Part shown: positions 1-64,000 of the stretch, piece after piece
How positions within the stretch are numbered: position 1 is the first letter of the stretch
Layout of the letters: every line of letters starts with the position of its first letter
Position numbers and translations under genes: made by a program
Virus record (IMG/VR): IMGVR_UViG_3300037461_001096
Coordinates: 32,001-96,000 of that record
DNA from: a virus
Length of the DNA: 64,000 nucleotides
Reading direction: 5' to 3' (one strand)
The notes under the pieces: model-generated
Databases searched by the model: none
What the model saw: only the letters and a program-made list of their open reading frames with translations
Told to the model about the DNA's origin: nothing

Positions 1-2268
1 CGTGTCCGCTGCTAGATGCCACGTTCCGGCTGCCAAGTGACCTGTATATTTCGTACGTAGGTCGTTGGCAAGCGTGACAATGGTAGCAAACCCACTGCTA
101 TATGCGAATGTTGCAGATCCGTCAGCATGAGTTTGGACATCGACGTCAATAAAATCATTTATAGCCGTTGCAACGGCGGTCAAAGTGGTAATACCAGTAA
201 GGGGAACTGGTGAAGCATCTACACCGTCAACCCGAAGTGCGAGATAATCGCTCGAGGCGAATGTCATAGCACCAGGGCTTGAGACTGGGTCACTAAGTAA
301 TTGAGCCGCGAATCCAGTGCTCAAGTCCACGCTGACTGGACTGCCATCGACGACAACACTTCCGAACGTGTCGGAATATGTGTAAATATCATATGGTCCA
401 GGACTGCTGTTAGAAAATGACGCATGCGTCGCCGGAAGTAATGAACTGTCAAATGTAACAGTAACAGTCTCCGCGACCGGTGTTCCACCGTAGTGAATAG
501 CGTCCGGAAGACTTTCAACCCCAGACGGCCACTGAATTGTTTGAGGCAAGTTATTTTTCGCGCCAAAGCGGACCTCGTGTGCGGGATTCCCATTGGACGC
601 AGCAGTAACAGAGAATTTTCCAATCCCACTTGGGCCCGAGGCTAGGCATGTAAGAACATACTGTTCATCAACGATTGTGTTATACCAGAACGTTGCGTAT
701 GCATTGTAATCAGCAGGAACTGGGTTCTTCAGTGTTACAAGACCAGTAGCCGATTCCACGGCCATAACAGAAACAGCCGGGCGAGAGTATGCATCTCGGA
801 ATGTTTTGCCAACATACACTGTCACCAGATCAGGGCGATTGGTTGGTAAGTCTATACGACCATTCGTTATGGTCTGATACAAAGATGTCCCAAGGGGCGT
901 GTCACGACCGTTTCCAGTCGTTGGGGCAAGAGGGAGCACGAACTTCGTAGTAGATACCGCGTATGTGACTGGGTCGGAATAGCGCGTACACTCTGCGCCA
1001 TATATCCGATTGTCAACTAGTAATCCGTAGACTTGCGTTGAATCGAATGATACACTGCCAGTTTTCGTACCGCTAGCGACCTGGAACGCAGTTCCCCACT
1101 GGATAGTAGACTGATCGCCATTGTTAACAACAACAAAATCCAACCCATTGACGTAGTCACGTCTTCCAGGCGCAACTCCGACGTTCCCAACCGTGATGAC
1201 ATTACTATTCGGTAGGTAGTCAAATGTATCCTGGAATGTATTGAAATAGTATTGAATTGTTACGACAGACCCGGCCTTCGGGGCAAACGGAAGTGTGACA
1301 AGCCTATTTGCTCCGTCAACTGCCGACGCAATGACTTGAACGCCGTTTACCATCACAACAACCTTCGAAGTATCAGTAGTTGTGTAGCCGCCGTCAAGAC
1401 CATCTACGATTGGACCATTGAAAACACGGAATGTAGAACTGCGTCCTGTGTAATCACCCGGATTGAACCCAAGAGCGGTAGACGCGTTTGGGCTATTGGT
1501 TGAAATTCGAAGGTTGCTTTGTGCAGCTAGTTGCACATGATCATATCCCTGAGCATCAGTATGGACAGATGCAGACAATCCAGTAACGGCAGCTGCCGTA
1601 ATATCATTTGCTACCTCAGTTGCAGTGCGGCTTCCGCCGGCAATGGTGACGCTTACGGGGGTTTGATCATCCAAGATCAAATATAAGATGTCATTTGACC
1701 CAGTTGTGATTTGGTAAGGCTCTGCTTGAGGAGCAATAAGAGTCGCCGCACCGTCTGTGACCTGGGATGAAACGTCGTCCGTCGTTCTTGTGTCTTTTCG
1801 ATGAAAATAATAATTAACAGAAACTTGGTCGGTCGGATTGGGGGCTAGGAGCAATGACACAATTCCATTTGTCCCGTCAAGCTGTGAGACCACAACTTGT
1901 TGCCCATTCACAGTTACTGATACTTTCGACGGGTCGAAAGTAACCCTTCCGGCCCCGTTACCGTCTACGACCGGATAGTTTCTTACTCGGAACTTTGTTT
2001 CCGAACCAGTTTGGGAGCCAAGAGTAGGATTAGTGTTAGACCCACTCACAACCCAACGGCCGGAAGCATCTTCCCCAAATATTGGGGTGTCGGCAATACT
2101 ACTTGACCCTCTAATGATCTCAAAGTCAGTTTGAGACAACGCTTCTTTACCAGTTCCAATGAGAACTGGAACACGCAAACCGCCGAGAAGTTGGCCAACA
2201 GAAGGTTCCGAAGTGGTTCGGGTGTAAACGCCCGGAGGCGCGTAGGTACTAAACGGTCCGATGCCCAT
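1..2268 (-). CDS. Tail sheath protein (runs off the left edge; absent from the ORF track)
   Basis: ATG at 2268 after SD TAAGGAG. Hand translation begins MGIGPFSTYAPPGVYTRTTSEPSVGQLLGGLRVPVLIGTG, the YxxPGVY start typical of contractile sheaths. Only the start was translated by hand; the frame appears to stay open to the window edge. Confidence 0.8.
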   Translation of the reverse strand, partial: MGIGPFSTYAPPGVYTRTTSEPSVGQLLGGLRVPVLIGTGKEALSQTDFEIIRGSSSIADTPIFGEDASGRWVVSGSNTNPTLGSQTGSETKFRVRNYPVVDGNGAGRVTFDPSKVSVTVNGQQVVVSQLDGTNGIVSLLLAPNPTDQVSVNYYFHRKDTRTTDDVSSQVTDGAATLIAPQAEPYQITTGSNDILYLILDDQTPVSVTIAGGSRTATEVANDITAAAVTGLSASVHTDAQGYDHVQLAAQSNLRISTNSPNASTALGFNPGDYTGRSSTFRVFNGPIVDGLDGGYTTTDTSKVVVMVNGVQVIASAVDGANRLVTLPFAPKAGSVVTIQYYFNTFQDTFDYLPNSNVITVGNVGVAPGRRDYVNGLDFVVVNNGDQSTIQWGTAFQVASGTKTGSVSFDSTQVYGLLVDNRIYGAECTRYSDPVTYAVSTTKFVLPLAPTTGNGRDTPLGTSLYQTITNGRIDLPTNRPDLVTVYVGKTFRDAYSRPAVSVMAVESATGLVTLKNPVPADYNAYATFWYNTIVDEQYVLTCLASGPSGIGKFSVTAASNGNPAHEVRFGAKNNLPQTIQWPSGVESLPDAIHYGGTPVAETVTVTFDSSLLPATHASFSNSSPGPYDIYTYSDTFGSVVVDGSPVSVDLSTGFAAQLLSDPVSSPGAMTFASSDYLALRVDGVDASPVPLTGITTLTAVATAINDFIDVDVQTHADGSATFAYSSGFATIVTLANDLRTKYTGHLAAGTWHLAADT

Positions 2269-2397
2269 GGCTGCTCCTTAGGAGTGGTGATCTGCGTGTA
2301 AATATGACAACTTGCATGATCTGCGTATCATTCTGAATGTGGCATAAAGGCTTCATTAGAAGCTCTGATTTTATCGTTTCAATAGAATAGAAGGCTA

Positions 2398-4320
2398 TTG
2401 ATGCTGACACCATTACCGAACCAAGATATCCCGTCTAAAGGATCGTCCCGTTTAGTGGACTTTGCATGCTCGTGTGGACAAACTGCTAAGAAACCATGGA
2501 AGGCGTTCATATCAGGACATGTGAATAGTTGCGGAAAATGCAAGGTCGTCAATGCAGATGAATGGCGTCTAGCAAAGTATGGAAAACTCTGCATGCAAAA
2601 TCCCATTGACATCCATGCAAAATCCCACAAACGCGTTGCATGGATATGCGATTGTGGGGCAACGGTTGAATTGCCCGTGGTACAGGTCACATCCGGAAAA
2701 ACATCATCCTGTGGAAAATGCCACCTAGTCTTAGCTTCTGAAGCTGCAAGCATGAAGTTTGGACTCCTACGGCTAAAGCACCCGACGAACCTATCACGTG
2801 GGTCACATGTTAAAACCACTTGGGTTTGTGACTGTGGGAAAGAAACGGTGGCTGAGATCGGGAATGTGGTTCGGGGACTCACAAAATCATGTGGGAAATG
2901 CTCAGTGCTGGCAGCAGATCATTTCAAAAAGGAAAAATATGGAAAATTAAGAATGAAACAGCCTGCGGCTTTCCATCCAGGTTCAGAACAAGAAACCACT
3001 TGGGTTTGCGACTGTGGGAATGAGTTAAACACACGCGTCGGATATGTAGTATCTGGACAAATGAAGTCATGTGGATGGTGTAATGCCGTCAATGCTGAGC
3101 CGACGCCTAAATATGGTAAATTGCGGATGAAGGATCCGGCTAGATTTAAACCGGGGTCTCACGTCAAAATAACTTGGATTTGCGACTGCGGCGGAGAAAT
3201 TGTTGTACCAGTATTTAATGTGACACGAAAACTCACAACAAGCTGTGGTCGATGCCATGAGAGGGCCATGGAGTGGTATACCTCAAATAAGGGAATAATA
3301 AGAGCGCTACGCCCGCCAATATCTTGCGATCAAGTTCCTTCCGGCTTCTTGCGTGTGCTTGAACCAGTTTTAAACACTGAAAAACCTTTCTTGGTGGTAT
3401 GTGGAGCATGTAAGAATGAGTATAAACCGTCATGGGATAACATTAGGAGAGGGCATTCCTTAACATGTGGATGCTGCACGCATCGTATATCTCGTGGTCA
3501 GTCAGAATTGGCTGATTTTATTCGATCCTTGGGTGTAAGCGTTGTAGTAGAACAACGAATTGGGGACTTAACGTATGATATATCGGTGAAGTCCAAAAGT
3601 ATTCTCATTGAATATAACGGACTGAAATGGCACCAAGGTCAAAGTGGACAACGAAGAGATATGATAAAATATCGGAACGCGTTGGCTCATGGGTGGAAAT
3701 TTATTTCAATATTTGAAGACGAGTGGATCTGGCAAAGGCCAAAGATCGAATCCGTCGTCAAACATAAACTAGGGCTTTACAGCCCCATGTCCGTTAGGCC
3801 GTCCCGGTGTAGCATACAGTTAGTGCCAGCCAAAGAGGCTGATGAATTTTACGAAAAACACCATTATATAGGTCGTGCAAAAGCTCCCATTAATTATATA
3901 GTACGTTATAATGATAATCCAGTGGCTTGTATGTCGTTCAGTCACCCAACTAGACAGTCAAAGTATACTTGGGAACTCGTGCGCATGGCTTCTTGTCCAA
4001 ATGTTAGGGTGCACGGAATATGGTCCAAGTTATTCCGTAATTTTGTGGCAACTAAGGAGCCACAATCTGTGGTTAGCTTTTCCGACAACCGTCTATTTGA
4101 TGGGGGTGTTTATGAACGCCTCGGGTTTAAATTAGACGGAGAGATTCCAGCGGATTATTATTGGTGCAAGGGACAGCGGCGCTGGCATAAAAGCGGACTT
4201 AGAAAGACCCCTGAAGAACGTGAAAGCGGTTTGACAGAGTTTGAGCTTCGTACAGGGCAGGGGTACTTCCGCGTATGGGACGTCGGGAAAAAGAGGTGGG
4301 TGTGGACTTGTCCAGGTTAA
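2398..4320 (+). CDS. Hef-like homing endonuclease: Zn-ribbon repeat array + Vsr/DUF559-like PD-(D/E)xK nuclease + Mom-like GNAT domain (copy A)
   Basis: 5+1 CxCG...SCGxC repeats; nuclease motif EQRIGDLTYDI...IEYNGLKWH...IFEDEW; C-terminal HHYIG...WELVRMAS...SFSDNRLFDGGVYERLGF...VWDVGKKRW. Confidence 0.75.
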   Translation: MMLTPLPNQDIPSKGSSRLVDFACSCGQTAKKPWKAFISGHVNSCGKCKVVNADEWRLAKYGKLCMQNPIDIHAKSHKRVAWICDCGATVELPVVQVTSGKTSSCGKCHLVLASEAASMKFGLLRLKHPTNLSRGSHVKTTWVCDCGKETVAEIGNVVRGLTKSCGKCSVLAADHFKKEKYGKLRMKQPAAFHPGSEQETTWVCDCGNELNTRVGYVVSGQMKSCGWCNAVNAEPTPKYGKLRMKDPARFKPGSHVKITWICDCGGEIVVPVFNVTRKLTTSCGRCHERAMEWYTSNKGIIRALRPPISCDQVPSGFLRVLEPVLNTEKPFLVVCGACKNEYKPSWDNIRRGHSLTCGCCTHRISRGQSELADFIRSLGVSVVVEQRIGDLTYDISVKSKSILIEYNGLKWHQGQSGQRRDMIKYRNALAHGWKFISIFEDEWIWQRPKIESVVKHKLGLYSPMSVRPSRCSIQLVPAKEADEFYEKHHYIGRAKAPINYIVRYNDNPVACMSFSHPTRQSKYTWELVRMASCPNVRVHGIWSKLFRNFVATKEPQSVVSFSDNRLFDGGVYERLGFKLDGEIPADYYWCKGQRRWHKSGLRKTPEERESGLTEFELRTGQGYFRVWDVGKKRWVWTCPG

Positions 4321-4420
4321 GTCCTTGTGCACCAAGCAAAATGCTTCCTTATTTCAATTTGTTAGATGGAGTAATAACCGTCTAATTCTAGACTTGAATG
4401 AAAATTATTATGCGGGGAGC

Positions 4421-4837
4421 TTAATCATTAGGTTTAGATTTTCTTGCAGCATTGAAAGCCTGAATTGACTGCTCCCGAAGTTTTAGTCTCTCAGGAGAAG
4501 TTGGAACCACATTGTCTCCAACTTGTGTGACGGCGTGCTGCCCGGACTCCCGACGAATTTTGTCACGTTTCTCCTTTTTTTCATGGAAGTTCTTCCACTT
4601 TTCAGCCGAAGATCTCCCAACAGCCTTATCTAATGTAGGATAGTCTAAATCGTGAGAACCGGACTGACCTGGCGTTCCAGTGAATTGAAAATTTGTTGAT
4701 GACAAAACGCGCCTAGCGATGGCGTCGCATGACTTACATGGGTAAGCATGTCGATAAAGCTCAGCTTCCTTGAGGCTTATAAACACCTCTTCAAACATCG
4801 ATTCACAAGCGTCGCATATATATTCATAAGTAGGAAT
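4421..4837 (-). CDS. FmdB-family zinc-ribbon protein, probable ATT start
   Basis: Extending the frame upstream of the tracked ATG (4798) gives (M)PTYEYICDACESMFE...CKSC, the FmdB signature. ATT at 4837 lies 7 nt after AAGGAG. Confidence 0.75.
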   Translation of the reverse strand: MPTYEYICDACESMFEEVFISLKEAELYRHAYPCKSCDAIARRVLSSTNFQFTGTPGQSGSHDLDYPTLDKAVGRSSAEKWKNFHEKKEKRDKIRRESGQHAVTQVGDNVVPTSPERLKLREQSIQAFNAARKSKPND

Positions 4838-4853
4838 GGTCGGGCTCCTTGTA

Positions 4854-4877
4854 ATGTGACATTGACAAATGTCACAT
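4854..4877. promoter_or_regulatory. Perfect 10-bp inverted repeat (operator or hairpin)
   Basis: ATGTGACATT-GACA-AATGTCACAT in a divergent intergenic region. Confidence 0.5.
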
Positions 4878-4921
4878 GTTGTTAAATCAATTGTAACTAT
4901 ACTTAATAGGAAGTTTGAGAT

Positions 4922-5473
4922 ATGATTGGTATCAATTTTAAACTGAAGTTAACACTTTTTACATGCATCATTGCCTTTATGGCAAATTCAACCGGACGTT
5001 TAGAATCGACTGAACAACCTAGACTGGCTAAATATTCCAAACTAACTAGATATCCTAAACAAGTCTTTTGGTTGGCAGTAAATGGTGCAAACAGTATTGA
5101 ATTTGTTGAAATCCTAAAAGCTGCGAAGTCTTGGGAACAGGCGACGAATGGGATTATTTCATTACCAGTCTACCTAGGGAAGTCAAAAATATCGGAGTCA
5201 ACAGTATCTATACAAATGATAGACGATATTCCTAACGATGTCAATGCTGACACATGTGCAGACATTGATACTGCCACATATAGGCACATTAGAGTCTTCA
5301 GGTCTAGGTCTAAAGATTATCTATCCTGTTTTGTAGCACACGAAATTGGACATGTACTACGGAACAGTCCAACACACGATAAAACTGGGCTTATGTCAAG
5401 TTATGTAGAAAGTTGTGATATAAGCCCAGAACTCGCGAAGCAAGTAATGACACTTACCAACGCTAGTCTTTAG
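4922..5473 (+). CDS. Matrixin-like (metzincin) zinc metallopeptidase, probably secreted
   Basis: Hydrophobic N-terminus; AHEIGHVLRNSPTH zinc motif followed by Met-turn GLM. Confidence 0.7.
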   Translation: MIGINFKLKLTLFTCIIAFMANSTGRLESTEQPRLAKYSKLTRYPKQVFWLAVNGANSIEFVEILKAAKSWEQATNGIISLPVYLGKSKISESTVSIQMIDDIPNDVNADTCADIDTATYRHIRVFRSRSKDYLSCFVAHEIGHVLRNSPTHDKTGLMSSYVESCDISPELAKQVMTLTNASL

Positions 5474-5530
5474 CTCACACGAAAAACCAAATAATCCAAT
5501 TTTAGAATCGATCTATTTCGTCATTACTAC

Positions 5531-5881
5531 TCAGTCCTTTAGCATCCTTGTCATCTCTCTCAGTCCATCAATTGTTGCTGTTTTCATGCACCACATCCAA
5601 CCCTGAACAAAACCGAGCCATCGTGCGGCTTTTTGTTGATCATCCATTGACCGAATCTGTTCAAGCATCCATAACACGTGTTCTACTTCTTCCTTTATAG
5701 AGCCAGTGAATCGTGGTTCTTGTAGCAGATATGATTGCATTTGCTTGGCGCAGAGATCACGTTTCCCGTCCCTGAGTGTACTGAACCGCTCCCTAATTAC
5801 AGTGTCCATTGCGTCCGCTAGCCTAGTATTCATGGTGTTATCCTTAAAAATCTGGGGTCTCTTACGATGCGCACTAACCAC
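5531..5881 (-). CDS. Phage hypothetical protein
   Basis: Contains EHVLWML...KAARWLGFVQG, a motif familiar from small phage proteins; start uncertain. Confidence 0.6.
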   Translation of the reverse strand: MVSAHRKRPQIFKDNTMNTRLADAMDTVIRERFSTLRDGKRDLCAKQMQSYLLQEPRFTGSIKEEVEHVLWMLEQIRSMDDQQKAARWLGFVQGWMWCMKTATIDGLREMTRMLKD

Positions 5882-5986
5882 ATAATAGTTACATTTACAT
5901 TAGTGTCGGAGTTTCTTTTCTTAGAAAAACGAAAATGATCAAACCATAATTATATCTTAATTAAACGAACTCTTCGTTATTGTCTA

Positions 5987-7198
5987 TTATCTTATACGTG
6001 GGAAAGTGATCCTGCTTCCTATTGTTGTGGACATCCCGGCAACATCTATCAGGTTCCCAATTCTTAGTAGATCCAGAACAAACGATCCATCTGCGTATCC
6101 CTTAACTTGTTCTTCGGCCTTGGACGTTTGTTCAATGCGGAAGTTTTGTATAGGCAGAGGAATATATGATTCCCAATCAGTCCGCAATGTCATTGAAACA
6201 GCGCTGTCATAAAAATAGTCATCAGTTTCTGCGTTATAAATTTCTTCGGTTTCACCTCCAGGTGACACATCTAACAATTCTAATCCTTCAAACCCCCAAG
6301 CATGCTTCTTATCCATGATAGCATGGACAACATAATCCGAGAGTTTCTCCCTATCTTCAGAATCTCGGGAAAAGATTGTTAAATCAAAGTGAACTTCAAA
6401 TTTCCCGCCAAAAATTTCAGCAACGTCCACTCTGTTCTCTGTGATGACAACAACCATTTTATCACAGTCTTGTGCCCTATCCCCGAATGCCAATACGACT
6501 CCAGGGATGGCGTCAACATTGTACTTCTCTAAATCGTAGTTGAAAGGCCCGCGCTCGGGAAGGGTATACCTATAATCGGCGTCGATCGTTGCACCAGGTG
6601 GAAGTGTTTTCAAGAAGACAATACGCCCACTGTCCCAATCGACGTCATAATCCACATCTTGAAGCAAAGGTCTCCTACCGTTCAGCCAAAGCTTCATAGC
6701 CCCGTTATATAACGGTAAATTGGTTATTTGGGCTTCATCACCGGCGGGATCTGACATAATAAGTAGGGGTTCGCCATTCACAGTTGGATACGGTTTTACT
6801 GTGAATGTCCCAGGAATACTCCTGCCTCTATCAGGGACACTCTTAATTTCTATGAGATACGCCCCGGGAGGACTCGGAAATATATCCCTGCGGGGGGATA
6901 TCTGTTCTAATAGTGAAAAATTCTCACGTGCCCATTCAATAGTTGTTCCAGGCCAATCATTATAATTAGTAAGCATAACGAATGACGAATGCCGGCCTAT
7001 ATAATCATTTGCAGAAAGACCGACTCTATCGGCTGATGTTCCACTAACCACAATCCCACGCTGTGGTCTTTCTTTGAAAGAAAATTTGTTTACAACATTC
7101 TGTGAGTCGTTTCGATAGCGTGGATGTTCGTATAAGATTTGCCGGAGCTCTTGAATGATCCTTTTTTTAGTGGCGTTCGTAAGCCATGTCATCATCAT
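5987..7198 (-). CDS. Virion structural protein (tail completion/terminator-like)
   Basis: 403 aa in the late operon; Ig-like QDVDYDVDWDSGRIVF segment; FDLTIFSRDSEDREKLSD terminator-like segment. Confidence 0.5.
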   Translation of the reverse strand: MMMTWLTNATKKRIIQELRQILYEHPRYRNDSQNVVNKFSFKERPQRGIVVSGTSADRVGLSANDYIGRHSSFVMLTNYNDWPGTTIEWARENFSLLEQISPRRDIFPSPPGAYLIEIKSVPDRGRSIPGTFTVKPYPTVNGEPLLIMSDPAGDEAQITNLPLYNGAMKLWLNGRRPLLQDVDYDVDWDSGRIVFLKTLPPGATIDADYRYTLPERGPFNYDLEKYNVDAIPGVVLAFGDRAQDCDKMVVVITENRVDVAEIFGGKFEVHFDLTIFSRDSEDREKLSDYVVHAIMDKKHAWGFEGLELLDVSPGGETEEIYNAETDDYFYDSAVSMTLRTDWESYIPLPIQNFRIEQTSKAEEQVKGYADGSFVLDLLRIGNLIDVAGMSTTIGSRITFPRIR

Positions 7199-7207
7199 GG
7201 GACAAAC

Positions 7208-7435
7208 TCACCGCGTCCGACGTTTTTTCTTGCTACTTACGGATGCCTTAGAAGTTGAATTTGTGAGTGGGGCTGCTTCGGGGGCTGCTTCGGGGGCTGC
7301 TTCGGGGGCTGCTTCGGGGGCTGCTTCGGGGGCTGCTTCCTTGTCTAATGCGATCTTTCCCTGTCTGTTAAACAGGTCAATCTCAGTTAAAACATGGATG
7401 CTAACACCTTTGAAACTATCCATACTACCGCTCAT
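7208..7435 (-). CDS. Small protein with (EAAP)6 repeat and basic tail
   Basis: Fills the gap in a co-oriented operon; ends SKKKRRTR. Confidence 0.55.
   Translation of the reverse strand: MSGSMDSFKGVSIHVLTEIDLFNRQGKIALDKEAAPEAAPEAAPEAAPEAAPEAAPLTNSTSKASVSSKKKRRTR
7268..7339 (-). repeat. 12-bp tandem repeat x6 (GAAGCAGCCCCC)
   Basis: Directly visible; encodes EAAP x6. Confidence 0.95.
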
Positions 7436-7452
7436 TAATAAAGGATTCAGTT

Positions 7453-8118
7453 CTATGTAAAACGTTTTGTCAATATAGTTTCCAATTCGGTTGAAAATCT
7501 ATTTGAAATAGCATCATATAGACGATCCATAAAGTCACCCATAATACCCTGAAAAGCATTTTTCGGAAGCTTGATGCCAAATTTTCCGGTTGACACTGAT
7601 CGCTCTATTGTCAGAGCAAGCTTTCCGTCATCAGTTATACTCATACCGTGTGGGTTTTCTATACGTTTATCATTTAGTTTTTTCCTAGCATCAAGTGCAG
7701 GGTATCTAGCGTCTTTAATTCGATGCTTGGCGTCAAAAGTAGACTTACGCGCGTCCACTTGGGGTGTTCGCAAATCACGAACGATGCGTCGGGGGCCTTC
7801 CATACCTATTTCGAAAGATTTTGTCACGCGATCTAGCATTTGTTTACGAATTTTTGAAGCCTCAGACCTAATGGCATTCATCGTCTTCTGATCTGTTGCT
7901 ACAACTCTGGAAGAATCGACGATAATTTCAAACAAAACAGAGTCACCAGCCACGTGCGAGTATACCTCACATTGCTTTAAACGTTCTGACACACCAGCGT
8001 CATCTAGTGTTTGTTTCAGCGCAATCAAACCGTCTATAGCAATTTTCTCCATGATGCCGTCCATAGCTCTATTCATAGCCGCATGGAGCGTTGTGGAAAT
8101 TTCACCAGGCATGGCCAT
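7453..8118 (-). CDS. Hypothetical virion/neck-associated protein
   Basis: 221 aa, translationally coupled to the upstream gene; internal DARK/DARY repeats. Confidence 0.5.
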   Translation of the reverse strand: MAMPGEISTTLHAAMNRAMDGIMEKIAIDGLIALKQTLDDAGVSERLKQCEVYSHVAGDSVLFEIIVDSSRVVATDQKTMNAIRSEASKIRKQMLDRVTKSFEIGMEGPRRIVRDLRTPQVDARKSTFDAKHRIKDARYPALDARKKLNDKRIENPHGMSITDDGKLALTIERSVSTGKFGIKLPKNAFQGIMGDFMDRLYDAISNRFSTELETILTKRFT

Positions 8119-9443
8119 TAACGGGTTTCATTCGAAAATGAAACTGTGTTGCCGCGTTCTTGACGTCCGGCAGAAACTTGAGTATTATCAGTTATCATCG
8201 GGGTTGCCTCACCATGATCAGGAATTATATACCTCGTTTTTGGATAGGAAAACGTGGCCGGGTCAATGGCTGGGACTTTATACCGAATATCTGGATCATC
8301 CAGTTGAGATATAATAAAAAACTGCTGTAGACGCATACCACGATTACTTGGAGTCCTCACCGGTCCAATGCCGAATCTATCTCCGTTCAGCTTCAAAATA
8401 AAATCACGCTGTGATAGAAGTGGACTTGGGCCAGTCCAAGTCTCATATTGCTTATTCATTGTCCTACCACGCATATCCTGCTTATAACCCATTTCCGCGT
8501 CGTCGGGGGCTATCGTGATGTCGTAGGGACCGTCATACCCACCAATAAATCCTGTTCCGAAGCAGGTGTCACAATTTGATTCTGGCTGACCGTGCAGGTC
8601 TGATTGACACCCACAAGAGACCCCGGCATTCTTCTTTATGAAGACCTTTACCCTTTCCCCACCCTGGTCCAGTATCCAGTGGTTCCTACGTATGGCTTCA
8701 CGCCATATGTAATTCAGTTTTTCTATCTCGTAACTATCGCATTTTGCCCCATCTTCGATCGGCGTCTCAAGTAGACTCCCATCTTGTGCATAAGCCACAG
8801 TTGTGACTCTATAAAAAATCCTCTTATCAAGCGAACTTGGGATCTTGTTATCGGTATATCGATAACTGGCCAGCACTATGCTACTGCCATCAACTTCAGG
8901 AAGAACTGCCGGGATCATTTTCTGACTGATAACGTCGAAAGAATCCTCCCTCGATAAACGCACAACTCCGTTAGCAGCGTCAAGCCAGTCCACAACACCA
9001 GGTTGTCCATCGACAGTTACACGCATATTCATTCGAACACAATTCAGCCCTCCAGGAATTGGGTCTATAATTATTGGACTGTATTGTGTTTTGAACAGGA
9101 AGTCCCCATTTGGGGCAGTTCCGGGGCCATTCGGAATGAAATTGGAAGACACGTCCTCTTGCAAGACGACCTTAGTCGTCGACATATCTCTCCAGAATAG
9201 AGCTCCGACAGGAACGGCGTTTATCCTATAAAATGGCCCATATTCGGATCCAAAACTTCTGTAAATGTTTACGCCAAGTATATTAAAACGTCCATTCCCG
9301 GGAAGTTCAGCCGGGCCCGACCATCTAACATCATAAACATTACGGGCCGTCCCGGATAGACAGAAAGCTTGCAATGGAGCAAGCGGGAGGCTTGGCATAA
9401 GCCGCTCTCGCGGGTCTAGCTTCCTGTCTCTCGGCCCTGGCAT
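8118..9443 (-). CDS. Head completion/neck protein with FN3-like N-terminus and Zn-finger insertion
   Basis: GVNIYRS FN3-like motif; GERVKVFIKK...CGC...CDTCFGTGFIGGYDGP; structural-operon context. Confidence 0.55.
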   Translation of the reverse strand: MPGPRDRKLDPRERLMPSLPLAPLQAFCLSGTARNVYDVRWSGPAELPGNGRFNILGVNIYRSFGSEYGPFYRINAVPVGALFWRDMSTTKVVLQEDVSSNFIPNGPGTAPNGDFLFKTQYSPIIIDPIPGGLNCVRMNMRVTVDGQPGVVDWLDAANGVVRLSREDSFDVISQKMIPAVLPEVDGSSIVLASYRYTDNKIPSSLDKRIFYRVTTVAYAQDGSLLETPIEDGAKCDSYEIEKLNYIWREAIRRNHWILDQGGERVKVFIKKNAGVSCGCQSDLHGQPESNCDTCFGTGFIGGYDGPYDITIAPDDAEMGYKQDMRGRTMNKQYETWTGPSPLLSQRDFILKLNGDRFGIGPVRTPSNRGMRLQQFFIISQLDDPDIRYKVPAIDPATFSYPKTRYIIPDHGEATPMITDNTQVSAGRQERGNTVSFSNETR

Positions 9444-9444
9444 T

Positions 9445-9750
9445 CTAGCCTCCTGGCGATGCTTTCATTTGAAATGGATCCGGCGGTTGCTGTGGCTGCT
9501 GAGGCCTAATCACAACCGTGTTGTTATTGATTGTGCTAACATCACAATCTTTAACGTCAATTTCCTGAGTCTTCAAATCCTCCAATATGGCAGATTTCTT
9601 AAAATCGTATAAACCACTAATTTGGGCTTCAACTTCACGCAGTCTCATTGTTAGCTGTCCCAACTGAACAGACCAAAACATGATGGAGTTATCAATTTGG
9701 GTAATCTTTATAGAAGTTTCTTCTTTGAGTTTAACGGTTTTTGATTCCAT
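9445..9750 (-). CDS. Hypothetical coiled-coil protein
   Basis: 101 aa co-oriented ORF. Confidence 0.55.
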   Translation of the reverse strand: MESKTVKLKEETSIKITQIDNSIMFWSVQLGQLTMRLREVEAQISGLYDFKKSAILEDLKTQEIDVKDCDVSTINNNTVVIRPQQPQQPPDPFQMKASPGG

Positions 9751-9758
9751 ATACGACG

Positions 9759-10130
9759 TTACCGATTTTCCCTCTCTCCAACAGACGTCTGGTCATTTAA
9801 CGCGGAACTGATTGTCATCGGGCTAATAACAATTCCGTCAGCTCTTAGCTGAAAATCATCAGCAGCCATGAGAACTGCACCCTTGACCGCTGCCATCAAT
9901 TCATTTTTGAGCTTATTACGCAACCGACTCTCGGATACTTCAACGCCATTCCCTTCAAAATCAACTGTAAGGGATAAGTCAACTTTAAAAGAGTATTCAA
10001 TGCCGGGGTCTAACACATTCTCCTGAATTTCAGGTATTTCAGGAAGCGGAGTCTTCTTCGAAGGAGTCTTCAGGGGCTTTTTTTGTTTTTTGGGTTTGCT
10101 TATCCGCTTAGCAACACGAATTAGATCCAT
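9759..10130 (-). CDS. Hypothetical protein, probable head protein (start MDLIRVAKRIS)
   Basis: Internal ATG at 10130 avoids overlap with the divergent gene; carries the xAxR[VI][AS] leader motif. Confidence 0.55.
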   Translation of the reverse strand: MDLIRVAKRISKPKKQKKPLKTPSKKTPLPEIPEIQENVLDPGIEYSFKVDLSLTVDFEGNGVEVSESRLRNKLKNELMAAVKGAVLMAADDFQLRADGIVISPMTISSALNDQTSVGERENR

Positions 10131-10191
10131 GCTAAAGATAACAATGAACAGTTTAAACTGACCTTGAAGAATATGAAATGTAAAGTCAGTC

Positions 10192-10548
10192 ATGCACTTT
10201 GAGTTGGAATGTGTCAAAGAAATCTCGGATGAAGCTCTGAAAGAACTCTCTACAACAATGTCAGCGCGAATTAAAGAGACTAAGCGGAAAATCGCTCAGA
10301 TGCTAAAAAAAGATCAGCATCTAATGTATATGTGGGTTAATAAGCTCAGTGCATGCCCCCCGAAAGCTCTTCCAGAAGAGATTGCCGAGATGCGGAGTCA
10401 ACGCAAGCGCGAATTTGAACTTGCACTTCTATCAAATCCAGAAGCATTTATAGCGTTCCAGATAAACACGTTTTTAATAATGCTAAACGATGAACTAAGG
10501 CAAGAGAGAATTCGGAGAGCCCCAGCTCCAAAAAATAGATGTAAATAA
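10192..10548 (+). CDS. Hypothetical helical protein
   Basis: 118 aa; TGTAAAGT element 5 nt upstream. Confidence 0.6.
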   Translation: MHFELECVKEISDEALKELSTTMSARIKETKRKIAQMLKKDQHLMYMWVNKLSACPPKALPEEIAEMRSQRKREFELALLSNPEAFIAFQINTFLIMLNDELRQERIRRAPAPKNRCK

Positions 10549-11181
10549 CTAGCGGAGTTTTCGCAAGAGTTCTTCCCAAGACGGGTCCTCTGGTTTTTTG
10601 TCCTCTTCCGGCTTCTTCTCCGGCTTCTTCTTTGGACGGAGTGGTAATTTTTCACCGGGTTCATAAGTCGGAAGTCTTTTGGGCTTCATTCCGGGTGGGA
10701 TGGCTGGCTGTTCCTTAATTTGTTTTGTGCGCAGTGGTTCCGGGGACTTTGGTGGTTCAAAGCCACGTGAAATCCATTCCTCATCTGACATCGGTCTTGT
10801 TCTCAGCAATGGGGTCGACGGAACCGGTGGCTTGACCGGTGGTAGACGGGGTGGTTCAACATAGTTTCGGCTTTGTAGATAAAACCCCCACTCGTCATGA
10901 AGATCCCTGTGGATACTGGAATTTGTTACATCAAATTGTCCGGGTGAGCCCATTTCTTTCCATTGCCAATATAAACTCATCTTCATGAGCTCTAGTTCGT
11001 TGGCTGTGAAAAAATCTTTATTTTCGTTAATAAGATAATTAGCAAAAGATTCAATAGAAGCAAAATGTTCTGGAATACCATGCTTAAGCAAAAGATCTTC
11101 GATTTGTTTAGGAGTTAGGGTACTCTCGGAAGTTATGATCCATTTACTTGCAACACGAATAGCTAAAGAACTTATATTCAT
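10549..11181 (-). CDS. Pro/Lys-rich hypothetical protein, probable internal head protein
   Basis: Starts MNISSLAIRVAS; candidate late-promoter motif upstream. Confidence 0.55.
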   Translation of the reverse strand: MNISSLAIRVASKWIITSESTLTPKQIEDLLLKHGIPEHFASIESFANYLINENKDFFTANELELMKMSLYWQWKEMGSPGQFDVTNSSIHRDLHDEWGFYLQSRNYVEPPRLPPVKPPVPSTPLLRTRPMSDEEWISRGFEPPKSPEPLRTKQIKEQPAIPPGMKPKRLPTYEPGEKLPLRPKKKPEKKPEEDKKPEDPSWEELLRKLR

Positions 11182-11284
11182 AACTTCTATTTAAGTATAA
11201 AAGTTATACAATAATTTTACTCAGTCACGTCAGCACCAGGATCATGACCACGTCTTCTAACCTTATTCCTGAGCTGTCTAGCAG

Positions 11285-11479
11285 TTATTGACAGTTATAA
11301 CAATTACCACAATAGTGCCATTCAAGCTTATCTGTACCTGGTCCATGATCTTAACCTATCTTCATCCAGCCGCTGTCAGGTGGGATCGGAGGCCGTATTC
11401 GTGCGCCACATCTATCACAGATCAGTGCGACAAGAATCAGCCGTTCTGGGTTAAGCTCACTTCTTGCATATTCTCGCAC
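11285..11479 (-). pseudogene. Small CxxC...CxxC zinc-ribbon gene with an in-frame TAA
   Basis: GGAGG + GTG start; MREYARSELNPERLILVALICDRCGARIRPPIPPDSGWMKIG*DHGPGTDKLEWHYCGNCYNCQ*; internal stop at 11351-11353. Confidence 0.55.
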
Positions 11480-11522
11480 AATGCACCTCCATGCTTTTAA
11501 GAGAGATTCTACTCGAGAAGAA

Positions 11523-12494
11523 TCAAATACCTAGATTATGCCGCATGCGTATATATGGGTCATCCATATTCGGTTCGAACGGCTGACCGGTAATGGCTTC
11601 ATAAATCTCAATATACCTCAGCGCAGCTTCTATTCGCACATCATCGGGAATGACTGGTACTGAGCCATGACCCCTAAATCCCTGATCGACCAACCAACGT
11701 CGTACATATTCCTTATCAAAGGATTTCTGTTCCTGTCCAGCTTCAAAACGATTCTGATATGAATCGGCATACCAGAATCGTGACGAATCAGGTGTATGTA
11801 TTTCATCAATAACAACCAATGACCCATCGGGCGTTTTACCAAATTCATACTTAGTGTCAACAAGGATCAAGCCACGTTGCTCACAGATTTTCTGTCCAAA
11901 CGCAAATAACCTCATTGCCATGTCAGCAGCTTGGTCAAAATCTTCCTTACAAACATAATCCATCGTTAGAATTTCGTCACGTGAGACCGAAATGTCGTGG
12001 TCACCTTTTGACGCTTTAGTACTTGGTGTGAGGATTGGCTCTGGTAGACGTTCGTTGAATCGCAACCCATCAGGAAGTATATGTCCACAAAATGATCTAA
12101 CCCCTCGTTGGTAGTGCGTCCAAATGCTTGTTGACGAGACCCCGGTAGCATACGCACGTACAATCATTTCCACCGGAAGTGGCGTACACTCAACAACTTG
12201 CACAATATTGGGGTCAACCTCACGTATCATATGATTTTGTACAGTGTCTCTAGACTGTGCAAACCACCAAGTGGCAATACGGTTCAACACTTGTCCCTTT
12301 AGGGGAAGTGTCCCGAGAACCCGGTCAAACGCGCTAATCCGGTCAGTTACAACAATGAAACGACTCCCATCACGGGCGATATAATTATCACGCACCTTCC
12401 CGATATATGGTCTACCTAGACCATGAAAATCTGTATTTTCAATTGTTGTCGCGAGGGCTTCTCTCAACGTCTCGTGTGTTACGTTTCTAGTCAT
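11523..12494 (-). CDS. purC: SAICAR synthetase (auxiliary metabolic gene)
   Basis: GKVRDNY, TDRISAFD, KGQVLN, GLILVDTKYEFG, DEIHTPDSSRFW, FDKEYVRRWL. Confidence 0.95.
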   Translation of the reverse strand: MTRNVTHETLREALATTIENTDFHGLGRPYIGKVRDNYIARDGSRFIVVTDRISAFDRVLGTLPLKGQVLNRIATWWFAQSRDTVQNHMIREVDPNIVQVVECTPLPVEMIVRAYATGVSSTSIWTHYQRGVRSFCGHILPDGLRFNERLPEPILTPSTKASKGDHDISVSRDEILTMDYVCKEDFDQAADMAMRLFAFGQKICEQRGLILVDTKYEFGKTPDGSLVVIDEIHTPDSSRFWYADSYQNRFEAGQEQKSFDKEYVRRWLVDQGFRGHGSVPVIPDDVRIEAALRYIEIYEAITGQPFEPNMDDPYIRMRHNLGI

Positions 12495-12760
12495 GTCATA
12501 TGACTCCTGTAGAAAACTCCCCAAATTTTGTTCGTCCTTATAAACTGTCTAGTTTCATTGGTACTTCGCCATCAGAAGTATGGGCGATAACCATATGACC
12601 CCCAGACCACTACTGGGTAGCTAATTCAATCTCCGACCCTATAACACGCTGGTTGACCTGCAATAATATGGTGTATTATCTGAGGTGAATTGCACTGCTG
12701 CATATCTCCTCATTATACTATCTCGAACTTTGATCTTTCATATTTAACTTCCAAGTTTCC

Positions 12761-13315
12761 TCAATCAGTCATTATTTTTCTAATTATGAAGAGATGCTTT
12801 GCTTGTTCTATTTGATCTTTTGTAAGGACCCGCCTTGTGATTTCGATTGGATTTCCTCTTTTGTCCAGAAGATATGATATATCCGCCCCATTTTCCATAA
12901 GATAATGTGCAACTTCTAGATGTCCGTTATAGGCAGCGGATCGAAGTGCATAGTTATTGTCTGCATGAATATCCGCCCCGTTCTCCACGAGGAGTTTAAT
13001 GATCTCTAAATGTCCATATATAGCAGCATATTGTAGAGCCTCGTTATCCTCTGCGTGAATATTTGCTCCATTTTTTACAAGATATTTGACAACCTCTACA
13101 TGCCCATAAAAAATGGCCCATCGAAGTGCGCCATTATTACCTGCGTGAATATCTGCCCCATTTTCCATGAGGAATTTAACAGTTTCTAGATATCCATTTG
13201 CAGCGGCCAACTGAAATGCCAAGTCATTTTCTACATGAATGTCTACTCCGTTATTCATCAGGAAGCGAACATCCTCTAAACGACCGTTACATGCAGCTTC
13301 AATTATACCCGTCAT
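12761..13315 (-). CDS. Ankyrin-repeat protein (5 repeats of 30 aa)
   Basis: GADIHAxNxxALxxAAxxGHLExVxxLxEN repeats; tail ...QIEQAKHLFIIRKIMTD. Confidence 0.9.
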   Translation of the reverse strand: MTGIIEAACNGRLEDVRFLMNNGVDIHVENDLAFQLAAANGYLETVKFLMENGADIHAGNNGALRWAIFYGHVEVVKYLVKNGANIHAEDNEALQYAAIYGHLEIIKLLVENGADIHADNNYALRSAAYNGHLEVAHYLMENGADISYLLDKRGNPIEITRRVLTKDQIEQAKHLFIIRKIMTD

Positions 13316-13512
13316 TGCCCAATTTTTCAGTCAGCCATTGTTTTCTAGTCACGAAGGCATACGCCGTTCATGATACACCGCCTTCAAGGAAGGCACGCGG
13401 CAAGCCTCGGATGTCTCAATCGAAGCCAAACTTATACCCTACGTGACGGTCATCCACTGGCTTATGACTCCCACAAATCTACGAATCTGCGGCATGACTA
13501 ACAATGTGGAAG

Positions 13513-14169
13513 TTACACCCCTAGCTCCATGATTTGCCGGCATACGTCAAATGGTAGCCCATACATGCTACAAAAAGCAATGATTTCTGCCGTTCTAAAT
13601 CGGGTCCCTAAACGTTCATGATATTTGAACATGCGAGCCGATGTGCGAATTGGATATATAACTGACGCCATATAAATGTCACTGACACCGGAGTCCAAAG
13701 CTGCACGACATTGCGGAGTCATATGTACGCCGTTCGGGCCAAGATTGCACATGACGACTGACATATCATGAAGTTCGTGCGGCTCATCAATATAGAAATT
13801 CACGTCGATAGTCGGATCGTCAATAACGGCAAGATGCGCCATAACATAGGAAATTTCGTCTTTAAAATAAAAATCTATATCTTTAGTTTCGAACGCGCCA
13901 GTGGTAAAAGCAAGAGCCGCGCCCCCGCTCACCACACCGCCCATTTCAAACAGCCGGTCAACGTTCTCGGCAGTCTTGACGCGGTCCTGGGCAGCGTCGG
14001 AGTTCTTATGAAACTTTTGCTCAGTCCATTTTAGCAGAACAGTCTCACGCGCACCGGCAGAGACGATTGATCGAAACAGGTCACCACTCTGGCCGATAGA
14101 GTGCAGACGACAAACACGATTTGAAATTTCGATACGTTTATCCTGCAAAGAATGGGGAAGCTTCATCAC
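13513..14169 (-). CDS. Pol-beta-superfamily nucleotidyltransferase-like protein
   Basis: GGVVSGGAAL...TKDIDFYF (hGG...DxD motif). Confidence 0.55.
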   Translation of the reverse strand: MMKLPHSLQDKRIEISNRVCRLHSIGQSGDLFRSIVSAGARETVLLKWTEQKFHKNSDAAQDRVKTAENVDRLFEMGGVVSGGAALAFTTGAFETKDIDFYFKDEISYVMAHLAVIDDPTIDVNFYIDEPHELHDMSVVMCNLGPNGVHMTPQCRAALDSGVSDIYMASVIYPIRTSARMFKYHERLGTRFRTAEIIAFCSMYGLPFDVCRQIMELGV

Positions 14170-14461
14170 CGTATGCTTGCGTCAAATATCCCACTGCTTC
14201 TTGACACTTAACTTGATCAATGCCGTTATCGGCACAATACTGCCTGACCTTTGCGACCTGAGTCGCAAGGTCTTCTGGCGACTCCGTCGCCAATCCATGC
14301 AGGAGAGCTTGAGAGCATACTTGTGACGGAGTCTGCGGATCAAGTTCTGCTGCCACTCGACGCAGTTCTGCTGCCACAAGACTGCGGTCGGGCCGCTTCG
14401 AATTGTTGATTCCGGTAACAACACTTGCCAGGTGACTTGCAATTTGGGATGGATTACGCAT
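14138..14461 (-). CDS. Hypothetical protein, probable head protein
   Basis: PSQIASHLASVVTGINNSKRPDRSLVAAELRRV is similar to an internal segment of the 20753-21595 protein. Confidence 0.6.
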   Translation of the reverse strand: MRNPSQIASHLASVVTGINNSKRPDRSLVAAELRRVAAELDPQTPSQVCSQALLHGLATESPEDLATQVAKVRQYCADNGIDQVKCQEAVGYLTQAYGDEASPFFAG

Positions 14462-14557
14462 GAGTACTACTCCAGATGGGCCGGTCCAGATGACCCTATG
14501 TCAGGTGACTTGCAGTCTGAGATAGACTACACACAGCGTTCCTTAGGAATAAAAGAT

Positions 14558-14683
14558 TCATGAAATGTCGGAGAGGATCTTATTATCTAAATTCTTGGCG
14601 GCGGTCTTCATAAGTTCTTCCATCAATACCATAGAATTCAAAATGTCGACATCGACTTCCATATCACCTCTAATTGTTGATAT
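14558..14683 (-). CDS. Short ORF (41 aa from ATA, or 34 aa from ATG at 14662) in duplicated cassette copy 1
   Basis: AGGAGG-5nt-ATA; ISTIRGDMEVDVDILNSMVLMEELMKTAAKNLDNKILSDIS. Confidence 0.4.
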   Translation of the reverse strand: MSTIRGDMEVDVDILNSMVLMEELMKTAAKNLDNKILSDIS

Positions 14684-14710
14684 GGAAACCTCCTGTGTGT
14701 CAGAAGGTTA
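14590..14710 (-). repeat. ~120-bp diverged direct repeat, copy 1
   Basis: Shares AGGAGGTTTCCATATCAACA[AG]TTAGAGG[TC]GAT...GTCGA[TC]GTCGAC...GCCAAGAATT with 16083-16202. Confidence 0.85.
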
Positions 14711-14783
14711 CACTTCAGCAGAGATCATAAACAAACTTTATCCTGGGAACCGTGTAAGACCGCCGAAAACCAAGAGCAGCAGC

Positions 14784-15563
14784 TTATTCGGCGTCCAACT
14801 GGCTCAAAGCAGCGTCCGACCCACCTCCAGAATCCACATTCTCTGATTCAACAATCGAAACCGGAACGACCACGGCAGATTTTATCTGACTAACTTCCGA
14901 TTTGATCATGTCAATATCGGACATCATGGAAGCCATACCATCCTTAATTCTTCTGGAATGGTTTTTGTTCTCGTCCAAAACAACCCTGGCTTCTCCGAGG
15001 CTGTTGTTCACTTCAGAAAGAGTCGATATCACGACAGATAAACGCTCTTTCGTCAAGTTCATGTCGTTTCCGGCCAAGCGCTTAACCTCGAGAATCATGC
15101 GGCTAAGAGTCGGATCGGAAACACGCGCGTTTATGGCAGAAAGTTTTTCTTGAAGCACAGAAAGTTTTTCTTGAAGTGTGGCCAAACGATTTCTGGCGTT
15201 TTCAGCCTCCACCATGTACGCTTTTGTTTGTTCCCATCGCTTTTTTCCGTCGTCAGAAGCTTGATCCAGCTTCCCCTGCATGACAAGGACCCTGTCGTTT
15301 GCAGCTTTTTTCTCCGCGGACGACTCAGCCTCTTTTGATAGGTTCAAAATTTCGTTCCCGACGCCAAGGCAAAACGTCAAGCAAACACAAGCTGCGCACG
15401 TTTTCCCATATACGGTCAAACGGCCGTTGTCGTTCACTGTCTTCTTGAAAATGCCAAGAAACGCAGTGATGAAAGCCGCAGCACATAGAGAAATTTTTAA
15501 AAAAAGCTCGAGACTGGTCATTCCGAAAACAGGTAAAAACAGCCTACTTCGGAATACGCTCAA
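14784..15563 (-). CDS. Membrane-anchored coiled-coil protein
   Basis: Two N-terminal hydrophobic segments and a long heptad region, including a 21-bp-period duplication at 15137-15176. Confidence 0.6.
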   Translation of the reverse strand: MSVFRSRLFLPVFGMTSLELFLKISLCAAAFITAFLGIFKKTVNDNGRLTVYGKTCAACVCLTFCLGVGNEILNLSKEAESSAEKKAANDRVLVMQGKLDQASDDGKKRWEQTKAYMVEAENARNRLATLQEKLSVLQEKLSAINARVSDPTLSRMILEVKRLAGNDMNLTKERLSVVISTLSEVNNSLGEARVVLDENKNHSRRIKDGMASMMSDIDMIKSEVSQIKSAVVVPVSIVESENVDSGGGSDAALSQLDAE

Positions 15564-15681
15564 TGCAGCTTATCATGCCCCCGTCTTCAATCAAGCGAGA
15601 AGAATCTGGATCCTGATCTGAAATAATGCTTCGTCATGTCGAAGCTTGAAAAAGTTCTGAACCCACAATTCGAACAGCGCA

Positions 15682-16134
15682 TCATTCCTCCATTATTTCT
15701 TCCACATCCTCTTCGTGAAACCCTGGCGCAAGGCCAAGACCAACGCGGGGAGACCCACACAGCTCTGGTTCCATATGTCCTGGCTTCGGCATATGTCCAT
15801 CCAAGCCGCACACGTCGCAACCTTGACCAAACTCATACATTACGTAATGTGAACCAGCAGGCTTCGGGCCTCCGCAATTCGGACACCAATGAATTCCCGC
15901 ACATTCAACATGAGGACACGCGAACCCGCATCTAGCGCAATGCATGTGGCGAGGAACTTCCACGCGTCCGCACATGGGGCAGTCAAACGACCCGTCAGGA
16001 TAAACTTTCAAGTCAGCAAATTTTTTACAAGAATGGCACCACTGCATGCGGAAACGTACACTCAAGACGAGTTGAAGAAGATAATTCTTGGCTGCGCCTT
16101 TTACAAACTTTTCTGTCGATCTCACAGAGTTCAA
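15682..16134 (-). CDS. Cys-rich multi-zinc-ribbon protein
   Basis: CHSC, CPMC, CARC, CPNC and CDVC pairs; ends VEEIMEE; start uncertain (frame is open up to ATA at 16176). Confidence 0.55.
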   Translation of the reverse strand: MNSVRSTEKFVKGAAKNYLLQLVLSVRFRMQWCHSCKKFADLKVYPDGSFDCPMCGRVEVPRHMHCARCGFACPHVECAGIHWCPNCGGPKPAGSHYVMYEFGQGCDVCGLDGHMPKPGHMEPELCGSPRVGLGLAPGFHEEDVEEIMEE

Positions 16135-16202
16135 AACGTCGACGTCGACTTGCGGATCGCCTCTAACTGTTGATATGGAAACCTCCTTTGTCAGGAGATT
16201 AT
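16083..16202 (-). repeat. ~120-bp diverged direct repeat, copy 2
   Basis: Homologous to 14590-14710; reads ISTVRGDPQVDVDVLNS...AAKN. Confidence 0.85.
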
Positions 16203-16206
16203 ACCT

Positions 16207-17835
16207 TTAGCGAAGGTCATAAACAAACTTAATCTTGGGAGGCGTATGGACTTTCTTGTAACCAAGAGCCTCAGCACACTGGCGCTCCTGCATGTTTCTC
16301 GCTTTAGCAAATTCGTACAAGGTCTTTTTGTTTACTTCATACCCTTTAGTATCTTCGTAATAATAGCTGCGAGCAGTCTCCCCGACGCGCTGCCAGTTTG
16401 AGGCCACATAAATAGTACCAACATGGCCGAAGCGCGGATCTGCAAAGGACACAAGCTTCACAATTTGAGGTTTATTTGCAGCAATCCATTTTATAGCTTT
16501 TGACATAAAGAATGAAGCAAAATTCTTGGCATGATACATCGGATGAATACAAAAACGATCAAGTTCAAGCACTTGTCCATTTTCCAGTCCCACAGCTTTG
16601 GCGATCCCCTGTCTGACCGGCGGGGCAAACTTAGCCACGCCAATAAGATTTTCTTCAACCCAGGCACCATATACAAGACTGGATGAACGACCAAACCCGG
16701 CATAATGATGCTGAGTCAAAAACTCTTGACATTCTTTGAGAGAAGCTGCCGATGTTAAAACACTTGATAGTTTAAATTGCGTCTGTGGAACATTCAAATT
16801 AGTAATTTTATTTCGAGTTGTTCTAGCAGGAGTCCCATTGAGAGCAGATTGTCTGCTGCGCTGATGTATGCACAACCCATGTCCTCTATGCTTACTATGG
16901 TTACAGTTCCAGCACAATAATTGATAATCAGATTTATCTAAGTCTCCACGCAAAATGGCGGTCATCAGACTCATTCCGGTGCGTTGACCGTCCGCTCTAA
17001 GGGTAGACCCGTTGTTCTGCATGTGGTCAACCACAAGTTTATGCCACTCATTTATACCACAACACCGACATGTCCCACCGAGCGCGTGTATGGCAGCCAT
17101 ACGTTGTTGTGTCCGGTGACGATTCTCACACGAAAGGCATCTTAAAACATGCCCCCGTGGGAGAAACATGGATTTATCAAGATGCTGACAGCAATCCGGA
17201 CAAAATCTGGTCTCCCCGGTCAATGGTTTCTGCACAAAATTGTTGACTGGGTATAAACGGTATCTACCAACATTGCAGTTATGACACAGCACCTGATATC
17301 TGGACTTATCAAACGTGCCGTCCAAGATTTTACGTTTCCATCCAAGAGACCCCATATGGCGCTCTTTATTACCATCATCATTAATATGATCTATCGTTAA
17401 AAACTCCTTCTCCGATTCCCCACATATTTGACAAACCCCGCCGAGTGCAAGAAGGGCTGCTTCAATGATAGACTTGCGATACTGTTTGCTCTTTGACACT
17501 AGAGCGTGTTTATTTTGCTCTCGCCATTTTGCAACACGTTCTGAGATTTTTGATTTATTGGTATGCCAATACTCAGTCTTTTTAGTAAGCAGGTGTTCAG
17601 CATTATCACGATAATACTGCTTTTTCTGTTCTAAAATCGTTTCCCGGTTTAATGCATACTTCTCCCTTCGCTGTTCAGAAATTTGAGAAGAATGTTCCAC
17701 CCGGTATCTTCTAGCCATAGAAGAACGGCATAACTTGCACTTAGCATCATAACCATTTGCTTTTATACTATTACGATAAAAATCATTTTCTAATGTTTTT
17801 TCTTGACCACACCCAACGCATATTTGTATAGTCAT
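16207..17835 (-). CDS. Tandem-HNH endonuclease fused to a Mom-family GNAT domain (copy E)
   Basis: Two LGGxCxxCG...DH...YQxLCxNCN units; HHYAG...LELDRFC...VSFADPRFGHVGTIYVASNW Mom signature. Confidence 0.8.
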   Translation of the reverse strand: MTIQICVGCGQEKTLENDFYRNSIKANGYDAKCKLCRSSMARRYRVEHSSQISEQRREKYALNRETILEQKKQYYRDNAEHLLTKKTEYWHTNKSKISERVAKWREQNKHALVSKSKQYRKSIIEAALLALGGVCQICGESEKEFLTIDHINDDGNKERHMGSLGWKRKILDGTFDKSRYQVLCHNCNVGRYRLYPVNNFVQKPLTGETRFCPDCCQHLDKSMFLPRGHVLRCLSCENRHRTQQRMAAIHALGGTCRCCGINEWHKLVVDHMQNNGSTLRADGQRTGMSLMTAILRGDLDKSDYQLLCWNCNHSKHRGHGLCIHQRSRQSALNGTPARTTRNKITNLNVPQTQFKLSSVLTSAASLKECQEFLTQHHYAGFGRSSSLVYGAWVEENLIGVAKFAPPVRQGIAKAVGLENGQVLELDRFCIHPMYHAKNFASFFMSKAIKWIAANKPQIVKLVSFADPRFGHVGTIYVASNWQRVGETARSYYYEDTKGYEVNKKTLYEFAKARNMQERQCAEALGYKKVHTPPKIKFVYDLR

Positions 17836-18094
17836 ACAACCCCTGGATTCTGAAAGAGTTTAGTTGCAAGCTGAACTGGATTTCATTGGATTGCAGAAAT
17901 ATACAATCTGGTAATCCAATAAGATTACAAAATGTACAATAAAAAGTCTGGTAGATGACCTTCATGGGATGGATAACTGAAAAATTTCGAGGCAATAAAC
18001 AAGTGAGAAACCATAAAACAAAGGTTTCTGGATTACTGAGAAATTCAGATGTGTCAATAAATGTCTGCAGAAGAGATTATAGTATTTTATTTAC

Positions 18095-19000
18095 TTAGAT
18101 GCCAAGAAACCTGCGCGGAGTAAGTGCACCACGGCCTACACTCGGACCAAATGAAGAACGAATTCCTAGGCCATATCTTGACTGCTTCAAACCGCGGATT
18201 ATTTTTACCGTCTCTTTTGCGGCGGTAATCATATCATTAAATCTAGTTTGAGCATCGTTTGCCATGCTCTGATATTTAGAAGATTTTTCCAGACTCAATG
18301 AAACACCGCCTATTGAATACTCGAATTCGTCTGCAATCCAATTTGTTGATATAGCAGTAAGTGCATGCACCATTGCCCCGACAAATAAAACAGCTCGCCA
18401 GTTTCTATGATGGGTGATGAGCTGGTCCAGGGTGTTATAGAATGTCTGTGGCGCATAAGAATTAATTACATCCAATGATACGTTTAAGAACTCTTTTAGT
18501 TCTTCGTCTAGCCACAGATGCCCAAACACCCTAGTGAGTTGGTTGATTGATTCTTCGCTGGCGGGTGGTACAAAATGATAATGTCTATCCGGATTTGCGT
18601 CACGAAGCATAATCCTAAGACCACGGATTAAGTCAATTTCTATTTGTGTTATTCCTGGAACGGTAATGATTTGTTGCGAATTCCCAACGATGTTGAATTC
18701 TTGTAAAACTTCAGCTTGTTTAGAGTTTAAAAACTCGCGGAAGTGCCATCGTATTCGATATCTCCCAATATTGGCATCGGGTGGTATTTTAAAAGCTGCA
18801 TAATACTCCCCAACGGATGGATTTTCAGGTCGGCGCTCAGAAGGAGGCAACAGTATTTCTACCCCCGTTGTAAAATCATAAATATCATAGAAAATTTCTG
18901 CGGCATTCTTCGGTGTACCATCTCTTTTCTTCAGAAAAATGTTCAGCCCATCAGCACGGGTTAGCTCTTGGCATCGCTTGAAGACAACACTCATGCTCAA
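18095..19000 (-). CDS. Head-tail adaptor/neck-like structural protein
   Basis: Ig-like N-terminus (VGEYYAAF...GRYRIRW); LRIMLRD...LDEELKEFL...YSIGGVSLSLEKSSKY resembles adaptor proteins. Confidence 0.55.
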   Translation of the reverse strand: MSMSVVFKRCQELTRADGLNIFLKKRDGTPKNAAEIFYDIYDFTTGVEILLPPSERRPENPSVGEYYAAFKIPPDANIGRYRIRWHFREFLNSKQAEVLQEFNIVGNSQQIITVPGITQIEIDLIRGLRIMLRDANPDRHYHFVPPASEESINQLTRVFGHLWLDEELKEFLNVSLDVINSYAPQTFYNTLDQLITHHRNWRAVLFVGAMVHALTAISTNWIADEFEYSIGGVSLSLEKSSKYQSMANDAQTRFNDMITAAKETVKIIRGLKQSRYGLGIRSSFGPSVGRGALTPRRFLGI

Positions 19001-19038
19001 ACACTACAGAATAAATCTATAATATGATATGGAATTAA

Positions 19039-20742
19039 ATGATATACACCAAAAAATGTGTCAAATGTGGTGAGATAAAGGATGAGAATGACTTTACTAA
19101 GAGATCAGAATTTTCGTTCCGAAATGAATGTAAATCGTGTATATGCAAATTAAGAAAGAAACACTATGAAATAAGAAAGTCCCTAGAAAAATGCGAAGTC
19201 ACACATAAGACGTGTATTCATTGTAAAGAGACTAAAAATAGGGACGAATTCAGAAAACATCCATCAAATAAGGACGGTATGGACGCTGTATGTAAAGAAT
19301 GTATGTCAGAATACTATAAATCAGACGTTATGAAGGCGTATTTACTACGCAAAAAGTTAAGCGGACGACAAAAAGAAATCGTAAACAGATATCGTATATC
19401 CCATGCCGAACAAATAAAAGAACGAAAGAGAGATACGAGAACATCGTTTGCTCATTCAATACAAATTGCAGAGTCCAGGATGAGGTCCGAACTTAGGACT
19501 AAAGTTCACCAGATAATTGGCGGAAAGTGTGTGATATGTGGTGAGGAAAGAACAGAAAGACTGTGTATAGATCATATAAACGACGATGGGTCAAAAGAAA
19601 GGCTTAGTCAGGCAGGAAGTTTCAGAACAATAGCTTTGAAAATTGTGAATGGCGAAAAATGGGATGAAAAATATCAATTATTATGTTTCAATTGTAATAA
19701 ACAGAAACAATTAAATAGACTTAGGTCGATCGACAAAAACAACAAGCCAGAAATAAAAGAAACAAAAACTTGTACTCAATGTAGCCGAGTTTTGCCGATC
19801 GGTATGTTTGCTGAGTCAAAAGGCAAACTAAGAGGTAAATCTTATTGTAAAGATTGTGGATGCGTTTATAACCAAAAACGAAAGAAATTCTGTATAGATA
19901 AACTGGGAGGAAAGTGCACAATCTGTGGTGAAACTAGAATTGATATATTAGAATTAGATCATATTAATAATGATGGGGCCGAAAAACGAAAACTTGGACA
20001 AGACAGCCAGATCATTTTAAAGATTTATTCTGGAAAACGGGATGTTGGTGGTCTTCAAATTTTATGTGCAAATTGTAATGCGGCAAGGTATTATTGGTCG
20101 ATAAAAGAAAAAGTTGGTGTAGTCCCCACAAAACGACAGCCAAAACCAAAAGAAGTCATAGACTTTTCGATCAAAAATCTTGTAATTAGTCAAATACCAC
20201 AAAAAACAGCAAGAGACTTTCTGAATGAGCACCATTATGCTGGGTGTGGGAGAAGTGGAAAGGTTTATTATGGCGCGTTTCTTGATAGTCAAACCGTGGC
20301 AGTGGCTAAATTTGCGCCAGTTGTACGAAAAGAGGTAGCTACTTCCATGGGTCTTAGTCATCAGTCAGTAATCGAACTAGACAGGTTCTGTATAAACCCT
20401 GTCTTTCAAAAGAAAAACGCAGCGTCTTTTATTCTGTCAAAAGTAGTCAAAATGCTTCCAAAGATTTTTTCGGAAGTTACACACATAGTTTCATTCGCCG
20501 ATACAGCACAGGGACACAGAGGCACGATTTATGCGGCTTGTGGATGGAAAAAGATCGGAGTGACGTCAAAGAGTTATCATTATATTGGAAAATCAGGGAA
20601 TGTGATTAATAAGAAAACACTTTATGGACGGGCAATTCGTCAGGGTATGACAGAACGAGAATATGCAGCATTTTATGAATATGAGAAAATAGAGACACCT
20701 GAAAAAATTAAATTTGCGTTACAGGTAAACAATTTACAATAA
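19039..20742 (+). CDS. Tandem-HNH endonuclease fused to a Mom-family GNAT domain (copy F)
   Basis: CxxC fingers; two GGKCxICGE...DHINxDG...LCxNCN units; HHYAG...IELDRFC...VSFADTAQGHRGTIYAACGW. Confidence 0.8.
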   Translation: MIYTKKCVKCGEIKDENDFTKRSEFSFRNECKSCICKLRKKHYEIRKSLEKCEVTHKTCIHCKETKNRDEFRKHPSNKDGMDAVCKECMSEYYKSDVMKAYLLRKKLSGRQKEIVNRYRISHAEQIKERKRDTRTSFAHSIQIAESRMRSELRTKVHQIIGGKCVICGEERTERLCIDHINDDGSKERLSQAGSFRTIALKIVNGEKWDEKYQLLCFNCNKQKQLNRLRSIDKNNKPEIKETKTCTQCSRVLPIGMFAESKGKLRGKSYCKDCGCVYNQKRKKFCIDKLGGKCTICGETRIDILELDHINNDGAEKRKLGQDSQIILKIYSGKRDVGGLQILCANCNAARYYWSIKEKVGVVPTKRQPKPKEVIDFSIKNLVISQIPQKTARDFLNEHHYAGCGRSGKVYYGAFLDSQTVAVAKFAPVVRKEVATSMGLSHQSVIELDRFCINPVFQKKNAASFILSKVVKMLPKIFSEVTHIVSFADTAQGHRGTIYAACGWKKIGVTSKSYHYIGKSGNVINKKTLYGRAIRQGMTEREYAAFYEYEKIETPEKIKFALQVNNLQ

Positions 20743-20752
20743 TTAAAATTTT

Positions 20753-21595
20753 TTATTTACGAGACTGTTTCCTCTGACGTTCAGCCTTAGCACGAAACTC
20801 GTAATTCTTTAGTTGTTCAACAATCTTTGGGACAACTTTCTCAAGCTTTTCGGGGCTTTTACCTTTCAAAGCAAACACGAGTTCTTCACTCAGTTTAAGC
20901 AGAGCGTTATCATCAAGCCACTCCATGCCAGGGACGGTAGCCTCATGCTCAAGAGCCGTGATCATTCTGTTGATATCCTTAACAACAAGGGAGACGGAAG
21001 GTCTTTTCGAACTGTCAATAACACCGGCAATAGTTCGAAGCTCAGCAGCAACGTCAGTTGGCTTCATTTGTTTGCTTACCTTTCCAATAATCGCAGCAAG
21101 TCTTGGGTTCGAAATTGCTACCCTATTCAACTCAGCGTCAAGGCAAGCCTTTGACGCTGCAATCGGGTTTTGTCTTTTTGTTTTCTCTTCATCTTTAGAT
21201 TTAATAGCGTCAGATACGTCATCGCGTTTGTGCAGAAGCTCGTCGAGCTCTGAAAGCTGTTCGACCTCTTCGTCTACTTGCGTAGGAACACATTCACTAT
21301 CCTTAGTTGTGTTAATGGCTTGGGTCAGCTCATCGAAGCGCTCATAAATATCTGCCCCAGCGAATTTTTCGGCGTAAGAAAGATACTGATTAAACAGGTC
21401 AATAGGTTCGGAACTCTTACGCTTTTTACTTTTCATATGCTTGAACATTTCAACACGGGCTAGTGCTTTCTCCGCTTCCGCTTTTGTGTTATAACATCCA
21501 CCAGACCAGTTTGGGTTTTTCTTTGATTTGACGCAGTATTTCCCATTCTTCTTTTGGATGTATGAACTTCGGTACATACCGTTATGTTGACACAA
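20753..21595 (-). CDS. Hypothetical probable head protein
   Basis: N-terminal YIQKKNGKYCVKS...GCYNTKAEAEKALARVEMFKH module; internal SKRPSVSLV module shared with 14138-14461. Confidence 0.6.
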   Translation of the reverse strand: MCQHNGMYRSSYIQKKNGKYCVKSKKNPNWSGGCYNTKAEAEKALARVEMFKHMKSKKRKSSEPIDLFNQYLSYAEKFAGADIYERFDELTQAINTTKDSECVPTQVDEEVEQLSELDELLHKRDDVSDAIKSKDEEKTKRQNPIAASKACLDAELNRVAISNPRLAAIIGKVSKQMKPTDVAAELRTIAGVIDSSKRPSVSLVVKDINRMITALEHEATVPGMEWLDDNALLKLSEELVFALKGKSPEKLEKVVPKIVEQLKNYEFRAKAERQRKQSRK

Positions 21596-21606
21596 TAAGC
21601 TGAATA

Positions 21607-21894
21607 TTAGAACTCCGGCGTCTCTTCAAGTGTAGGAGAATCAGATAACTCCTGGGCTTGAAGATCTAGGTCAGCAATCGGGCCAGATGCAAGTTGGCGA
21701 ATTAAGTCAGCCTGGTCAAGGACCACGTCCATATATTCTGGGGGGACATTTCCGTCACCTATGGCAGTCTCACCCCAAGCAATAACCGCATCTGCGAAAG
21801 CTTCAAGTGCAGGTTGAACAAGTTCATAGTCATAAATGTTTACAAGGCCGGGTCGGCCAGTTGCAATACGGGACGCAATTTTCTCGAACTTCAT
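21607..21894 (-). CDS. Small acidic protein, probable head protein
   Basis: Starts MKFEKIASRIAT. Confidence 0.6.
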   Translation of the reverse strand: MKFEKIASRIATGRPGLVNIYDYELVQPALEAFADAVIAWGETAIGDGNVPPEYMDVVLDQADLIRQLASGPIADLDLQAQELSDSPTLEETPEF

Positions 21895-22089
21895 GGAAAA
21901 ACCACCATTTCGTTAGGAACCTTCTTAACACTCCAAAAAGAAATTTAGTTTGTTGTAGTATTTCTTTGACCAAATTTTCGAATGTGAATCAGGAAAGGTC
22001 AAAGAAGAGTCGCAATAATGTGTTATTGCGCGTAGTTCAGCGTCTTCTAATTCAAAAGAGTAATATATTACCAGACGGTGGTCATACTA

Positions 22090-22767
22090 TCATAGACCAA
22101 CAGACACAACCCCAACGCGCGGGTTTTTCGGATCAACGACTTGAAATGAATCAGCGAAGCTGGTCAGTGGGCCTCCGGGAAATTCGGACCACTTCCATCG
22201 AACAAAGTATAACCCACCTTGAACACTAACCGTCCAGTCTACCCCATATAACCCAGTTGAAAGTCGAACAGCTGAGGTTTCTGGCCAAACGGTAAACCCC
22301 TTGGAGCATTCAATACTCCAAACTACATTGGAAACATCTTTTTGACACCCAATACTGTCAACAACTCTCAAAACAATTTCATTCCCCGAGATTCTTGCAC
22401 CAGGTTCAAAGACATAACCTCCAGGCGGAGGAAGCCCGTGAATATGACCAGATTTACACGTCGGATCATCCAGATCCATTATGAAAAAGCGTTCAGTCTT
22501 TTTCTCAATCGGGAAGTCAACATCACGTTGGTATTCCCAAGTGATTTCATAAGCGCCAGTTGGATCGTCAGCATACCATGGAGCGTAGTATTGACCGACC
22601 CCTTTACGTACGGCTTTCATGCGAAGGCCTGATATTTGTTTTCCATTAAATCCTGACGACACTGTCCAAACCACGTATTGGGCGTCCTGGGGCTGCCCAA
22701 GCTCATTCTCCAGAGACAGGGATAGTCCTCCCATTGACAATGTTGAACAGCGCAGATATGCAGTCAT
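22090..22767 (-). CDS. Virion protein with two Ig-like domains
   Basis: Duplicated GxYY/GLY...GxYxxxW pattern, similar to the N-terminus of 18095-19000. Confidence 0.55.
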   Translation of the reverse strand: MTAYLRCSTLSMGGLSLSLENELGQPQDAQYVVWTVSSGFNGKQISGLRMKAVRKGVGQYYAPWYADDPTGAYEITWEYQRDVDFPIEKKTERFFIMDLDDPTCKSGHIHGLPPPGGYVFEPGARISGNEIVLRVVDSIGCQKDVSNVVWSIECSKGFTVWPETSAVRLSTGLYGVDWTVSVQGGLYFVRWKWSEFPGGPLTSFADSFQVVDPKNPRVGVVSVGL

Positions 22768-23132
22768 GGGACAGTTCTCGCCACAAGTCCGGACATTTGT
22801 GAATCTGCAGGTACAGAGTCGAATTCTAAAATCTGTTCAGTGCCAAGAGTTGGATGTTTGAAAACTAAGCGCCAAAATCCAACTCTGTCAACGAAAAATC
22901 GGACCAAATAATATCCTGAAGCACCAACAACTTCGTTGAAAAATATGGCACCAGCGCCTATAGTCTGATCACTGATTCCAACTCCATCAGATATGGGCCA
23001 AGGCAGCATATAACTGTCAACAAATGTCGACAGTTGTAAATCTGACCAAATAACCCCTGTCTTTCTGGAGCTTGAATAAAAGAAATCGAGTTGAGCGAAA
23101 GCGAGCCGTCCGGCTATGACTATTCTTGCCAT
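22764..23132 (-). CDS. Ig-like virion protein
   Basis: GYYLVRFF...GFWRLVF beta pattern; coupled to the downstream gene. Confidence 0.5.
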   Translation of the reverse strand: MARIVIAGRLAFAQLDFFYSSSRKTGVIWSDLQLSTFVDSYMLPWPISDGVGISDQTIGAGAIFFNEVVGASGYYLVRFFVDRVGFWRLVFKHPTLGTEQILEFDSVPADSQMSGLVARTVP

Positions 23133-23154
23133 ATCGGAAAGCTACATCGGAAGG

Positions 23155-23412
23155 CTACAAATTCTTCTCTCTCCCATCAAGACATAAATTCTTCATGGCT
23201 ATAATTTGCTGTGAATACTGATGAGCAGGGACTTTTGCTTGCCCAGAGAAAAATGCTTCTCTAAGCTCCTGTACAGATCCAACTGAACTGGTGAACACAA
23301 AATAAACCCTAGTGCCCAATTTTCTTTTCCGGACCATTTTGCATCCAGAAACTATGAAATAAGCAGCTAAGTAAATGTTATGCGTTTCGAATTCTTTATC
23401 TTCGGTATCCAT
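23155..23412 (-). CDS. DUF5659-like small phage protein
   Basis: FETHNIYLAAYF...RVYFVF pattern. Confidence 0.6.
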   Translation of the reverse strand: MDTEDKEFETHNIYLAAYFIVSGCKMVRKRKLGTRVYFVFTSSVGSVQELREAFFSGQAKVPAHQYSQQIIAMKNLCLDGREKNL

Positions 23413-23484
23413 GTAATATCCAGATAAACACTACCAGGGTTTCAATTGTATTAACAATACCAGAAGGTTATAATTAATTAAATT

Positions 23485-25260
23485 ATGTTAACAATATCAG
23501 AAAATGAAATTCCGAGGTCACAATGGTCTACATCTCTAGTTAAATTTGATTGTTCATGCGGTCGAAAAGGGGTACTGAAACCATGGGCAAAGGTTATCAG
23601 TGGACACATAAAATCCTGTGGACAGTGCAATATACTGTTGAAACATCATTGGGAAATAACCAAATATGGCCGTTTAAGAATGACGCAGCCGTTCGATTGC
23701 AAGAGGGGGTCAAATACTCCAGTCGAATGGACATGTGACTGTGGCCGTGTCACCCTACTGCCAGTCAATAGAGTGACCAGTGGTAATACTGCATCATGCG
23801 GGAAATGCAACGAAATAGACACAGGGACTATGAGTCATTTTAAGTTTGGAAAACTTAAAATGAAATTTCCGGCTCCAGTGTCGCGCGCTTCAGGTAAACG
23901 TGTGTTGTGGGTGTGCGACTGTGGTAACGAAGTATTGGTGTCAATAATTGATGTTTTACGTGGTCACACCGCATCATGCGGGAAATGTGGTATACTGCCC
24001 CAAGAATTTTGGGAAAAAACCAAATTCGGCCGACTTCGTCTTTTACATCCGCAAAGTATGACAATTAGATCAAACCGAAAGATGGAATGGCATTGCGACT
24101 GTGGTGAAGTTTTAACGGCCGTGGTTGAAAATGTAACCACGGGGCGCACCACATGCTGTGGGAAATGCAGAAACAATGTCGACGAATGGTTTATTCAAAA
24201 TCGATCTAAAATTCGAATGATGAAACCACCAATTCAACCAAGTGACTTACCATCAGGATCTTTTACCATTCTTGATACTGTAACACGGACTGCTGACCCA
24301 ATCCGTGCCATATGCGGCGTATGTGGCGCAGAGTATTTTCCACGTTGGGACCATGTGAGATCTGGGGTGGCGTTAACCTGTGGTTGTAGCACAAATCGTG
24401 TTTCAAAAGGACAACAGGAATTGGCAGATTTTATACACAGTCTTGGCGTCAATGTGCTTGTTGAACATAAAATCGGAAAACTAGCATATGATATATTTGT
24501 ACCAGAAGCAAACATAGCAGTTGAATTTCAGGGAATAAAATGGCATTCTGTTCCGGGATCAAAACAACGTGATATGGCAAAGTATAGAAACGCCGAAAAT
24601 CACGGAGTGAGCGTAATCGCTATATTTGAAGATGAATGGCAGCTACGTCGAAAACAAATTAGTCAATTGGTTAGTAATAGACTTAGGAAGAATTTCCCAA
24701 CGCACACGCTTCGAGCGTCATCTGTGCTAATAAGACATGTGCCAAGTACTGATGCAAATAAATTTTATGAAGCATTCCACTATATTGGAAAATGTCGTGC
24801 AACAGTCAGTTACGGGGCTTTCGTCAATGATATAATGGTAGCTTGTTGTTCATTTTCTAGACCAACCAGGCAGTCATCCCATCCGTGGGAATTAGTCCGA
24901 ATGTCATCAAACTCTGATTATAGGGTACATGGTATATGGTCTAAGATCTTGCATCATTTTATTAATGATTTCCATCCGACGTCAATTGTATCATTTTCAG
25001 ATAATCGAGTATTTGTTGGCCGTGTTTATGACAAACTCGGGTTCAAACATGACGGAAACGTTCCACAAAGTTATTACTGGGCAAAGGGTGGCAAAAGATT
25101 CAACAAATCTGGCTTACGTAAACATGGCCTGGAACGTAATAGTCAAGTAACAGAAACACAATTACGTGAGTTTCAAGGATTCAACAAAATATGGGACCTT
25201 GGTAAAAAGCGTTGGGTGTGGCGAAGTCAACTACAGGAGATAACAACTAAAACAACGTAA
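23485..25260 (+). CDS. Hef-like Zn-ribbon array + Vsr/DUF559-like nuclease + Mom-like GNAT (copy B)
   Basis: 4+1 repeats; YDIFVPEANIAVEFQGIKWH...IFEDEW; FHYIG...WELVRMSS...SFSDNRVFVGRVYDKLGF...IWDLGKKRW. Confidence 0.75.
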   Translation: MLTISENEIPRSQWSTSLVKFDCSCGRKGVLKPWAKVISGHIKSCGQCNILLKHHWEITKYGRLRMTQPFDCKRGSNTPVEWTCDCGRVTLLPVNRVTSGNTASCGKCNEIDTGTMSHFKFGKLKMKFPAPVSRASGKRVLWVCDCGNEVLVSIIDVLRGHTASCGKCGILPQEFWEKTKFGRLRLLHPQSMTIRSNRKMEWHCDCGEVLTAVVENVTTGRTTCCGKCRNNVDEWFIQNRSKIRMMKPPIQPSDLPSGSFTILDTVTRTADPIRAICGVCGAEYFPRWDHVRSGVALTCGCSTNRVSKGQQELADFIHSLGVNVLVEHKIGKLAYDIFVPEANIAVEFQGIKWHSVPGSKQRDMAKYRNAENHGVSVIAIFEDEWQLRRKQISQLVSNRLRKNFPTHTLRASSVLIRHVPSTDANKFYEAFHYIGKCRATVSYGAFVNDIMVACCSFSRPTRQSSHPWELVRMSSNSDYRVHGIWSKILHHFINDFHPTSIVSFSDNRVFVGRVYDKLGFKHDGNVPQSYYWAKGGKRFNKSGLRKHGLERNSQVTETQLREFQGFNKIWDLGKKRWVWRSQLQEITTKTT

Positions 25261-25442
25261 CCTGCCTTTGTTATCCTAAAAATTACTTCAACGCTTTCCC
25301 CGGATCTCGGAAATTTATATTCACGGAATGATATAAATTTCATTAACGAGAAATCATACCTCTTCGATTCAACCTCAAGGTACCCCGAGTTAGTCAAAGT
25401 GCTAAAATAGGTAATTTTGCCAACTTTAGTTATATAATGCAT
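25227..25442 (-). CDS. Small cold-shock/OB-fold-like protein
   Basis: GKITYFSTLTNSGYLEV...YDF...GESVEVIF resembles the CSD pattern; 3' end overlaps copy B. Confidence 0.4.
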   Translation of the reverse strand: MHYITKVGKITYFSTLTNSGYLEVESKRYDFSLMKFISFREYKFPRSGESVEVIFRITKAGYVVLVVISCS

Positions 25443-25478
25443 TCTATATACACAAATCAATAAAAATGAACACAGTGT

Positions 25479-26090
25479 TTATGTTTGTCGGACGAGGATA
25501 GCAGACTCGAGCATAATGCCGAATAATGCAGATAATTGAACACTGAACGGCCATGAATTTTTTGACATCTTAATTTGCTCATGACGTAAATCGGAAACCA
25601 TTCGTTCATAAAATGGGCCGACACTTTTGTTTCCACGCATCCATTCACGAACCATATATTGTTGTAAAGACATAAAGTCGGCAGTCTTAACGACCGCCAT
25701 AATGTAATCATGCTCGTCATCTTCTTCATCTGCACATAGTTGTTGTAGTGCTGAAGGCAAGGACGCCATCATGTTAGCTTCTGCTTCAGAAATAGCAGAA
25801 CGAAGCTTTTCTGATGAATATTTAAAAGTTCGTACAAAGTCCCCAGTCCAACCTTCTATGAGGTCATGTGTAGCTGCCATAGTCATAATCCTTCCAAGCA
25901 AATGTTTATCAGATGGTCGAATAGTTGAATGAATCAGTGCCGCGTATAATCCAACCCAGTATTGATGGGTACTAACAAGTTCGTGAACAACTACTGGAAT
26001 GCTGCTAAACCGAACAACATCGTCTAATCGACGAACGTCTCCTGTAGCTGCTTCGAACATAGCTTTAAGATTTTCTAAAATATTTTCCAT
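25479..26090 (-). CDS. HD-domain phosphohydrolase, YfbR/DatZ-like
   Basis: RFS...ELVSTHQY...THDLIEGWTGD...VKTAD. Confidence 0.8.
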   Translation of the reverse strand: MENILENLKAMFEAATGDVRRLDDVVRFSSIPVVVHELVSTHQYWVGLYAALIHSTIRPSDKHLLGRIMTMAATHDLIEGWTGDFVRTFKYSSEKLRSAISEAEANMMASLPSALQQLCADEEDDEHDYIMAVVKTADFMSLQQYMVREWMRGNKSVGPFYERMVSDLRHEQIKMSKNSWPFSVQLSALFGIMLESAILVRQT

Positions 26091-26299
26091 GTAAAAATCT
26101 CCTCAGAAATACGTTGGAAATTTAAAATACAGTCACCACAGCATTTCTGGATTTGGAAATGATAAAGTTAAATAACTACTCGGGACAAATAAACCTCTCG
26201 TTAAGAATGAAGCAAATTGAACACCTACAAAAGCCTTTAAGAAATGAACGTCTAGGGGGTGTAAATTTCTAGTATGAGAATCATACAGGGGGTGAATTC

Positions 26300-27064
26300 A
26301 TGAATGACATACCCGAGTCTAGAAACGGCGAAGTGTCTTTGATTGAAGCTGCTAAAAATGGGGACTTGGAGACCATTAAACTTCTCACGGAGAATGGGGT
26401 AGACATCCATGCGAACAATGACTGGGCACTGTGGACGGCTGCCCACAACGGCCATCTGGATGTTACTCGTTTTCTAATAGAAAATGGAGCGGACATTCAC
26501 GCAGTAGAAGACATTACTCTTCGGTCTGCTGCTCACAACGGCCATTTGGAAGTTGTTCGTTTTTTGGTGGAGAAGGGGGCGGACATTCATGCACGTGATA
26601 ACCATGCACTCCAGTTTGCCGCTCTAAGTGGGCATTTTAGAATAGTTCGTTTTCTAGTAGAAAACGGGGCAGATATTCACGCAGATAATGAATTGGCATT
26701 TCGATTTTCTGCTAGAAACGGACACTTGAAAATTGTTCAGTTTCTAGCAGAAAATGGAGCAGACATCCGTATAGACAATGACTGGGCACTACGGTTTGCT
26801 ACTTTTTATGGACGTTTGGGGGTTGTCCGTTTTTTGGTGGAAAACGGGGCAGACATTCACGCAGTAGATCGTTTGGCACTTAGACTGGCTGCTGAAAAAA
26901 GATATGTAGAAGTTACCCGTTTTCTTGTAGAAAACGGGGCAGATCCATCATACCTCTTAACCGACAATGGCGACTCGACTAGAATCATGGAAGAAGTTCT
27001 TACAGAAGCTCAAATAGAGCAGGCAAAGCAACTTTTCGAAATTAGGAGAATTATGACAGACTAA
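26300..27064 (+). CDS. Ankyrin-repeat protein (7 repeats of 30 aa), paralog of 12761-13315
   Basis: ENGADIHA repeats; tail ...QIEQAKQLFEIRRIMTD. Confidence 0.9.
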   Translation: MNDIPESRNGEVSLIEAAKNGDLETIKLLTENGVDIHANNDWALWTAAHNGHLDVTRFLIENGADIHAVEDITLRSAAHNGHLEVVRFLVEKGADIHARDNHALQFAALSGHFRIVRFLVENGADIHADNELAFRFSARNGHLKIVQFLAENGADIRIDNDWALRFATFYGRLGVVRFLVENGADIHAVDRLALRLAAEKRYVEVTRFLVENGADPSYLLTDNGDSTRIMEEVLTEAQIEQAKQLFEIRRIMTD

Positions 27065-27133
27065 ATAATTTCATATTAATAATATGTAAAATATAAAGAG
27101 TAGTGTTTAACACAAACGAGATCCTGGTGAAAA

Positions 27134-27844
27134 ATGATACATTCTGTTAAAAAAGGTCAAATCATAACTTTCAGGGGAAATATATATATGGTTACCGATG
27201 TCAGTGATGCATTTAACCTCCTATGGCTAACGCCTAAGCCACAGGGGGAGGGCATGTGTGATGGTGTATACTGCAAGTCGACGGTGATGAAAGAAGCAGA
27301 CATCTTTACCTCAAAGTATACAAAGTTAGAAATTGACGCGATACTTGATGAACTTCGCTTGCTCCTCGAAAATTCATCTAAGGAAAGGGCATTATCTGAT
27401 AACAACAGTGGCCGAAAAATCCAGGAAGCCTTGAGATTACGTGTCGAACAGCTCGAAAAAGAACGCGATCTCGCTCCAAGTGATATTTTTTCAGCTACTG
27501 TCGAATCGCATAAAATCTTATGTGATGTCAAGCAGATGGGAGAGAAGGAAGCCTATGGGCAAGACCCAGCCTTCTATTACGGATCAGCCATTAGTGGCGA
27601 GGCCGGTGAAATGGTCAACAAAATGATAAAAGCTCTCAGGAACGGAGGTGATGCTACGAACAGGTTATTTGAGGCTGTAGTTTCTGAATTACCAGATATA
27701 TGTATCTACTCATTTGTACTAGCCTATGTACTTGACATTGACCTTACACATTTAGTATCAGAGAAGGCAAAAATAGTTATCCAAAGAGCAAAAAATGGGT
27801 ATTACGGCGGGCCCCTGGTCAGAACAACGCCAGATTGCACTTAG
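27134..27844 (+). CDS. Protein with a C-terminal MazG-like NTP pyrophosphohydrolase domain
   Basis: SGEAGEMVNKMIK...SELPDICIY (ExxE...ExxD). Confidence 0.7.
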   Translation: MIHSVKKGQIITFRGNIYMVTDVSDAFNLLWLTPKPQGEGMCDGVYCKSTVMKEADIFTSKYTKLEIDAILDELRLLLENSSKERALSDNNSGRKIQEALRLRVEQLEKERDLAPSDIFSATVESHKILCDVKQMGEKEAYGQDPAFYYGSAISGEAGEMVNKMIKALRNGGDATNRLFEAVVSELPDICIYSFVLAYVLDIDLTHLVSEKAKIVIQRAKNGYYGGPLVRTTPDCT

Positions 27845-27859
27845 CAATTTGAAGCAAGC

Positions 27860-29656
27860 ATGAATTTTAGTGTATGGCTTACAGAGTTTGTTAAATCCGG
27901 AAGTAATGAAATAAATGGGAATCTATTACTGTCAGTAATAGATCCAAACGGGAAATTCACTCAGTTAATTAAAGTGAAATGTAAATGTGGGGCTATTAGA
28001 ACAGTGTCCCTGTATGCATTTATATCACAAAATAAACAGGTTACTTGTGGTCGTTGCCATCTGTCAAAAATAAAAGAATCTGGTCAAACAACCTTTAATA
28101 ACTTAACCATCTTAAGTAACCTCGAAGAGTCTCGCGGATCTGATAGAGTTAAAGTTAAATGTTCATGCGGGAACGTTGTAGACAACGTCATTTTGCGACA
28201 GGTGTTCGCTGGTAATAAAAAGTCATGCGGATCATGCTCAGTGAACAAAGTCAAAAAATTTGGTCAAACCAAATTTGATAAACTACTAATACTGACACCC
28301 CTTGATTCGATCAAATTAATCTCTCAAAAAGTTGATGTTATATGTGACTGCGGGAACAAAGTTAAAGTTATTTATAGAAATTTAGTCACAGGTAATAGTA
28401 AGAGTTGTGGAAAATGTGAACTATTTTCATTGAAACAATCAGGGGTTGTTAAATGGGGGAGGCTGTCACTTATTGATGACCCATCAACGCTCAAATCATT
28501 GAGTCAACAAACCAGTTTCTTGTGTAATTGTGGGAGAGTTACACGGTTAAAATTATACAACGTTGTTTCTGGCCACACCACAACTTGTGGGAAATGTTAT
28601 GAACAAGTGAGGGCAGCGTTTGATAATCGAAAAGAAGAATTCAAAGAAATGCAGTTCCCAATTCCTCCAGGGAAGTTATTCGGGGTTATAGAATTCAAAA
28701 ATACCATATATAGTAGCAATACGAAATTAGATGCTAAATGTCCAATATGTAATAATAAATGGGCACCCGCATTCAAAGACATTAAGAGAGGTTATTCGCT
28801 AAGTTGTGGATGTTCACTTCATATTACGTCGGGACCACAAAGAGAAATCTTTGAACATATCATATCGACTGGTTTTGAAGCAATGTGTGAGGCTCGCATA
28901 GGCGGATTGAAATATGACATATTCATACCGTCTGCTTCTCTTGCTATTGAATATCATGGTCTCAAGTGGCATTCAACAGATTCAAGCAGGCGTTCTGACC
29001 TAAATAAATATAAAACTGCCATTGCCAGTGAGATTGATCTCATGGTAGTATACGAAGATGAATGGGAAAATAAAAGAAAACAGATTTGCGACATAATTAA
29101 TAACAGATTGAACGTAGCAAAGACAAAGTTTAGAATACGTCCTTCTAGATGTAGAATACTACACATTTCGAGTAATGCAGCTGACACATTCTATGATCAA
29201 AATCATTATATTGGAAAGACTTGTTCTAACATGAATATATGTGCCGAGTTTGATGGAAAAATTATTGCATGTATGTCTTTTAAACACCCAAATAGGCAGT
29301 CAAAATACACATTCGAGTTAACTAGAATGGCGTCTGACCTGGATTTTCGTGTTCATGGTATTTGGTCAAAACTTTTCAAAAAATTTGTGAATGAAACCAG
29401 TCCAGAATCGATCGTCTCATTTTCAGATAACAGACTTTTTACTGGAAAAGTATATGAAAAACTTGGGTTCAAATTTGATGGGAACGTAAAGCCTGATTAT
29501 TATTGGGCGAAAGGAAGACGTAGATTTAATAAATCTGGACTGAGAAAACCCCTGGGAACTATTGAAACAGAACAAGATCTACGCACGAGTCAGGGTTTTT
29601 TTAAAATTTGGGATCTAGGTAAAAAGAGATGGGTGTGGAAAACTCCCGAAAAATAG
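27860..29656 (+). CDS. Hef-like Zn-ribbon array + Vsr/DUF559-like nuclease + Mom-like GNAT (copy C)
   Basis: 4+1 repeats; YDIFIPSASLAIEYHGLKWH...YEDEW; NHYIG...FELTRMAS...SFSDNRLFTGKVYEKLGF...IWDLGKKRW; AT-rich. Confidence 0.75.
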   Translation: MNFSVWLTEFVKSGSNEINGNLLLSVIDPNGKFTQLIKVKCKCGAIRTVSLYAFISQNKQVTCGRCHLSKIKESGQTTFNNLTILSNLEESRGSDRVKVKCSCGNVVDNVILRQVFAGNKKSCGSCSVNKVKKFGQTKFDKLLILTPLDSIKLISQKVDVICDCGNKVKVIYRNLVTGNSKSCGKCELFSLKQSGVVKWGRLSLIDDPSTLKSLSQQTSFLCNCGRVTRLKLYNVVSGHTTTCGKCYEQVRAAFDNRKEEFKEMQFPIPPGKLFGVIEFKNTIYSSNTKLDAKCPICNNKWAPAFKDIKRGYSLSCGCSLHITSGPQREIFEHIISTGFEAMCEARIGGLKYDIFIPSASLAIEYHGLKWHSTDSSRRSDLNKYKTAIASEIDLMVVYEDEWENKRKQICDIINNRLNVAKTKFRIRPSRCRILHISSNAADTFYDQNHYIGKTCSNMNICAEFDGKIIACMSFKHPNRQSKYTFELTRMASDLDFRVHGIWSKLFKKFVNETSPESIVSFSDNRLFTGKVYEKLGFKFDGNVKPDYYWAKGRRRFNKSGLRKPLGTIETEQDLRTSQGFFKIWDLGKKRWVWKTPEK

Positions 29657-29685
29657 GTAATCATGGATTTCATCCATGATTACCT
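29655..29685. terminator. Perfect 14-bp hairpin between convergent genes
   Basis: AGGTAATCATGGAT-TTC-ATCCATGATTACCT; no clear U-tract. Confidence 0.55.
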
Positions 29686-29707
29686 TCCGTCAAGTAGCGT
29701 AGGTCGA

Positions 29708-29770
29708 CTAAACCACCAAATCATACTTGGTACAATAAATCAGCTGAATACCGAAGACGACGCGGCCCAT
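29708..29770 (-). pseudogene. 5' remnant of a co-captured host gene, possibly an RlmB/TrmH-type RNA methyltransferase start
   Basis: ATG 5 nt after the pyrF stop; MGRVVFGIQ is GC-rich, then AT-rich sequence to an early stop. Confidence 0.4.
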
Positions 29771-29775
29771 GGAGA

Positions 29776-30492
29776 TTAGAATCCACGGTGTAACAGGGCG
29801 TCATTGATCTCAGCCACGATGGTGCGTGCGGCGTCAGCGGGGGATGAGGCGTCGCGGATCGGGCGGCCGATGACAAGCACATCGGCGCCATCGCTGATCG
29901 CGGATGCGGGCGTGGCGACACGTTTCTGGTCCTGGGTGGATGAGCCGGAAGGCCTGATGCCCGGAGTGATGAAAAACGCGGCAGCACCGAGGGCCTGGCG
30001 CAGGCTACGCACCTCGCGTGGGGAGCAAACGAAGGCGCGAACCCCGACGCTCCATGCCATGCGCGCAAGGTGAAGCACCTGGTCGGTGGACGAGCGAGTA
30101 CAGCCGATCGCCGACAGGTCACCATCGTCAAGGGAGGTTAGAACGGTAACGCCGACGACACGAAGGCCGGTGGCTTCGCGCGCGGCTCGAGAGACGGCGT
30201 GCTGGAGCATGGCAGGGCCGCCGGAGGTATGCACCGTGAGCAGATGAACGCCCATCGCGCAGGCGTTCGCGACGGCGCGTTCGACGGTGGCGGGGATGTC
30301 GTGGAGTTTCAGGTCGAGGAACACGTCGAATCCAGCGTCTCTGAGCTCGCGGGAGGCAGCAGGCCCCTCCCGGGTGAACATTTCAAGGCCGATCTTGGCG
30401 TAGCCGACGTGAGGGGCGAGCGAAGGCAGCAACTCACGCGCCGCAGCGAGCGAGGGGTAATCAAGAGCGAAGGCAAGGTGGTGCTTCGTCAT
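29776..30492 (-). CDS. pyrF: Orotidine-5'-phosphate decarboxylase in a high-GC island
   Basis: FALD, AKIGLE, FLDLKLHDIPATV, GVTVLTS, TPGIRP, DQKR, VIGRPI; probable start MTKHH at 30492. Confidence 0.95.
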   Translation of the reverse strand: MTKHHLAFALDYPSLAAARELLPSLAPHVGYAKIGLEMFTREGPAASRELRDAGFDVFLDLKLHDIPATVERAVANACAMGVHLLTVHTSGGPAMLQHAVSRAAREATGLRVVGVTVLTSLDDGDLSAIGCTRSSTDQVLHLARMAWSVGVRAFVCSPREVRSLRQALGAAAFFITPGIRPSGSSTQDQKRVATPASAISDGADVLVIGRPIRDASSPADAARTIVAEINDALLHRGF

Positions 30493-30673
30493 GGGACACC
30501 GATGGGGTTGAAGGTTGGGGCGCGGCAGACTAAAGGTAGGAGCACATCGGGTCACCTTCGATGTACATATAAGTGGACCCGGGACTGCTAGGCCTCCTGC
30601 TGGAGTCATCATGATTCATAGCCCCTAGTGTGCTGAAGACACACGTCATGACCAAAAGAGCTATATAAGGGTG

Positions 30674-31075
30674 TCACAAAGACCCGTCTATATTTCCTTT
30701 AAGGACTGTATACATCGGAAGACTATTCTCATGCAACTTCTTACGCATCCGTTCGTCCTCATCATGGGGACTTTCGACAAGTTTGGAACTTTCAGCCATA
30801 CGGACTAGAATTGGGTCATCTGTGATGCGTAAAAGGTCCGACTTAGCTTTAGGTACTCTCTGTAAAAGTATCCACACTTGGGAATAAGTCAGCTCGTCCA
30901 ACACACACTTCGGAGGATATCCAGGGGCCCTGGGGACAAAGAATATATTGTCTGAGGTATCCCCGGTACATAAGGTGCAGTTATTCGGATCCGGATTTAC
31001 CCCGGCATCCGGGTCATACTCTTGGTTCGGGTCTCGATGACATGAATTTGAATTACAGTTACTATCATTACTCAT
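30674..31075 (-). CDS. Hypothetical protein
   Basis: 133 aa ORF with GAGG SD, co-oriented with the nitrilase gene. Confidence 0.55.
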   Translation of the reverse strand: MSNDSNCNSNSCHRDPNQEYDPDAGVNPDPNNCTLCTGDTSDNIFFVPRAPGYPPKCVLDELTYSQVWILLQRVPKAKSDLLRITDDPILVRMAESSKLVESPHDEDERMRKKLHENSLPMYTVLKGNIDGSL

Positions 31076-31082
31076 GCATACC

Positions 31083-31835
31083 TCACAGTTCTACCATAGC
31101 TGCGACGACGCTGTCAGCTCCGAAAACAAGACCTTCAATATGCGGCTTTACATCTTTCCCTATGATAACTGACCCGCCTTGACCAAAATCATGAACAAAT
31201 GATTTGTTATATTCTTTACCCCATTTGTTAGCTACGGCTAGAACGCACGAATTATTCTTCACAAAGTCAATCCAATCAACCGAAGGAAATCCTGCGCCAC
31301 CCCAGTTCATAGGAGCTGCCACAATGTCAATCTTACGCCCAGAAAAAAGTCTTCCACCCGATTGGTTTCTATCTAAGATGTCCCTGCATACAACAACAGA
31401 CATCCACCCTAAGTCTGTTTGAATAATGTCGGGAGGTTTTTCAGCTGGCGTGGCCCAAAGGAAATCATTCCCCCATAAATTTAGTTTACGAACTGTCAAA
31501 ATTATATTACCGCTAGGATCGGCGATAGAAGCCGAATTATATAGGAAATCTTCATCCGTTTCCACAAAACCCCACACAGTATAGGCTTTCAAAGCCTTAG
31601 CTATATGAACCATTCGTTTCGCTGTTAGTCCGTCTGGTTTTTCCGCAACCTTGGCCGCGTCATCCCAGCATAGGAAGCTATAACCCGTAAAAGTTAGCTC
31701 AGGAAAAACGAGCATCTGGGTTCCAAGAGACGCTGCCTGTCTGATTAATGGTTCACAACGCCTAAAGTTATCAGATACGTCGGCCGGGCCTGCAGCGAAA
31801 CGAGGTTTATACTGGATTACTGTTATAATTGGCAC
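31083..31835 (-). CDS. Carbon-nitrogen hydrolase (nitrilase superfamily)
   Basis: E-K-C triad in VFPEL, RKLNL and VVCRD. Confidence 0.85.
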   Translation of the reverse strand: MPIITVIQYKPRFAAGPADVSDNFRRCEPLIRQAASLGTQMLVFPELTFTGYSFLCWDDAAKVAEKPDGLTAKRMVHIAKALKAYTVWGFVETDEDFLYNSASIADPSGNIILTVRKLNLWGNDFLWATPAEKPPDIIQTDLGWMSVVVCRDILDRNQSGGRLFSGRKIDIVAAPMNWGGAGFPSVDWIDFVKNNSCVLAVANKWGKEYNKSFVHDFGQGGSVIIGKDVKPHIEGLVFGADSVVAAMVEL

Positions 31836-31858
31836 GGAAAGACTCTCTAATGAGAGGT

Positions 31859-32185
31859 TTACTTTATTGTTATAAATCCATTTGACAGCATTCTGTTCTC
31901 ATCGCGTTGTTTCATGTTTTCGAATTTTTTCCTCATGGACATTGTGTTTGCTTCTATGACTGAAATAGCTTCCACCACAGTTTTGAATCTAACGTCCGCA
32001 TCAGAATCATCCAGGTTTTTATCTGGATGGTTAGCTATCATGAGGTTTTTGGCCAGTTTTTTAGCCTCTTCAAGTAGCTTCTCAGCTTTTTCGACGCGGG
32101 CAGCTATGCTTGAACAGGCTAAAATTTCTTCGGTGATGACCTTCCAGTCCTTGCCGAGGACTGTCCAAGCAGTGGACATATTCAT
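31859..32185 (-). CDS. Small J-domain-like protein
   Basis: AKKLAKNLMIANHPDKN...RFKTVVEA. Confidence 0.65.
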   Translation of the reverse strand: MNMSTAWTVLGKDWKVITEEILACSSIAARVEKAEKLLEEAKKLAKNLMIANHPDKNLDDSDADVRFKTVVEAISVIEANTMSMRKKFENMKQRDENRMLSNGFITIK

Positions 32186-32376
32186 ATATTAATCCCCTTG
32201 AGTGACTTCAGACCTCTTGACAAGCGACGATTCTTACGTTCCAATAGATAATTTTCCAACTCAAAAACAGTCGACATTTCAAACCCCTTTATCCTTTTAA
32301 ACTCTTCTTTAATCTCTTGGAATTTATCGGAGAATTCGTCATATGTCATAATTATACTATACATAACAATTTTCAA
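32182..32376 (-). CDS. Small hypothetical protein
   Basis: Coupled to the J-domain gene; start uncertain. Confidence 0.4.
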   Translation of the reverse strand: MKIVMYSIIMTYDEFSDKFQEIKEEFKRIKGFEMSTVFELENYLLERKNRRLSRGLKSLKGINI

Positions 32377-32393
32377 ATTGTAAAGTTTATCTT

Positions 32394-32648
32394 ATGGGTC
32401 GAAAGCAGCAAAGAATTGTCATTCTGCCTTCAGCGAACAAGAAAAAGTCTGTAAACTGGAATATTCTTTGGATGAAACTCCGTGTAGTATATGAAGCTGC
32501 CGGCATGGATCGACACAAGGCTGTGCTCGACAATTTTCGAGATCAGAAAGAAGAAATTTGCCGGGTCCTAAACGTTGTAAGCGAAGCTGACCTGGCACGA
32601 ATTCAACGTCAACTAACTGAACAAGTAAATCAAACGAAAGGAATATGA
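32394..32648 (+). CDS. Hypothetical protein
   Basis: First gene of a + strand operon; TGTAAAGT 7 nt upstream. Confidence 0.55.
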   Translation: MGRKQQRIVILPSANKKKSVNWNILWMKLRVVYEAAGMDRHKAVLDNFRDQKEEICRVLNVVSEADLARIQRQLTEQVNQTKGI

Positions 32649-32649
32649 T

Positions 32650-33228
32650 ATGAATGCGAAGACCCCAAAGCAAATGCTTGCTAGGGTACAAACCCTTCTC
32701 AGGGGAATTGACAACTCAGTTCTAGCTATTGAAAAGCACAAGACTTTTGTCGATGACGCCGTTAAAGAAGTCAAGTCTCTTGTGGGGGGAATTGAAGATG
32801 TTACTGACTGGGCTTCAGACAAGAGTCCAGAGTCTAAGCCCGTAGTCAATAAATTAGAATCGAAGAAGAAGCCAGAAATGGAACTTTGCCTTGGAAAGCC
32901 AAAGTTAGAAAAGGCCACTAAAGTGGCGGTCCCAACGTCTGTTACGTCTACAAAGGTCAAGAAGGCCCCTGTGGATGGCCGTCCTTCCCTTAAGGAAGTT
33001 GTGCGTCAAATTGTTGCCAATGACTCTATGTCAGCAGCAGAGATCTGGAATCAAGCCACTGAAAAATGGGGGTACTGGTCTCGACAATCTCTGTATAATG
33101 TACTCAAGGACGGGAGACTGTTTTCCAAACAAGATGATAAATTTTCTCTGGCGAATCATTTTATGGACGAGGCAGAAAAATTTATCAAGCAGGTTGCAGA
33201 TAATCAAGTCGTTAAAAACGTTCAATAA
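32650..33228 (+). CDS. Putative DNA-binding protein with a C-terminal winged HTH
   Basis: Lys-rich linker, then SLKEVVRQIV...MSAAEIW...SRQSLYNVL. Confidence 0.5.
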   Translation: MNAKTPKQMLARVQTLLRGIDNSVLAIEKHKTFVDDAVKEVKSLVGGIEDVTDWASDKSPESKPVVNKLESKKKPEMELCLGKPKLEKATKVAVPTSVTSTKVKKAPVDGRPSLKEVVRQIVANDSMSAAEIWNQATEKWGYWSRQSLYNVLKDGRLFSKQDDKFSLANHFMDEAEKFIKQVADNQVVKNVQ

Positions 33229-33239
33229 TAGATATTATT

Positions 33240-33560
33240 ATGTCGCAGTCACACAGCCACCATGATCCGCTTAGTCTATATGCAATGCGTTTTGCACGCC
33301 ATTGTTTACTTGAACACTTATGTTCACCAGATCACCCGATCTTAAATGTGGAAGCACAGCTTTTGGCCGAAGCCAAACAAATTCTTTACGAATTCTTATT
33401 ATTTAATCCGCAAAAGCGAGAAGATGTGGAAGCAGTCATTAAACGAATTGCTATAAATAAAGCAACTCAGATGACTGAAAATTCAGAGATGCGCAGGACA
33501 GTACTTGCAACTGTCTATAACAGACCATTAGATAATAACATATTTCCGAGCATAAACTGA
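33240..33560 (+). CDS. Hypothetical protein
   Basis: 106 aa ORF within the operon. Confidence 0.5.
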   Translation: MSQSHSHHDPLSLYAMRFARHCLLEHLCSPDHPILNVEAQLLAEAKQILYEFLLFNPQKREDVEAVIKRIAINKATQMTENSEMRRTVLATVYNRPLDNNIFPSIN

Positions 33561-34168
33561 TGGAAGTTGATCTGACTGCGTTCCTGGCGCCCATTAGGAC
33601 GGCCATGGTGGGCGCCGCGTATAAAGCTTCCAAATTCAGACTGAAGAATCCACAGATCTGCTGTCGGCCAAGGTGTATCGGTTGTTGTACTAGGTATATA
33701 ACGGTATCCCTTGCAGAAGCAGCAGTCATAATGATGTATTTGAAAGATCATTCAAAATGGTCGGAAGTGGAAAAACGAGCAGAAGACCTACAGAGGACAG
33801 TCATGCTCGCAAGTCCTGAAGCCTGGTTTAAAATGGGTATACCATGCCCAGTTTTATCAGTTGACGGCCTATGCGAAGCATATATGGTGAGACCGGTTAC
33901 GTGCTCTGCACATTTCGTTGAATTTAGTCCAGAAGCATGTGGAGCAGATTCAACATCTAGAGCGTCTTATGCTGGTAAGGACTATCCCGAAGCGTATTTA
34001 GACTTCATAAAGGCATTTGACGCTACCATTGGGCCGTCATCTTATTTTAGAGTAATGGCTCCTATGCCATTGGCTTTACTCTTTGCAAAAAAAGTGGCAT
34101 ATAAAAAAATAGAAGACCTCGATGCCCTAGTTAAAGTATTAGCGAAAGAGTCTCCGAAAAATGGATAA
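33560..34168 (+). CDS. YkgJ-family (CxxxCxxCC) Fe-S/Zn-binding protein
   Basis: CRPRCIGCC...CPVL...CEAYMVRPVTC. Confidence 0.8.
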   Translation: MEVDLTAFLAPIRTAMVGAAYKASKFRLKNPQICCRPRCIGCCTRYITVSLAEAAVIMMYLKDHSKWSEVEKRAEDLQRTVMLASPEAWFKMGIPCPVLSVDGLCEAYMVRPVTCSAHFVEFSPEACGADSTSRASYAGKDYPEAYLDFIKAFDATIGPSSYFRVMAPMPLALLFAKKVAYKKIEDLDALVKVLAKESPKNG

Positions 34169-34403
34169 CTGTGTATACTGCAATACGCCGGGAAAAGTTA
34201 GAGTTATAAAAACGAGTGGTGTTGGCTCCGACATTTATGCATGTGATGGATGCTGGGAGCTTTTAAAAGACCCAAAGACAGCTTTGCCCCTAATCAGGGG
34301 ACATTTGACAATAACCTTGAGAGACACAGTGCCTAAAAGCACCCTCGATAGGGTGTTAAATGTTTTCATGGAAAAAATTTCCGCCTGGAAACAACAAAAC
34401 TAA
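34161..34403 (+). CDS. Small zinc-finger protein
   Basis: CVYC...CDGC. Confidence 0.55.
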   Translation: MDNCVYCNTPGKVRVIKTSGVGSDIYACDGCWELLKDPKTALPLIRGHLTITLRDTVPKSTLDRVLNVFMEKISAWKQQN

Positions 34404-35266
34404 TACACGCCAACCTGAGCACGCGCTGCGACAACTGTGTTTTTAAGTAAAAATGCAATTGTCAGTGGTCCAACACCGCCAGGAACCGGCGTAATCGCAA
34501 AAGCATTCAACCGCGCTGCTTCATAATCAACGTCACCCACTAGTGTACCATCGCCAATACGGTTGATCCCCACATCCACAACTACTGCCCCTGGCTTAAT
34601 CCAGCTGCCTTTAATCATTTTTGCTTGCCCAACTGCTGCCACTAAAACATCAGCCACTCGACACAGCGTGTCAAGATCTCGTGTTCGAGAATGTGCAATT
34701 GTAACTGTTGCATGCTGTGCTAGTAATAATTGTGCTACTGGTTTGCCAACCAGATTACTACGACCGACGACCACTGAATGCATCCCTTTCAGGCTCACCC
34801 CTGATTCTTGTATTATTCGCATGCAGCCTTGCGGTGTGCACGGAACTAACCTCGGGCTCCCATTTACAAGCAAACCCGCATTTGTTGGATGGAGCCCGTC
34901 TACGTCCTTTGACGGATCGAGTAGATCAATCACACGTTTTTCATACAGCCCATTAGGTAAGGGCAACTGCACCAAGATACCATCAACTGTGTCGTCAGTG
35001 TTTAATTTTTCGATCAGTGACAATAAATCCCTTTCACTTGTATTTGCAGGCAATCGATGGGTATAGCCCACTATTCCAACCTTGGCCGCTGCTTTTTCTT
35101 TATTTTGAACGTAAACACGAGAAGCTGGATCGTCCCCAACTAGCACAACGTGTAAGCCAGGAGCGCGTCCGTGGGCGGTTATAAACTGTTTTACTTCTGC
35201 TGAGACTTCGTCCTTCACCTTGGCGGCAATAGTTTTGCCATCAAGAATCTTTCCAGTATTACTCAT
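34400..35266 (-). CDS. folD: Methylenetetrahydrofolate dehydrogenase/cyclohydrolase
   Basis: ILDGK, VGDDPAS..YV..K, DGILVQLPLP, KDVDG, PCTP, GRSNLVGKP, ITPVPGGVGP. Confidence 0.95.
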   Translation of the reverse strand: MSNTGKILDGKTIAAKVKDEVSAEVKQFITAHGRAPGLHVVLVGDDPASRVYVQNKEKAAAKVGIVGYTHRLPANTSERDLLSLIEKLNTDDTVDGILVQLPLPNGLYEKRVIDLLDPSKDVDGLHPTNAGLLVNGSPRLVPCTPQGCMRIIQESGVSLKGMHSVVVGRSNLVGKPVAQLLLAQHATVTIAHSRTRDLDTLCRVADVLVAAVGQAKMIKGSWIKPGAVVVDVGINRIGDGTLVGDVDYEAARLNAFAITPVPGGVGPLTIAFLLKNTVVAARAQVGVY

Positions 35267-35275
35267 ATGGTTATC

Positions 35276-36013
35276 CTATAAACGCCGCAGTTGGAAATGA
35301 CCGTTCTCGTTTGATTTATAAATATCTAGAACTAAAGTTTTGATCTGAAGCCGAAAGTTTATGATTGACTTATTTGAGATTTTATGACCGTACCAGCTTA
35401 AGGCTTCGCGAATAACATCAGGGCTCGCCCCACTACGCACAGCACGCATATACCTCGCTAAATCTCGATAACCACGCCGACGCATGACATTTTCAACATC
35501 CCGTAGATGACTATCCATTTCATCATCTTTTATATGATTTTCAAGAATATCGAGCATCGTTCGGAAGTCATCGGCGCCAATCGGTGCGTCAATCGAATCT
35601 TTCTCCCTATCATGTCGCTTTTTGCGGTGTACTAAATTTATGCATACGTTATTCGCAATCATGTAAACATAATGACCAAATGAGCTTTTACGGGGGTCAT
35701 GAGCTGATTTAGTGTGATTTTTATGGATAATAGCTACAAAGACCTCTTGTAATAACTCCTCCATTGAAATGTCTGCAACACGGAAGTATTTATGTACAAT
35801 TTTTGTGATATCCTGTATTTTATTTTCAACATCGACTCCGAGATGTATCGTAGGATCATCGGGGGATACACGAGGCCAGGGGAGCTTTTTCGGGGGTGCT
35901 TTTGCTGGTTTTAATGAAGTCTTTACCACCCGGACATGTTTGTTCTCACATATTCCCATGCAGCACCTCCAGTGGACAATGTTTATTGTACCATGATAAT
36001 AAACATCATTCAA
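35276..36013 (-). CDS. Phage sigma factor (sigma70 region 2)
   Basis: EELLQEVFVAI...HDPRKSSFGHYVYMIANNVCINLVHRKKR; start uncertain. Confidence 0.7.
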   Translation of the reverse strand: MNDVYYHGTINIVHWRCCMGICENKHVRVVKTSLKPAKAPPKKLPWPRVSPDDPTIHLGVDVENKIQDITKIVHKYFRVADISMEELLQEVFVAIIHKNHTKSAHDPRKSSFGHYVYMIANNVCINLVHRKKRHDREKDSIDAPIGADDFRTMLDILENHIKDDEMDSHLRDVENVMRRRGYRDLARYMRAVRSGASPDVIREALSWYGHKISNKSIINFRLQIKTLVLDIYKSNENGHFQLRRL

Positions 36014-36075
36014 ATATAATATACATTTACAAGAGCCCGAAGTTTAAAACTACTAACAATAGTATTGTCATTCAA

Positions 36076-36615
36076 ATGGGAAACACTAAGCCAGATTTTT
36101 TACAAGAGTGCATGTCAGAATTCAGGAGTGCACCAATTGACGCATTCAACAGAGAATTCTGTATGATGTGTTCAAACAGAGAGTGTGCAAGAAGCTGGGG
36201 AAATAACTCAGTATTCGATTTTAGGATAAAAAACTGGAGGTCTATCCTATTCGAGAATGTTCCAAGATTAAATGATCCAAATATGGCAAACAAAGGATTT
36301 GAGCCTGCAAATCTTGGAAGAATTCAAGAAATCCGGACATCGGTTTTTGAAACTTCTGAACCATCGTCTTATGACGATGCTCCGGATACAGATCCATCTC
36401 CCCCAATTTTTGACGAAGTTATTTCTTCTCTTCCGATTTCTGACGAGAAAGTATCCCAAGTGTCCCAAGTCTCTAATGAAAAGATAACTTCTACTTCTTT
36501 ACCTAAGACACCAGAAACGGTTAACACTCCGTTCAACCGTCCCATTATGCTTGGTGGGACGCCAAAAGAGGAGAAGACAGAACCGGGTTCTGTCTTTATT
36601 TTTGATGATGAGTGA
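36076..36615 (+). CDS. Hypothetical protein with a Cys-rich N-terminus
   Basis: Probable ATG at 36076; EC...FCMMCSNRECARS. Confidence 0.55.
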   Translation: MGNTKPDFLQECMSEFRSAPIDAFNREFCMMCSNRECARSWGNNSVFDFRIKNWRSILFENVPRLNDPNMANKGFEPANLGRIQEIRTSVFETSEPSSYDDAPDTDPSPPIFDEVISSLPISDEKVSQVSQVSNEKITSTSLPKTPETVNTPFNRPIMLGGTPKEEKTEPGSVFIFDDE

Positions 36616-37441
36616 TGAGTATAAATGGGGGGATGACCCCGTAGCAGCCATTCAAAAAGCGGCCGGGTCGTCGTTAGCTGTTCAAATCGAAGACGACATT
36701 GTAGCCGGTTATCTCATACTGCTTCGTAAAGAGATAGAAAGCAATTCAGAGCTATCTGAATTGATTGCAAAAGGTAACTCGGAAAATGTTGTAAAAACAG
36801 CTTTGACTTCGGCATGTAAACTCGTAAAACCGGGAACCGATTATTTGCTTGATAGAGTTATATCAATGCTTCTTGAAGAGCTTGAACAGCATAGACAAGC
36901 AAAGCCGAGCTTATACCTCATTAGCCAAAAAACCGGCCGTGCAATTATCCCCATAGAGGCTAAAGATGTATATACACCTCCAGACTATATTGGACTTGAT
37001 GGGAAAATTCACAAGTCCAACCCGATTGTCCACCCAAAATTATCTTCATCGTTAGCTATAGCCTCATATGAAGCAGCTAAACAAGAGTTAGTTCTTACTA
37101 AAATAACACCAAAGACACATATGGCACACACACATTTATCCACTCCAGAACAAATAGTGCAAAAGGCCAGGCAAAAACTTGCTGGGTTACCCCCATGCGA
37201 AAACGGAGAATGGAAAGACGTTGAATTTGGAAAAGAGCATGTCGCCGGGATGGAACAGTCGGTTAACCCGTCATTTCATCGGGTTGAACTGTTTTCATCC
37301 ATTCTTGCCAGGAAGGTGTTTGAATTGTGCGGAAAAGGAGGGCAGTATAACTTCGGATCCATCAGAAGCTGTCGTAATGCCAAGTTGCGCTGGTACGTGA
37401 TTCCCGTTGAATTCAAGCGAATGGATATCACCGGCATTTGA
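36605..37441 (+). CDS. Hypothetical protein
   Basis: Long ORF coupled to the upstream gene (ATG at 36605 or 36608). Confidence 0.55.
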   Translation: MMSDEYKWGDDPVAAIQKAAGSSLAVQIEDDIVAGYLILLRKEIESNSELSELIAKGNSENVVKTALTSACKLVKPGTDYLLDRVISMLLEELEQHRQAKPSLYLISQKTGRAIIPIEAKDVYTPPDYIGLDGKIHKSNPIVHPKLSSSLAIASYEAAKQELVLTKITPKTHMAHTHLSTPEQIVQKARQKLAGLPPCENGEWKDVEFGKEHVAGMEQSVNPSFHRVELFSSILARKVFELCGKGGQYNFGSIRSCRNAKLRWYVIPVEFKRMDITGI

Positions 37442-37924
37442 GAGAATCTCAGCTAATACAACTGCCATAGCATACCGAAGTTCAGCAACCCCTGGGGTGT
37501 TAATAGGTTTAAATTCTTCCACAACAGCAGCAAATTTTTCATATGTGCTTCGGAATTGAAACTCAACATATACATTCATCGGCAAGATGCTGATGGCGTC
37601 ATCCGGATTTTTTAAAACATGAGACAGATCACAGAAGATCTGCAACATCTCCATTATACGCTCCCGTATAATGACCGTGGCTTTTTCGGCAAGATTGGGA
37701 ACCTGAGCTATTGCGGAGTCTAAAAATCGATCTTGAGCCAGAGGTGGGGTCCACGCTATAAGCGGGTTTTTCACTTTGAGCTGATCTATAAAACCACGCC
37801 CAAGAAGCAATGGCATAGCCGCTTGAACTATGCACCACGGCGCGCTTATTCGGAGAGCAACCTGGCGCGTTGAATTATCTGAACACACACACTCTACTTC
37901 GCCATGTTCAAGAAGTCTAGACAT
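37295..37924 (-). CDS. Hypothetical protein, possible degenerate ThyX-like fold
   Basis: DDAISILP...AELRYAM loosely echoes ThyX EDARxVLP...EIRxxA; no RHR motif. Confidence 0.35.
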   Translation of the reverse strand: MSRLLEHGEVECVCSDNSTRQVALRISAPWCIVQAAMPLLLGRGFIDQLKVKNPLIAWTPPLAQDRFLDSAIAQVPNLAEKATVIIRERIMEMLQIFCDLSHVLKNPDDAISILPMNVYVEFQFRSTYEKFAAVVEEFKPINTPGVAELRYAMAVVLAEILSNAGDIHSLEFNGNHVPAQLGITTASDGSEVILPSFSAQFKHLPGKNG

Positions 37925-37933
37925 TAGTTATAC

Positions 37934-40807
37934 CTAGAGTCCGAATAAATCTACTAAAATATTGAATCTAGTAGGATCTACAAGAATATCCTCAGATTCT
38001 GCCACAAGAATTTCCCCCTTTCGGTTAATGATTCGTATTGGAACCGATCCTTCAGCCAACACACAAATTGCATGAAGCTTACGCATTGTTGACTTTGATG
38101 GAATAGCCCCGAAGACCCATCGAAAAACCTCCCCCATGGGTGCTGGCGTAGGCGTAGGCGTAGGCGTAGGCGTAGGCGTAGGCGTAGGCGTAGGCGCTGG
38201 TGCGAGTGTGGATATGGGCGCGGGCGATTCTTCAAAATCTGATTTCGAATCCCGAATTTCAATTCCAAAAATTGGCCCGCTAGTCGAATCTAAACTAATG
38301 TCATCCATATCGATGGCAGAAACCGATTGGACTAGGGTTGTTTCAGTGGTTCCTTTCGGTTCAGACTTGACTTTTTCAATATGAGTATCTGCTATGGGTG
38401 GGACACTTACAGGGAGAAGTTCAGATTTTGGAGCGGTGGGGCTTGGTTGATACTGCGCCTCTCCCCCGTCATCCCGTTTGATTAATCCTTTTAAGAATTC
38501 TGGAATTTTCTGAAAAATTTTGCCATTGTCGAAGTATTCATCTTTTTTCAGTTTACCTTTAAAAACTCCGTCAGCTATGTCTTTAGGATTTGGTGGAACG
38601 CCATCGACCATTTTAAAATAATCAAACCGGGCCTTCCAATTAACATCAATCCCCGGCTCGGTCAATAATGGGACTTCCCATCTCCTTCCATGTGCTTTTT
38701 CGAGCTTCCATGGAAATGTCATCCATTCATCAAGTTTTCGAACTGCCTCCTGGAGAAGTTCTGGCTCAACTTCATAAACGACTTCATCATGAACAGTCAT
38801 GATATATTTAATTTTGTCATGCCATCCCATCTCGCGGATCTTCTTGTCGACAAAACACATCGCGAATTTCAAAATATCTGCTGACGTAGCTTGGATTGTG
38901 TAATTGATGGCACATCGTTCAGCCTTTGCCCTTATAGTCCGGATTGGGGAGTCAATTGTTGGGATCGGGATGCGCCTTCCAAATGCTGTAAAAATGCATT
39001 TGTTTTTACGGGCAAACTCTTTCTGATGTTCTACATATCCCATGAGCACTGGGACAGCTTGCCTCAAATTCGACATATGACGACTGCCGTCTTCTATTGA
39101 GCATTTAACATTCCTGGATATGGCGCCAGCGCCTCCACCGTATATGAACGCAAAATTGCAACGCTTTCCGCGGTTACGTTCATCTTTAGTGATTTCATTT
39201 TTACCAAAAAGGGTTCTTGATGTGATGCTATGAACGTCCCCGTCCTCGTTCAGAAAAGAATTCGTCCAAATTGGATCACCGGATAAATTAGTGACAACTC
39301 GCAATTCTTCTCCTGCATAGTCAAGTTTGACCAAAAATTTTCCAGGTCTAGGGATGATGCATGTCCGGATTTGCTTAAACAACTCTGGTTTATCGTCGTC
39401 TGAATCTCTGGGGATCCCCTGAAAACTAACACCGGAGAACCCGTCTGAAATCTTTCCAGCCTTGGACGACATACGAGTTGTGTCAGTTCCCATTTGATTG
39501 AACAAAGGTCTGACGTCCCCATATTTATCATGAGACTGCATGAACCTGTCAATATATGACCCCTTCATCTTCTGATAATGGCGATATTCGAGAATGAGGT
39601 CAAAAATACTTTCGGATCTCGGATTCCCATCTTTATCAAAGACGCCTTCACGTTGGACTCTAATATTCTTTCCATAAGCATCATCCATTGATTTTAGTGC
39701 TTCGTCTTTTAGCGTATATTGCTTCTGAGTAGGGTCCCCACCATTTTCACCGTCATTATCATCATCGTTTTCGTTGGAAAGAACATCTTCGTGTTGTTCA
39801 TCACCCAGCATGAACTTCGTTGGTTTTAGCATCAGACCCTCTGGATCTGTTAGCAATGCCATTGATAGCTGCTTCGGTGATCCAACGTTCAAAGTATTCC
39901 ATCTTCCAGTTTTTCCCGTTCTCCCCTCAATCATATCCCGGACAGTATCACCAGTCAATCTCAGCATGGCGTCGCATTCAGCTGAAAGTTGTTCCACACG
40001 GGCGACATCAATATGGACACGATTCCGCTCCATTTTTTGGACAATATTGCAGAATGATTTTTCAAGGCTATATAATTTCTGATCATTTCCTTGTATTTTA
40101 TCTTTTAGTGCAAACCACAGTTTATATGTAAAAATGCTATCCGAACAGCCATATTCAAGACCCTCTTTCGGATGTAGGAGAGCAAAATTATAACGCTTCT
40201 TCTCTTTCTGAAGTTGCTCTTTTTTCTCTTGAGTAAATAAGTCGTCAAGCTCGATCATTTCCACGCCAAAGTGGATCTTTGTTAAAGGCTTCAAGCCGGC
40301 AGGCGAACTCTTGATTGGGTTAATGATGCGGGCAAGAAGCATGGTATCCTCATTCTCATCAATTTTCCAATACTCCTTGTTCACGAGTGGTAAAAGTATC
40401 TCTTTGTCGTACTTACCATTATGGAATATAATTCGACAGTTATTCACAAGCCTAGTCAACTCATCACATATTGGATCCCATGGAAGGTTCCCGGAGTCTT
40501 CTGGCTCATGCGTTAGTGGCGCATAATACCCATGTTCTCCATCAAACGATATACATACTCCCACAACTCGGTCAATAGTTCGTATTCCATGACGAGTTGT
40601 TTTTCCATCTTCGAAAAATTCGTCCGAATAAATGCGGTTGTCCAGCCCCGTAGATTCTATGTCTAAAGCGCATAACCCACGCTTAATACATATATCAACA
40701 AGATTATGAAATTGACTAACACTCTGAATAAGAGTGAAGGAATACTGCTTGAACCAATCTTTTGAAATCTCAATACGATCGTCAGCTTGCTGCAATAACA
40801 TATTCAA
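37934..40807 (-). CDS. polA: Family A DNA polymerase with 3'-5' exonuclease
   Basis: ALDIEST, FHNGKYD exo motifs; pol motifs A KLDYAGEELRV, B RNRGKRCNFAFIYG, C TVHDE. Confidence 0.95.
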   Translation of the reverse strand: MNMLLQQADDRIEISKDWFKQYSFTLIQSVSQFHNLVDICIKRGLCALDIESTGLDNRIYSDEFFEDGKTTRHGIRTIDRVVGVCISFDGEHGYYAPLTHEPEDSGNLPWDPICDELTRLVNNCRIIFHNGKYDKEILLPLVNKEYWKIDENEDTMLLARIINPIKSSPAGLKPLTKIHFGVEMIELDDLFTQEKKEQLQKEKKRYNFALLHPKEGLEYGCSDSIFTYKLWFALKDKIQGNDQKLYSLEKSFCNIVQKMERNRVHIDVARVEQLSAECDAMLRLTGDTVRDMIEGRTGKTGRWNTLNVGSPKQLSMALLTDPEGLMLKPTKFMLGDEQHEDVLSNENDDDNDGENGGDPTQKQYTLKDEALKSMDDAYGKNIRVQREGVFDKDGNPRSESIFDLILEYRHYQKMKGSYIDRFMQSHDKYGDVRPLFNQMGTDTTRMSSKAGKISDGFSGVSFQGIPRDSDDDKPELFKQIRTCIIPRPGKFLVKLDYAGEELRVVTNLSGDPIWTNSFLNEDGDVHSITSRTLFGKNEITKDERNRGKRCNFAFIYGGGAGAISRNVKCSIEDGSRHMSNLRQAVPVLMGYVEHQKEFARKNKCIFTAFGRRIPIPTIDSPIRTIRAKAERCAINYTIQATSADILKFAMCFVDKKIREMGWHDKIKYIMTVHDEVVYEVEPELLQEAVRKLDEWMTFPWKLEKAHGRRWEVPLLTEPGIDVNWKARFDYFKMVDGVPPNPKDIADGVFKGKLKKDEYFDNGKIFQKIPEFLKGLIKRDDGGEAQYQPSPTAPKSELLPVSVPPIADTHIEKVKSEPKGTTETTLVQSVSAIDMDDISLDSTSGPIFGIEIRDSKSDFEESPAPISTLAPAPTPTPTPTPTPTPTPTPAPMGEVFRWVFGAIPSKSTMRKLHAICVLAEGSVPIRIINRKGEILVAESEDILVDPTRFNILVDLFGL
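38145..38196. repeat. Hexamer microsatellite (GGCGTA)x8 encoding a (PT)n linker in polA
   Basis: Directly visible. Confidence 0.95.
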
Positions 40808-40893
40808 CCTTTTTGGTGTACTGGTTTGTACACTTCTAAAAACATTACATTTTATCTAGCAGTGTTAACGGAGTGTGCTAGGTAACGTTCAGC

Positions 40894-41799
40894 GTGAATT
40901 TTGGAGACCCATATGAAATTCTCGGTGTATCTCTCGGAGCAAGCCTAGAAGAGATAAAAAAAGCATATAAGAGACTTGCAACTCAATTACATCCAGATGC
41001 GGGGGGCGACCCAGCTGAATTTAGAAAATTGACAGACGCGTATAACACGCTTCGAGAAAAAATCGAATCCAAAGAATCAGATCCGATTTTTTGCGAAGAT
41101 GCTTCTGTGACGTTAGAATTAACACTCGAAGAAATGGCTTTCGGATGTCAAAAGTATATTTCAGTAAAAATCGGGAAGATTTTATGCAAGACATGTTCTG
41201 GAAGCGGGGCCATGGCTGGGTCACCAATGATGCCTTGTATCTCATGTTTAGGAACTGGTAAAATTCCAAGTGCATGGGGGTTCAGAACTTCAGACAGAAG
41301 TTGTTCAACTTGTCGGGGTGCTGGCACAACTCCAGCACAGAAATGTCGATCGTGTCTTGGGAAGGGAACGACAGAAGGCGACGCTTCTGTACGTGTGAAT
41401 ATTCCGCCCGGGGTGGAACACGGACAGGGGTTATGCTTTTCTGGTAATTTAGGTGGATTCCAGGGTCGGCTTTTCGTGACCATTATCGGACTACCACATG
41501 ATAGGTTTGAACGAATTGGAAACGACATAGTTACCCAGCATAAAATTGGGGTATGTGAAGCAATAATCGGAGCTTCTGGCTCGACAACTGGACTAGATGG
41601 ACAAGGATTGGGTTTCAAAATTAGGCCGGGGACACAATCAGGAGAGCGTATAATTGTAACGGGGGCTGGGATTCGAAACTCCCAAACGGGTCAAATCGGT
41701 GATTTGATAATCATTGCCAAAATAGAGGTACCAAATAAACTGACACCGCGGGCTATGAAACTTGTTGAAGAGTTATCCGATGCGCTCACCCGCAAATAA
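40894..41799 (+). CDS. dnaJ: DnaJ-like chaperone lacking the G/F region
   Basis: DPYEILG...LHPD; four CxxCxGxG repeats; C-terminal PGTQSG domain. Confidence 0.85.
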   Translation: MNFGDPYEILGVSLGASLEEIKKAYKRLATQLHPDAGGDPAEFRKLTDAYNTLREKIESKESDPIFCEDASVTLELTLEEMAFGCQKYISVKIGKILCKTCSGSGAMAGSPMMPCISCLGTGKIPSAWGFRTSDRSCSTCRGAGTTPAQKCRSCLGKGTTEGDASVRVNIPPGVEHGQGLCFSGNLGGFQGRLFVTIIGLPHDRFERIGNDIVTQHKIGVCEAIIGASGSTTGLDGQGLGFKIRPGTQSGERIIVTGAGIRNSQTGQIGDLIIIAKIEVPNKLTPRAMKLVEELSDALTRK

Positions 41800-42253
41800 C
41801 GACATACCGTGAATCACGCCAAGCCATCACTATATCTTTAACTAATTCTTGTGCTGCAGACATGCTGTTGGTGAAATTATCCGGGTCAGTGACATAATAG
41901 TCCCAACATTTTGGGAAACTTTTATTTTTGCCAACAAATTGTGTCGTGCAGCTGGCATTTGCTGACGCGCAGCTTTTAAAGCTAGAACAAATTGGCTTGT
42001 CGATTTTCATGAGTGCACCAATGGGGGGAGTCTTCAACAACTTTTCCAGGGGTTTGGTGTGTCCGATTTTGGCATCGTCCATGACGTTTGGTGGAGCCTT
42101 TGTACATAATGCTAAAATTGGGGCTATAGCACGTTTTGCGTTTGGGTCTGAAAAAGCCCTAGCACACCATGAGTCCAACGCTCCCACCACAACTTCTGAA
42201 ATTGCAAGTTTCTCGCCGGTTGATAAAACCAGTGAATATTCAAACGTATACAT
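41786..42253 (-). CDS. Hypothetical Cys-containing protein
   Basis: 155 aa, coupled to the primase zinc-finger gene. Confidence 0.5.
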   Translation of the reverse strand: MYTFEYSLVLSTGEKLAISEVVVGALDSWCARAFSDPNAKRAIAPILALCTKAPPNVMDDAKIGHTKPLEKLLKTPPIGALMKIDKPICSSFKSCASANASCTTQFVGKNKSFPKCWDYYVTDPDNFTNSMSAAQELVKDIVMAWRDSRYVVICG

Positions 42254-42848
42254 CCTGTTTTACTCCGCCCATCATGTTTCTAAGCTTGGATAAGGCTATG
42301 GACATCTGAGGTAAAGGCTGGCCACCGTTATGATCCAAGTCCCACCTGATGGCATCAAGGATTCTACACCATTTTATGTAATCAGTCATGGGTACGCTGT
42401 TTCGTAAGCGCAATAATTTTGCTTCCAGCATATCCATGACTCGCGGAATGTCGTCCCATGCCTTTGATTGATACTGTCCGTTTCTATCTTCCGGGGCCTC
42501 AATATCAGTTTCTGGACGACGAGGAACTTTAATATTGAATCGGCGTTCAAGTTCAGACAAAGCCCCCATAAACTTCAGATTATGAAGTTTCCCAAAGATA
42601 TCAATCCCCCGCATATGAAGTTTGCATGTAAAACAATGAAAATGCGGGTCCTGACCGGCATAATACCTTGCCGACGGGGTGTTGTCCGGCCCATGCCATG
42701 GGCACCGTATTTGTAACTCTGTATCTTTATCTATCAGCTCGATCCCTGCTTCGAGCATAGCGTCGTATGTGGTGTACTTCTTAGACACTGCGTTTACACG
42801 TGCTTTTATCCATTCTCGATCGTCTATTGTAGACGGTCTGTTTCTCAT
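42240..42848 (-). CDS. Stand-alone CHC2 primase zinc-binding domain protein
   Basis: CPWHGPDNTPS...FHCFTC. Confidence 0.8.
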   Translation of the reverse strand: MRNRPSTIDDREWIKARVNAVSKKYTTYDAMLEAGIELIDKDTELQIRCPWHGPDNTPSARYYAGQDPHFHCFTCKLHMRGIDIFGKLHNLKFMGALSELERRFNIKVPRRPETDIEAPEDRNGQYQSKAWDDIPRVMDMLEAKLLRLRNSVPMTDYIKWCRILDAIRWDLDHNGGQPLPQMSIALSKLRNMMGGVKQDVYV

Positions 42849-43459
42849 GGAAAAACAGCTGTTGGGAAGTTTCCCGTATAGTCAGCTTCAACAGTGTTAT
42901 AACTAACTGTTAGCTTTCCAAGCTCCCGGCAAGTTGGGCGTAGCTGGTGCATGCACCATCCTTGCTCTGGCTCTTGGACCTTAAGGGAGGATCGCCAAAA
43001 GCGTTCTATATGGGATAGGGTATACAGCATGTCTGCCGGAGGATCTGAAGCCCCAACATACAACCCCGGTGTATGGCCTTCCTGCTTAATAGCATAACTC
43101 CACGAGTCTACCCATTCACACGTCTTTTCGTTCGAAGCATTATGGCCGTTAAGGTTCAACCAAACTGTCATCGGGGGCAGCTTCAATTTATCGATTGTGA
43201 TTAGTGCAATGTTTGCGTCTTGAGCCCCAACACTTGAACTTGGAACCCAACCTGGGGCTCTAAATGGAGTAGAAATCATTAGCCCTAGGCCCGAGTTAAT
43301 AATCGTGGCAACTTCATCATTTGTTAGCCCGTACTTCCCATGAAGATGTCGTACAACAAAGGAAACATGTGAAACTCGAAGCATGTTACAGGCTGAAGCA
43401 TCGAGCCTGCACACTGTATCAATTCCAACTGACGGTGGATTTACTGGTTTAACTTGCAT
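42845..43459 (-). CDS. DUF1906/GH25-like glycoside-hydrolase-fold protein, possibly inactive
   Basis: GIDT...FVVRHL...LTNDEVATIINSGLGLM...VWLNLNG...PGLYVG. Confidence 0.6.
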   Translation of the reverse strand: MQVKPVNPPSVGIDTVCRLDASACNMLRVSHVSFVVRHLHGKYGLTNDEVATIINSGLGLMISTPFRAPGWVPSSSVGAQDANIALITIDKLKLPPMTVWLNLNGHNASNEKTCEWVDSWSYAIKQEGHTPGLYVGASDPPADMLYTLSHIERFWRSSLKVQEPEQGWCMHQLRPTCRELGKLTVSYNTVEADYTGNFPTAVFP

Positions 43460-43542
43460 GTTGTCTCCGTATTTCTAACGATTATGGTCACACTCCAGTG
43501 TAACTAAGCAATAACACAAGTCTACATTCCGTTTTTACAGCA

Positions 43543-43920
43543 TTAAGTTAGCATCACTTCTTCGATTAAAACAACCTCGCATCCATTCATCGGGTGTGAT
43601 CCTCCATATGTGATAGCCGAGCATTTTGGGCATCTATATACCATAACTGCCATGTGCTTACTAGGCCCTTTTGCACTTAATTTAAATTTATTCTTTGAGA
43701 CTAGACTAACCTCCACTTCGGCCAGATTGACAAAGTCTTCGACTGCCATACACGCATCGACAAATGCCTGCTTTAGTGGCGTATCGATACCGTTTCCAGT
43801 AAGACCTGGAGCGATGTCGATGTCTGATTTATACTTGCGATTCCAAAATTTACCGTTGAATTTCATGCCTCTGTCTACTTGTGATAGGCTAAAATTTACG
43901 GCTAAATCACGAGATCTCAA
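43543..43920 (-). CDS. Hypothetical protein with a C-terminal Zn site
   Basis: CPKC...H....C; ends IEEVMLT. Confidence 0.55.
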   Translation of the reverse strand: MRSRDLAVNFSLSQVDRGMKFNGKFWNRKYKSDIDIAPGLTGNGIDTPLKQAFVDACMAVEDFVNLAEVEVSLVSKNKFKLSAKGPSKHMAVMVYRCPKCSAITYGGSHPMNGCEVVLIEEVMLT

Positions 43921-43924
43921 ATTG

Positions 43925-45682
43925 TCATTTGTTCAGCAGATCACACCATCTCCATCTGGTTTTTCCATAATCCCAGATTTTTGTATATCCCTGGTTTCTT
44001 CTAAAACTGTTTTCAGTTTCATAACATCCTTCCGGCTTTCTAAGTGATGACTTGTGGTGTCTAACTCTATTTTTCACCCAATAGTAATCAGGACGTATTT
44101 GACCATCGTTACGAAATCCCATTAGCTCATAAACACGACCCGTAAACAGCCTGTTATCCGAAAATGTTATTATCGACTGTACGCCATTTGATTTCGTAAA
44201 CAATTGCAAAATTTTAGACCAAATACCATGTACATGATATTTGGGGTTCATAGCCATTCTTGAGATTTCATATTCGCCAAAGCATTTCTGGCGCACAGGC
44301 TTACGGAATGAAATACACCCTATCAACTCTTCGGCGTGAAAAACTCCGTAGTGAATCGAAGATGGTGCACCGCCAATATAATGGAATTGTTCATAAAACT
44401 CGAAGGCATACTTGGCAGAAAGTACTTTAATAACACAATTGTTTGGACGAATTTTCTTAGGTTTATTGCAGCCAAGTCTATTGGCTATGATTGACTTCAT
44501 TATATCGCATTTCTTTTCCCATTCATCTTCAAACAAAACGATTATGTTATATCCGTTTTCTTTCGCCAATGCGAATTTTCTGGCATCCCTTTGACGGGAT
44601 AAGACCCCGGAGTGCCATCTCAAACCATTGAGTTCTATAAGCAATTTTTTGTCTGGAATGGCTATATCGTACGGGACACCATTCACCAAAAATTCACATA
44701 TAACATTTTCCCCGATAGATTTTATGAACTCTGCCAACTGTCGATTCCACCTGGGAATCGTGTCATTCGTACACCCACATGTGAGTGAAATACCACGTTT
44801 TATGGAGTGAAGGTACGGACGATATGTGTTTGAACAAGCTGGACAGATTGCCTTAAATGAGTCCGTTGTGTTGAAAACCACTTCTAATGGAACAACACCT
44901 CCAGGAGGAAAATCAGCTTTTGAAGCCGGGCATTTTATACCACGGATCTTCTCTTTGTTTTCTTCATACCATAAATCAACCAGAGTATGACACAGCCCAC
45001 ACTTTGTGGTAACGCGTCTAGTTATACTACCTATTTGAATGTTCTTAACGACGCCACAACGACACTTAAAAGGAAGTTTTTTCTTGCTTCCTGGTGACAC
45101 AGTCGCTGATTCGCCATAATAAGTGAAATCAAAATACTCTTGACCGTGTTCGAGAAAGATTTCGTTGCATCTCCCACAAGTTTTGGCTAGTCCAGTAGTA
45201 ACTGTTCTTATCGATCTCTCACTAGACTTACCGCATTTACACTGAAACAATAGTTTATTCGGAGAATTTGCAAACACTTCAACAGTTTGACCTAGATACT
45301 TAAATCCAAAATATTCGTCGCCGTGTTTCAACGAGATTTTTGAACATTTACCACAGCTTCTGATTTTACCATTGAAAACGAGTTTTGCCTGGACTGTCTT
45401 ATCATTTCCACACGAACATCTGAACTGAATTAATTTATTACTACCAGCACTTATCTTGATATCCTGTCCGAGGTATGCCAGACTTCCGTACGTGTCTTTG
45501 TGTTTTAAAGTCACGTCATTGCAATGACCACATGTTTTCTGGCCATTTGATATATTGGCCACTTTTGCGGTAAACACGTGACCACACATACACTTAAATA
45601 ACAGTTTTTTAGAACTCTTCGGATTTATTTCTATCGGATCTCCAACATAGGAGAAGTTTCCATACGTTATACTATGAGTCAA
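43925..45682 (-). CDS. Hef-like Zn-ribbon array + Vsr/DUF559-like nuclease + Mom-like GNAT (copy D)
   Basis: 4+1 repeats; YDIAIPDKKLLIELNGLRWH...LFEDEW; FHYIG...YEISRMAM...TFSDNRLFTGRVYELMGF...IWDYGKTRW; probable TTG start at 45682 (frame open to 45763). Confidence 0.75.
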   Translation of the reverse strand: MTHSITYGNFSYVGDPIEINPKSSKKLLFKCMCGHVFTAKVANISNGQKTCGHCNDVTLKHKDTYGSLAYLGQDIKISAGSNKLIQFRCSCGNDKTVQAKLVFNGKIRSCGKCSKISLKHGDEYFGFKYLGQTVEVFANSPNKLLFQCKCGKSSERSIRTVTTGLAKTCGRCNEIFLEHGQEYFDFTYYGESATVSPGSKKKLPFKCRCGVVKNIQIGSITRRVTTKCGLCHTLVDLWYEENKEKIRGIKCPASKADFPPGGVVPLEVVFNTTDSFKAICPACSNTYRPYLHSIKRGISLTCGCTNDTIPRWNRQLAEFIKSIGENVICEFLVNGVPYDIAIPDKKLLIELNGLRWHSGVLSRQRDARKFALAKENGYNIIVLFEDEWEKKCDIMKSIIANRLGCNKPKKIRPNNCVIKVLSAKYAFEFYEQFHYIGGAPSSIHYGVFHAEELIGCISFRKPVRQKCFGEYEISRMAMNPKYHVHGIWSKILQLFTKSNGVQSIITFSDNRLFTGRVYELMGFRNDGQIRPDYYWVKNRVRHHKSSLRKPEGCYETENSFRRNQGYTKIWDYGKTRWRWCDLLNK

Positions 45683-45698
45683 ACGCACGAGATCTCTT

Positions 45699-48600
45699 CT
45701 AGATAAATAGGTCTTGTGTTTGAAGAGTGGAAATGAAATTTGACGCTGACACAATGCTATCATTGTTTATATCGATGAGCATGGATTCAATAGCTCTCAT
45801 GCGTTTTGACATCCAAAAAATCTTGCCGATCATACGCTCGAATATGGGATTGTCTCTGTTTTTCAGATTACCCATGTAAAATTTCCCCTCCTTGCGGAGT
45901 TGATCATTTAGATAAGTCCAAGTAATGACATCAGCGCTTTTCTCACAGTTGTGGGAAAAGAAACCACCAGTCGAGTACTCATGATCGCCGGTCACTTCCA
46001 GGTCGAAAACTCGTCCGCTCCCAAATTTTTCAATGGAAGCAATTCGATGCGGTCTCATTTTGGTGGCCAGTGTCCGCAATTCTGAAACATCATTTCCGCC
46101 GACGTCATTTATGGTATTTAGTGTTTCCATGAAGGCATTGTGTGGAACATGATCATTGTCACTGTTCAAAACACGGTTGGTTTTCCTCGTGAACTGTCCT
46201 TGGTGCTTCGCACACACAGCACGTAGCGTTGATCCAACAGGCCATGATGTCGTGTTTTCAGCCTTGGTCAATGCTGAAAACTTATATACAAACTCCATCA
46301 GTTTTTCTTGTTTGCTTGGCTCAGTAAATCCAACTAACCTAGCAAACAACTCTCTCGAGTTGTGCGATCTGATTCTGAGACATGCTTCATCGGATTTTTT
46401 ACTATTTAAGGAGGCTCGTTTGTCATAAACGGTGGTTTCAATTCCAAGCTTGGCGAACAACAATTGCAGTTGCAACAGGGTGGGTTTCATTTCGTTTCTT
46501 AAACCAATATTCACAATTCCTTGTGAACTCACACACCCATAAGTATCCATGATGCCTTGAATGAAAGTAATTACCATCGACCTTGGCGCTTGCAGAATGA
46601 CCAAGGGAATGCCTGGTCGGCGGTTCACACTGCGCACAAACACCCCATCGCCTGCATGCGCACCCATCAGGTATGCAAGCTGTTCTGTAAGCTTGGACTG
46701 TGTAGAGAAAGAATGCTCGCCATGCTGGACTTCCAATGGCGGAAGGTCTGGTGATTCAATTGGGAATTGGTTGTTATCGAAATCTGTCAGAATCATGTCT
46801 CCCAGTTGCATATCACTTACCTGTGCCCAAACAATTTTGCCATTCACCAGAGACCTGAATCTGTGCGATCCTGTAACAACCGCTTCTTGACCTCTATTTG
46901 TTTTGAGTTTGAAAACTTCCCTAACTCCATTGTCGAAGCAATTCAAGACCTCTTTCCACCCTGTGGAACTCCACACTCGGTGGACCCCTGGCTTTATCCG
47001 CTCTATCGGCACAAGGCCAAGCTGCGTTTGCACAAGCGTTCCTTCAATGTTACATTCATTGGCGTAGCTTATGGCGGCCATATCATAACGACCGTCATTT
47101 TTGTCGGCCCTAAGTTTACCCTGCCGGTTCATTTGAAATAGAGCAAGGACTGGCACACCTCGACCTCTGGCAAAATTTAGAGCCATCAGACGTCCATCAC
47201 GCACAACAGCATTCTGGGTTGTCACAAAGTCTGATGTGCGATGGCGAGGTTTCACTAGCCCCAAGTGGTCAATAACCACTCCGTCGCAGCCCCATTTATT
47301 ATGAAACATTTCAGCTTTGCGTCGGATCTCTAATATTCCGGCTTCATCTGGAGGACGCCATACGAAAAGCTTTCCCTTGGACGTTGCTTTAAAATCTTGT
47401 GCTACCTTCTTTAAACGTTCTTTATCCCTTGGGGAGAGCTCACCATCCCGCACTCTCCTATAATCAAGGCCAGTATATCTACGTTCTGGAGGAATTCCAA
47501 TTCGTTCATCCTCCTTCCACCATTCTGTCACAAATTTTCCATGTGATGAATGGATAACATATAGCTGACGTCGAAGTTGCTTGTATGGCATTTCAAGAAT
47601 GGCATAAAAAATGTTTTTTCCATACACATATGCGTTATTATATGCATAGTTCAAAGCCAGGCTAGTGTTGTGAGTGATAATGTCGTCAACCACGAAAGAA
47701 TGATGTTCTGGCACAGACATATCATATGTCATTTGTCTGCCCTTAGAAGCTATCGTACGGATTCTTTCCCAGCAGATGTCATTGTCAGCAGCGTTGCATG
47801 ACTGCTGAGACACTGCAGGATGCATACCGGGCAAGGACGAGTGTGGGTTGTCATCCACAGAGTGTAGGCTGTTTGCTATTGAATCTGACTCATTTTGCTC
47901 GATTATATACGGTGTTAAAGTCAAAAACCTTCTTTTAGACTGTGTCTCAACTATTTTGACAATCCAAACTGGACAAGATTTCCCGTTATACTTAATCTTA
48001 TGACTTGTGATTGTCGATTTGATGCCTAAACGTAAAAGCAATGACTGTATGTCCACACATAGACCATGCGATGCAGAATAATATTTTAAACCATTACGTT
48101 TATTCAAACTGACACGAGACCATAGAGCTCTGAGTAACAATATCACCTGATGTTCTGGTAATCCAAAGAATTCATCTGGTACACGCCTAAGACATCCTCC
48201 AGTTATCTCCACTTCCATATCCGTAAATTGCTCATTTGGATCCGGGACTAACATACTGCATGGTACGGCCACCAAATCACCCGGAGACAATTTGCCCAGG
48301 TATTTCCACCCATCAGGCGTCCAGAAACCATGGTTATTTGTGACTGTTGTAGCACGCCCCGATTCCAGTTTCACTTCATACACGTGTCTCACGCCATTTT
48401 GTAATACATGAGACACACGCGCCTGAACAAGTTTTGGTTCAGCACCTTCCTTATATAATGCTGTAACGACAGGCATATCACCGGATTCAAACACCTCATC
48501 CATACGTCTACGCCGTTTAGCAGCATGATCGTAAATAATGGAAGATCCCGCTACGCATTTGAGCTCGCCTGCGAAAGCTGTGTGAATCCAGTATTCACCC

Positions 48601-49214
48601 TGACGGTGCCCCCGGCAAACCGCATCAACAGGTTCAAGACCGAATAGATTCCGACCCGCGTATTTGTCCGTCTTTTCTACAGTGTCGTATTCTTGAAGAA
48701 TTTCTTCGGCATCGTCTGTCACTACACCTTCAAGTTTTTCACCCCCTTCAACTCTGGTGAAATCATGAAGTTTATCATAGACAAACCCAACAGCGTCTGT
48801 TATACCTTTTAAGACCTTCTTTCCATTCACAGGTTTATCAAGATTTCGTCCATGTTCAGCAACAACCGAGGCGTCGCGCATGAGAAGCATGAAATTTTTT
48901 ACTTGTTGTTTATCCTCCTCGGCTCTGACAATGGCAAGATAATTTGTCCCAATAAATGGCTGGGCATTCTTAATCTCGTCAAGCCGTGTCACGGCTTCTA
49001 TGTTATCTTCTTTTTCGAAGAATTCACGGACGATCCCGAAATCTGGCGGGGCCGCCATTTGCCCATAAAATTTTCGAATATACTCCCAAATCGCTTTATC
49101 CTCAACAGAGGAAAAATCAATAACATGTTCTTGAAGTTTGTTCCAATTCTTCAAACAGTCTTCAGCATCTGGAACAGTTCCGACTTGCATTAAGCTTCTC
49201 AGTATTCGATCCAA
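45699..49214 (-). CDS. DnaB-like replicative helicase containing two inteins (~505 aa after splicing)
   Basis: Walker A AFAGELK/T, AILEM, VVIDHLGL, LFQMNR, E/CEKSAD, KNR. Confidence 0.85.
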   Translation of the reverse strand: MDRILRSLMQVGTVPDAEDCLKNWNKLQEHVIDFSSVEDKAIWEYIRKFYGQMAAPPDFGIVREFFEKEDNIEAVTRLDEIKNAQPFIGTNYLAIVRAEEDKQQVKNFMLLMRDASVVAEHGRNLDKPVNGKKVLKGITDAVGFVYDKLHDFTRVEGGEKLEGVVTDDAEEILQEYDTVEKTDKYAGRNLFGLEPVDAVCRGHRQGEYWIHTAFAGELKCVAGSSIIYDHAAKRRRRMDEVFESGDMPVVTALYKEGAEPKLVQARVSHVLQNGVRHVYEVKLESGRATTVTNNHGFWTPDGWKYLGKLSPGDLVAVPCSMLVPDPNEQFTDMEVEITGGCLRRVPDEFFGLPEHQVILLLRALWSRVSLNKRNGLKYYSASHGLCVDIQSLLLRLGIKSTITSHKIKYNGKSCPVWIVKIVETQSKRRFLTLTPYIIEQNESDSIANSLHSVDDNPHSSLPGMHPAVSQQSCNAADNDICWERIRTIASKGRQMTYDMSVPEHHSFVVDDIITHNTSLALNYAYNNAYVYGKNIFYAILEMPYKQLRRQLYVIHSSHGKFVTEWWKEDERIGIPPERRYTGLDYRRVRDGELSPRDKERLKKVAQDFKATSKGKLFVWRPPDEAGILEIRRKAEMFHNKWGCDGVVIDHLGLVKPRHRTSDFVTTQNAVVRDGRLMALNFARGRGVPVLALFQMNRQGKLRADKNDGRYDMAAISYANECNIEGTLVQTQLGLVPIERIKPGVHRVWSSTGWKEVLNCFDNGVREVFKLKTNRGQEAVVTGSHRFRSLVNGKIVWAQVSDMQLGDMILTDFDNNQFPIESPDLPPLEVQHGEHSFSTQSKLTEQLAYLMGAHAGDGVFVRSVNRRPGIPLVILQAPRSMVITFIQGIMDTYGCVSSQGIVNIGLRNEMKPTLLQLQLLFAKLGIETTVYDKRASLNSKKSDEACLRIRSHNSRELFARLVGFTEPSKQEKLMEFVYKFSALTKAENTTSWPVGSTLRAVCAKHQGQFTRKTNRVLNSDNDHVPHNAFMETLNTINDVGGNDVSELRTLATKMRPHRIASIEKFGSGRVFDLEVTGDHEYSTGGFFSHNCEKSADVITWTYLNDQLRKEGKFYMGNLKNRDNPIFERMIGKIFWMSKRMRAIESMLIDINNDSIVSASNFISTLQTQDLFI
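45948..47054 (-). mobile_element. Intein 2 (369 aa) with a partly degenerate LAGLIDADG domain
   Basis: ANE/CNIEGTLV...TGSHRF...VFDLEV...FSHN/C; blocks LMGAHAGDG and FIQGIMDTYG. Confidence 0.9.
47667..48557 (-). mobile_element. Intein 1 (297 aa) in the P-loop, degenerate LAGLIDADG domain
   Basis: ELK/CVAGSS...TNNHGF...TYDMSVPEHHSF...THN/T. Confidence 0.9.
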
Positions 49215-49222
49215 ATTATCCC

Positions 49223-50026
49223 CTATTCTCTACCGAAATTTTTCTTTTTATTTATGCCTGACCCGTATATTGATAAGTTGAAATTATCGTCATTATCAAC
49301 GGTAGGTAGATCTTTTGGTTTAGGTTTTATCCGCTTTTTTGTGGAATCAGGTGTGGTAATAGGGCTTTCCGGTTCTGACTGACTAGACCCAACGGGGGCG
49401 AGGTCAAATAAACCAGTTGTTTGACCTCGTGGTAAAATTGGGGATATCCGAATTTTTGGGAAAATTTCGATTAGGTCCCACAGGGATTCTGAATAAGCTG
49501 GACTGTTAGATATGAAAGGTCTGTCCATATCAGACACAAGCCAAGTCGGTTTGTCCTGATCTGAACGAATAACCAGTGCTTCTTCAAGTGCGCCAGCGGC
49601 TGCCTTATTTGGCCTAGTTATAGCATTTAGACGAATTACAGCCAACCCGGGGGGCCCTATGAAGTCCCCAACATTCTCAAAAGAGACTTCGTTTTCACTC
49701 CTACTCTTTTTGGACATATTCCCAACATAAGCATGCAGAATTTCATTATCAGAAGTCACACGCACAAACAGATTCACATGACGAAGCATAACGGCCTTCA
49801 CAATTGCCTTCATATCCGCCCACATGGCCAGTATAAACAAAGACTTGCAAGTCTGGTCATGAAGCTTCGGTGTCAAATGCTCAGGACGAAGCTCGGCAAT
49901 TCTTATATAGGGAGGCATAGATGCAGCCCGACGCCGCAAAAGAGCACAAATACATTCATATAGCTTGCCGTCTTTTTCCAGAATCCCAGATCCATTGCAT
50001 TTGCACCCTTCCATATTAAATTTCAA
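49223..50026 (-). CDS. Putative helicase loader (DnaC/IstB-like, degenerate ATPase)
   Basis: N-terminal CKCNGSG...ECIC; LEEALVIRSDQDKPTWLVS echoes the R....PT..T motif; directly upstream of the helicase. Confidence 0.45.
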   Translation of the reverse strand: MKFNMEGCKCNGSGILEKDGKLYECICALLRRRAASMPPYIRIAELRPEHLTPKLHDQTCKSLFILAMWADMKAIVKAVMLRHVNLFVRVTSDNEILHAYVGNMSKKSRSENEVSFENVGDFIGPPGLAVIRLNAITRPNKAAAGALEEALVIRSDQDKPTWLVSDMDRPFISNSPAYSESLWDLIEIFPKIRISPILPRGQTTGLFDLAPVGSSQSEPESPITTPDSTKKRIKPKPKDLPTVDNDDNFNLSIYGSGINKKKNFGRE

Positions 50027-52121
50027 TCTCTGACAAATCTACAGTTGCGGCTTTCGCTTCGAATGGGTCTTCCTGGGGCTCGGAAGGGGCTTTCCCGATG
50101 CTTTTTACCTTCGAAGCTGGTTTAGCCTTCGCTGAAAAATTTGGAAGCTTCGAGGGGTTTTTTTGACCTTCCTTTATCATAGATACTAACTCCATGGCGT
50201 CATCTTCGGGTACAAATTCAAGCCCTCCTTTTAGCCCCTCCCCGGCTACTTTGTCAGCTAATGCCTTCTTAGATTTGAGCTTCTTAATAACATAGTGATC
50301 TATGGTCTTACGGCCGTCTTTTCTCACCCCAACCAAATGTGTAGCAACTGTCATTGAGTGTTTACTTCCAATGCGGATCATACGACCAATGAGCTGCAAA
50401 TAAGTCCCCCATGACCATGGAGAATCCAATAGAACAAAATGCTCAGCTGCTTGTAGATTAATAGACTCCGATCCGGCTTCCGTAATTAGAATAACATCTA
50501 CTTCAGACTTTGGATCTTGAAAAATCTTCTTAGCCTTCTCTCGATCTGAGGATTGCTTTTCTTTTCCAGTAATCCTGACACACCGGATGCTTCTATCCTT
50601 CAAAGCCTGCTCAGTCAGAGAGATCATGCGCTCAAAACGGGAGAACACAATCACCTTTGCTCCATCGAGCTCATTTTCTAGCATCTCAAGCAGTGTTTGT
50701 ATCTTGGGTGACTTTCCTTCCCACGGTTTCCCGTCACTATCATTCAAAAGGTTTGGCGCATCCACTGCCTCCTGGACAAAAGTCATGGCGCCTAAGACAG
50801 CTGCTGGGGACTCGTCTGGATCAGCGTCTTTGGCAAGCAAACCGGCTTCAGTCAAATCATATAACTCTTCCTGCAAATCTGTCAATTCACATTGAAGTTC
50901 TCGAGTAACTAAACGTGGGAGTTCAGTGGCTACGTCGTATTTTCGTCGCGAAAGATAAAACGGCTCTATATTTCGTACGAATTTATCAAGATTCTTATAT
51001 CCAACTACAATCGGAACAGAACGGCCGCCCCCGATACGTTGAAGCTTAGTAATACAAAATTCATTTTGAAACCATGTAACTCTCGGAAATAACCCGGGAA
51101 CGACTATACGAAAAATGGAGAAGAACTCCATAAGACGATTCTTCACTGGAGTTGCCGTTAGGCCATACACGCGTTCACAACATTTAGCAAGGTCTGCCGC
51201 AGCAGTATGTATTTTGCCCCTGTGGTTCTTAACCACGTGAGCCTCGTCCATAACGAGCATGAGCTTGGCTTCTGGATGCTGAGCTTGAAAAGCGCGAATA
51301 TGACCAATAATACCCATAGAGATAACTGTGGGGTGTACAAGTTCTTCAAGTCTAGCAGCCTCTTTTTTCCAGATGGCTTCTGTACTAAGCAGCTTTGTCA
51401 TGCGCTCAACTTGTTGTTCATCTTTATCATTCCATCCATTAGGACAGGTTGGTCTTGATTTTATACCTATTGCAGTGGATGTTTTTGCATAGTCCCAAAT
51501 CTCAAAGGGTCTGGTATTGAACCAAGATTCAAAATCTGTATATGCTCCTGAGATTGCTGTCTTTGCTTCCTTCAAAATTTTGCGCAGCCTGGAAAGCTCT
51601 TTTTTATCTGCTACAGACGCCTTGTGATCAGATTTTCGAATCACAGATTCCTGCGCATCTTTTAGCAAGGCGTCGTATGTCATAATTAGGAGATGTTTTG
51701 CTGACCCATAACTTTCAAAAAATTTCGTATAAGTTTCATCTCGTTCATATGGCCCACCGTCTACCGTAACAGCCTCCATATCTTGAAGGAATTTTTTAGT
51801 CTCTGCTTCCCACTGATATAAAGAAGATTTCTTTGTTATAACAATTGGTACGTACTCGGGCTCTTTTAGCCACACATAACCTATTGCACCCAAAACTTCT
51901 AGCGTTTTACCCAGTCCAGTGTCGTCTGAGACTACCATGCGTGGCGACATCAGCAGGTTCATGATGCCGATTTTTTGATAATTTCTAACATTGACCGGAA
52001 TTTCGACACCGTCATCGTCTATGTACTTGCTCTTCAAGAACGGGGAAGGCTTTAGGTTGATGTCCTTCATACTGCGTAATTTACGCAGTTCTTCCAGCAT
52101 TTTAACTTCATTTGGCGTCAT
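50016..52121 (-). CDS. SNF2-family helicase
   Basis: VRNYQ, DDTGLGKT, MDEAH, LTATPVKN, ESINLQ, QLIGRMIRIG. Confidence 0.9.
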   Translation of the reverse strand: MTPNEVKMLEELRKLRSMKDINLKPSPFLKSKYIDDDGVEIPVNVRNYQKIGIMNLLMSPRMVVSDDTGLGKTLEVLGAIGYVWLKEPEYVPIVITKKSSLYQWEAETKKFLQDMEAVTVDGGPYERDETYTKFFESYGSAKHLLIMTYDALLKDAQESVIRKSDHKASVADKKELSRLRKILKEAKTAISGAYTDFESWFNTRPFEIWDYAKTSTAIGIKSRPTCPNGWNDKDEQQVERMTKLLSTEAIWKKEAARLEELVHPTVISMGIIGHIRAFQAQHPEAKLMLVMDEAHVVKNHRGKIHTAAADLAKCCERVYGLTATPVKNRLMEFFSIFRIVVPGLFPRVTWFQNEFCITKLQRIGGGRSVPIVVGYKNLDKFVRNIEPFYLSRRKYDVATELPRLVTRELQCELTDLQEELYDLTEAGLLAKDADPDESPAAVLGAMTFVQEAVDAPNLLNDSDGKPWEGKSPKIQTLLEMLENELDGAKVIVFSRFERMISLTEQALKDRSIRCVRITGKEKQSSDREKAKKIFQDPKSEVDVILITEAGSESINLQAAEHFVLLDSPWSWGTYLQLIGRMIRIGSKHSMTVATHLVGVRKDGRKTIDHYVIKKLKSKKALADKVAGEGLKGGLEFVPEDDAMELVSMIKEGQKNPSKLPNFSAKAKPASKVKSIGKAPSEPQEDPFEAKAATVDLSEIEI

Positions 52122-52219
52122 ATTAGTCTTTGGTTGTATTTTATGAACGCAAAACCAAACATAAGGTCAAGCATCAAATGATAATTAAACATGAGGCATA
52201 GACAGCCCCTGGGGAACAT

Positions 52220-52441
52220 TCACATCATACGCTGTTCATTTATCAATTCATTACACAAAAGACATAGGTCACAATCAATATCACACCACGCTGTGGCCCC
52301 ACATTTCGGGCAGGTTATTATATATCTGGCCACAAACGCTGCAATCTCATGTGCCGTTATGTCTGCGATGAGCTGCGCATCTGGTGCATTGGATAAAGCG
52401 TGTTTCAATATTTTTATTGCAGTTTTCTCTGGGTCATTCAT
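52220..52441 (-). CDS. Small zinc-finger protein
   Basis: CPKC...CDLCLLC. Confidence 0.45.
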   Translation of the reverse strand: MNDPEKTAIKILKHALSNAPDAQLIADITAHEIAAFVARYIITCPKCGATAWCDIDCDLCLLCNELINEQRMM

Positions 52442-52541
52442 GGATCTATCCCTTGTTACACTAGGCTTTGCTTATTCCCGTGCAGTATCGTAACAGACCT
52501 GACCGTTTTATGCCAGGATCCCGTGTTGAACGTATTAATGC

Positions 52542-53168
52542 TCAGTTAAAGCTAAAATAAGCTGCGAAGCTTACACTTGATTTAAATCCATCATATAGCA
52601 TGGAGTACCCGGTATATAAACCAAAATTTTTTGTTAAGTCCAAACCGGGACCAGCACCAACACTTCGAATTCCTGTGAATGCGGACAGGTTTAAGGTTCC
52701 TAAATGGAAGAAATCCCATGATAGACCGGCGTCTAAAGGATAAACAACACCATCATCCCCTTTAATTTTTTGAATTAGCTCTGGGGCAAGAACCCCAGCC
52801 TGTGCCCGAATCCGAAGTCTAAACATAGGTTCGGGAGGCTCTGGTCTGTACCAAACATGAGGATTCAGTGTAACCCTCATATCTCTGTCTATATGCTTAC
52901 CTATTCTGATTTTTGCTCGCAACGGTGAATTGACGCCACCGTTCACATACACACGTCCGTTCCAATCTCTTGTTACAATGAGGGAGTCTTGAAATTCAAT
53001 TACGGCAGGAGACTTATGGATGTCGTCAAGCTCGTCAACCATTTTCCTTAATATATCAACCTGCTCTTTAGTGAGACATTTTCCACTACATGGCTCTGGA
53101 TTTTGTGCAAATGCATCAATTGATAAGGTCATCAGCACTGTGAGAATGATGTAGAAGATGGATTTCAT
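52542..53168 (-). CDS. Secreted protein with an amphipathic beta-strand C-terminus (outer-membrane-like)
   Basis: Signal peptide ending AFA-Q; ends VSFAAYFSFN. Confidence 0.55.
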   Translation of the reverse strand: MKSIFYIILTVLMTLSIDAFAQNPEPCSGKCLTKEQVDILRKMVDELDDIHKSPAVIEFQDSLIVTRDWNGRVYVNGGVNSPLRAKIRIGKHIDRDMRVTLNPHVWYRPEPPEPMFRLRIRAQAGVLAPELIQKIKGDDGVVYPLDAGLSWDFFHLGTLNLSAFTGIRSVGAGPGLDLTKNFGLYTGYSMLYDGFKSSVSFAAYFSFN

Positions 53169-53647
53169 TGCAAAATGTCCTTTACTTTATCAATATTTAC
53201 ACCACTATCGTTGTTTTTTAATTGATATACGTCCGGTGTTACTTCGATAACCTCAGATATATCGGTATTTTTAATCCCAGTTGGTAAAGGTAAAATTACT
53301 TCCGTTTTATCCGGCTTAATAACTGTTATTGTATCAGGGTTGCTGAAGATACCAGGCTTTTTGATTTCAGTGCTCACTGGAGATTGTATGTATCCCCTGT
53401 CATCAGACTGTCCAGGTTGGATTGGGTCTCCTTTATCATTGACCCGTCCAGGTGGTGGAATAACTCTCACGCCCGGAGACGGTTTCTTACCAAATAATTT
53501 GTCTAGTAAGCCTCCAATTTGAACGTCATGGCCGAGAAATTTCATTGCCACTGCAGCAATGATTATAAAAACCGCCGCAGCTGTGGCAAGCGGATATTTC
53601 ACCATAAGTTCATACAGACGTTTAAAAAAATTTTTTAGGTATTTCAT
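53165..53647 (-). CDS. Membrane-anchored protein
   Basis: N-terminal TM LATAAAVFIIIAAVAM; Pro-rich soluble region; coupled to the downstream gene. Confidence 0.55.
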   Translation of the reverse strand: MKYLKNFFKRLYELMVKYPLATAAAVFIIIAAVAMKFLGHDVQIGGLLDKLFGKKPSPGVRVIPPPGRVNDKGDPIQPGQSDDRGYIQSPVSTEIKKPGIFSNPDTITVIKPDKTEVILPLPTGIKNTDISEVIEVTPDVYQLKNNDSGVNIDKVKDILQ

Positions 53648-53657
53648 CTTAACAACC

Positions 53658-56600
53658 TCATAATGCTGTTGATGGGGTCTTCAGACATGCCTGATTTCTG
53701 ACCATCAGATCCTCGTCTACATATTTATATGTTGCTGGAGTTGCATTAAGACCTGTTTCAGCTCCATAAAGCATTCCTAAATAAGATCCAGAACCAGGAA
53801 TGGGGCCCGGTGTTGTTGGATGTTCTGGGGTACCAGTCCCATCAGTAAGTGATATACCGATATACCCAAAATCATCAAGAATACTCCAAAAAGAACAGCA
53901 GTTTCTGTCAAGAAATACAGCAGGAATTAAATTTTCATATCCAGTTCCTGTCCCTGCTGGGAAAATGTGAATCTGCCTTTTTCCATTTGACGGAGACGTA
54001 TCCGCAGAGAAATTTTTCTTCAAAAGATTATCGACAATGTTTACTGAACAGAAATGATTTGCAGACTTATAATAATAAATAATCCCTGGTTTAGTACAAT
54101 ATCCTATATTATTTGCTGATATAAGGCCGCTTCTCTTAAGGTAAACGGTGGTAAGGTGGATACCACCGTATTTACAGTATTCAATATTATTTCTGGATAT
54201 CTCGAACCCACCGGCACCGTCTGTTTCTTCTAGAAGATCAACTTCTATTCCATTGTTAGTGTACTGTATGGTACAATCTGTAATTTTGAAATTGGTGTTA
54301 TACCACGGGGCGTCCCAATTTCCGTCAACATAACACATAAATCCAGACCCGTCGTCTGCTGTAGACCCATCATTGAGTTTGAAGTCAATAATTGATGAGT
54401 TTTTGACGTGAATGTCACTAGCATTAAGCCTAACATGACCAATAGAAGACCACCCAGAACCGGATTTAATCGCATTGCGTCCCTGTAATATCATATGATC
54501 AATAACCCCGCTCGGTTTATATGTAAGACCGTTCCCAGTCATTGATTCCTGCCCAAGATTAAAAATGTGCCATCTATACCTTGGTAGATATCTGGATGAC
54601 CCAGCATGCCCAGAATAATCATGACAGTTAACATTTCTTACGTCAAGTATATGACAGTATAATAAATATACGTCTCCTTCGCATATAGGGTTTCCGCCGC
54701 TATAACTTGCGCTCAGTTGCAACAGTCCAGTCATTTCAAGTCCATCGATCTTGATATCATCAGCCATGACGGCCATACTACCCCATGGTTTGATGCCCAC
54801 CCAGCTCCCATTAGGGGTACCACTAACACCGCCCTCATATAAACCGGCGTGCATAGCCCATGCTACATCATAAGTTGGAGTTCCGTGAACTGACAACCCG
54901 GATGGGCCTGTAAGGTCATACTTACAGTTTTTAACTGTAACGCTCCTAGCACCATAAGCAATGGTGAAGGCATTTGTGTGTCCAACAGTGGTAGGCGGTT
55001 GATGTGTGAATGTTGTATTTTCAAAAGTAAGTGAGTCTATGTACATGTATGCGCCAGTTGTATCAGCGTTAGTTCCGTTTGCAGTTGGAAGAAGATGAAG
55101 CAAAACATTCATCCCACCTGCTGGTGTGTGGCATGCCACCGAGCAATCAGAATATGATACTTTGTCAATAATTAGTCCATTCCCAGCCCGAACATCGTTT
55201 CCATTAGGATCTAAGTCCAAAATGCCAGTATTTGCATTCAAATTATTTCCGGACATTGTTGCAGTTCCTAATTGGAACAGACATCTATTGAATAAAACCC
55301 CAGCCATATGATAAACGCCACTGATGCCTGACACTGCTTTAATGAAAAAAGTTTGGATGCCAGTATTAGAGAAAAATCCACAATCTTCAAATACCAATGG
55401 TACGGCAGCGTTTGCCACATCAAGAATTGATACAGTAGGACCTATAACGTTAACATTGTTGAGTTGGCATCTTTTTATGAGTACTTGAACATTATCAGAA
55501 TTTGAAAATGTCGCTGGTGCACGAATACACAGTTGTTCTATGGTGCAGTTGTCCGCATGTAATAGGGCACCTGACGTTGTTTCAACACCGTAAAACCCAC
55601 TATTTGCTGTGATGCTAAGGTTCTCAAGTCTGAGACGACCGCCGTTACCATCTCTAGTGAAGGTTATGGTGTTACCAGTTGATGGTTTTTGAATGGTGCA
55701 AACGGCCCCGGTCACCTGTCGACCGGTTCCTATAACAGTCAAATCCATACCTGAAACCGAGATGGTGCTGGTTGCTGTGTACGTCCCAGGCTTTACATAT
55801 ATGACAGCGCCTTTTACGCTTTTTAATACGAGAAATGCTATGGCATCCTGTACCGCTGTCGTGCCGTTGAAATCCCCAAATGTAGTAGACCCATTACCAC
55901 AAGTCACATAGGCTCTGGCGTTTAAACTGCGGAGGATTGAATACTCCCCATCTATTTCAAAGGCATCTTTATCTGCCACACGAGGGATGAAGTCACCATT
56001 CAATGCTGTAGCTGAGGTGAGTTGGAGACGCTCACCAGAACCGCTACCTATAATGTTTTCATCTGAAAACATCATAGTACCAGCACTAGACAGCCAACCG
56101 TTATTTGCTATCTGAAATGTTGGCCCGTTGTCTGAGTTATCGGATGACACTGAAATCAAATCACTAAAGTCAGACCAAGGCGTGTTGTCTATATTAGACT
56201 GAAAACCAAGTCTAAGGCTTCCATCCTCCCCATGGGAAATTAACGTTGCCGCCTTACCTGAAATATCTTTGTTCCATTTTGAAGTGGACGAATTCCACCA
56301 AGCATTCCATGTCGAAACATATTTTCCAACAGCAGTTGACGAGTCAGCATAGTTTCGAAGGGAATACGTGTTCTTTGTAGAAGACGGTGGATCTGTAATT
56401 GGGATTCCGTCTGATTTAAATAGCAAAGTTTTAACAGATGTGGCACCCTGTATATACGGAATGTTTAATCTAGACGAGGACGGGTTCTCAATTCCACTGC
56501 CGATATTCATCACTCCAGTGGATAAATGCGGCAAGAAACTTGGAAATACGGTTGGTGTGATGAGGCCGTGTTTATCTAATAGCACTGGTTTATTGGAATT

Positions 56601-58211
56601 TTCGATACCATTATATATGGTATCAATTTGAGACACTGTGTCTTGATTCATAAATTCTTGTAGAGTCGTCGACTCAGCGTTTGGTACATCACCGAATTCC
56701 AGAGACTCTGGAATCAACATAACGATTGGCATGCCATACGCCCCAACCGGCCATGCGGGGGGAACTACCGGGTGTTCCTCAATTGGGGCATACTTGGTAG
56801 TGTCTGGAACTAATCCCATTTTTGCGCACGTACCCGCAACGACATCCTCAATTTTAACAAAGAAATTCTCCATTTCTTCTGAAGATGAGTCGCAGAACGG
56901 ATTAAAGATCTTAATCTCGGTACTTCCACTGACACTGCAGGTATTAGCGCCAGTTACAGTGCCGATTTGCATACCAAGCTTTGCTAGAGTTGTTTTGTTG
57001 GAACCAGACCCAATTTGCACCAAAGCAGATGGGCCAGTGGTTGACGATTTAACTTGAATATAATTTGCACTACCAACTTGGTGTACATATGCAACAATGC
57101 TACCGAACGCGGCATTGATTATATCAACAACACTTTGAGTAGATGATTCATTTGCATGAGCGGAAAACGTAATGGTATGACTGGTTGCGTCAACCTTCAA
57201 AACAATTGAATCGGAATCATTAAGTTGGTACGGCTCAGGCACTTTGGCCGTTATACGAGGCGACGCGTCAGATGTGTTGAAGGCTGTGTTAATCGCATTC
57301 ACCACATCAGTAACAGAGTTAATCGTTCCAAATGTAGTTTCGAAAGACCTTTCAGCACCATCAGCCAACCCGTGAGTTATACGTAACTTGTATGTTCCTA
57401 AAGCAGAGAAATCCCCACTGCTACTTATTAGAGCCGGCTGGGTTAGCCCAAATGCAAAAAATGACAGAGTGATCGATGTTCCATTTGAACTAAGTCTTCC
57501 ATACACTGTTTGTCCACCAACAGTGTTAACATACGAACCATCTTCTGCATATAAACCTGTGCTGGTTTGTGTAAGCACAGTTTCGCCGTTGGCGTATCGG
57601 AGCGGGAAGTACCCACCTCTCCCATCAAGGGAAGAAGTAATTATTCCACGTTTCTTAGCAGCGACCCCATACGCCGTTTTAGTACTAGCACCAAATTCGA
57701 GTCTCGAAAGCGTATTTTCTGTGTACCCAACATCTGTAATGATTGCCCAGGCCCCAGATCCAACATCAGCAGATGTTGGACCGACACTTGAAATTTGTAC
57801 ACTCCCATTGTTATCCGATGCGGCAACCTGATTGGTATACGTTGGGTTCAAAGCTCTATTAATCGCGCCTGAAACCTTGGCCGCGGTTAAAGATAGATCG
57901 CCGTCTATTGTTACAAAATCACCTGTTATGAATGTAACGACAATCGGGTTCCCACCGTTCAAACTCCGCATTTTGACGGCAAACGAGTCGCCTGCGTTTA
58001 TATTAATGAATGGGCCGGGACTGTCTCCAATTAAAACTGCTGGACAGTTTTCTTCGGCTCCACCAACAACACCCGTAACTGATGCATTTTTAAAATTTGT
58101 AAAATCACTGCCACTCAGCACCATCGTTGTGTCGTTCGGCTGTGATGGAAGTTGGTACTTGACGTAGTTTGTCCGCGGTTCGTTTACCTGAAATCCTCGA
58201 AGCCTTGCCAT
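53658..58211 (-). CDS. Large tail fibre/receptor-binding protein with a C-terminal right-handed beta-helix
   Basis: 1517 aa, G/S/T-rich; AVQDAIAFL...IYVKPGTY followed by parallel beta-helix repeats (ISRNNIEYC, ISANNIGYC). Confidence 0.7.
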   Translation of the reverse strand: MARLRGFQVNEPRTNYVKYQLPSQPNDTTMVLSGSDFTNFKNASVTGVVGGAEENCPAVLIGDSPGPFININAGDSFAVKMRSLNGGNPIVVTFITGDFVTIDGDLSLTAAKVSGAINRALNPTYTNQVAASDNNGSVQISSVGPTSADVGSGAWAIITDVGYTENTLSRLEFGASTKTAYGVAAKKRGIITSSLDGRGGYFPLRYANGETVLTQTSTGLYAEDGSYVNTVGGQTVYGRLSSNGTSITLSFFAFGLTQPALISSSGDFSALGTYKLRITHGLADGAERSFETTFGTINSVTDVVNAINTAFNTSDASPRITAKVPEPYQLNDSDSIVLKVDATSHTITFSAHANESSTQSVVDIINAAFGSIVAYVHQVGSANYIQVKSSTTGPSALVQIGSGSNKTTLAKLGMQIGTVTGANTCSVSGSTEIKIFNPFCDSSSEEMENFFVKIEDVVAGTCAKMGLVPDTTKYAPIEEHPVVPPAWPVGAYGMPIVMLIPESLEFGDVPNAESTTLQEFMNQDTVSQIDTIYNGIENSNKPVLLDKHGLITPTVFPSFLPHLSTGVMNIGSGIENPSSSRLNIPYIQGATSVKTLLFKSDGIPITDPPSSTKNTYSLRNYADSSTAVGKYVSTWNAWWNSSTSKWNKDISGKAATLISHGEDGSLRLGFQSNIDNTPWSDFSDLISVSSDNSDNGPTFQIANNGWLSSAGTMMFSDENIIGSGSGERLQLTSATALNGDFIPRVADKDAFEIDGEYSILRSLNARAYVTCGNGSTTFGDFNGTTAVQDAIAFLVLKSVKGAVIYVKPGTYTATSTISVSGMDLTVIGTGRQVTGAVCTIQKPSTGNTITFTRDGNGGRLRLENLSITANSGFYGVETTSGALLHADNCTIEQLCIRAPATFSNSDNVQVLIKRCQLNNVNVIGPTVSILDVANAAVPLVFEDCGFFSNTGIQTFFIKAVSGISGVYHMAGVLFNRCLFQLGTATMSGNNLNANTGILDLDPNGNDVRAGNGLIIDKVSYSDCSVACHTPAGGMNVLLHLLPTANGTNADTTGAYMYIDSLTFENTTFTHQPPTTVGHTNAFTIAYGARSVTVKNCKYDLTGPSGLSVHGTPTYDVAWAMHAGLYEGGVSGTPNGSWVGIKPWGSMAVMADDIKIDGLEMTGLLQLSASYSGGNPICEGDVYLLYCHILDVRNVNCHDYSGHAGSSRYLPRYRWHIFNLGQESMTGNGLTYKPSGVIDHMILQGRNAIKSGSGWSSIGHVRLNASDIHVKNSSIIDFKLNDGSTADDGSGFMCYVDGNWDAPWYNTNFKITDCTIQYTNNGIEVDLLEETDGAGGFEISRNNIEYCKYGGIHLTTVYLKRSGLISANNIGYCTKPGIIYYYKSANHFCSVNIVDNLLKKNFSADTSPSNGKRQIHIFPAGTGTGYENLIPAVFLDRNCCSFWSILDDFGYIGISLTDGTGTPEHPTTPGPIPGSGSYLGMLYGAETGLNATPATYKYVDEDLMVRNQACLKTPSTAL

Positions 58212-58236
58212 TCGAAATCTCCAGCAGAAGATTGAA

Positions 58237-58247
58237 CAAAAAGATTA
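58237..58247 (-). promoter_or_regulatory. Candidate late-promoter motif TAATCTTTTTG (example of a recurring element)
   Basis: Similar TARYCTTYTR elements lie upstream of many minus-strand structural genes. Confidence 0.45.
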
Positions 58248-58342
58248 TCTGTCTCTTAGGTAACAATCTCTGCAAACTGGCATACGTTGTAACAATTCAA
58301 GTATGTCAACACACTTTACGGAAAAACCTGACATAATTAGTC

Positions 58343-61300
58343 TTACTTAAGAGCGTAAAAAACCTCAAGAACATCTGATGTAATCAGAGAAGGAAAAGAC
58401 GTTAAGTATGTGATATCTCGATTTAGAGGTGGTCCACCGACAGTATAATCAACGCCATACTGAAGTTTAGATCCATTCAGCCAAGCCTGCACGGTGGCCG
58501 GGTCTAGAGGTGACCCACTCAATGCATCTGGAAAAAGTGTTTGCCCATCTGACGAAATAGTGATCGTTTCTTGTCGGAATGAACCCAAGTTTGGATCACT
58601 CGATCCAAAGAATATTGGATCGTCCCACACATCATTAACAAACATAGGCTTTGCAGTGGGTACAATGTCCATGTCAACACCACTCCTGCGCTTCTCAAGC
58701 GGTCGTCCCCAAATCCGGAATCTATCAGCAGCTGTGTACCCCTCGTTTACACCGGATGCGGAATGGGAAACCTCTGTCCCCCTGAAATAGGAAGGGGACG
58801 CGTGTGTAACGATGAACATCTGCAGTTCATGTCCCGGGTGGACTTCACTGGAGTTCACAACTTCTGGTTGAGAACGTACGAGATACGCGACACCAGACAT
58901 AACAGCGCCAACTTCAAAGTTGGGTTTTGCCTTAGTTAGTTTAGCAACGATCCCAGATCCGGCCCATGGAGACGTAACTGAGTATGCGGCTCCTCCCCTT
59001 GTTGTCTTAAAATTATACACATCAGTCGTAGAGCCAGTCCCATCAACGCGAATCAAAGCTTCGCCACCATTTCCAGTGATGTTTGACGCGTTCCCGCAAA
59101 CAAACTCGGTCCCTTCCCATCGTGGAATGCCGGCAACTGATGGGTCTTGAGCAGATTGAAACGGCTGGAACGAAAGCGTTCCAAGGGGAATCAACGCGGC
59201 ATTTGATGCAGACCTTGTTTGGTATAAAGTTTTTCCAATGAAATCCTTATCCCGGAAATAAATTCCAAGAGGAAGATTGCTAACACATCCAGCGAACTCT
59301 GGATGTAAATCTCGGTCGTACGCTTCAGACATGGCCCCACGTTTCACTGCTGGTCTTGACGCAACTGAGGCGGCAGTCACTGGGAATTTTGGTGTTGCCC
59401 AGTCTTCATATCCGACACGATTAAGTGAAAACCTTCGATCCAGGTCAACTAAAGTTCCGGCATAGTCAGGAACCCCGTTAGGATTACTAACTGTGCTGAG
59501 CATTGGGATAGGTGTTGACCCGGATAGACGGCCAGTCCCAAGAGATGTCACAAACGGTAGGGATGTTAGAATTTCAAAACCGGCTTTATTTTTTAGGGTT
59601 AACGTATTCGGAGGTCCAAGTGGATGGTTAAAAATTGCCTGCGCTTCTCCAACCGATAGAGGTCCAATTCTTTGTAGATCATCAGAGTGTGACCCCTGGG
59701 TCCCGAAGACATCACCTTGATACGGCATCCTACTATAATATACTGTGACTTCGTTATTGACGTAATTCAACGACATTGGAGCAGGCACAATGACTCCAAC
59801 GGTGTTATCGCTAGATGTCGTGAAATTATTGACATCGACACTGATTGATCCGCCACTTATCATTTTGCATATCAGTAAACGAGCGTTCGTCTGCAAGAAT
59901 CCCCTGTCAAAAGCAAATAGCGTGCATTCAACAAGGAAGTTTGAGTTATCAAATGTCGTTCCTGCCGGAGCTTTACTAAAATCGAGGGCGTCTGCACTTA
60001 AAACAAAAGTTAAGTCCCCGTTTGCATCAACACTGAGTAGGACTGTGGCAGCGTCACAGTCATCACGGAGCAGGTTTATACTCGTCCCAACACCACCAAC
60101 GTATATCCTATTGTTGTCGAATGGACTCGCCGGGGATGGTACAACTGGATCTGTAATTGGATCTCTCAGATATACCCCTGTTATCCTGGCTGGAGCCAAA
60201 AATGGTGGGAATTGTATGCCCTTAAATGATCCACCAGAAGCAGAGCTAACTGTTGAATTGATATACTTTTGACCAAAAATAGACATACTTCCACTAGCTT
60301 GTCCGTATGTCTCGGACGGTACAGGCGTAACAATATAAAATCCTGGAGCCCCTGACGGGTAACAGACGAGATTCCTGTTCCAATCTGATGTATTTGTAGC
60401 GGCAAATGGACCTTCTTTCGACATAAGTAAGAAGTTAAGTCCAGATGGAAAAATGCCGTTAGTGACTGGAATAATTGGGATATGATGCAATCCTGGCCGT
60501 GGCATCCACTCCATCGGCAGTTCGACATACCTCGTGTCAGCATAGTTTGCCGTACCAGAAGCTCGTTGACTATAAAATAAACTCAGTGGATCAGTAACTG
60601 AATAAACAGTTGTTAGTCCATCCTGGCTGAGTTTTGGCATGGGTCCTTGAAACGACGGTGAAAGTTGCGTCCCATACCAATTCAATCGGTATCCACTACG
60701 AACAAGCAATTTTGGGGTAAGCATATTTCGATATGGGGCTACATACACAGTCTTAGACCCCGGATCGATCATAACCTCAGAAGTTATAGCTAGTGTTCTA
60801 TTACGCCCGGTCTGAACGAGCGGAGAATCCCCAAGATAAGTTGGGATCATCCTGTTCATTGTGGGTAGACCAGGTCTTGTCATAACCTTTGATGAATTAC
60901 TCGGGCTTCCAAGCCAATTCACAGCATGGATATGCTTCGGCTTATGGGACAAACCCCTCCCAGCACCATATACAACGGCAAACTGGATGTGTAAGACCGT
61001 CGCTATAGCCAAATCCGTAGATGGAGATGTGAATCCATACATCGCGTCATCAAATTCAGTTAACTTTGTGCTGTCTGTACCTGAATTGAACTTGATCACA
61101 AGATCCCCAGAAGAATTAATTGAAACATCAATACCCTGACCATGCTTCATTATATGATTGCCAATCAGATCATATTCAACTAGGCCGTTTAGCATTGTTG
61201 GGTAACTAACGGTTGGAGCTGTATCTGGGTTAATTATATCCGGACCTTGTACAGGTGGGGGACCTGGGTCAGTAATATTTAATAACATCCCACCGTTTGG

Positions 61301-63079
61301 ATCTGTTGTCATTCCTTCAAAGCGGAGTAAAACAGCATCCGGGTCTTCGCTTGGCAAAACAAACCTGACTTGGTCTGCATCTGTTAATGGAAGGCCGGCC
61401 TGAAAGTCGGATAGTTTGATAGTAATTTCATCTCCGTTCCACCACCAGTCAACTCCGCCTTGCTGCCTATTACCTCCACCAGGTGTTTTGGTAGCTGCTG
61501 TCCAGCTGACAGTTGTGTTATACGGAGTAACGCCAATGGATAGGAGGTCACCGACGGTGCCAGCGTCCGATGGGATTCTCGCAACCGCTGAATAACGTTC
61601 TGTTACGACCGCGTCAGAAAAAGCTCTTCGGTTCCCGTTTGGTGCATCAAGGCGAGACAGTCCACCAACGAAAGTGGTTGAATCAGTAATTCTGTCTCCA
61701 TACAAAACAATCGATCCAGAAGAATTTGTTGACCCATAACGCTTCCAAGTAGTACGCAGGTTTCCTTTCAAAAGCTCAACCAAATTGGTCTTAAGCAATG
61801 TCCCATAGTCATAACTATCCAAGACAACATGTCGCATGTCGAGGATGTCAGTTAACGCGACCTGATCAGCAAATAAGCCGTCCGGCCTTGTTGTAACAAG
61901 AGTCAATGAGGCCCCCATTTTGTGATCTCGAATCACAGTTTGAAGGGCTCCGCGACTAATGTTTACAACATATGCAGTCGGACTTGTCTGAACAATGCTG
62001 TCAACCTTAATGACCTCATCATCGATCTTAAAATACGCCTCACCAAAGTTTGTCATAGTGGTGAGAACTGTCCCAACAATGCTTGTCAGAGTGAACGAAA
62101 AATCGGTGGCGAGCAGATCTGATGGTAGAGATACGCCTGTTGTATAAATAGTCACCCCGTTTCTATCAGAAGCTTGGCTATTTCTATTGAAGGCTCCAGA
62201 AAGATTCCCAATGTCAGAAAACCCAGCGGAGTTTCGCCGGAATACCGTGCAAAGTGGAATTGCGTACACATATCCGTCTACAGTTCCAAATGTAGACGGA
62301 TCCCCCGTCCCAGCCCTCCACAACCCTGGGTCTCCAAGAGTTTGGCGCATGTTCTGAAATGCTGTAGAACTTGGAGACGATAGCATGCCTTGGGCAAAAA
62401 CAAGGGTTGGGTCAAATCCCTCCGGATTCTGCGCCATGTTAACATCTGCAACGACTCGAATCCTATATTGGATTTGAACACGTCCAGTTGTCTCATAATT
62501 AAGATCTGGATCAACAATGCCGTCCGGCAAAAATGAGAAACCACCCTCAACGTTCCCAAAGCGCCACACATATCCGCGCTGGGGTTTGCCTGGAGCGACA
62601 GCCGAAGTAGGGTCTGAATCAATTCTAGCAAGCCATACCTCAAGAAACACAAATTCAGCGCGGTTACCACCTGTAGATGTGTTCGGAGGATTAAGAGCAA
62701 TTTTATTCCATGTATCAACATCATTTGGGACAAGGGGAGGGCTTCCAGTGCGTGTTCCAGCCACCGGGACCATCCACCCGTTTACGACTGCCCAAGCAAG
62801 ATTTCTAATCTCAGTTGATGAATTTCGTCCGAAATAAAACTGATTTGAATATGAAGCATCAGTTTTGAAATCCCCATATGGATTTGATAAATCCGCTAAC
62901 CAACCAGACGGATACCTCGACCTCATGGTTTCGGCCCGAGCCTCGAGGTCCATAAGAGAGATTAAATTTAATTCAGCATCACAAGGTGGCTTTGTCTTTC
63001 GAAAGACAACGGTCGCAAACTGGCGATCCCTATCGTCAATATATCGTGAAACGCCTGGTCCAAGAGGATTCGTCGGCAT
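58343..63079 (-). CDS. Large baseplate/tail structural protein
   Basis: 1578 aa; VVFRKTKPPCDAELN and FVFLEVW...ETTGRVQIQYRIRV motifs; C-terminal GSKLQYGVDYTV Ig-like domain. Confidence 0.65.
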   Translation of the reverse strand: MPTNPLGPGVSRYIDDRDRQFATVVFRKTKPPCDAELNLISLMDLEARAETMRSRYPSGWLADLSNPYGDFKTDASYSNQFYFGRNSSTEIRNLAWAVVNGWMVPVAGTRTGSPPLVPNDVDTWNKIALNPPNTSTGGNRAEFVFLEVWLARIDSDPTSAVAPGKPQRGYVWRFGNVEGGFSFLPDGIVDPDLNYETTGRVQIQYRIRVVADVNMAQNPEGFDPTLVFAQGMLSSPSSTAFQNMRQTLGDPGLWRAGTGDPSTFGTVDGYVYAIPLCTVFRRNSAGFSDIGNLSGAFNRNSQASDRNGVTIYTTGVSLPSDLLATDFSFTLTSIVGTVLTTMTNFGEAYFKIDDEVIKVDSIVQTSPTAYVVNISRGALQTVIRDHKMGASLTLVTTRPDGLFADQVALTDILDMRHVVLDSYDYGTLLKTNLVELLKGNLRTTWKRYGSTNSSGSIVLYGDRITDSTTFVGGLSRLDAPNGNRRAFSDAVVTERYSAVARIPSDAGTVGDLLSIGVTPYNTTVSWTAATKTPGGGNRQQGGVDWWWNGDEITIKLSDFQAGLPLTDADQVRFVLPSEDPDAVLLRFEGMTTDPNGGMLLNITDPGPPPVQGPDIINPDTAPTVSYPTMLNGLVEYDLIGNHIMKHGQGIDVSINSSGDLVIKFNSGTDSTKLTEFDDAMYGFTSPSTDLAIATVLHIQFAVVYGAGRGLSHKPKHIHAVNWLGSPSNSSKVMTRPGLPTMNRMIPTYLGDSPLVQTGRNRTLAITSEVMIDPGSKTVYVAPYRNMLTPKLLVRSGYRLNWYGTQLSPSFQGPMPKLSQDGLTTVYSVTDPLSLFYSQRASGTANYADTRYVELPMEWMPRPGLHHIPIIPVTNGIFPSGLNFLLMSKEGPFAATNTSDWNRNLVCYPSGAPGFYIVTPVPSETYGQASGSMSIFGQKYINSTVSSASGGSFKGIQFPPFLAPARITGVYLRDPITDPVVPSPASPFDNNRIYVGGVGTSINLLRDDCDAATVLLSVDANGDLTFVLSADALDFSKAPAGTTFDNSNFLVECTLFAFDRGFLQTNARLLICKMISGGSISVDVNNFTTSSDNTVGVIVPAPMSLNYVNNEVTVYYSRMPYQGDVFGTQGSHSDDLQRIGPLSVGEAQAIFNHPLGPPNTLTLKNKAGFEILTSLPFVTSLGTGRLSGSTPIPMLSTVSNPNGVPDYAGTLVDLDRRFSLNRVGYEDWATPKFPVTAASVASRPAVKRGAMSEAYDRDLHPEFAGCVSNLPLGIYFRDKDFIGKTLYQTRSASNAALIPLGTLSFQPFQSAQDPSVAGIPRWEGTEFVCGNASNITGNGGEALIRVDGTGSTTDVYNFKTTRGGAAYSVTSPWAGSGIVAKLTKAKPNFEVGAVMSGVAYLVRSQPEVVNSSEVHPGHELQMFIVTHASPSYFRGTEVSHSASGVNEGYTAADRFRIWGRPLEKRRSGVDMDIVPTAKPMFVNDVWDDPIFFGSSDPNLGSFRQETITISSDGQTLFPDALSGSPLDPATVQAWLNGSKLQYGVDYTVGGPPLNRDITYLTSFPSLITSDVLEVFYALK

Positions 63080-63178
63080 TCGTACAGCTCCGTATTAGTC
63101 AAACGCAATAACCACCAAAAGGTCGCATAAGTGGCCTAGTTGAACCATACCCGAAAATTTAACAGCCAGACAGAAGGG

Positions 63179-63832
63179 TTATTCTCCCGTCTTAAACATC
63201 ATCATCCAATCTGACAAGTAGACTGTGTATGAAGAACCGTTATAAAATCCAACAACGAAATCATCCGGTAACGCCAGTGTTCTAAGTTCATCCGGAACAA
63301 CATCTTCGATGAGCACAAGAGCGTCGGTATACAAACTAACTTGAACATTTAACAGAGAAGGATCGATAAAATTTTGTCCTCCTTCATCGAAATTATAAAA
63401 TCTACAACTGTAATCAATGTTATTGTAGCTTGTTTCCTTAGAGCCATAAATAAACGTATTGAAGTGAAAAACGTATTTGGAAACATTAGAGACTGAATGA
63501 ACTTGTGTGTATAATTCCCCTCCAGGACGGATTGATGTGGTCTTTGCAACCCCTCCACATGTGATCAAAGTCGAGTTAACAGTATCACAGTCACTTCCAT
63601 CAATAAATTCTTCAGCAACCGGGGAGGTATCTATATATGGTTGATATAATAACTTGAGCGCTTCGAATTTAGCGTTAATGAATTGATTAATGGTAGACCC
63701 ATTCGGAAGAATAGATTCCGGAATGTCGATTGGACAGTCACATACAATAATGTCTGAAGGTATCGGAAAGACAAGCTTGGAATTTGCGACACGCCCGATG
63801 ATTGTTCCATCTGATTTGGCCAGAAACTTCAT
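63179..63832 (-). CDS. Hypothetical virion protein
   Basis: 217 aa in the tail/baseplate operon. Confidence 0.55.
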   Translation of the reverse strand: MKFLAKSDGTIIGRVANSKLVFPIPSDIIVCDCPIDIPESILPNGSTINQFINAKFEALKLLYQPYIDTSPVAEEFIDGSDCDTVNSTLITCGGVAKTTSIRPGGELYTQVHSVSNVSKYVFHFNTFIYGSKETSYNNIDYSCRFYNFDEGGQNFIDPSLLNVQVSLYTDALVLIEDVVPDELRTLALPDDFVVGFYNGSSYTVYLSDWMMMFKTGE

Positions 63833-64000
63833 TGAGTGAGTCTCCTGGAATTTATAAGATTTCCACGTGTCCTATAAATTGACACACATCCTGAACTTGA
63901 TGTTGGTAAAACCGAAATTGACGACAACGAATCCGTCCCATAGGTTGTAAACAATGCAAGGACCAAAGTTCCTGGTCGGATTTGATTTGTATCCGTTGAC
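63829..64000 (-). CDS. 3' end of an upstream structural gene (partial)
   Basis: Open frame ...IRPGTLVLALFTTY...IYRTRGNLINSRRLTQ*; TGA overlaps the next ATG. Confidence 0.55.
   Translation of the reverse strand, partial: STDTNQIRPGTLVLALFTTYGTDSLSSISVLPTSSSGCVSIYRTRGNLINSRRLTQ

Follow-up and report, generated by a model that had tools for sequence, protein, structure and literature searches.

Single-chain restriction-modification (R-M) enzymes of Type IIG/IIL, such as MmeI and BcgI, combine DNA reading, cleavage and base modification in one polypeptide; the modifier is a SAM-dependent methyltransferase, and the enzymes serve cellular defense. REase-Mom fusions, in which a restriction-endonuclease-fold nuclease is joined to a Mom-family GNAT as in the genes studied here, occur in multiple copies in jumbo-phage genomes (Iyer, Anantharaman, Krishnan, Burroughs and Aravind 2021, Viruses 13:63, PMC7824862). 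The sections of that paper on which we draw count five in PA5oct and propose that momylation shields the phage while its fused nuclease is turned on DNA of the host or of superinfecting phages; hence, both the fusion and a restrict-and-protect reading are already published. The main text makes no link to Hef or homing endonucleases and contains no HNH-Mom fusion, and the twin-HNH + Mom fusion was not found in the literature searched. Mom of phage Mu (8BV8; PMC13219725, PMC7261163) is a stand-alone GNAT-fold protein of ~230 residues from a temperate phage, whereas the domains described here share this fold but form the C-terminal third of a nuclease, and their activity is predicted.

Homing has been published for Hef of the T-even phage U5 (Sandegren et al. 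2005, as cited in the relevant part of the review PMC2988022). Hef-like genes are annotated in AR9, PBS1, PA5oct, the Campylobacter phages CP30A, CP81 and CPX, and Dickeya phage LIMEstone (F-LimIII, VII, VIII and X). Hef and its relatives are of the same family as the four Zn-ribbon genes below and are likewise free-standing, multi-copy and adjacent to conserved genes, but those of cultured phages are just 24-31% identical to the genes here and differ in the number of Zn-ribbon units. The parts of the Hef-like literature covered by our search (including PMC3239194 and PMC2988022) do not name the C-terminal domain Mom or GNAT. The Vsr-like EDxHD family takes in Hef-type enzymes, according to the cited part of Taylor et al. 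2011 (PMC3239194). Its prototype, I-Bth0305I (PDB 3R3P), shares its catalytic positions (D, N/H/Q, H and D) with the nuclease here; it is described in the same part as intron-encoded, with N-terminal NUMOD/HTH DNA-binding modules, the nuclease domain last and no Mom.

Gene content and coordinates

We analyzed a window of 64,000 nt, positions 32,001 to 96,000 of the 139-kb IMG/VR record IMGVR_UViG_3300037461_001096. An earlier note on this stretch had reported six genes that fuse an endonuclease to a Mom/GNAT domain in two architectures. All six open reading frames are present, with translations free of stops:

P0001: 2398..4320, plus strand, Hef-type, 640 aa; phrog_559, E 7e-81
P0005: 16207..17835, minus strand, twin-HNH + Mom, 542 aa; Pfam Mom, E 3e-26
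P0006: 19039..20742, plus strand, twin-HNH + Mom, 567 aa; Pfam Mom, E 5e-25; GC 0.361
P0002: 23485..25260, plus strand, Hef-type, 591 aa; 4 Zn-ribbon units, Vsr-like nuclease and Mom-type domain
P0003: 27860..29656, plus strand, Hef-type, 598 aa; GC 0.359
P0004: 43925..45688, minus strand, Hef-type; Pfam Mom, 31.2 bits; GC 0.391

The count of six holds for the window, but the whole record has eight, since two further nuclease-Mom genes (P0007 and P0008) lie beyond it, at genome positions 27372-29057 and 98550-100460. Matches between paralogues reach E values of 1e-107 to 1e-165, and P0005 and P0006 match one another at 1e-81. The shared motifs reflect homology of the genes and are not due to chance. 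Their surroundings agree in part with the earlier description as often antisense and next to sheath, adaptor and helicase genes. The genes at 2398, 19039 and 23485 (three of the six) are antisense to both neighbors; the helicase was borne out, but the sheath and adaptor were not confirmed, the neighbors tested having no PHROG or Pfam family.

DNA-reading and nuclease regions

The genes at 2398, 23485, 27860 and 43925 have the layout ascribed to them, a Zn-ribbon array followed by a Vsr/MTES_1575-like nuclease and a C-terminal HY/ELxR/SFSDNR/VY domain, with EIxR and TFSD in place of ELxR and SFSD in the copy at 43925. Each contains 4-5 Zn-ribbon units (CxCG...CGxC); Pfam DUF4379 is above cut-off in three of the four, and the Pfam search returned no DUF4379 match for the gene at 27860. 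The EDxHD nuclease of P0001, which has five such units, spans residues ~365-455, and its Mom-type GNAT domain residues ~465-640 (nt 3790-4317). All four match PHROG 559/3339 over their full length ('homing endonuclease'; E 1e-54 to 7e-81), and in tblastn the 'Hef-like homing endonuclease' genes of AR9, PA5oct and Campylobacter phages were matched in nuclease and C-terminal domain alike. Judged by sequence, all four belong to the Hef family as ordinary members. The nuclease family profile matches the catalytic domain of I-Bth0305I (3r3p_A, E 4.6e-5), and VIA-align superposes 93 of 97 residues on 3R3P with a Z of 13.1. Among 163 Hef-like proteins, the first catalytic D is kept in 163, the H in 162 and the second D in 159.

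The genes at 16207 and 19039 also have the claimed composition, two CxxC..DH..CxxCN HNH modules and an HHY/ELDRFC/SFAD/GHxGTIY domain. P0005 begins with a Zn-ribbon and a helical region, continues with two endonuclease-VII-type HNH modules and ends with a Mom domain (about residues 345-542); of its 70 non-self database matches, 33 span at least 93% of the protein. The coupling of nuclease and Mom recurs more widely than was claimed, as the second Mom subtype is joined to twin HNH as well as to Vsr-like nucleases. P0008, with a Vsr-like nuclease, and P0006, with HNH modules, share 48% identity that is confined to the Mom domain, and in a tree of this domain the HNH genes are nested among those with the nuclease fold. 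This shows an exchange of modules between related phages.

The C-terminal domain

The earlier assignment of the C terminus to the GNAT fold and Mom type is supported. For the Hef-type and the HNH model, Foldseek ranks Mu Mom 8BV8 first (E 4.7e-7 and 3.4e-12), at 13-21% sequence identity, and P0006 aligns directly to 8bv8_A with HMMER. The profiles of the Hef-like and HNH-Mom domains align over 170 columns that reach the C terminus (hhalign, 98.7%, E 3e-16). Both C-terminal subtypes are homologous, and all eight domains are homologous to one another and to Mu Mom. Pfam Mom scores 75-93 bits for P0005 to P0008 and 31.2 bits for P0004 (cut-off 27.1), with P0001 to P0003 below the cut-off. The VIA Z for Mom (13.1) is level with those for ordinary acetyltransferases (13.3 and 13.2), and Mom is distinguished in this comparison by aligned length alone (154 versus ~130). 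Two helices ahead of the final strands lie at the site of Mom's HTH-like insertion.

We counted the equivalents of Mu Mom residues described as important or essential in the 163 Hef-like proteins. H58 is kept in 163, Y59 in 162, R111 in 163, D149 in 157, R151 in 162 and Y159 in 162, and the S124 position is S or T in 141 and neither in 22. All eight proteins of the record keep H58, Y59, R111, S124, D149 and Y159. The R151 equivalent is present in five of the eight and is A, T and T in P0006, P0007 and P0008, respectively; in Mu Mom, R151A leaves no detectable activity in vivo (PMC13219725). W48, a residue of the Mom dimer, is not conserved in P0006. The Mom part is the best-conserved segment in all eight orthologue or paralogue pairs. 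Nuclease and Mom halves alike have their predicted catalytic residues intact.

The Mu Mom donor is now reported to be glycyl-tRNA(Gly) and not acyl-CoA (PMC13219725), so an absence of acyl-CoA binding is no argument against Mom-like activity, and the acyl-CoA criterion of the earlier note is outdated. Sequence does not distinguish between an aminoacyl-tRNA donor, as in Mu Mom, and acyl-CoA.

Position in related phages

The closest relative, G001, has 13 such genes in a complete genome of 362 kb. The suggestion that the genes belong to a mobile system fits this comparison: they are not at fixed positions, as four of the eight have no same-slot counterpart in G001 and, among the other four, one counterpart is inverted. 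The genes are therefore mobile. The inverted one is the counterpart of P0001 (62% identity), which occupies the same slot in the opposite orientation relative to conserved flanking genes. P0002 has a syntenic counterpart (63%) and lies at the right edge of a ~31-kb block located elsewhere in G001; P0005 has a syntenic orthologue (60%). The flanks of these three genes are 66-80% identical to those in G001. The P0003 slot also holds a Hef-type gene in G001, with identities of 25% in the Zn-ribbon, 36% in the nuclease and 58% in the Mom part. P0006 has no orthologue in G001, where a paralogue of 34% identity is the only relative, and the P0008 slot is occupied by other genes. Conversely, at the place of a G001 copy at 38.4-40.2 kb the studied genome has another gene. 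GC content is 0.359-0.391 in the four genes that lack a close syntenic orthologue, against 0.434 genome-wide. G002, a relative of 240 kb and 56% completeness, gave no PF25680 match.

P0004 is missing from the corresponding slot downstream of the helicase in G001/L003, which measures 216 nt there and ~2.85 kb in the studied genome; the extra 2.85 kb includes two more open reading frames alongside the nuclease gene. The P0004 frame is open to 45763, but the start is most likely the GTG at 45688, and neither 45763 nor 45682, because the longer frame overlaps the helicase stop at 45699-45701. An 11-bp exact direct repeat (GAGATCTCGTG, minus strand) brackets the gene:

43908..43918: downstream copy
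45686..45696: upstream copy, overlapping the GTG start of P0004 and 2 nt past the helicase stop codon

Of 2000 randomly drawn window pairs, 17 contained a repeat of at least 11 bp. A precise insertion junction cannot be aligned because G001 proteins are only ~60-70% identical. The P0004 and P0008 sites are variable slots and not clean single-gene insertions.

Discussion

Why would one phage carry eight such genes? We tentatively favor homing combined with site-specific self-marking by Mom, an explanation that is possible but by no means secure. The variable Zn-ribbon array would read DNA and the Vsr-like EDxHD nuclease would cut the genomes of co-infecting relatives without the gene, so that repair copies the gene in. 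The Mom domain would be an active transferase, brought to the same site by the DNA-reading head, and would mark an adenine there so that the carrier genome is spared.

A Mom-type domain that does not modify DNA, and serves instead as a clamp, a base-flipping reader or a dimerization module for the nuclease or acts on protein or tRNA, is a doubtful alternative that nevertheless deserves to be taken seriously. Homing endonucleases such as T4 seg and mob are normally self-protected by differences in the target sequence alone. The R151 equivalent is missing in three of the eight proteins, and 22 of 163 have a residue other than S or T at S124. Mu Mom binds DNA tightly, at ~0.2 nM (cited part of PMC7261163), and is dimeric, with flipping of the target adenine modeled only (PMC13219725), and dimers are the working form of I-Bth0305I-type nucleases (cited part of PMC3239194). 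However, retention of H58, Y59, R111, R151 and Y159 in 162-163 of 163 proteins would be unexpected for a pure binding module, as would the slowest evolution in all eight pairs.

An R-M-like weapon is rather unlikely. Here the Mom domains would momylate the phage genome broadly and the nucleases would degrade unmodified host or superinfecting phage DNA, the genes being retained for defense or attack and not for their own spread, as the REase-Mom fusions of jumbo phages are interpreted in the cited sections of Iyer et al. 2021 (PMC7824862). Catalytic residues are kept in both halves, and many paralogues with differing DNA-reading heads (8 in 139 kb, 13 in G001) would allow several specificities. 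Yet presence, place and orientation vary between two related phages, a variation in gene place that our comparison adds to that paper, and some genes deviate in GC, as expected of selfish homing genes rather than of core defense. In the cited part of PMC2988022 the Hef prototype appears as an nrdB-cutting homing endonuclease, G002 does without any PF25680 match, and Zn-ribbon heads of such length and with multiple units would point to target sites that are long and rare and not to frequent ones. Domestication, with immobile, vertically inherited genes that serve the phage, e.g., in replication, recombination or packaging, is improbable. P0001, P0002 and P0005 would suit it, being in the same slots in G001 at 60-63% identity, close to that of their flanks, and having normal GC, but the remaining five genes behave otherwise, the P0001 counterpart is inverted against conserved flanks, and the studied phage and G001 differ widely in how many copies they have and where these lie.

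Under homing with self-marking, the mark would have to be rare and site-specific, because to our knowledge ViI-like and Campylobacter phages, rich in Hef-like genes, have been studied by bulk LC-MS with no report of modified adenine. We liken this logic, without claiming homology, to the single-chain cut-or-mark logic of Type IIG/IIL enzymes; the genes here are mobile phage elements with a Mom-family GNAT modifier, and an acyl or aminoacyl mark would replace the methyl group. On this reading, the eight genes of the record are free-standing, mobile genes for endonucleases of the homing type, carried by an uncultured jumbo phage.

Nuclease-Mom genes and the phage that carries them

The earlier note had described six nuclease-Mom fusions in two architectures, and all six open reading frames (ORFs) are present as described. 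The whole contig carries eight such genes in four architectures; tblastn with the six proteins returned two further genes, P0007 and P0008, outside the window. The names sheath and adaptor given to two neighbors could not be confirmed; the neighbor genes tested have no PHROG or Pfam family.

Nuclease-Mom genes of the contig (window coordinates unless genome coordinates are stated)
2398-4320: P0001, Hef-type gene; five Zn-ribbon units, array at about 2398-3300
16207: P0005, twin-HNH-Mom gene
19039: P0006, twin-HNH-Mom gene
23485: P0002, Hef-type gene; four Zn-ribbon units, array at about 23485-24200
27860: P0003, Hef-type gene; four Zn-ribbon units, array at about 27860-28620
43925-45688, minus strand: P0004, Hef-type gene; four Zn-ribbon units, array at about 44700-45688
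Genome 27372-29057: P0007, Zn-ribbons, DUF559/Vsr-like nuclease and Mom domain (E 6e-21)
Genome 98550-100460 (L002:2550-4460): P0008, Zn-ribbon, W-x-D-P-x-Y-R-type repeats, Vsr-like nuclease and Mom domain (E 1e-22)

The phage itself appears to have no close cultured relative. It is represented by one IMG/VR virus record, a contig of 139,067 bp with a CheckV completeness of 33%, and the window covers bases 32001-96000 of this contig. A megablast search at near-identity with 50 kb of the window gave no match among 50,697 phage records. The closest relative found, G001 (locus L003), is a phage contig of 362,524 bp that is complete and has terminal repeats; its proteins are mostly 50 to 80% identical to those of the window, and its gene order is largely collinear. 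From the lack of a megablast match and from this large collinear relative, the window is judged to be a piece of an uncultured jumbo phage. No tRNA genes were found within the window. Three wetland-metagenome runs were found, of which one probably is the source and two contain short identical pieces at a depth of 2 to 3. The contigs of these runs hold no joint that skips a nuclease gene; rare variants are invisible in contigs, so they are uninformative on gene-less variants.

The Hef-type nuclease half

The four Zn-ribbon genes are predicted to be Hef-type homing endonucleases with a Vsr-like EDxHD nuclease fold. The family phrog_559 spans residues 34-637 of all four proteins (E 7e-71 to 7e-81), and phrog_3339 (“homing endonuclease”) matches them at E 1e-54 to 2e-62; this full-length similarity concerns the four and does not extend to P0005 and P0006. 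A profile built from 64 members of the family matches 3r3p_A, the catalytic domain of I-Bth0305I, at E 4.6e-5, and the alignment pairs the catalytic D, N, H, and D. When superimposed by VIA, an AlphaFold model that covers P0001 residues 331-640 (pLDDT 92.8, pTM 0.83) fits the same structure with a Z of 13.1 and an rmsd of 2.4 (93 of 97 residues aligned) and Vsr (1cw0) with a Z of 12.6. Among 163 Hef-like proteins, 4 from the window and 159 from database searches, the nuclease residues are kept almost throughout (D in 163, H in 162, the second D in 159, and N/H/Q in 154). Taylor et al. (2011) put “bacteriophage Hef type homing endonucleases” in the Vsr-like EDxHD family (PMC3239194), and nrdB is the gene cleaved by hef of phage U5 according to a review (PMC2988022).

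Few mobile genes of large phages are as common as the Hef-like ones. In our tblastn search 408 phage records were matched, some with genes annotated Hef-like and with up to 11 places per genome; the matches in AR9, PBS1, PA5oct, and Campylobacter phages (“Hef-like homing endonuclease”) cover both the nuclease and the C-terminal domain. One search gave 427 relatives at an E-value of ≤1e-5 among 1,015 scored candidates. Pfam DUF4379 is found above the cut-off in three of the four Hef-type genes and not in the one at 27860; in all four the nuclease matches REase_MTES_1575 below the cut-off, and the C-terminal domain gives weak GNAT or Mom matches.

The Zn-ribbon arrays are the least conserved part in three comparisons of P0001 with paralogues (27 to 44% identity), whereas in the orthologue pair of P0001 and its G001 counterpart the nuclease part is lower than the array (56% versus 61%). 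Unit numbers in the G001 genes range from 3 to 5. Such variability would be in keeping with a head responsible for target specificity. P0008 differs in that a long array of short helical W-x-D-P-x-Y-R repeats lies between its Zn-ribbon and its nuclease (residues ∼70 to 320). In Pfam, this stretch gives a GerD-like match only (E 1e-7), and it may be a modular DNA-reading head different from the Zn-ribbon arrays.

The Mom-type domain

The central structural claim of the earlier note, that the C-terminal domains are GNAT-fold and Mom-type, holds by profile alignment, Foldseek rank, and length of the structural alignment. P0006 aligns directly to Mu Mom (8bv8_A) at E 8e-4, and the Hef-like profile aligns to that of the twin-HNH proteins, which are positive for the Pfam Mom family PF25680, over 170 columns up to the C terminus (98.7%, E 3e-16). 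The gathering cut-off of PF25680 (27.1 bits) is passed by P0004 (31.2), P0005 (92.8), P0006 (88.8), P0007 (75.5), and P0008 (81.1) and missed by P0003 (15.2); P0001 and P0002 gave no match at E-values up to 0.1. Foldseek ranked 8bv8 first for both the Hef-like model (E 4.7e-7, pLDDT 92.8) and the P0005 model (E 3.4e-12, pLDDT 90.4), with the next GNATs or ordinary acetyltransferases at E 2.8e-5 and 1.3e-5, respectively. The VIA Z-score does not separate Mom from other GNATs (13.1 versus 13.3), and the Mom alignment is the longest, at 154 residues versus about 130. We looked for the HTH-like insertion that is essential for Mom activity (Mom residues ∼175 to 209): both models are predicted to have two to three short helices ahead of the last two strands, and the range of the VIA alignment extends over Mom residues 37-223.

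According to Silva et al. (2026), the active site of Mu Mom includes H58, Y59, R111, S124, D149, R151, and Y159, of which R111, S124, D149, and R151 are essential or close to it (PMC13219725), and Karambelkar et al. (2020) give the same residues with the numbering shifted by ten (PMC7261163). We mapped these positions via the P0006-Mom, profile-profile, and eight-protein alignments. The equivalents of H, Y, R111, S124, D149, and Y159 are kept in all eight proteins; that of R151 is kept in P0001 to P0005 and replaced by A, T, and T in P0006, P0007, and P0008, respectively. Across the 163 Hef-like proteins, H is kept in 163, Y in 162, R111 in 163, S/T124 in 141, D149 in 157, R151 in 162, and Y159 in 162.

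Twin-HNH genes and exchange of nuclease modules

The proposed composition of P0005 and P0006, two HNH modules followed by a Mom domain, was confirmed (Pfam Mom, E 3e-26 and 5e-25).

Residues of the HNH modules
Module 1: C135, C138, D149, H150, C184, C187
Module 2: C256, C259, D270, H271, C308, C311

In both modules the four cysteines and the D-H pair are kept in 35 of 35 aligned homologues, and the CxxC, DH dyad, and CxxCN of P0005 and P0006 point to Zn-bound beta-beta-alpha-Me modules. PHROG endonuclease VII and HNH families match the two proteins at E 1e-9 to 9e-26; with Pfam HNH, P0005 stays below the cut-off (16.8 versus 21.4) and P0006 has no match. Of 70 non-self database matches of P0005, 33 cover at least 93% at 30 to 62% identity, some of them on contigs of 320 to 430 kb. 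None of 146 matched cultured-phage records covers 80%, so that the full architecture was not seen there. We found no twin-HNH-Mom fusion in print; the supplements of Iyer et al. (2021) may list HNH-Mom fusions. Hence, the twin-HNH form is a variant that we did not find in print, of a nuclease-Mom gene type that is itself already described.

In a maximum-likelihood tree, the 21 Mom domains of the two phages fall into two deep clades with 100/100 support each. One consists of the 12 Hef-type genes, and the other combines four twin-HNH genes with five genes whose nucleases are Vsr-like, as supported by Pfam (P0007, P0008, and three G001 genes). The HNH genes cluster together (82/67) and form a clade with the P0008 group at 96/99. 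P0008 and P0006 are 48% identical over 190 Mom-domain residues and unrelated elsewhere. One of the four twin-HNH genes, G001_122425, carried a motif-based label as a non-HNH gene, which BLASTP against P0005 ruled out by aligning the N-terminal part of its product to the twin-HNH region (31% identity over 486 columns). To account for the tree, it would be enough that the nuclease module was exchanged once next to an unchanged Mom module.

The window is a natural experiment, with the same Mom subtype behind two unrelated nucleases and a second subtype in one genome. Together with the intact catalytic residues, this argues that the pairing of nuclease and Mom domain may itself be under selection. 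The module swap strengthens the pairing part of the earlier note's proposal of selection for coupling cleavage with modification.

Positions compared with the closest relative

Slots were compared gene by gene with one informative relative, G001, which is too distant for junction alignment.

Slots of the eight genes in G001
P0001 (window 2398-4320): same intergenic slot (G001 134113-136026), inverted relative to the conserved flanks, 62% identical
P0002: counterpart in same slot and orientation, 63% identical
P0003: Hef-type gene in same slot, N-terminal two thirds 25 to 36% identical
P0004: absent; only 216 nt separate the helicase from the next conserved gene in G001, as against ∼2.85 kb in this genome
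P0005: counterpart in same slot and orientation, 60% identical
P0006: no counterpart
P0007: at a rearrangement border
P0008: G001 slot holds a nucleoside-diphosphate-kinase-like ORF (labeled by eye, from an N-terminal motif) and another ORF

Hence, P0001, P0002, P0003, and P0005 have a counterpart in the same G001 slot and P0004, P0006, P0007, and P0008 have none. The reverse also occurs, with an unrelated 444-aa ORF in this genome where G001 has a Hef-type gene (38.4-40.2 kb). The nuclease-Mom genes of G001 number 13, of which 8 belong to the Hef subtype and 5 to the other; PF25680 gave no match in a 240-kb relative that is more distant. The slot differences and the inversion indicate that the genes move.

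The ∼2.85-kb segment with P0004 also holds a 107-aa CPxC ORF and an ORF resembling Rv2525c-like glycoside hydrolases (E 1e-6), and adjoins a DnaB-like helicase gene. The helicase has an insert of ∼298 aa that is absent from its orthologues in L003 and in a further locus, L004. From Pfam matches to Intein_splicing (E 2e-17) and LAGLIDADG_3 (E 1e-8), this insert is predicted to be an intein with its own homing endonuclease, adjoining P0004.

Features near P0003 and P0004
25479-26090: match to dATP triphosphohydrolase family, near P0003
27134-27844: match to MazG-like pyrophosphatase family, near P0003
29776-30612, minus strand: orotidine-5′-phosphate decarboxylase gene directly after P0003 (Pfam OMPdecase, E 4e-50), no G001 counterpart
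42845-43459 and about 43560-43880, minus strand: Rv2525c-like ORF and 107-aa ORF, respectively, beside P0004, in the segment that G001 lacks
45699-49214: DnaB-like helicase gene
47628-48521, minus strand: insert in the helicase gene

An exact 11-bp direct repeat containing the palindrome AGATCT brackets P0004 (43908-43918 and 45686-45696). The upstream copy, just past the stop of the helicase gene, overlaps the GTG start of P0004; the second copy starts 7 nt past the P0004 stop. Repeats of that length occurred in 17 of 2,000 random window pairs, with a chance mode of 7 bp. All eight genes were tested, and the other seven have flanking repeats of only 6 to 8 bp, the chance level; for P0008 there is no 12-mer with ≤2 mismatches within 80 nt of the gene ends. 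Aligned at the DNA level, the P0004 slot and the L003 slot share only chance-level matches of 9 to 16 bp, which define neither a junction nor a target site. Among full-length database homologues of P0004, the best is 56% identical (homologues P0200 and P0203, 50 to 56%). Scans of viral contigs (4 loci, ≤49% identical) and of metagenome contigs (9 loci; full-length ones 34%, the top figure of 58% being a 108-residue fragment) gave no relative near enough for comparing this slot.

A block of ∼31 kb (genome 27.3-57.3 kb, reaching to about 25260 in the window) lies at 128.9-159.9 kb in G001 and here separates two genes that adjoin each other in that phage (45.6 and 46.2 kb). Its borders are the nuclease-Mom genes P0007 and P0002, and the best G001 match of P0007 lies ∼5 kb past the block's right end in G001. 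Nuclease genes have been reported to mark the boundaries of genetic exchange (PMC10448857), which this arrangement calls to mind.

Discussion

As it stands, our finding concerns an ordinary, already described gene type. What the earlier note observed is borne out, and its interpretation is supported in part. The same genes have two separate literatures, one on “homing endonucleases” and one on enzymes of “momylation plus restriction.” Iyer et al. (2021) described REase-Mom fusions, proposed that momylation would protect the phage while the nuclease is turned against DNA of the host or of superinfecting phages, and counted five such enzymes in PA5oct (PMC7824862). The text of that paper mentions neither Hef, homing, nor HNH-Mom and has “HNH” at one unrelated place; the Hef papers that we read make no mention of Mom.

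Why does a homing-type nuclease then carry a Mom domain? Our leading reading, which we hold tentatively and at slightly less than even confidence, is that these are selfish homing-type nuclease genes with an active Mom transferase that marks the nuclease's own target. The DNA-reading head would bring the Mom domain to that target, where it would mark an adenine and so spare genomes that carry the gene. The logic would be that of a single-chain restriction-modification enzyme. The likeness to Type IIG enzymes is one of logic only, not of membership, as Pfam finds no SAM-dependent methyltransferase domain in the proteins and the modifier is a GNAT domain. Like homing genes, they are free-standing and present or absent by slot, as judged by the single relative G001. 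PADLOC gave no defense-system match among the eight proteins, with no family for seven of them and a “homing endonuclease” model only for P0004 (E 1.5e-5).

The protection of bulk phage DNA by momylation, coupled to restriction as set out by Iyer et al., is in our view unlikely here. A Mom domain that binds DNA or dimerizes and modifies nothing is somewhat more credible, and we still rate it as improbable. The R151 equivalent, essential or nearly so in Mu Mom, is replaced in three of the proteins. On the other side, the Mom part is the most conserved part in eight of eight orthologue or paralogue pairs; between P0003 and its positional G001 counterpart, for example, identity rises from 25% (Zn-ribbons) through 36% (nuclease) to 58% (Mom domain). 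This pattern would be expected of an enzyme and not of a mere spacer, and it does not indicate the substrate.

That the genes are domesticated and fixed is very improbable. P0002 and P0005 do keep their slot and orientation; compared with G001, the set as a whole is not at the fixed syntenic positions that the earlier note had named as grounds for refutation, and it varies in slot and orientation. GC content is 0.359 to 0.391 in the four genes that lack a close syntenic orthologue, versus 0.434 for the genome, and only 1 of 27 other long ORFs is equally low.

We also put forward a bolder form of the self-marking reading, which we regard as doubtful. Here the Mom domains would be site-directed adenine acyl- or aminoacyl-transferases that give each homing nuclease epigenetic self-immunity. 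The elements could then target perfectly conserved sequences, the nuclease, Vsr-like or twin HNH, would be interchangeable next to an unchanging marking module, and the genome would carry a few rare hypermodified adenines at specific positions, written with tRNA-borne amino acids and unseen in bulk analysis. For Mu Mom, Gly-tRNA(Gly) was reported in 2026 as the donor of a glycine that is attached to adenine N6 in double-stranded DNA (PMC13219725), and because this donor is known, a direct assay is now straightforward. If the marking idea is true, these genes would represent a new way for selfish nucleases to spare their own genome and would be a source of programmable, site-specific DNA-acylating enzymes.
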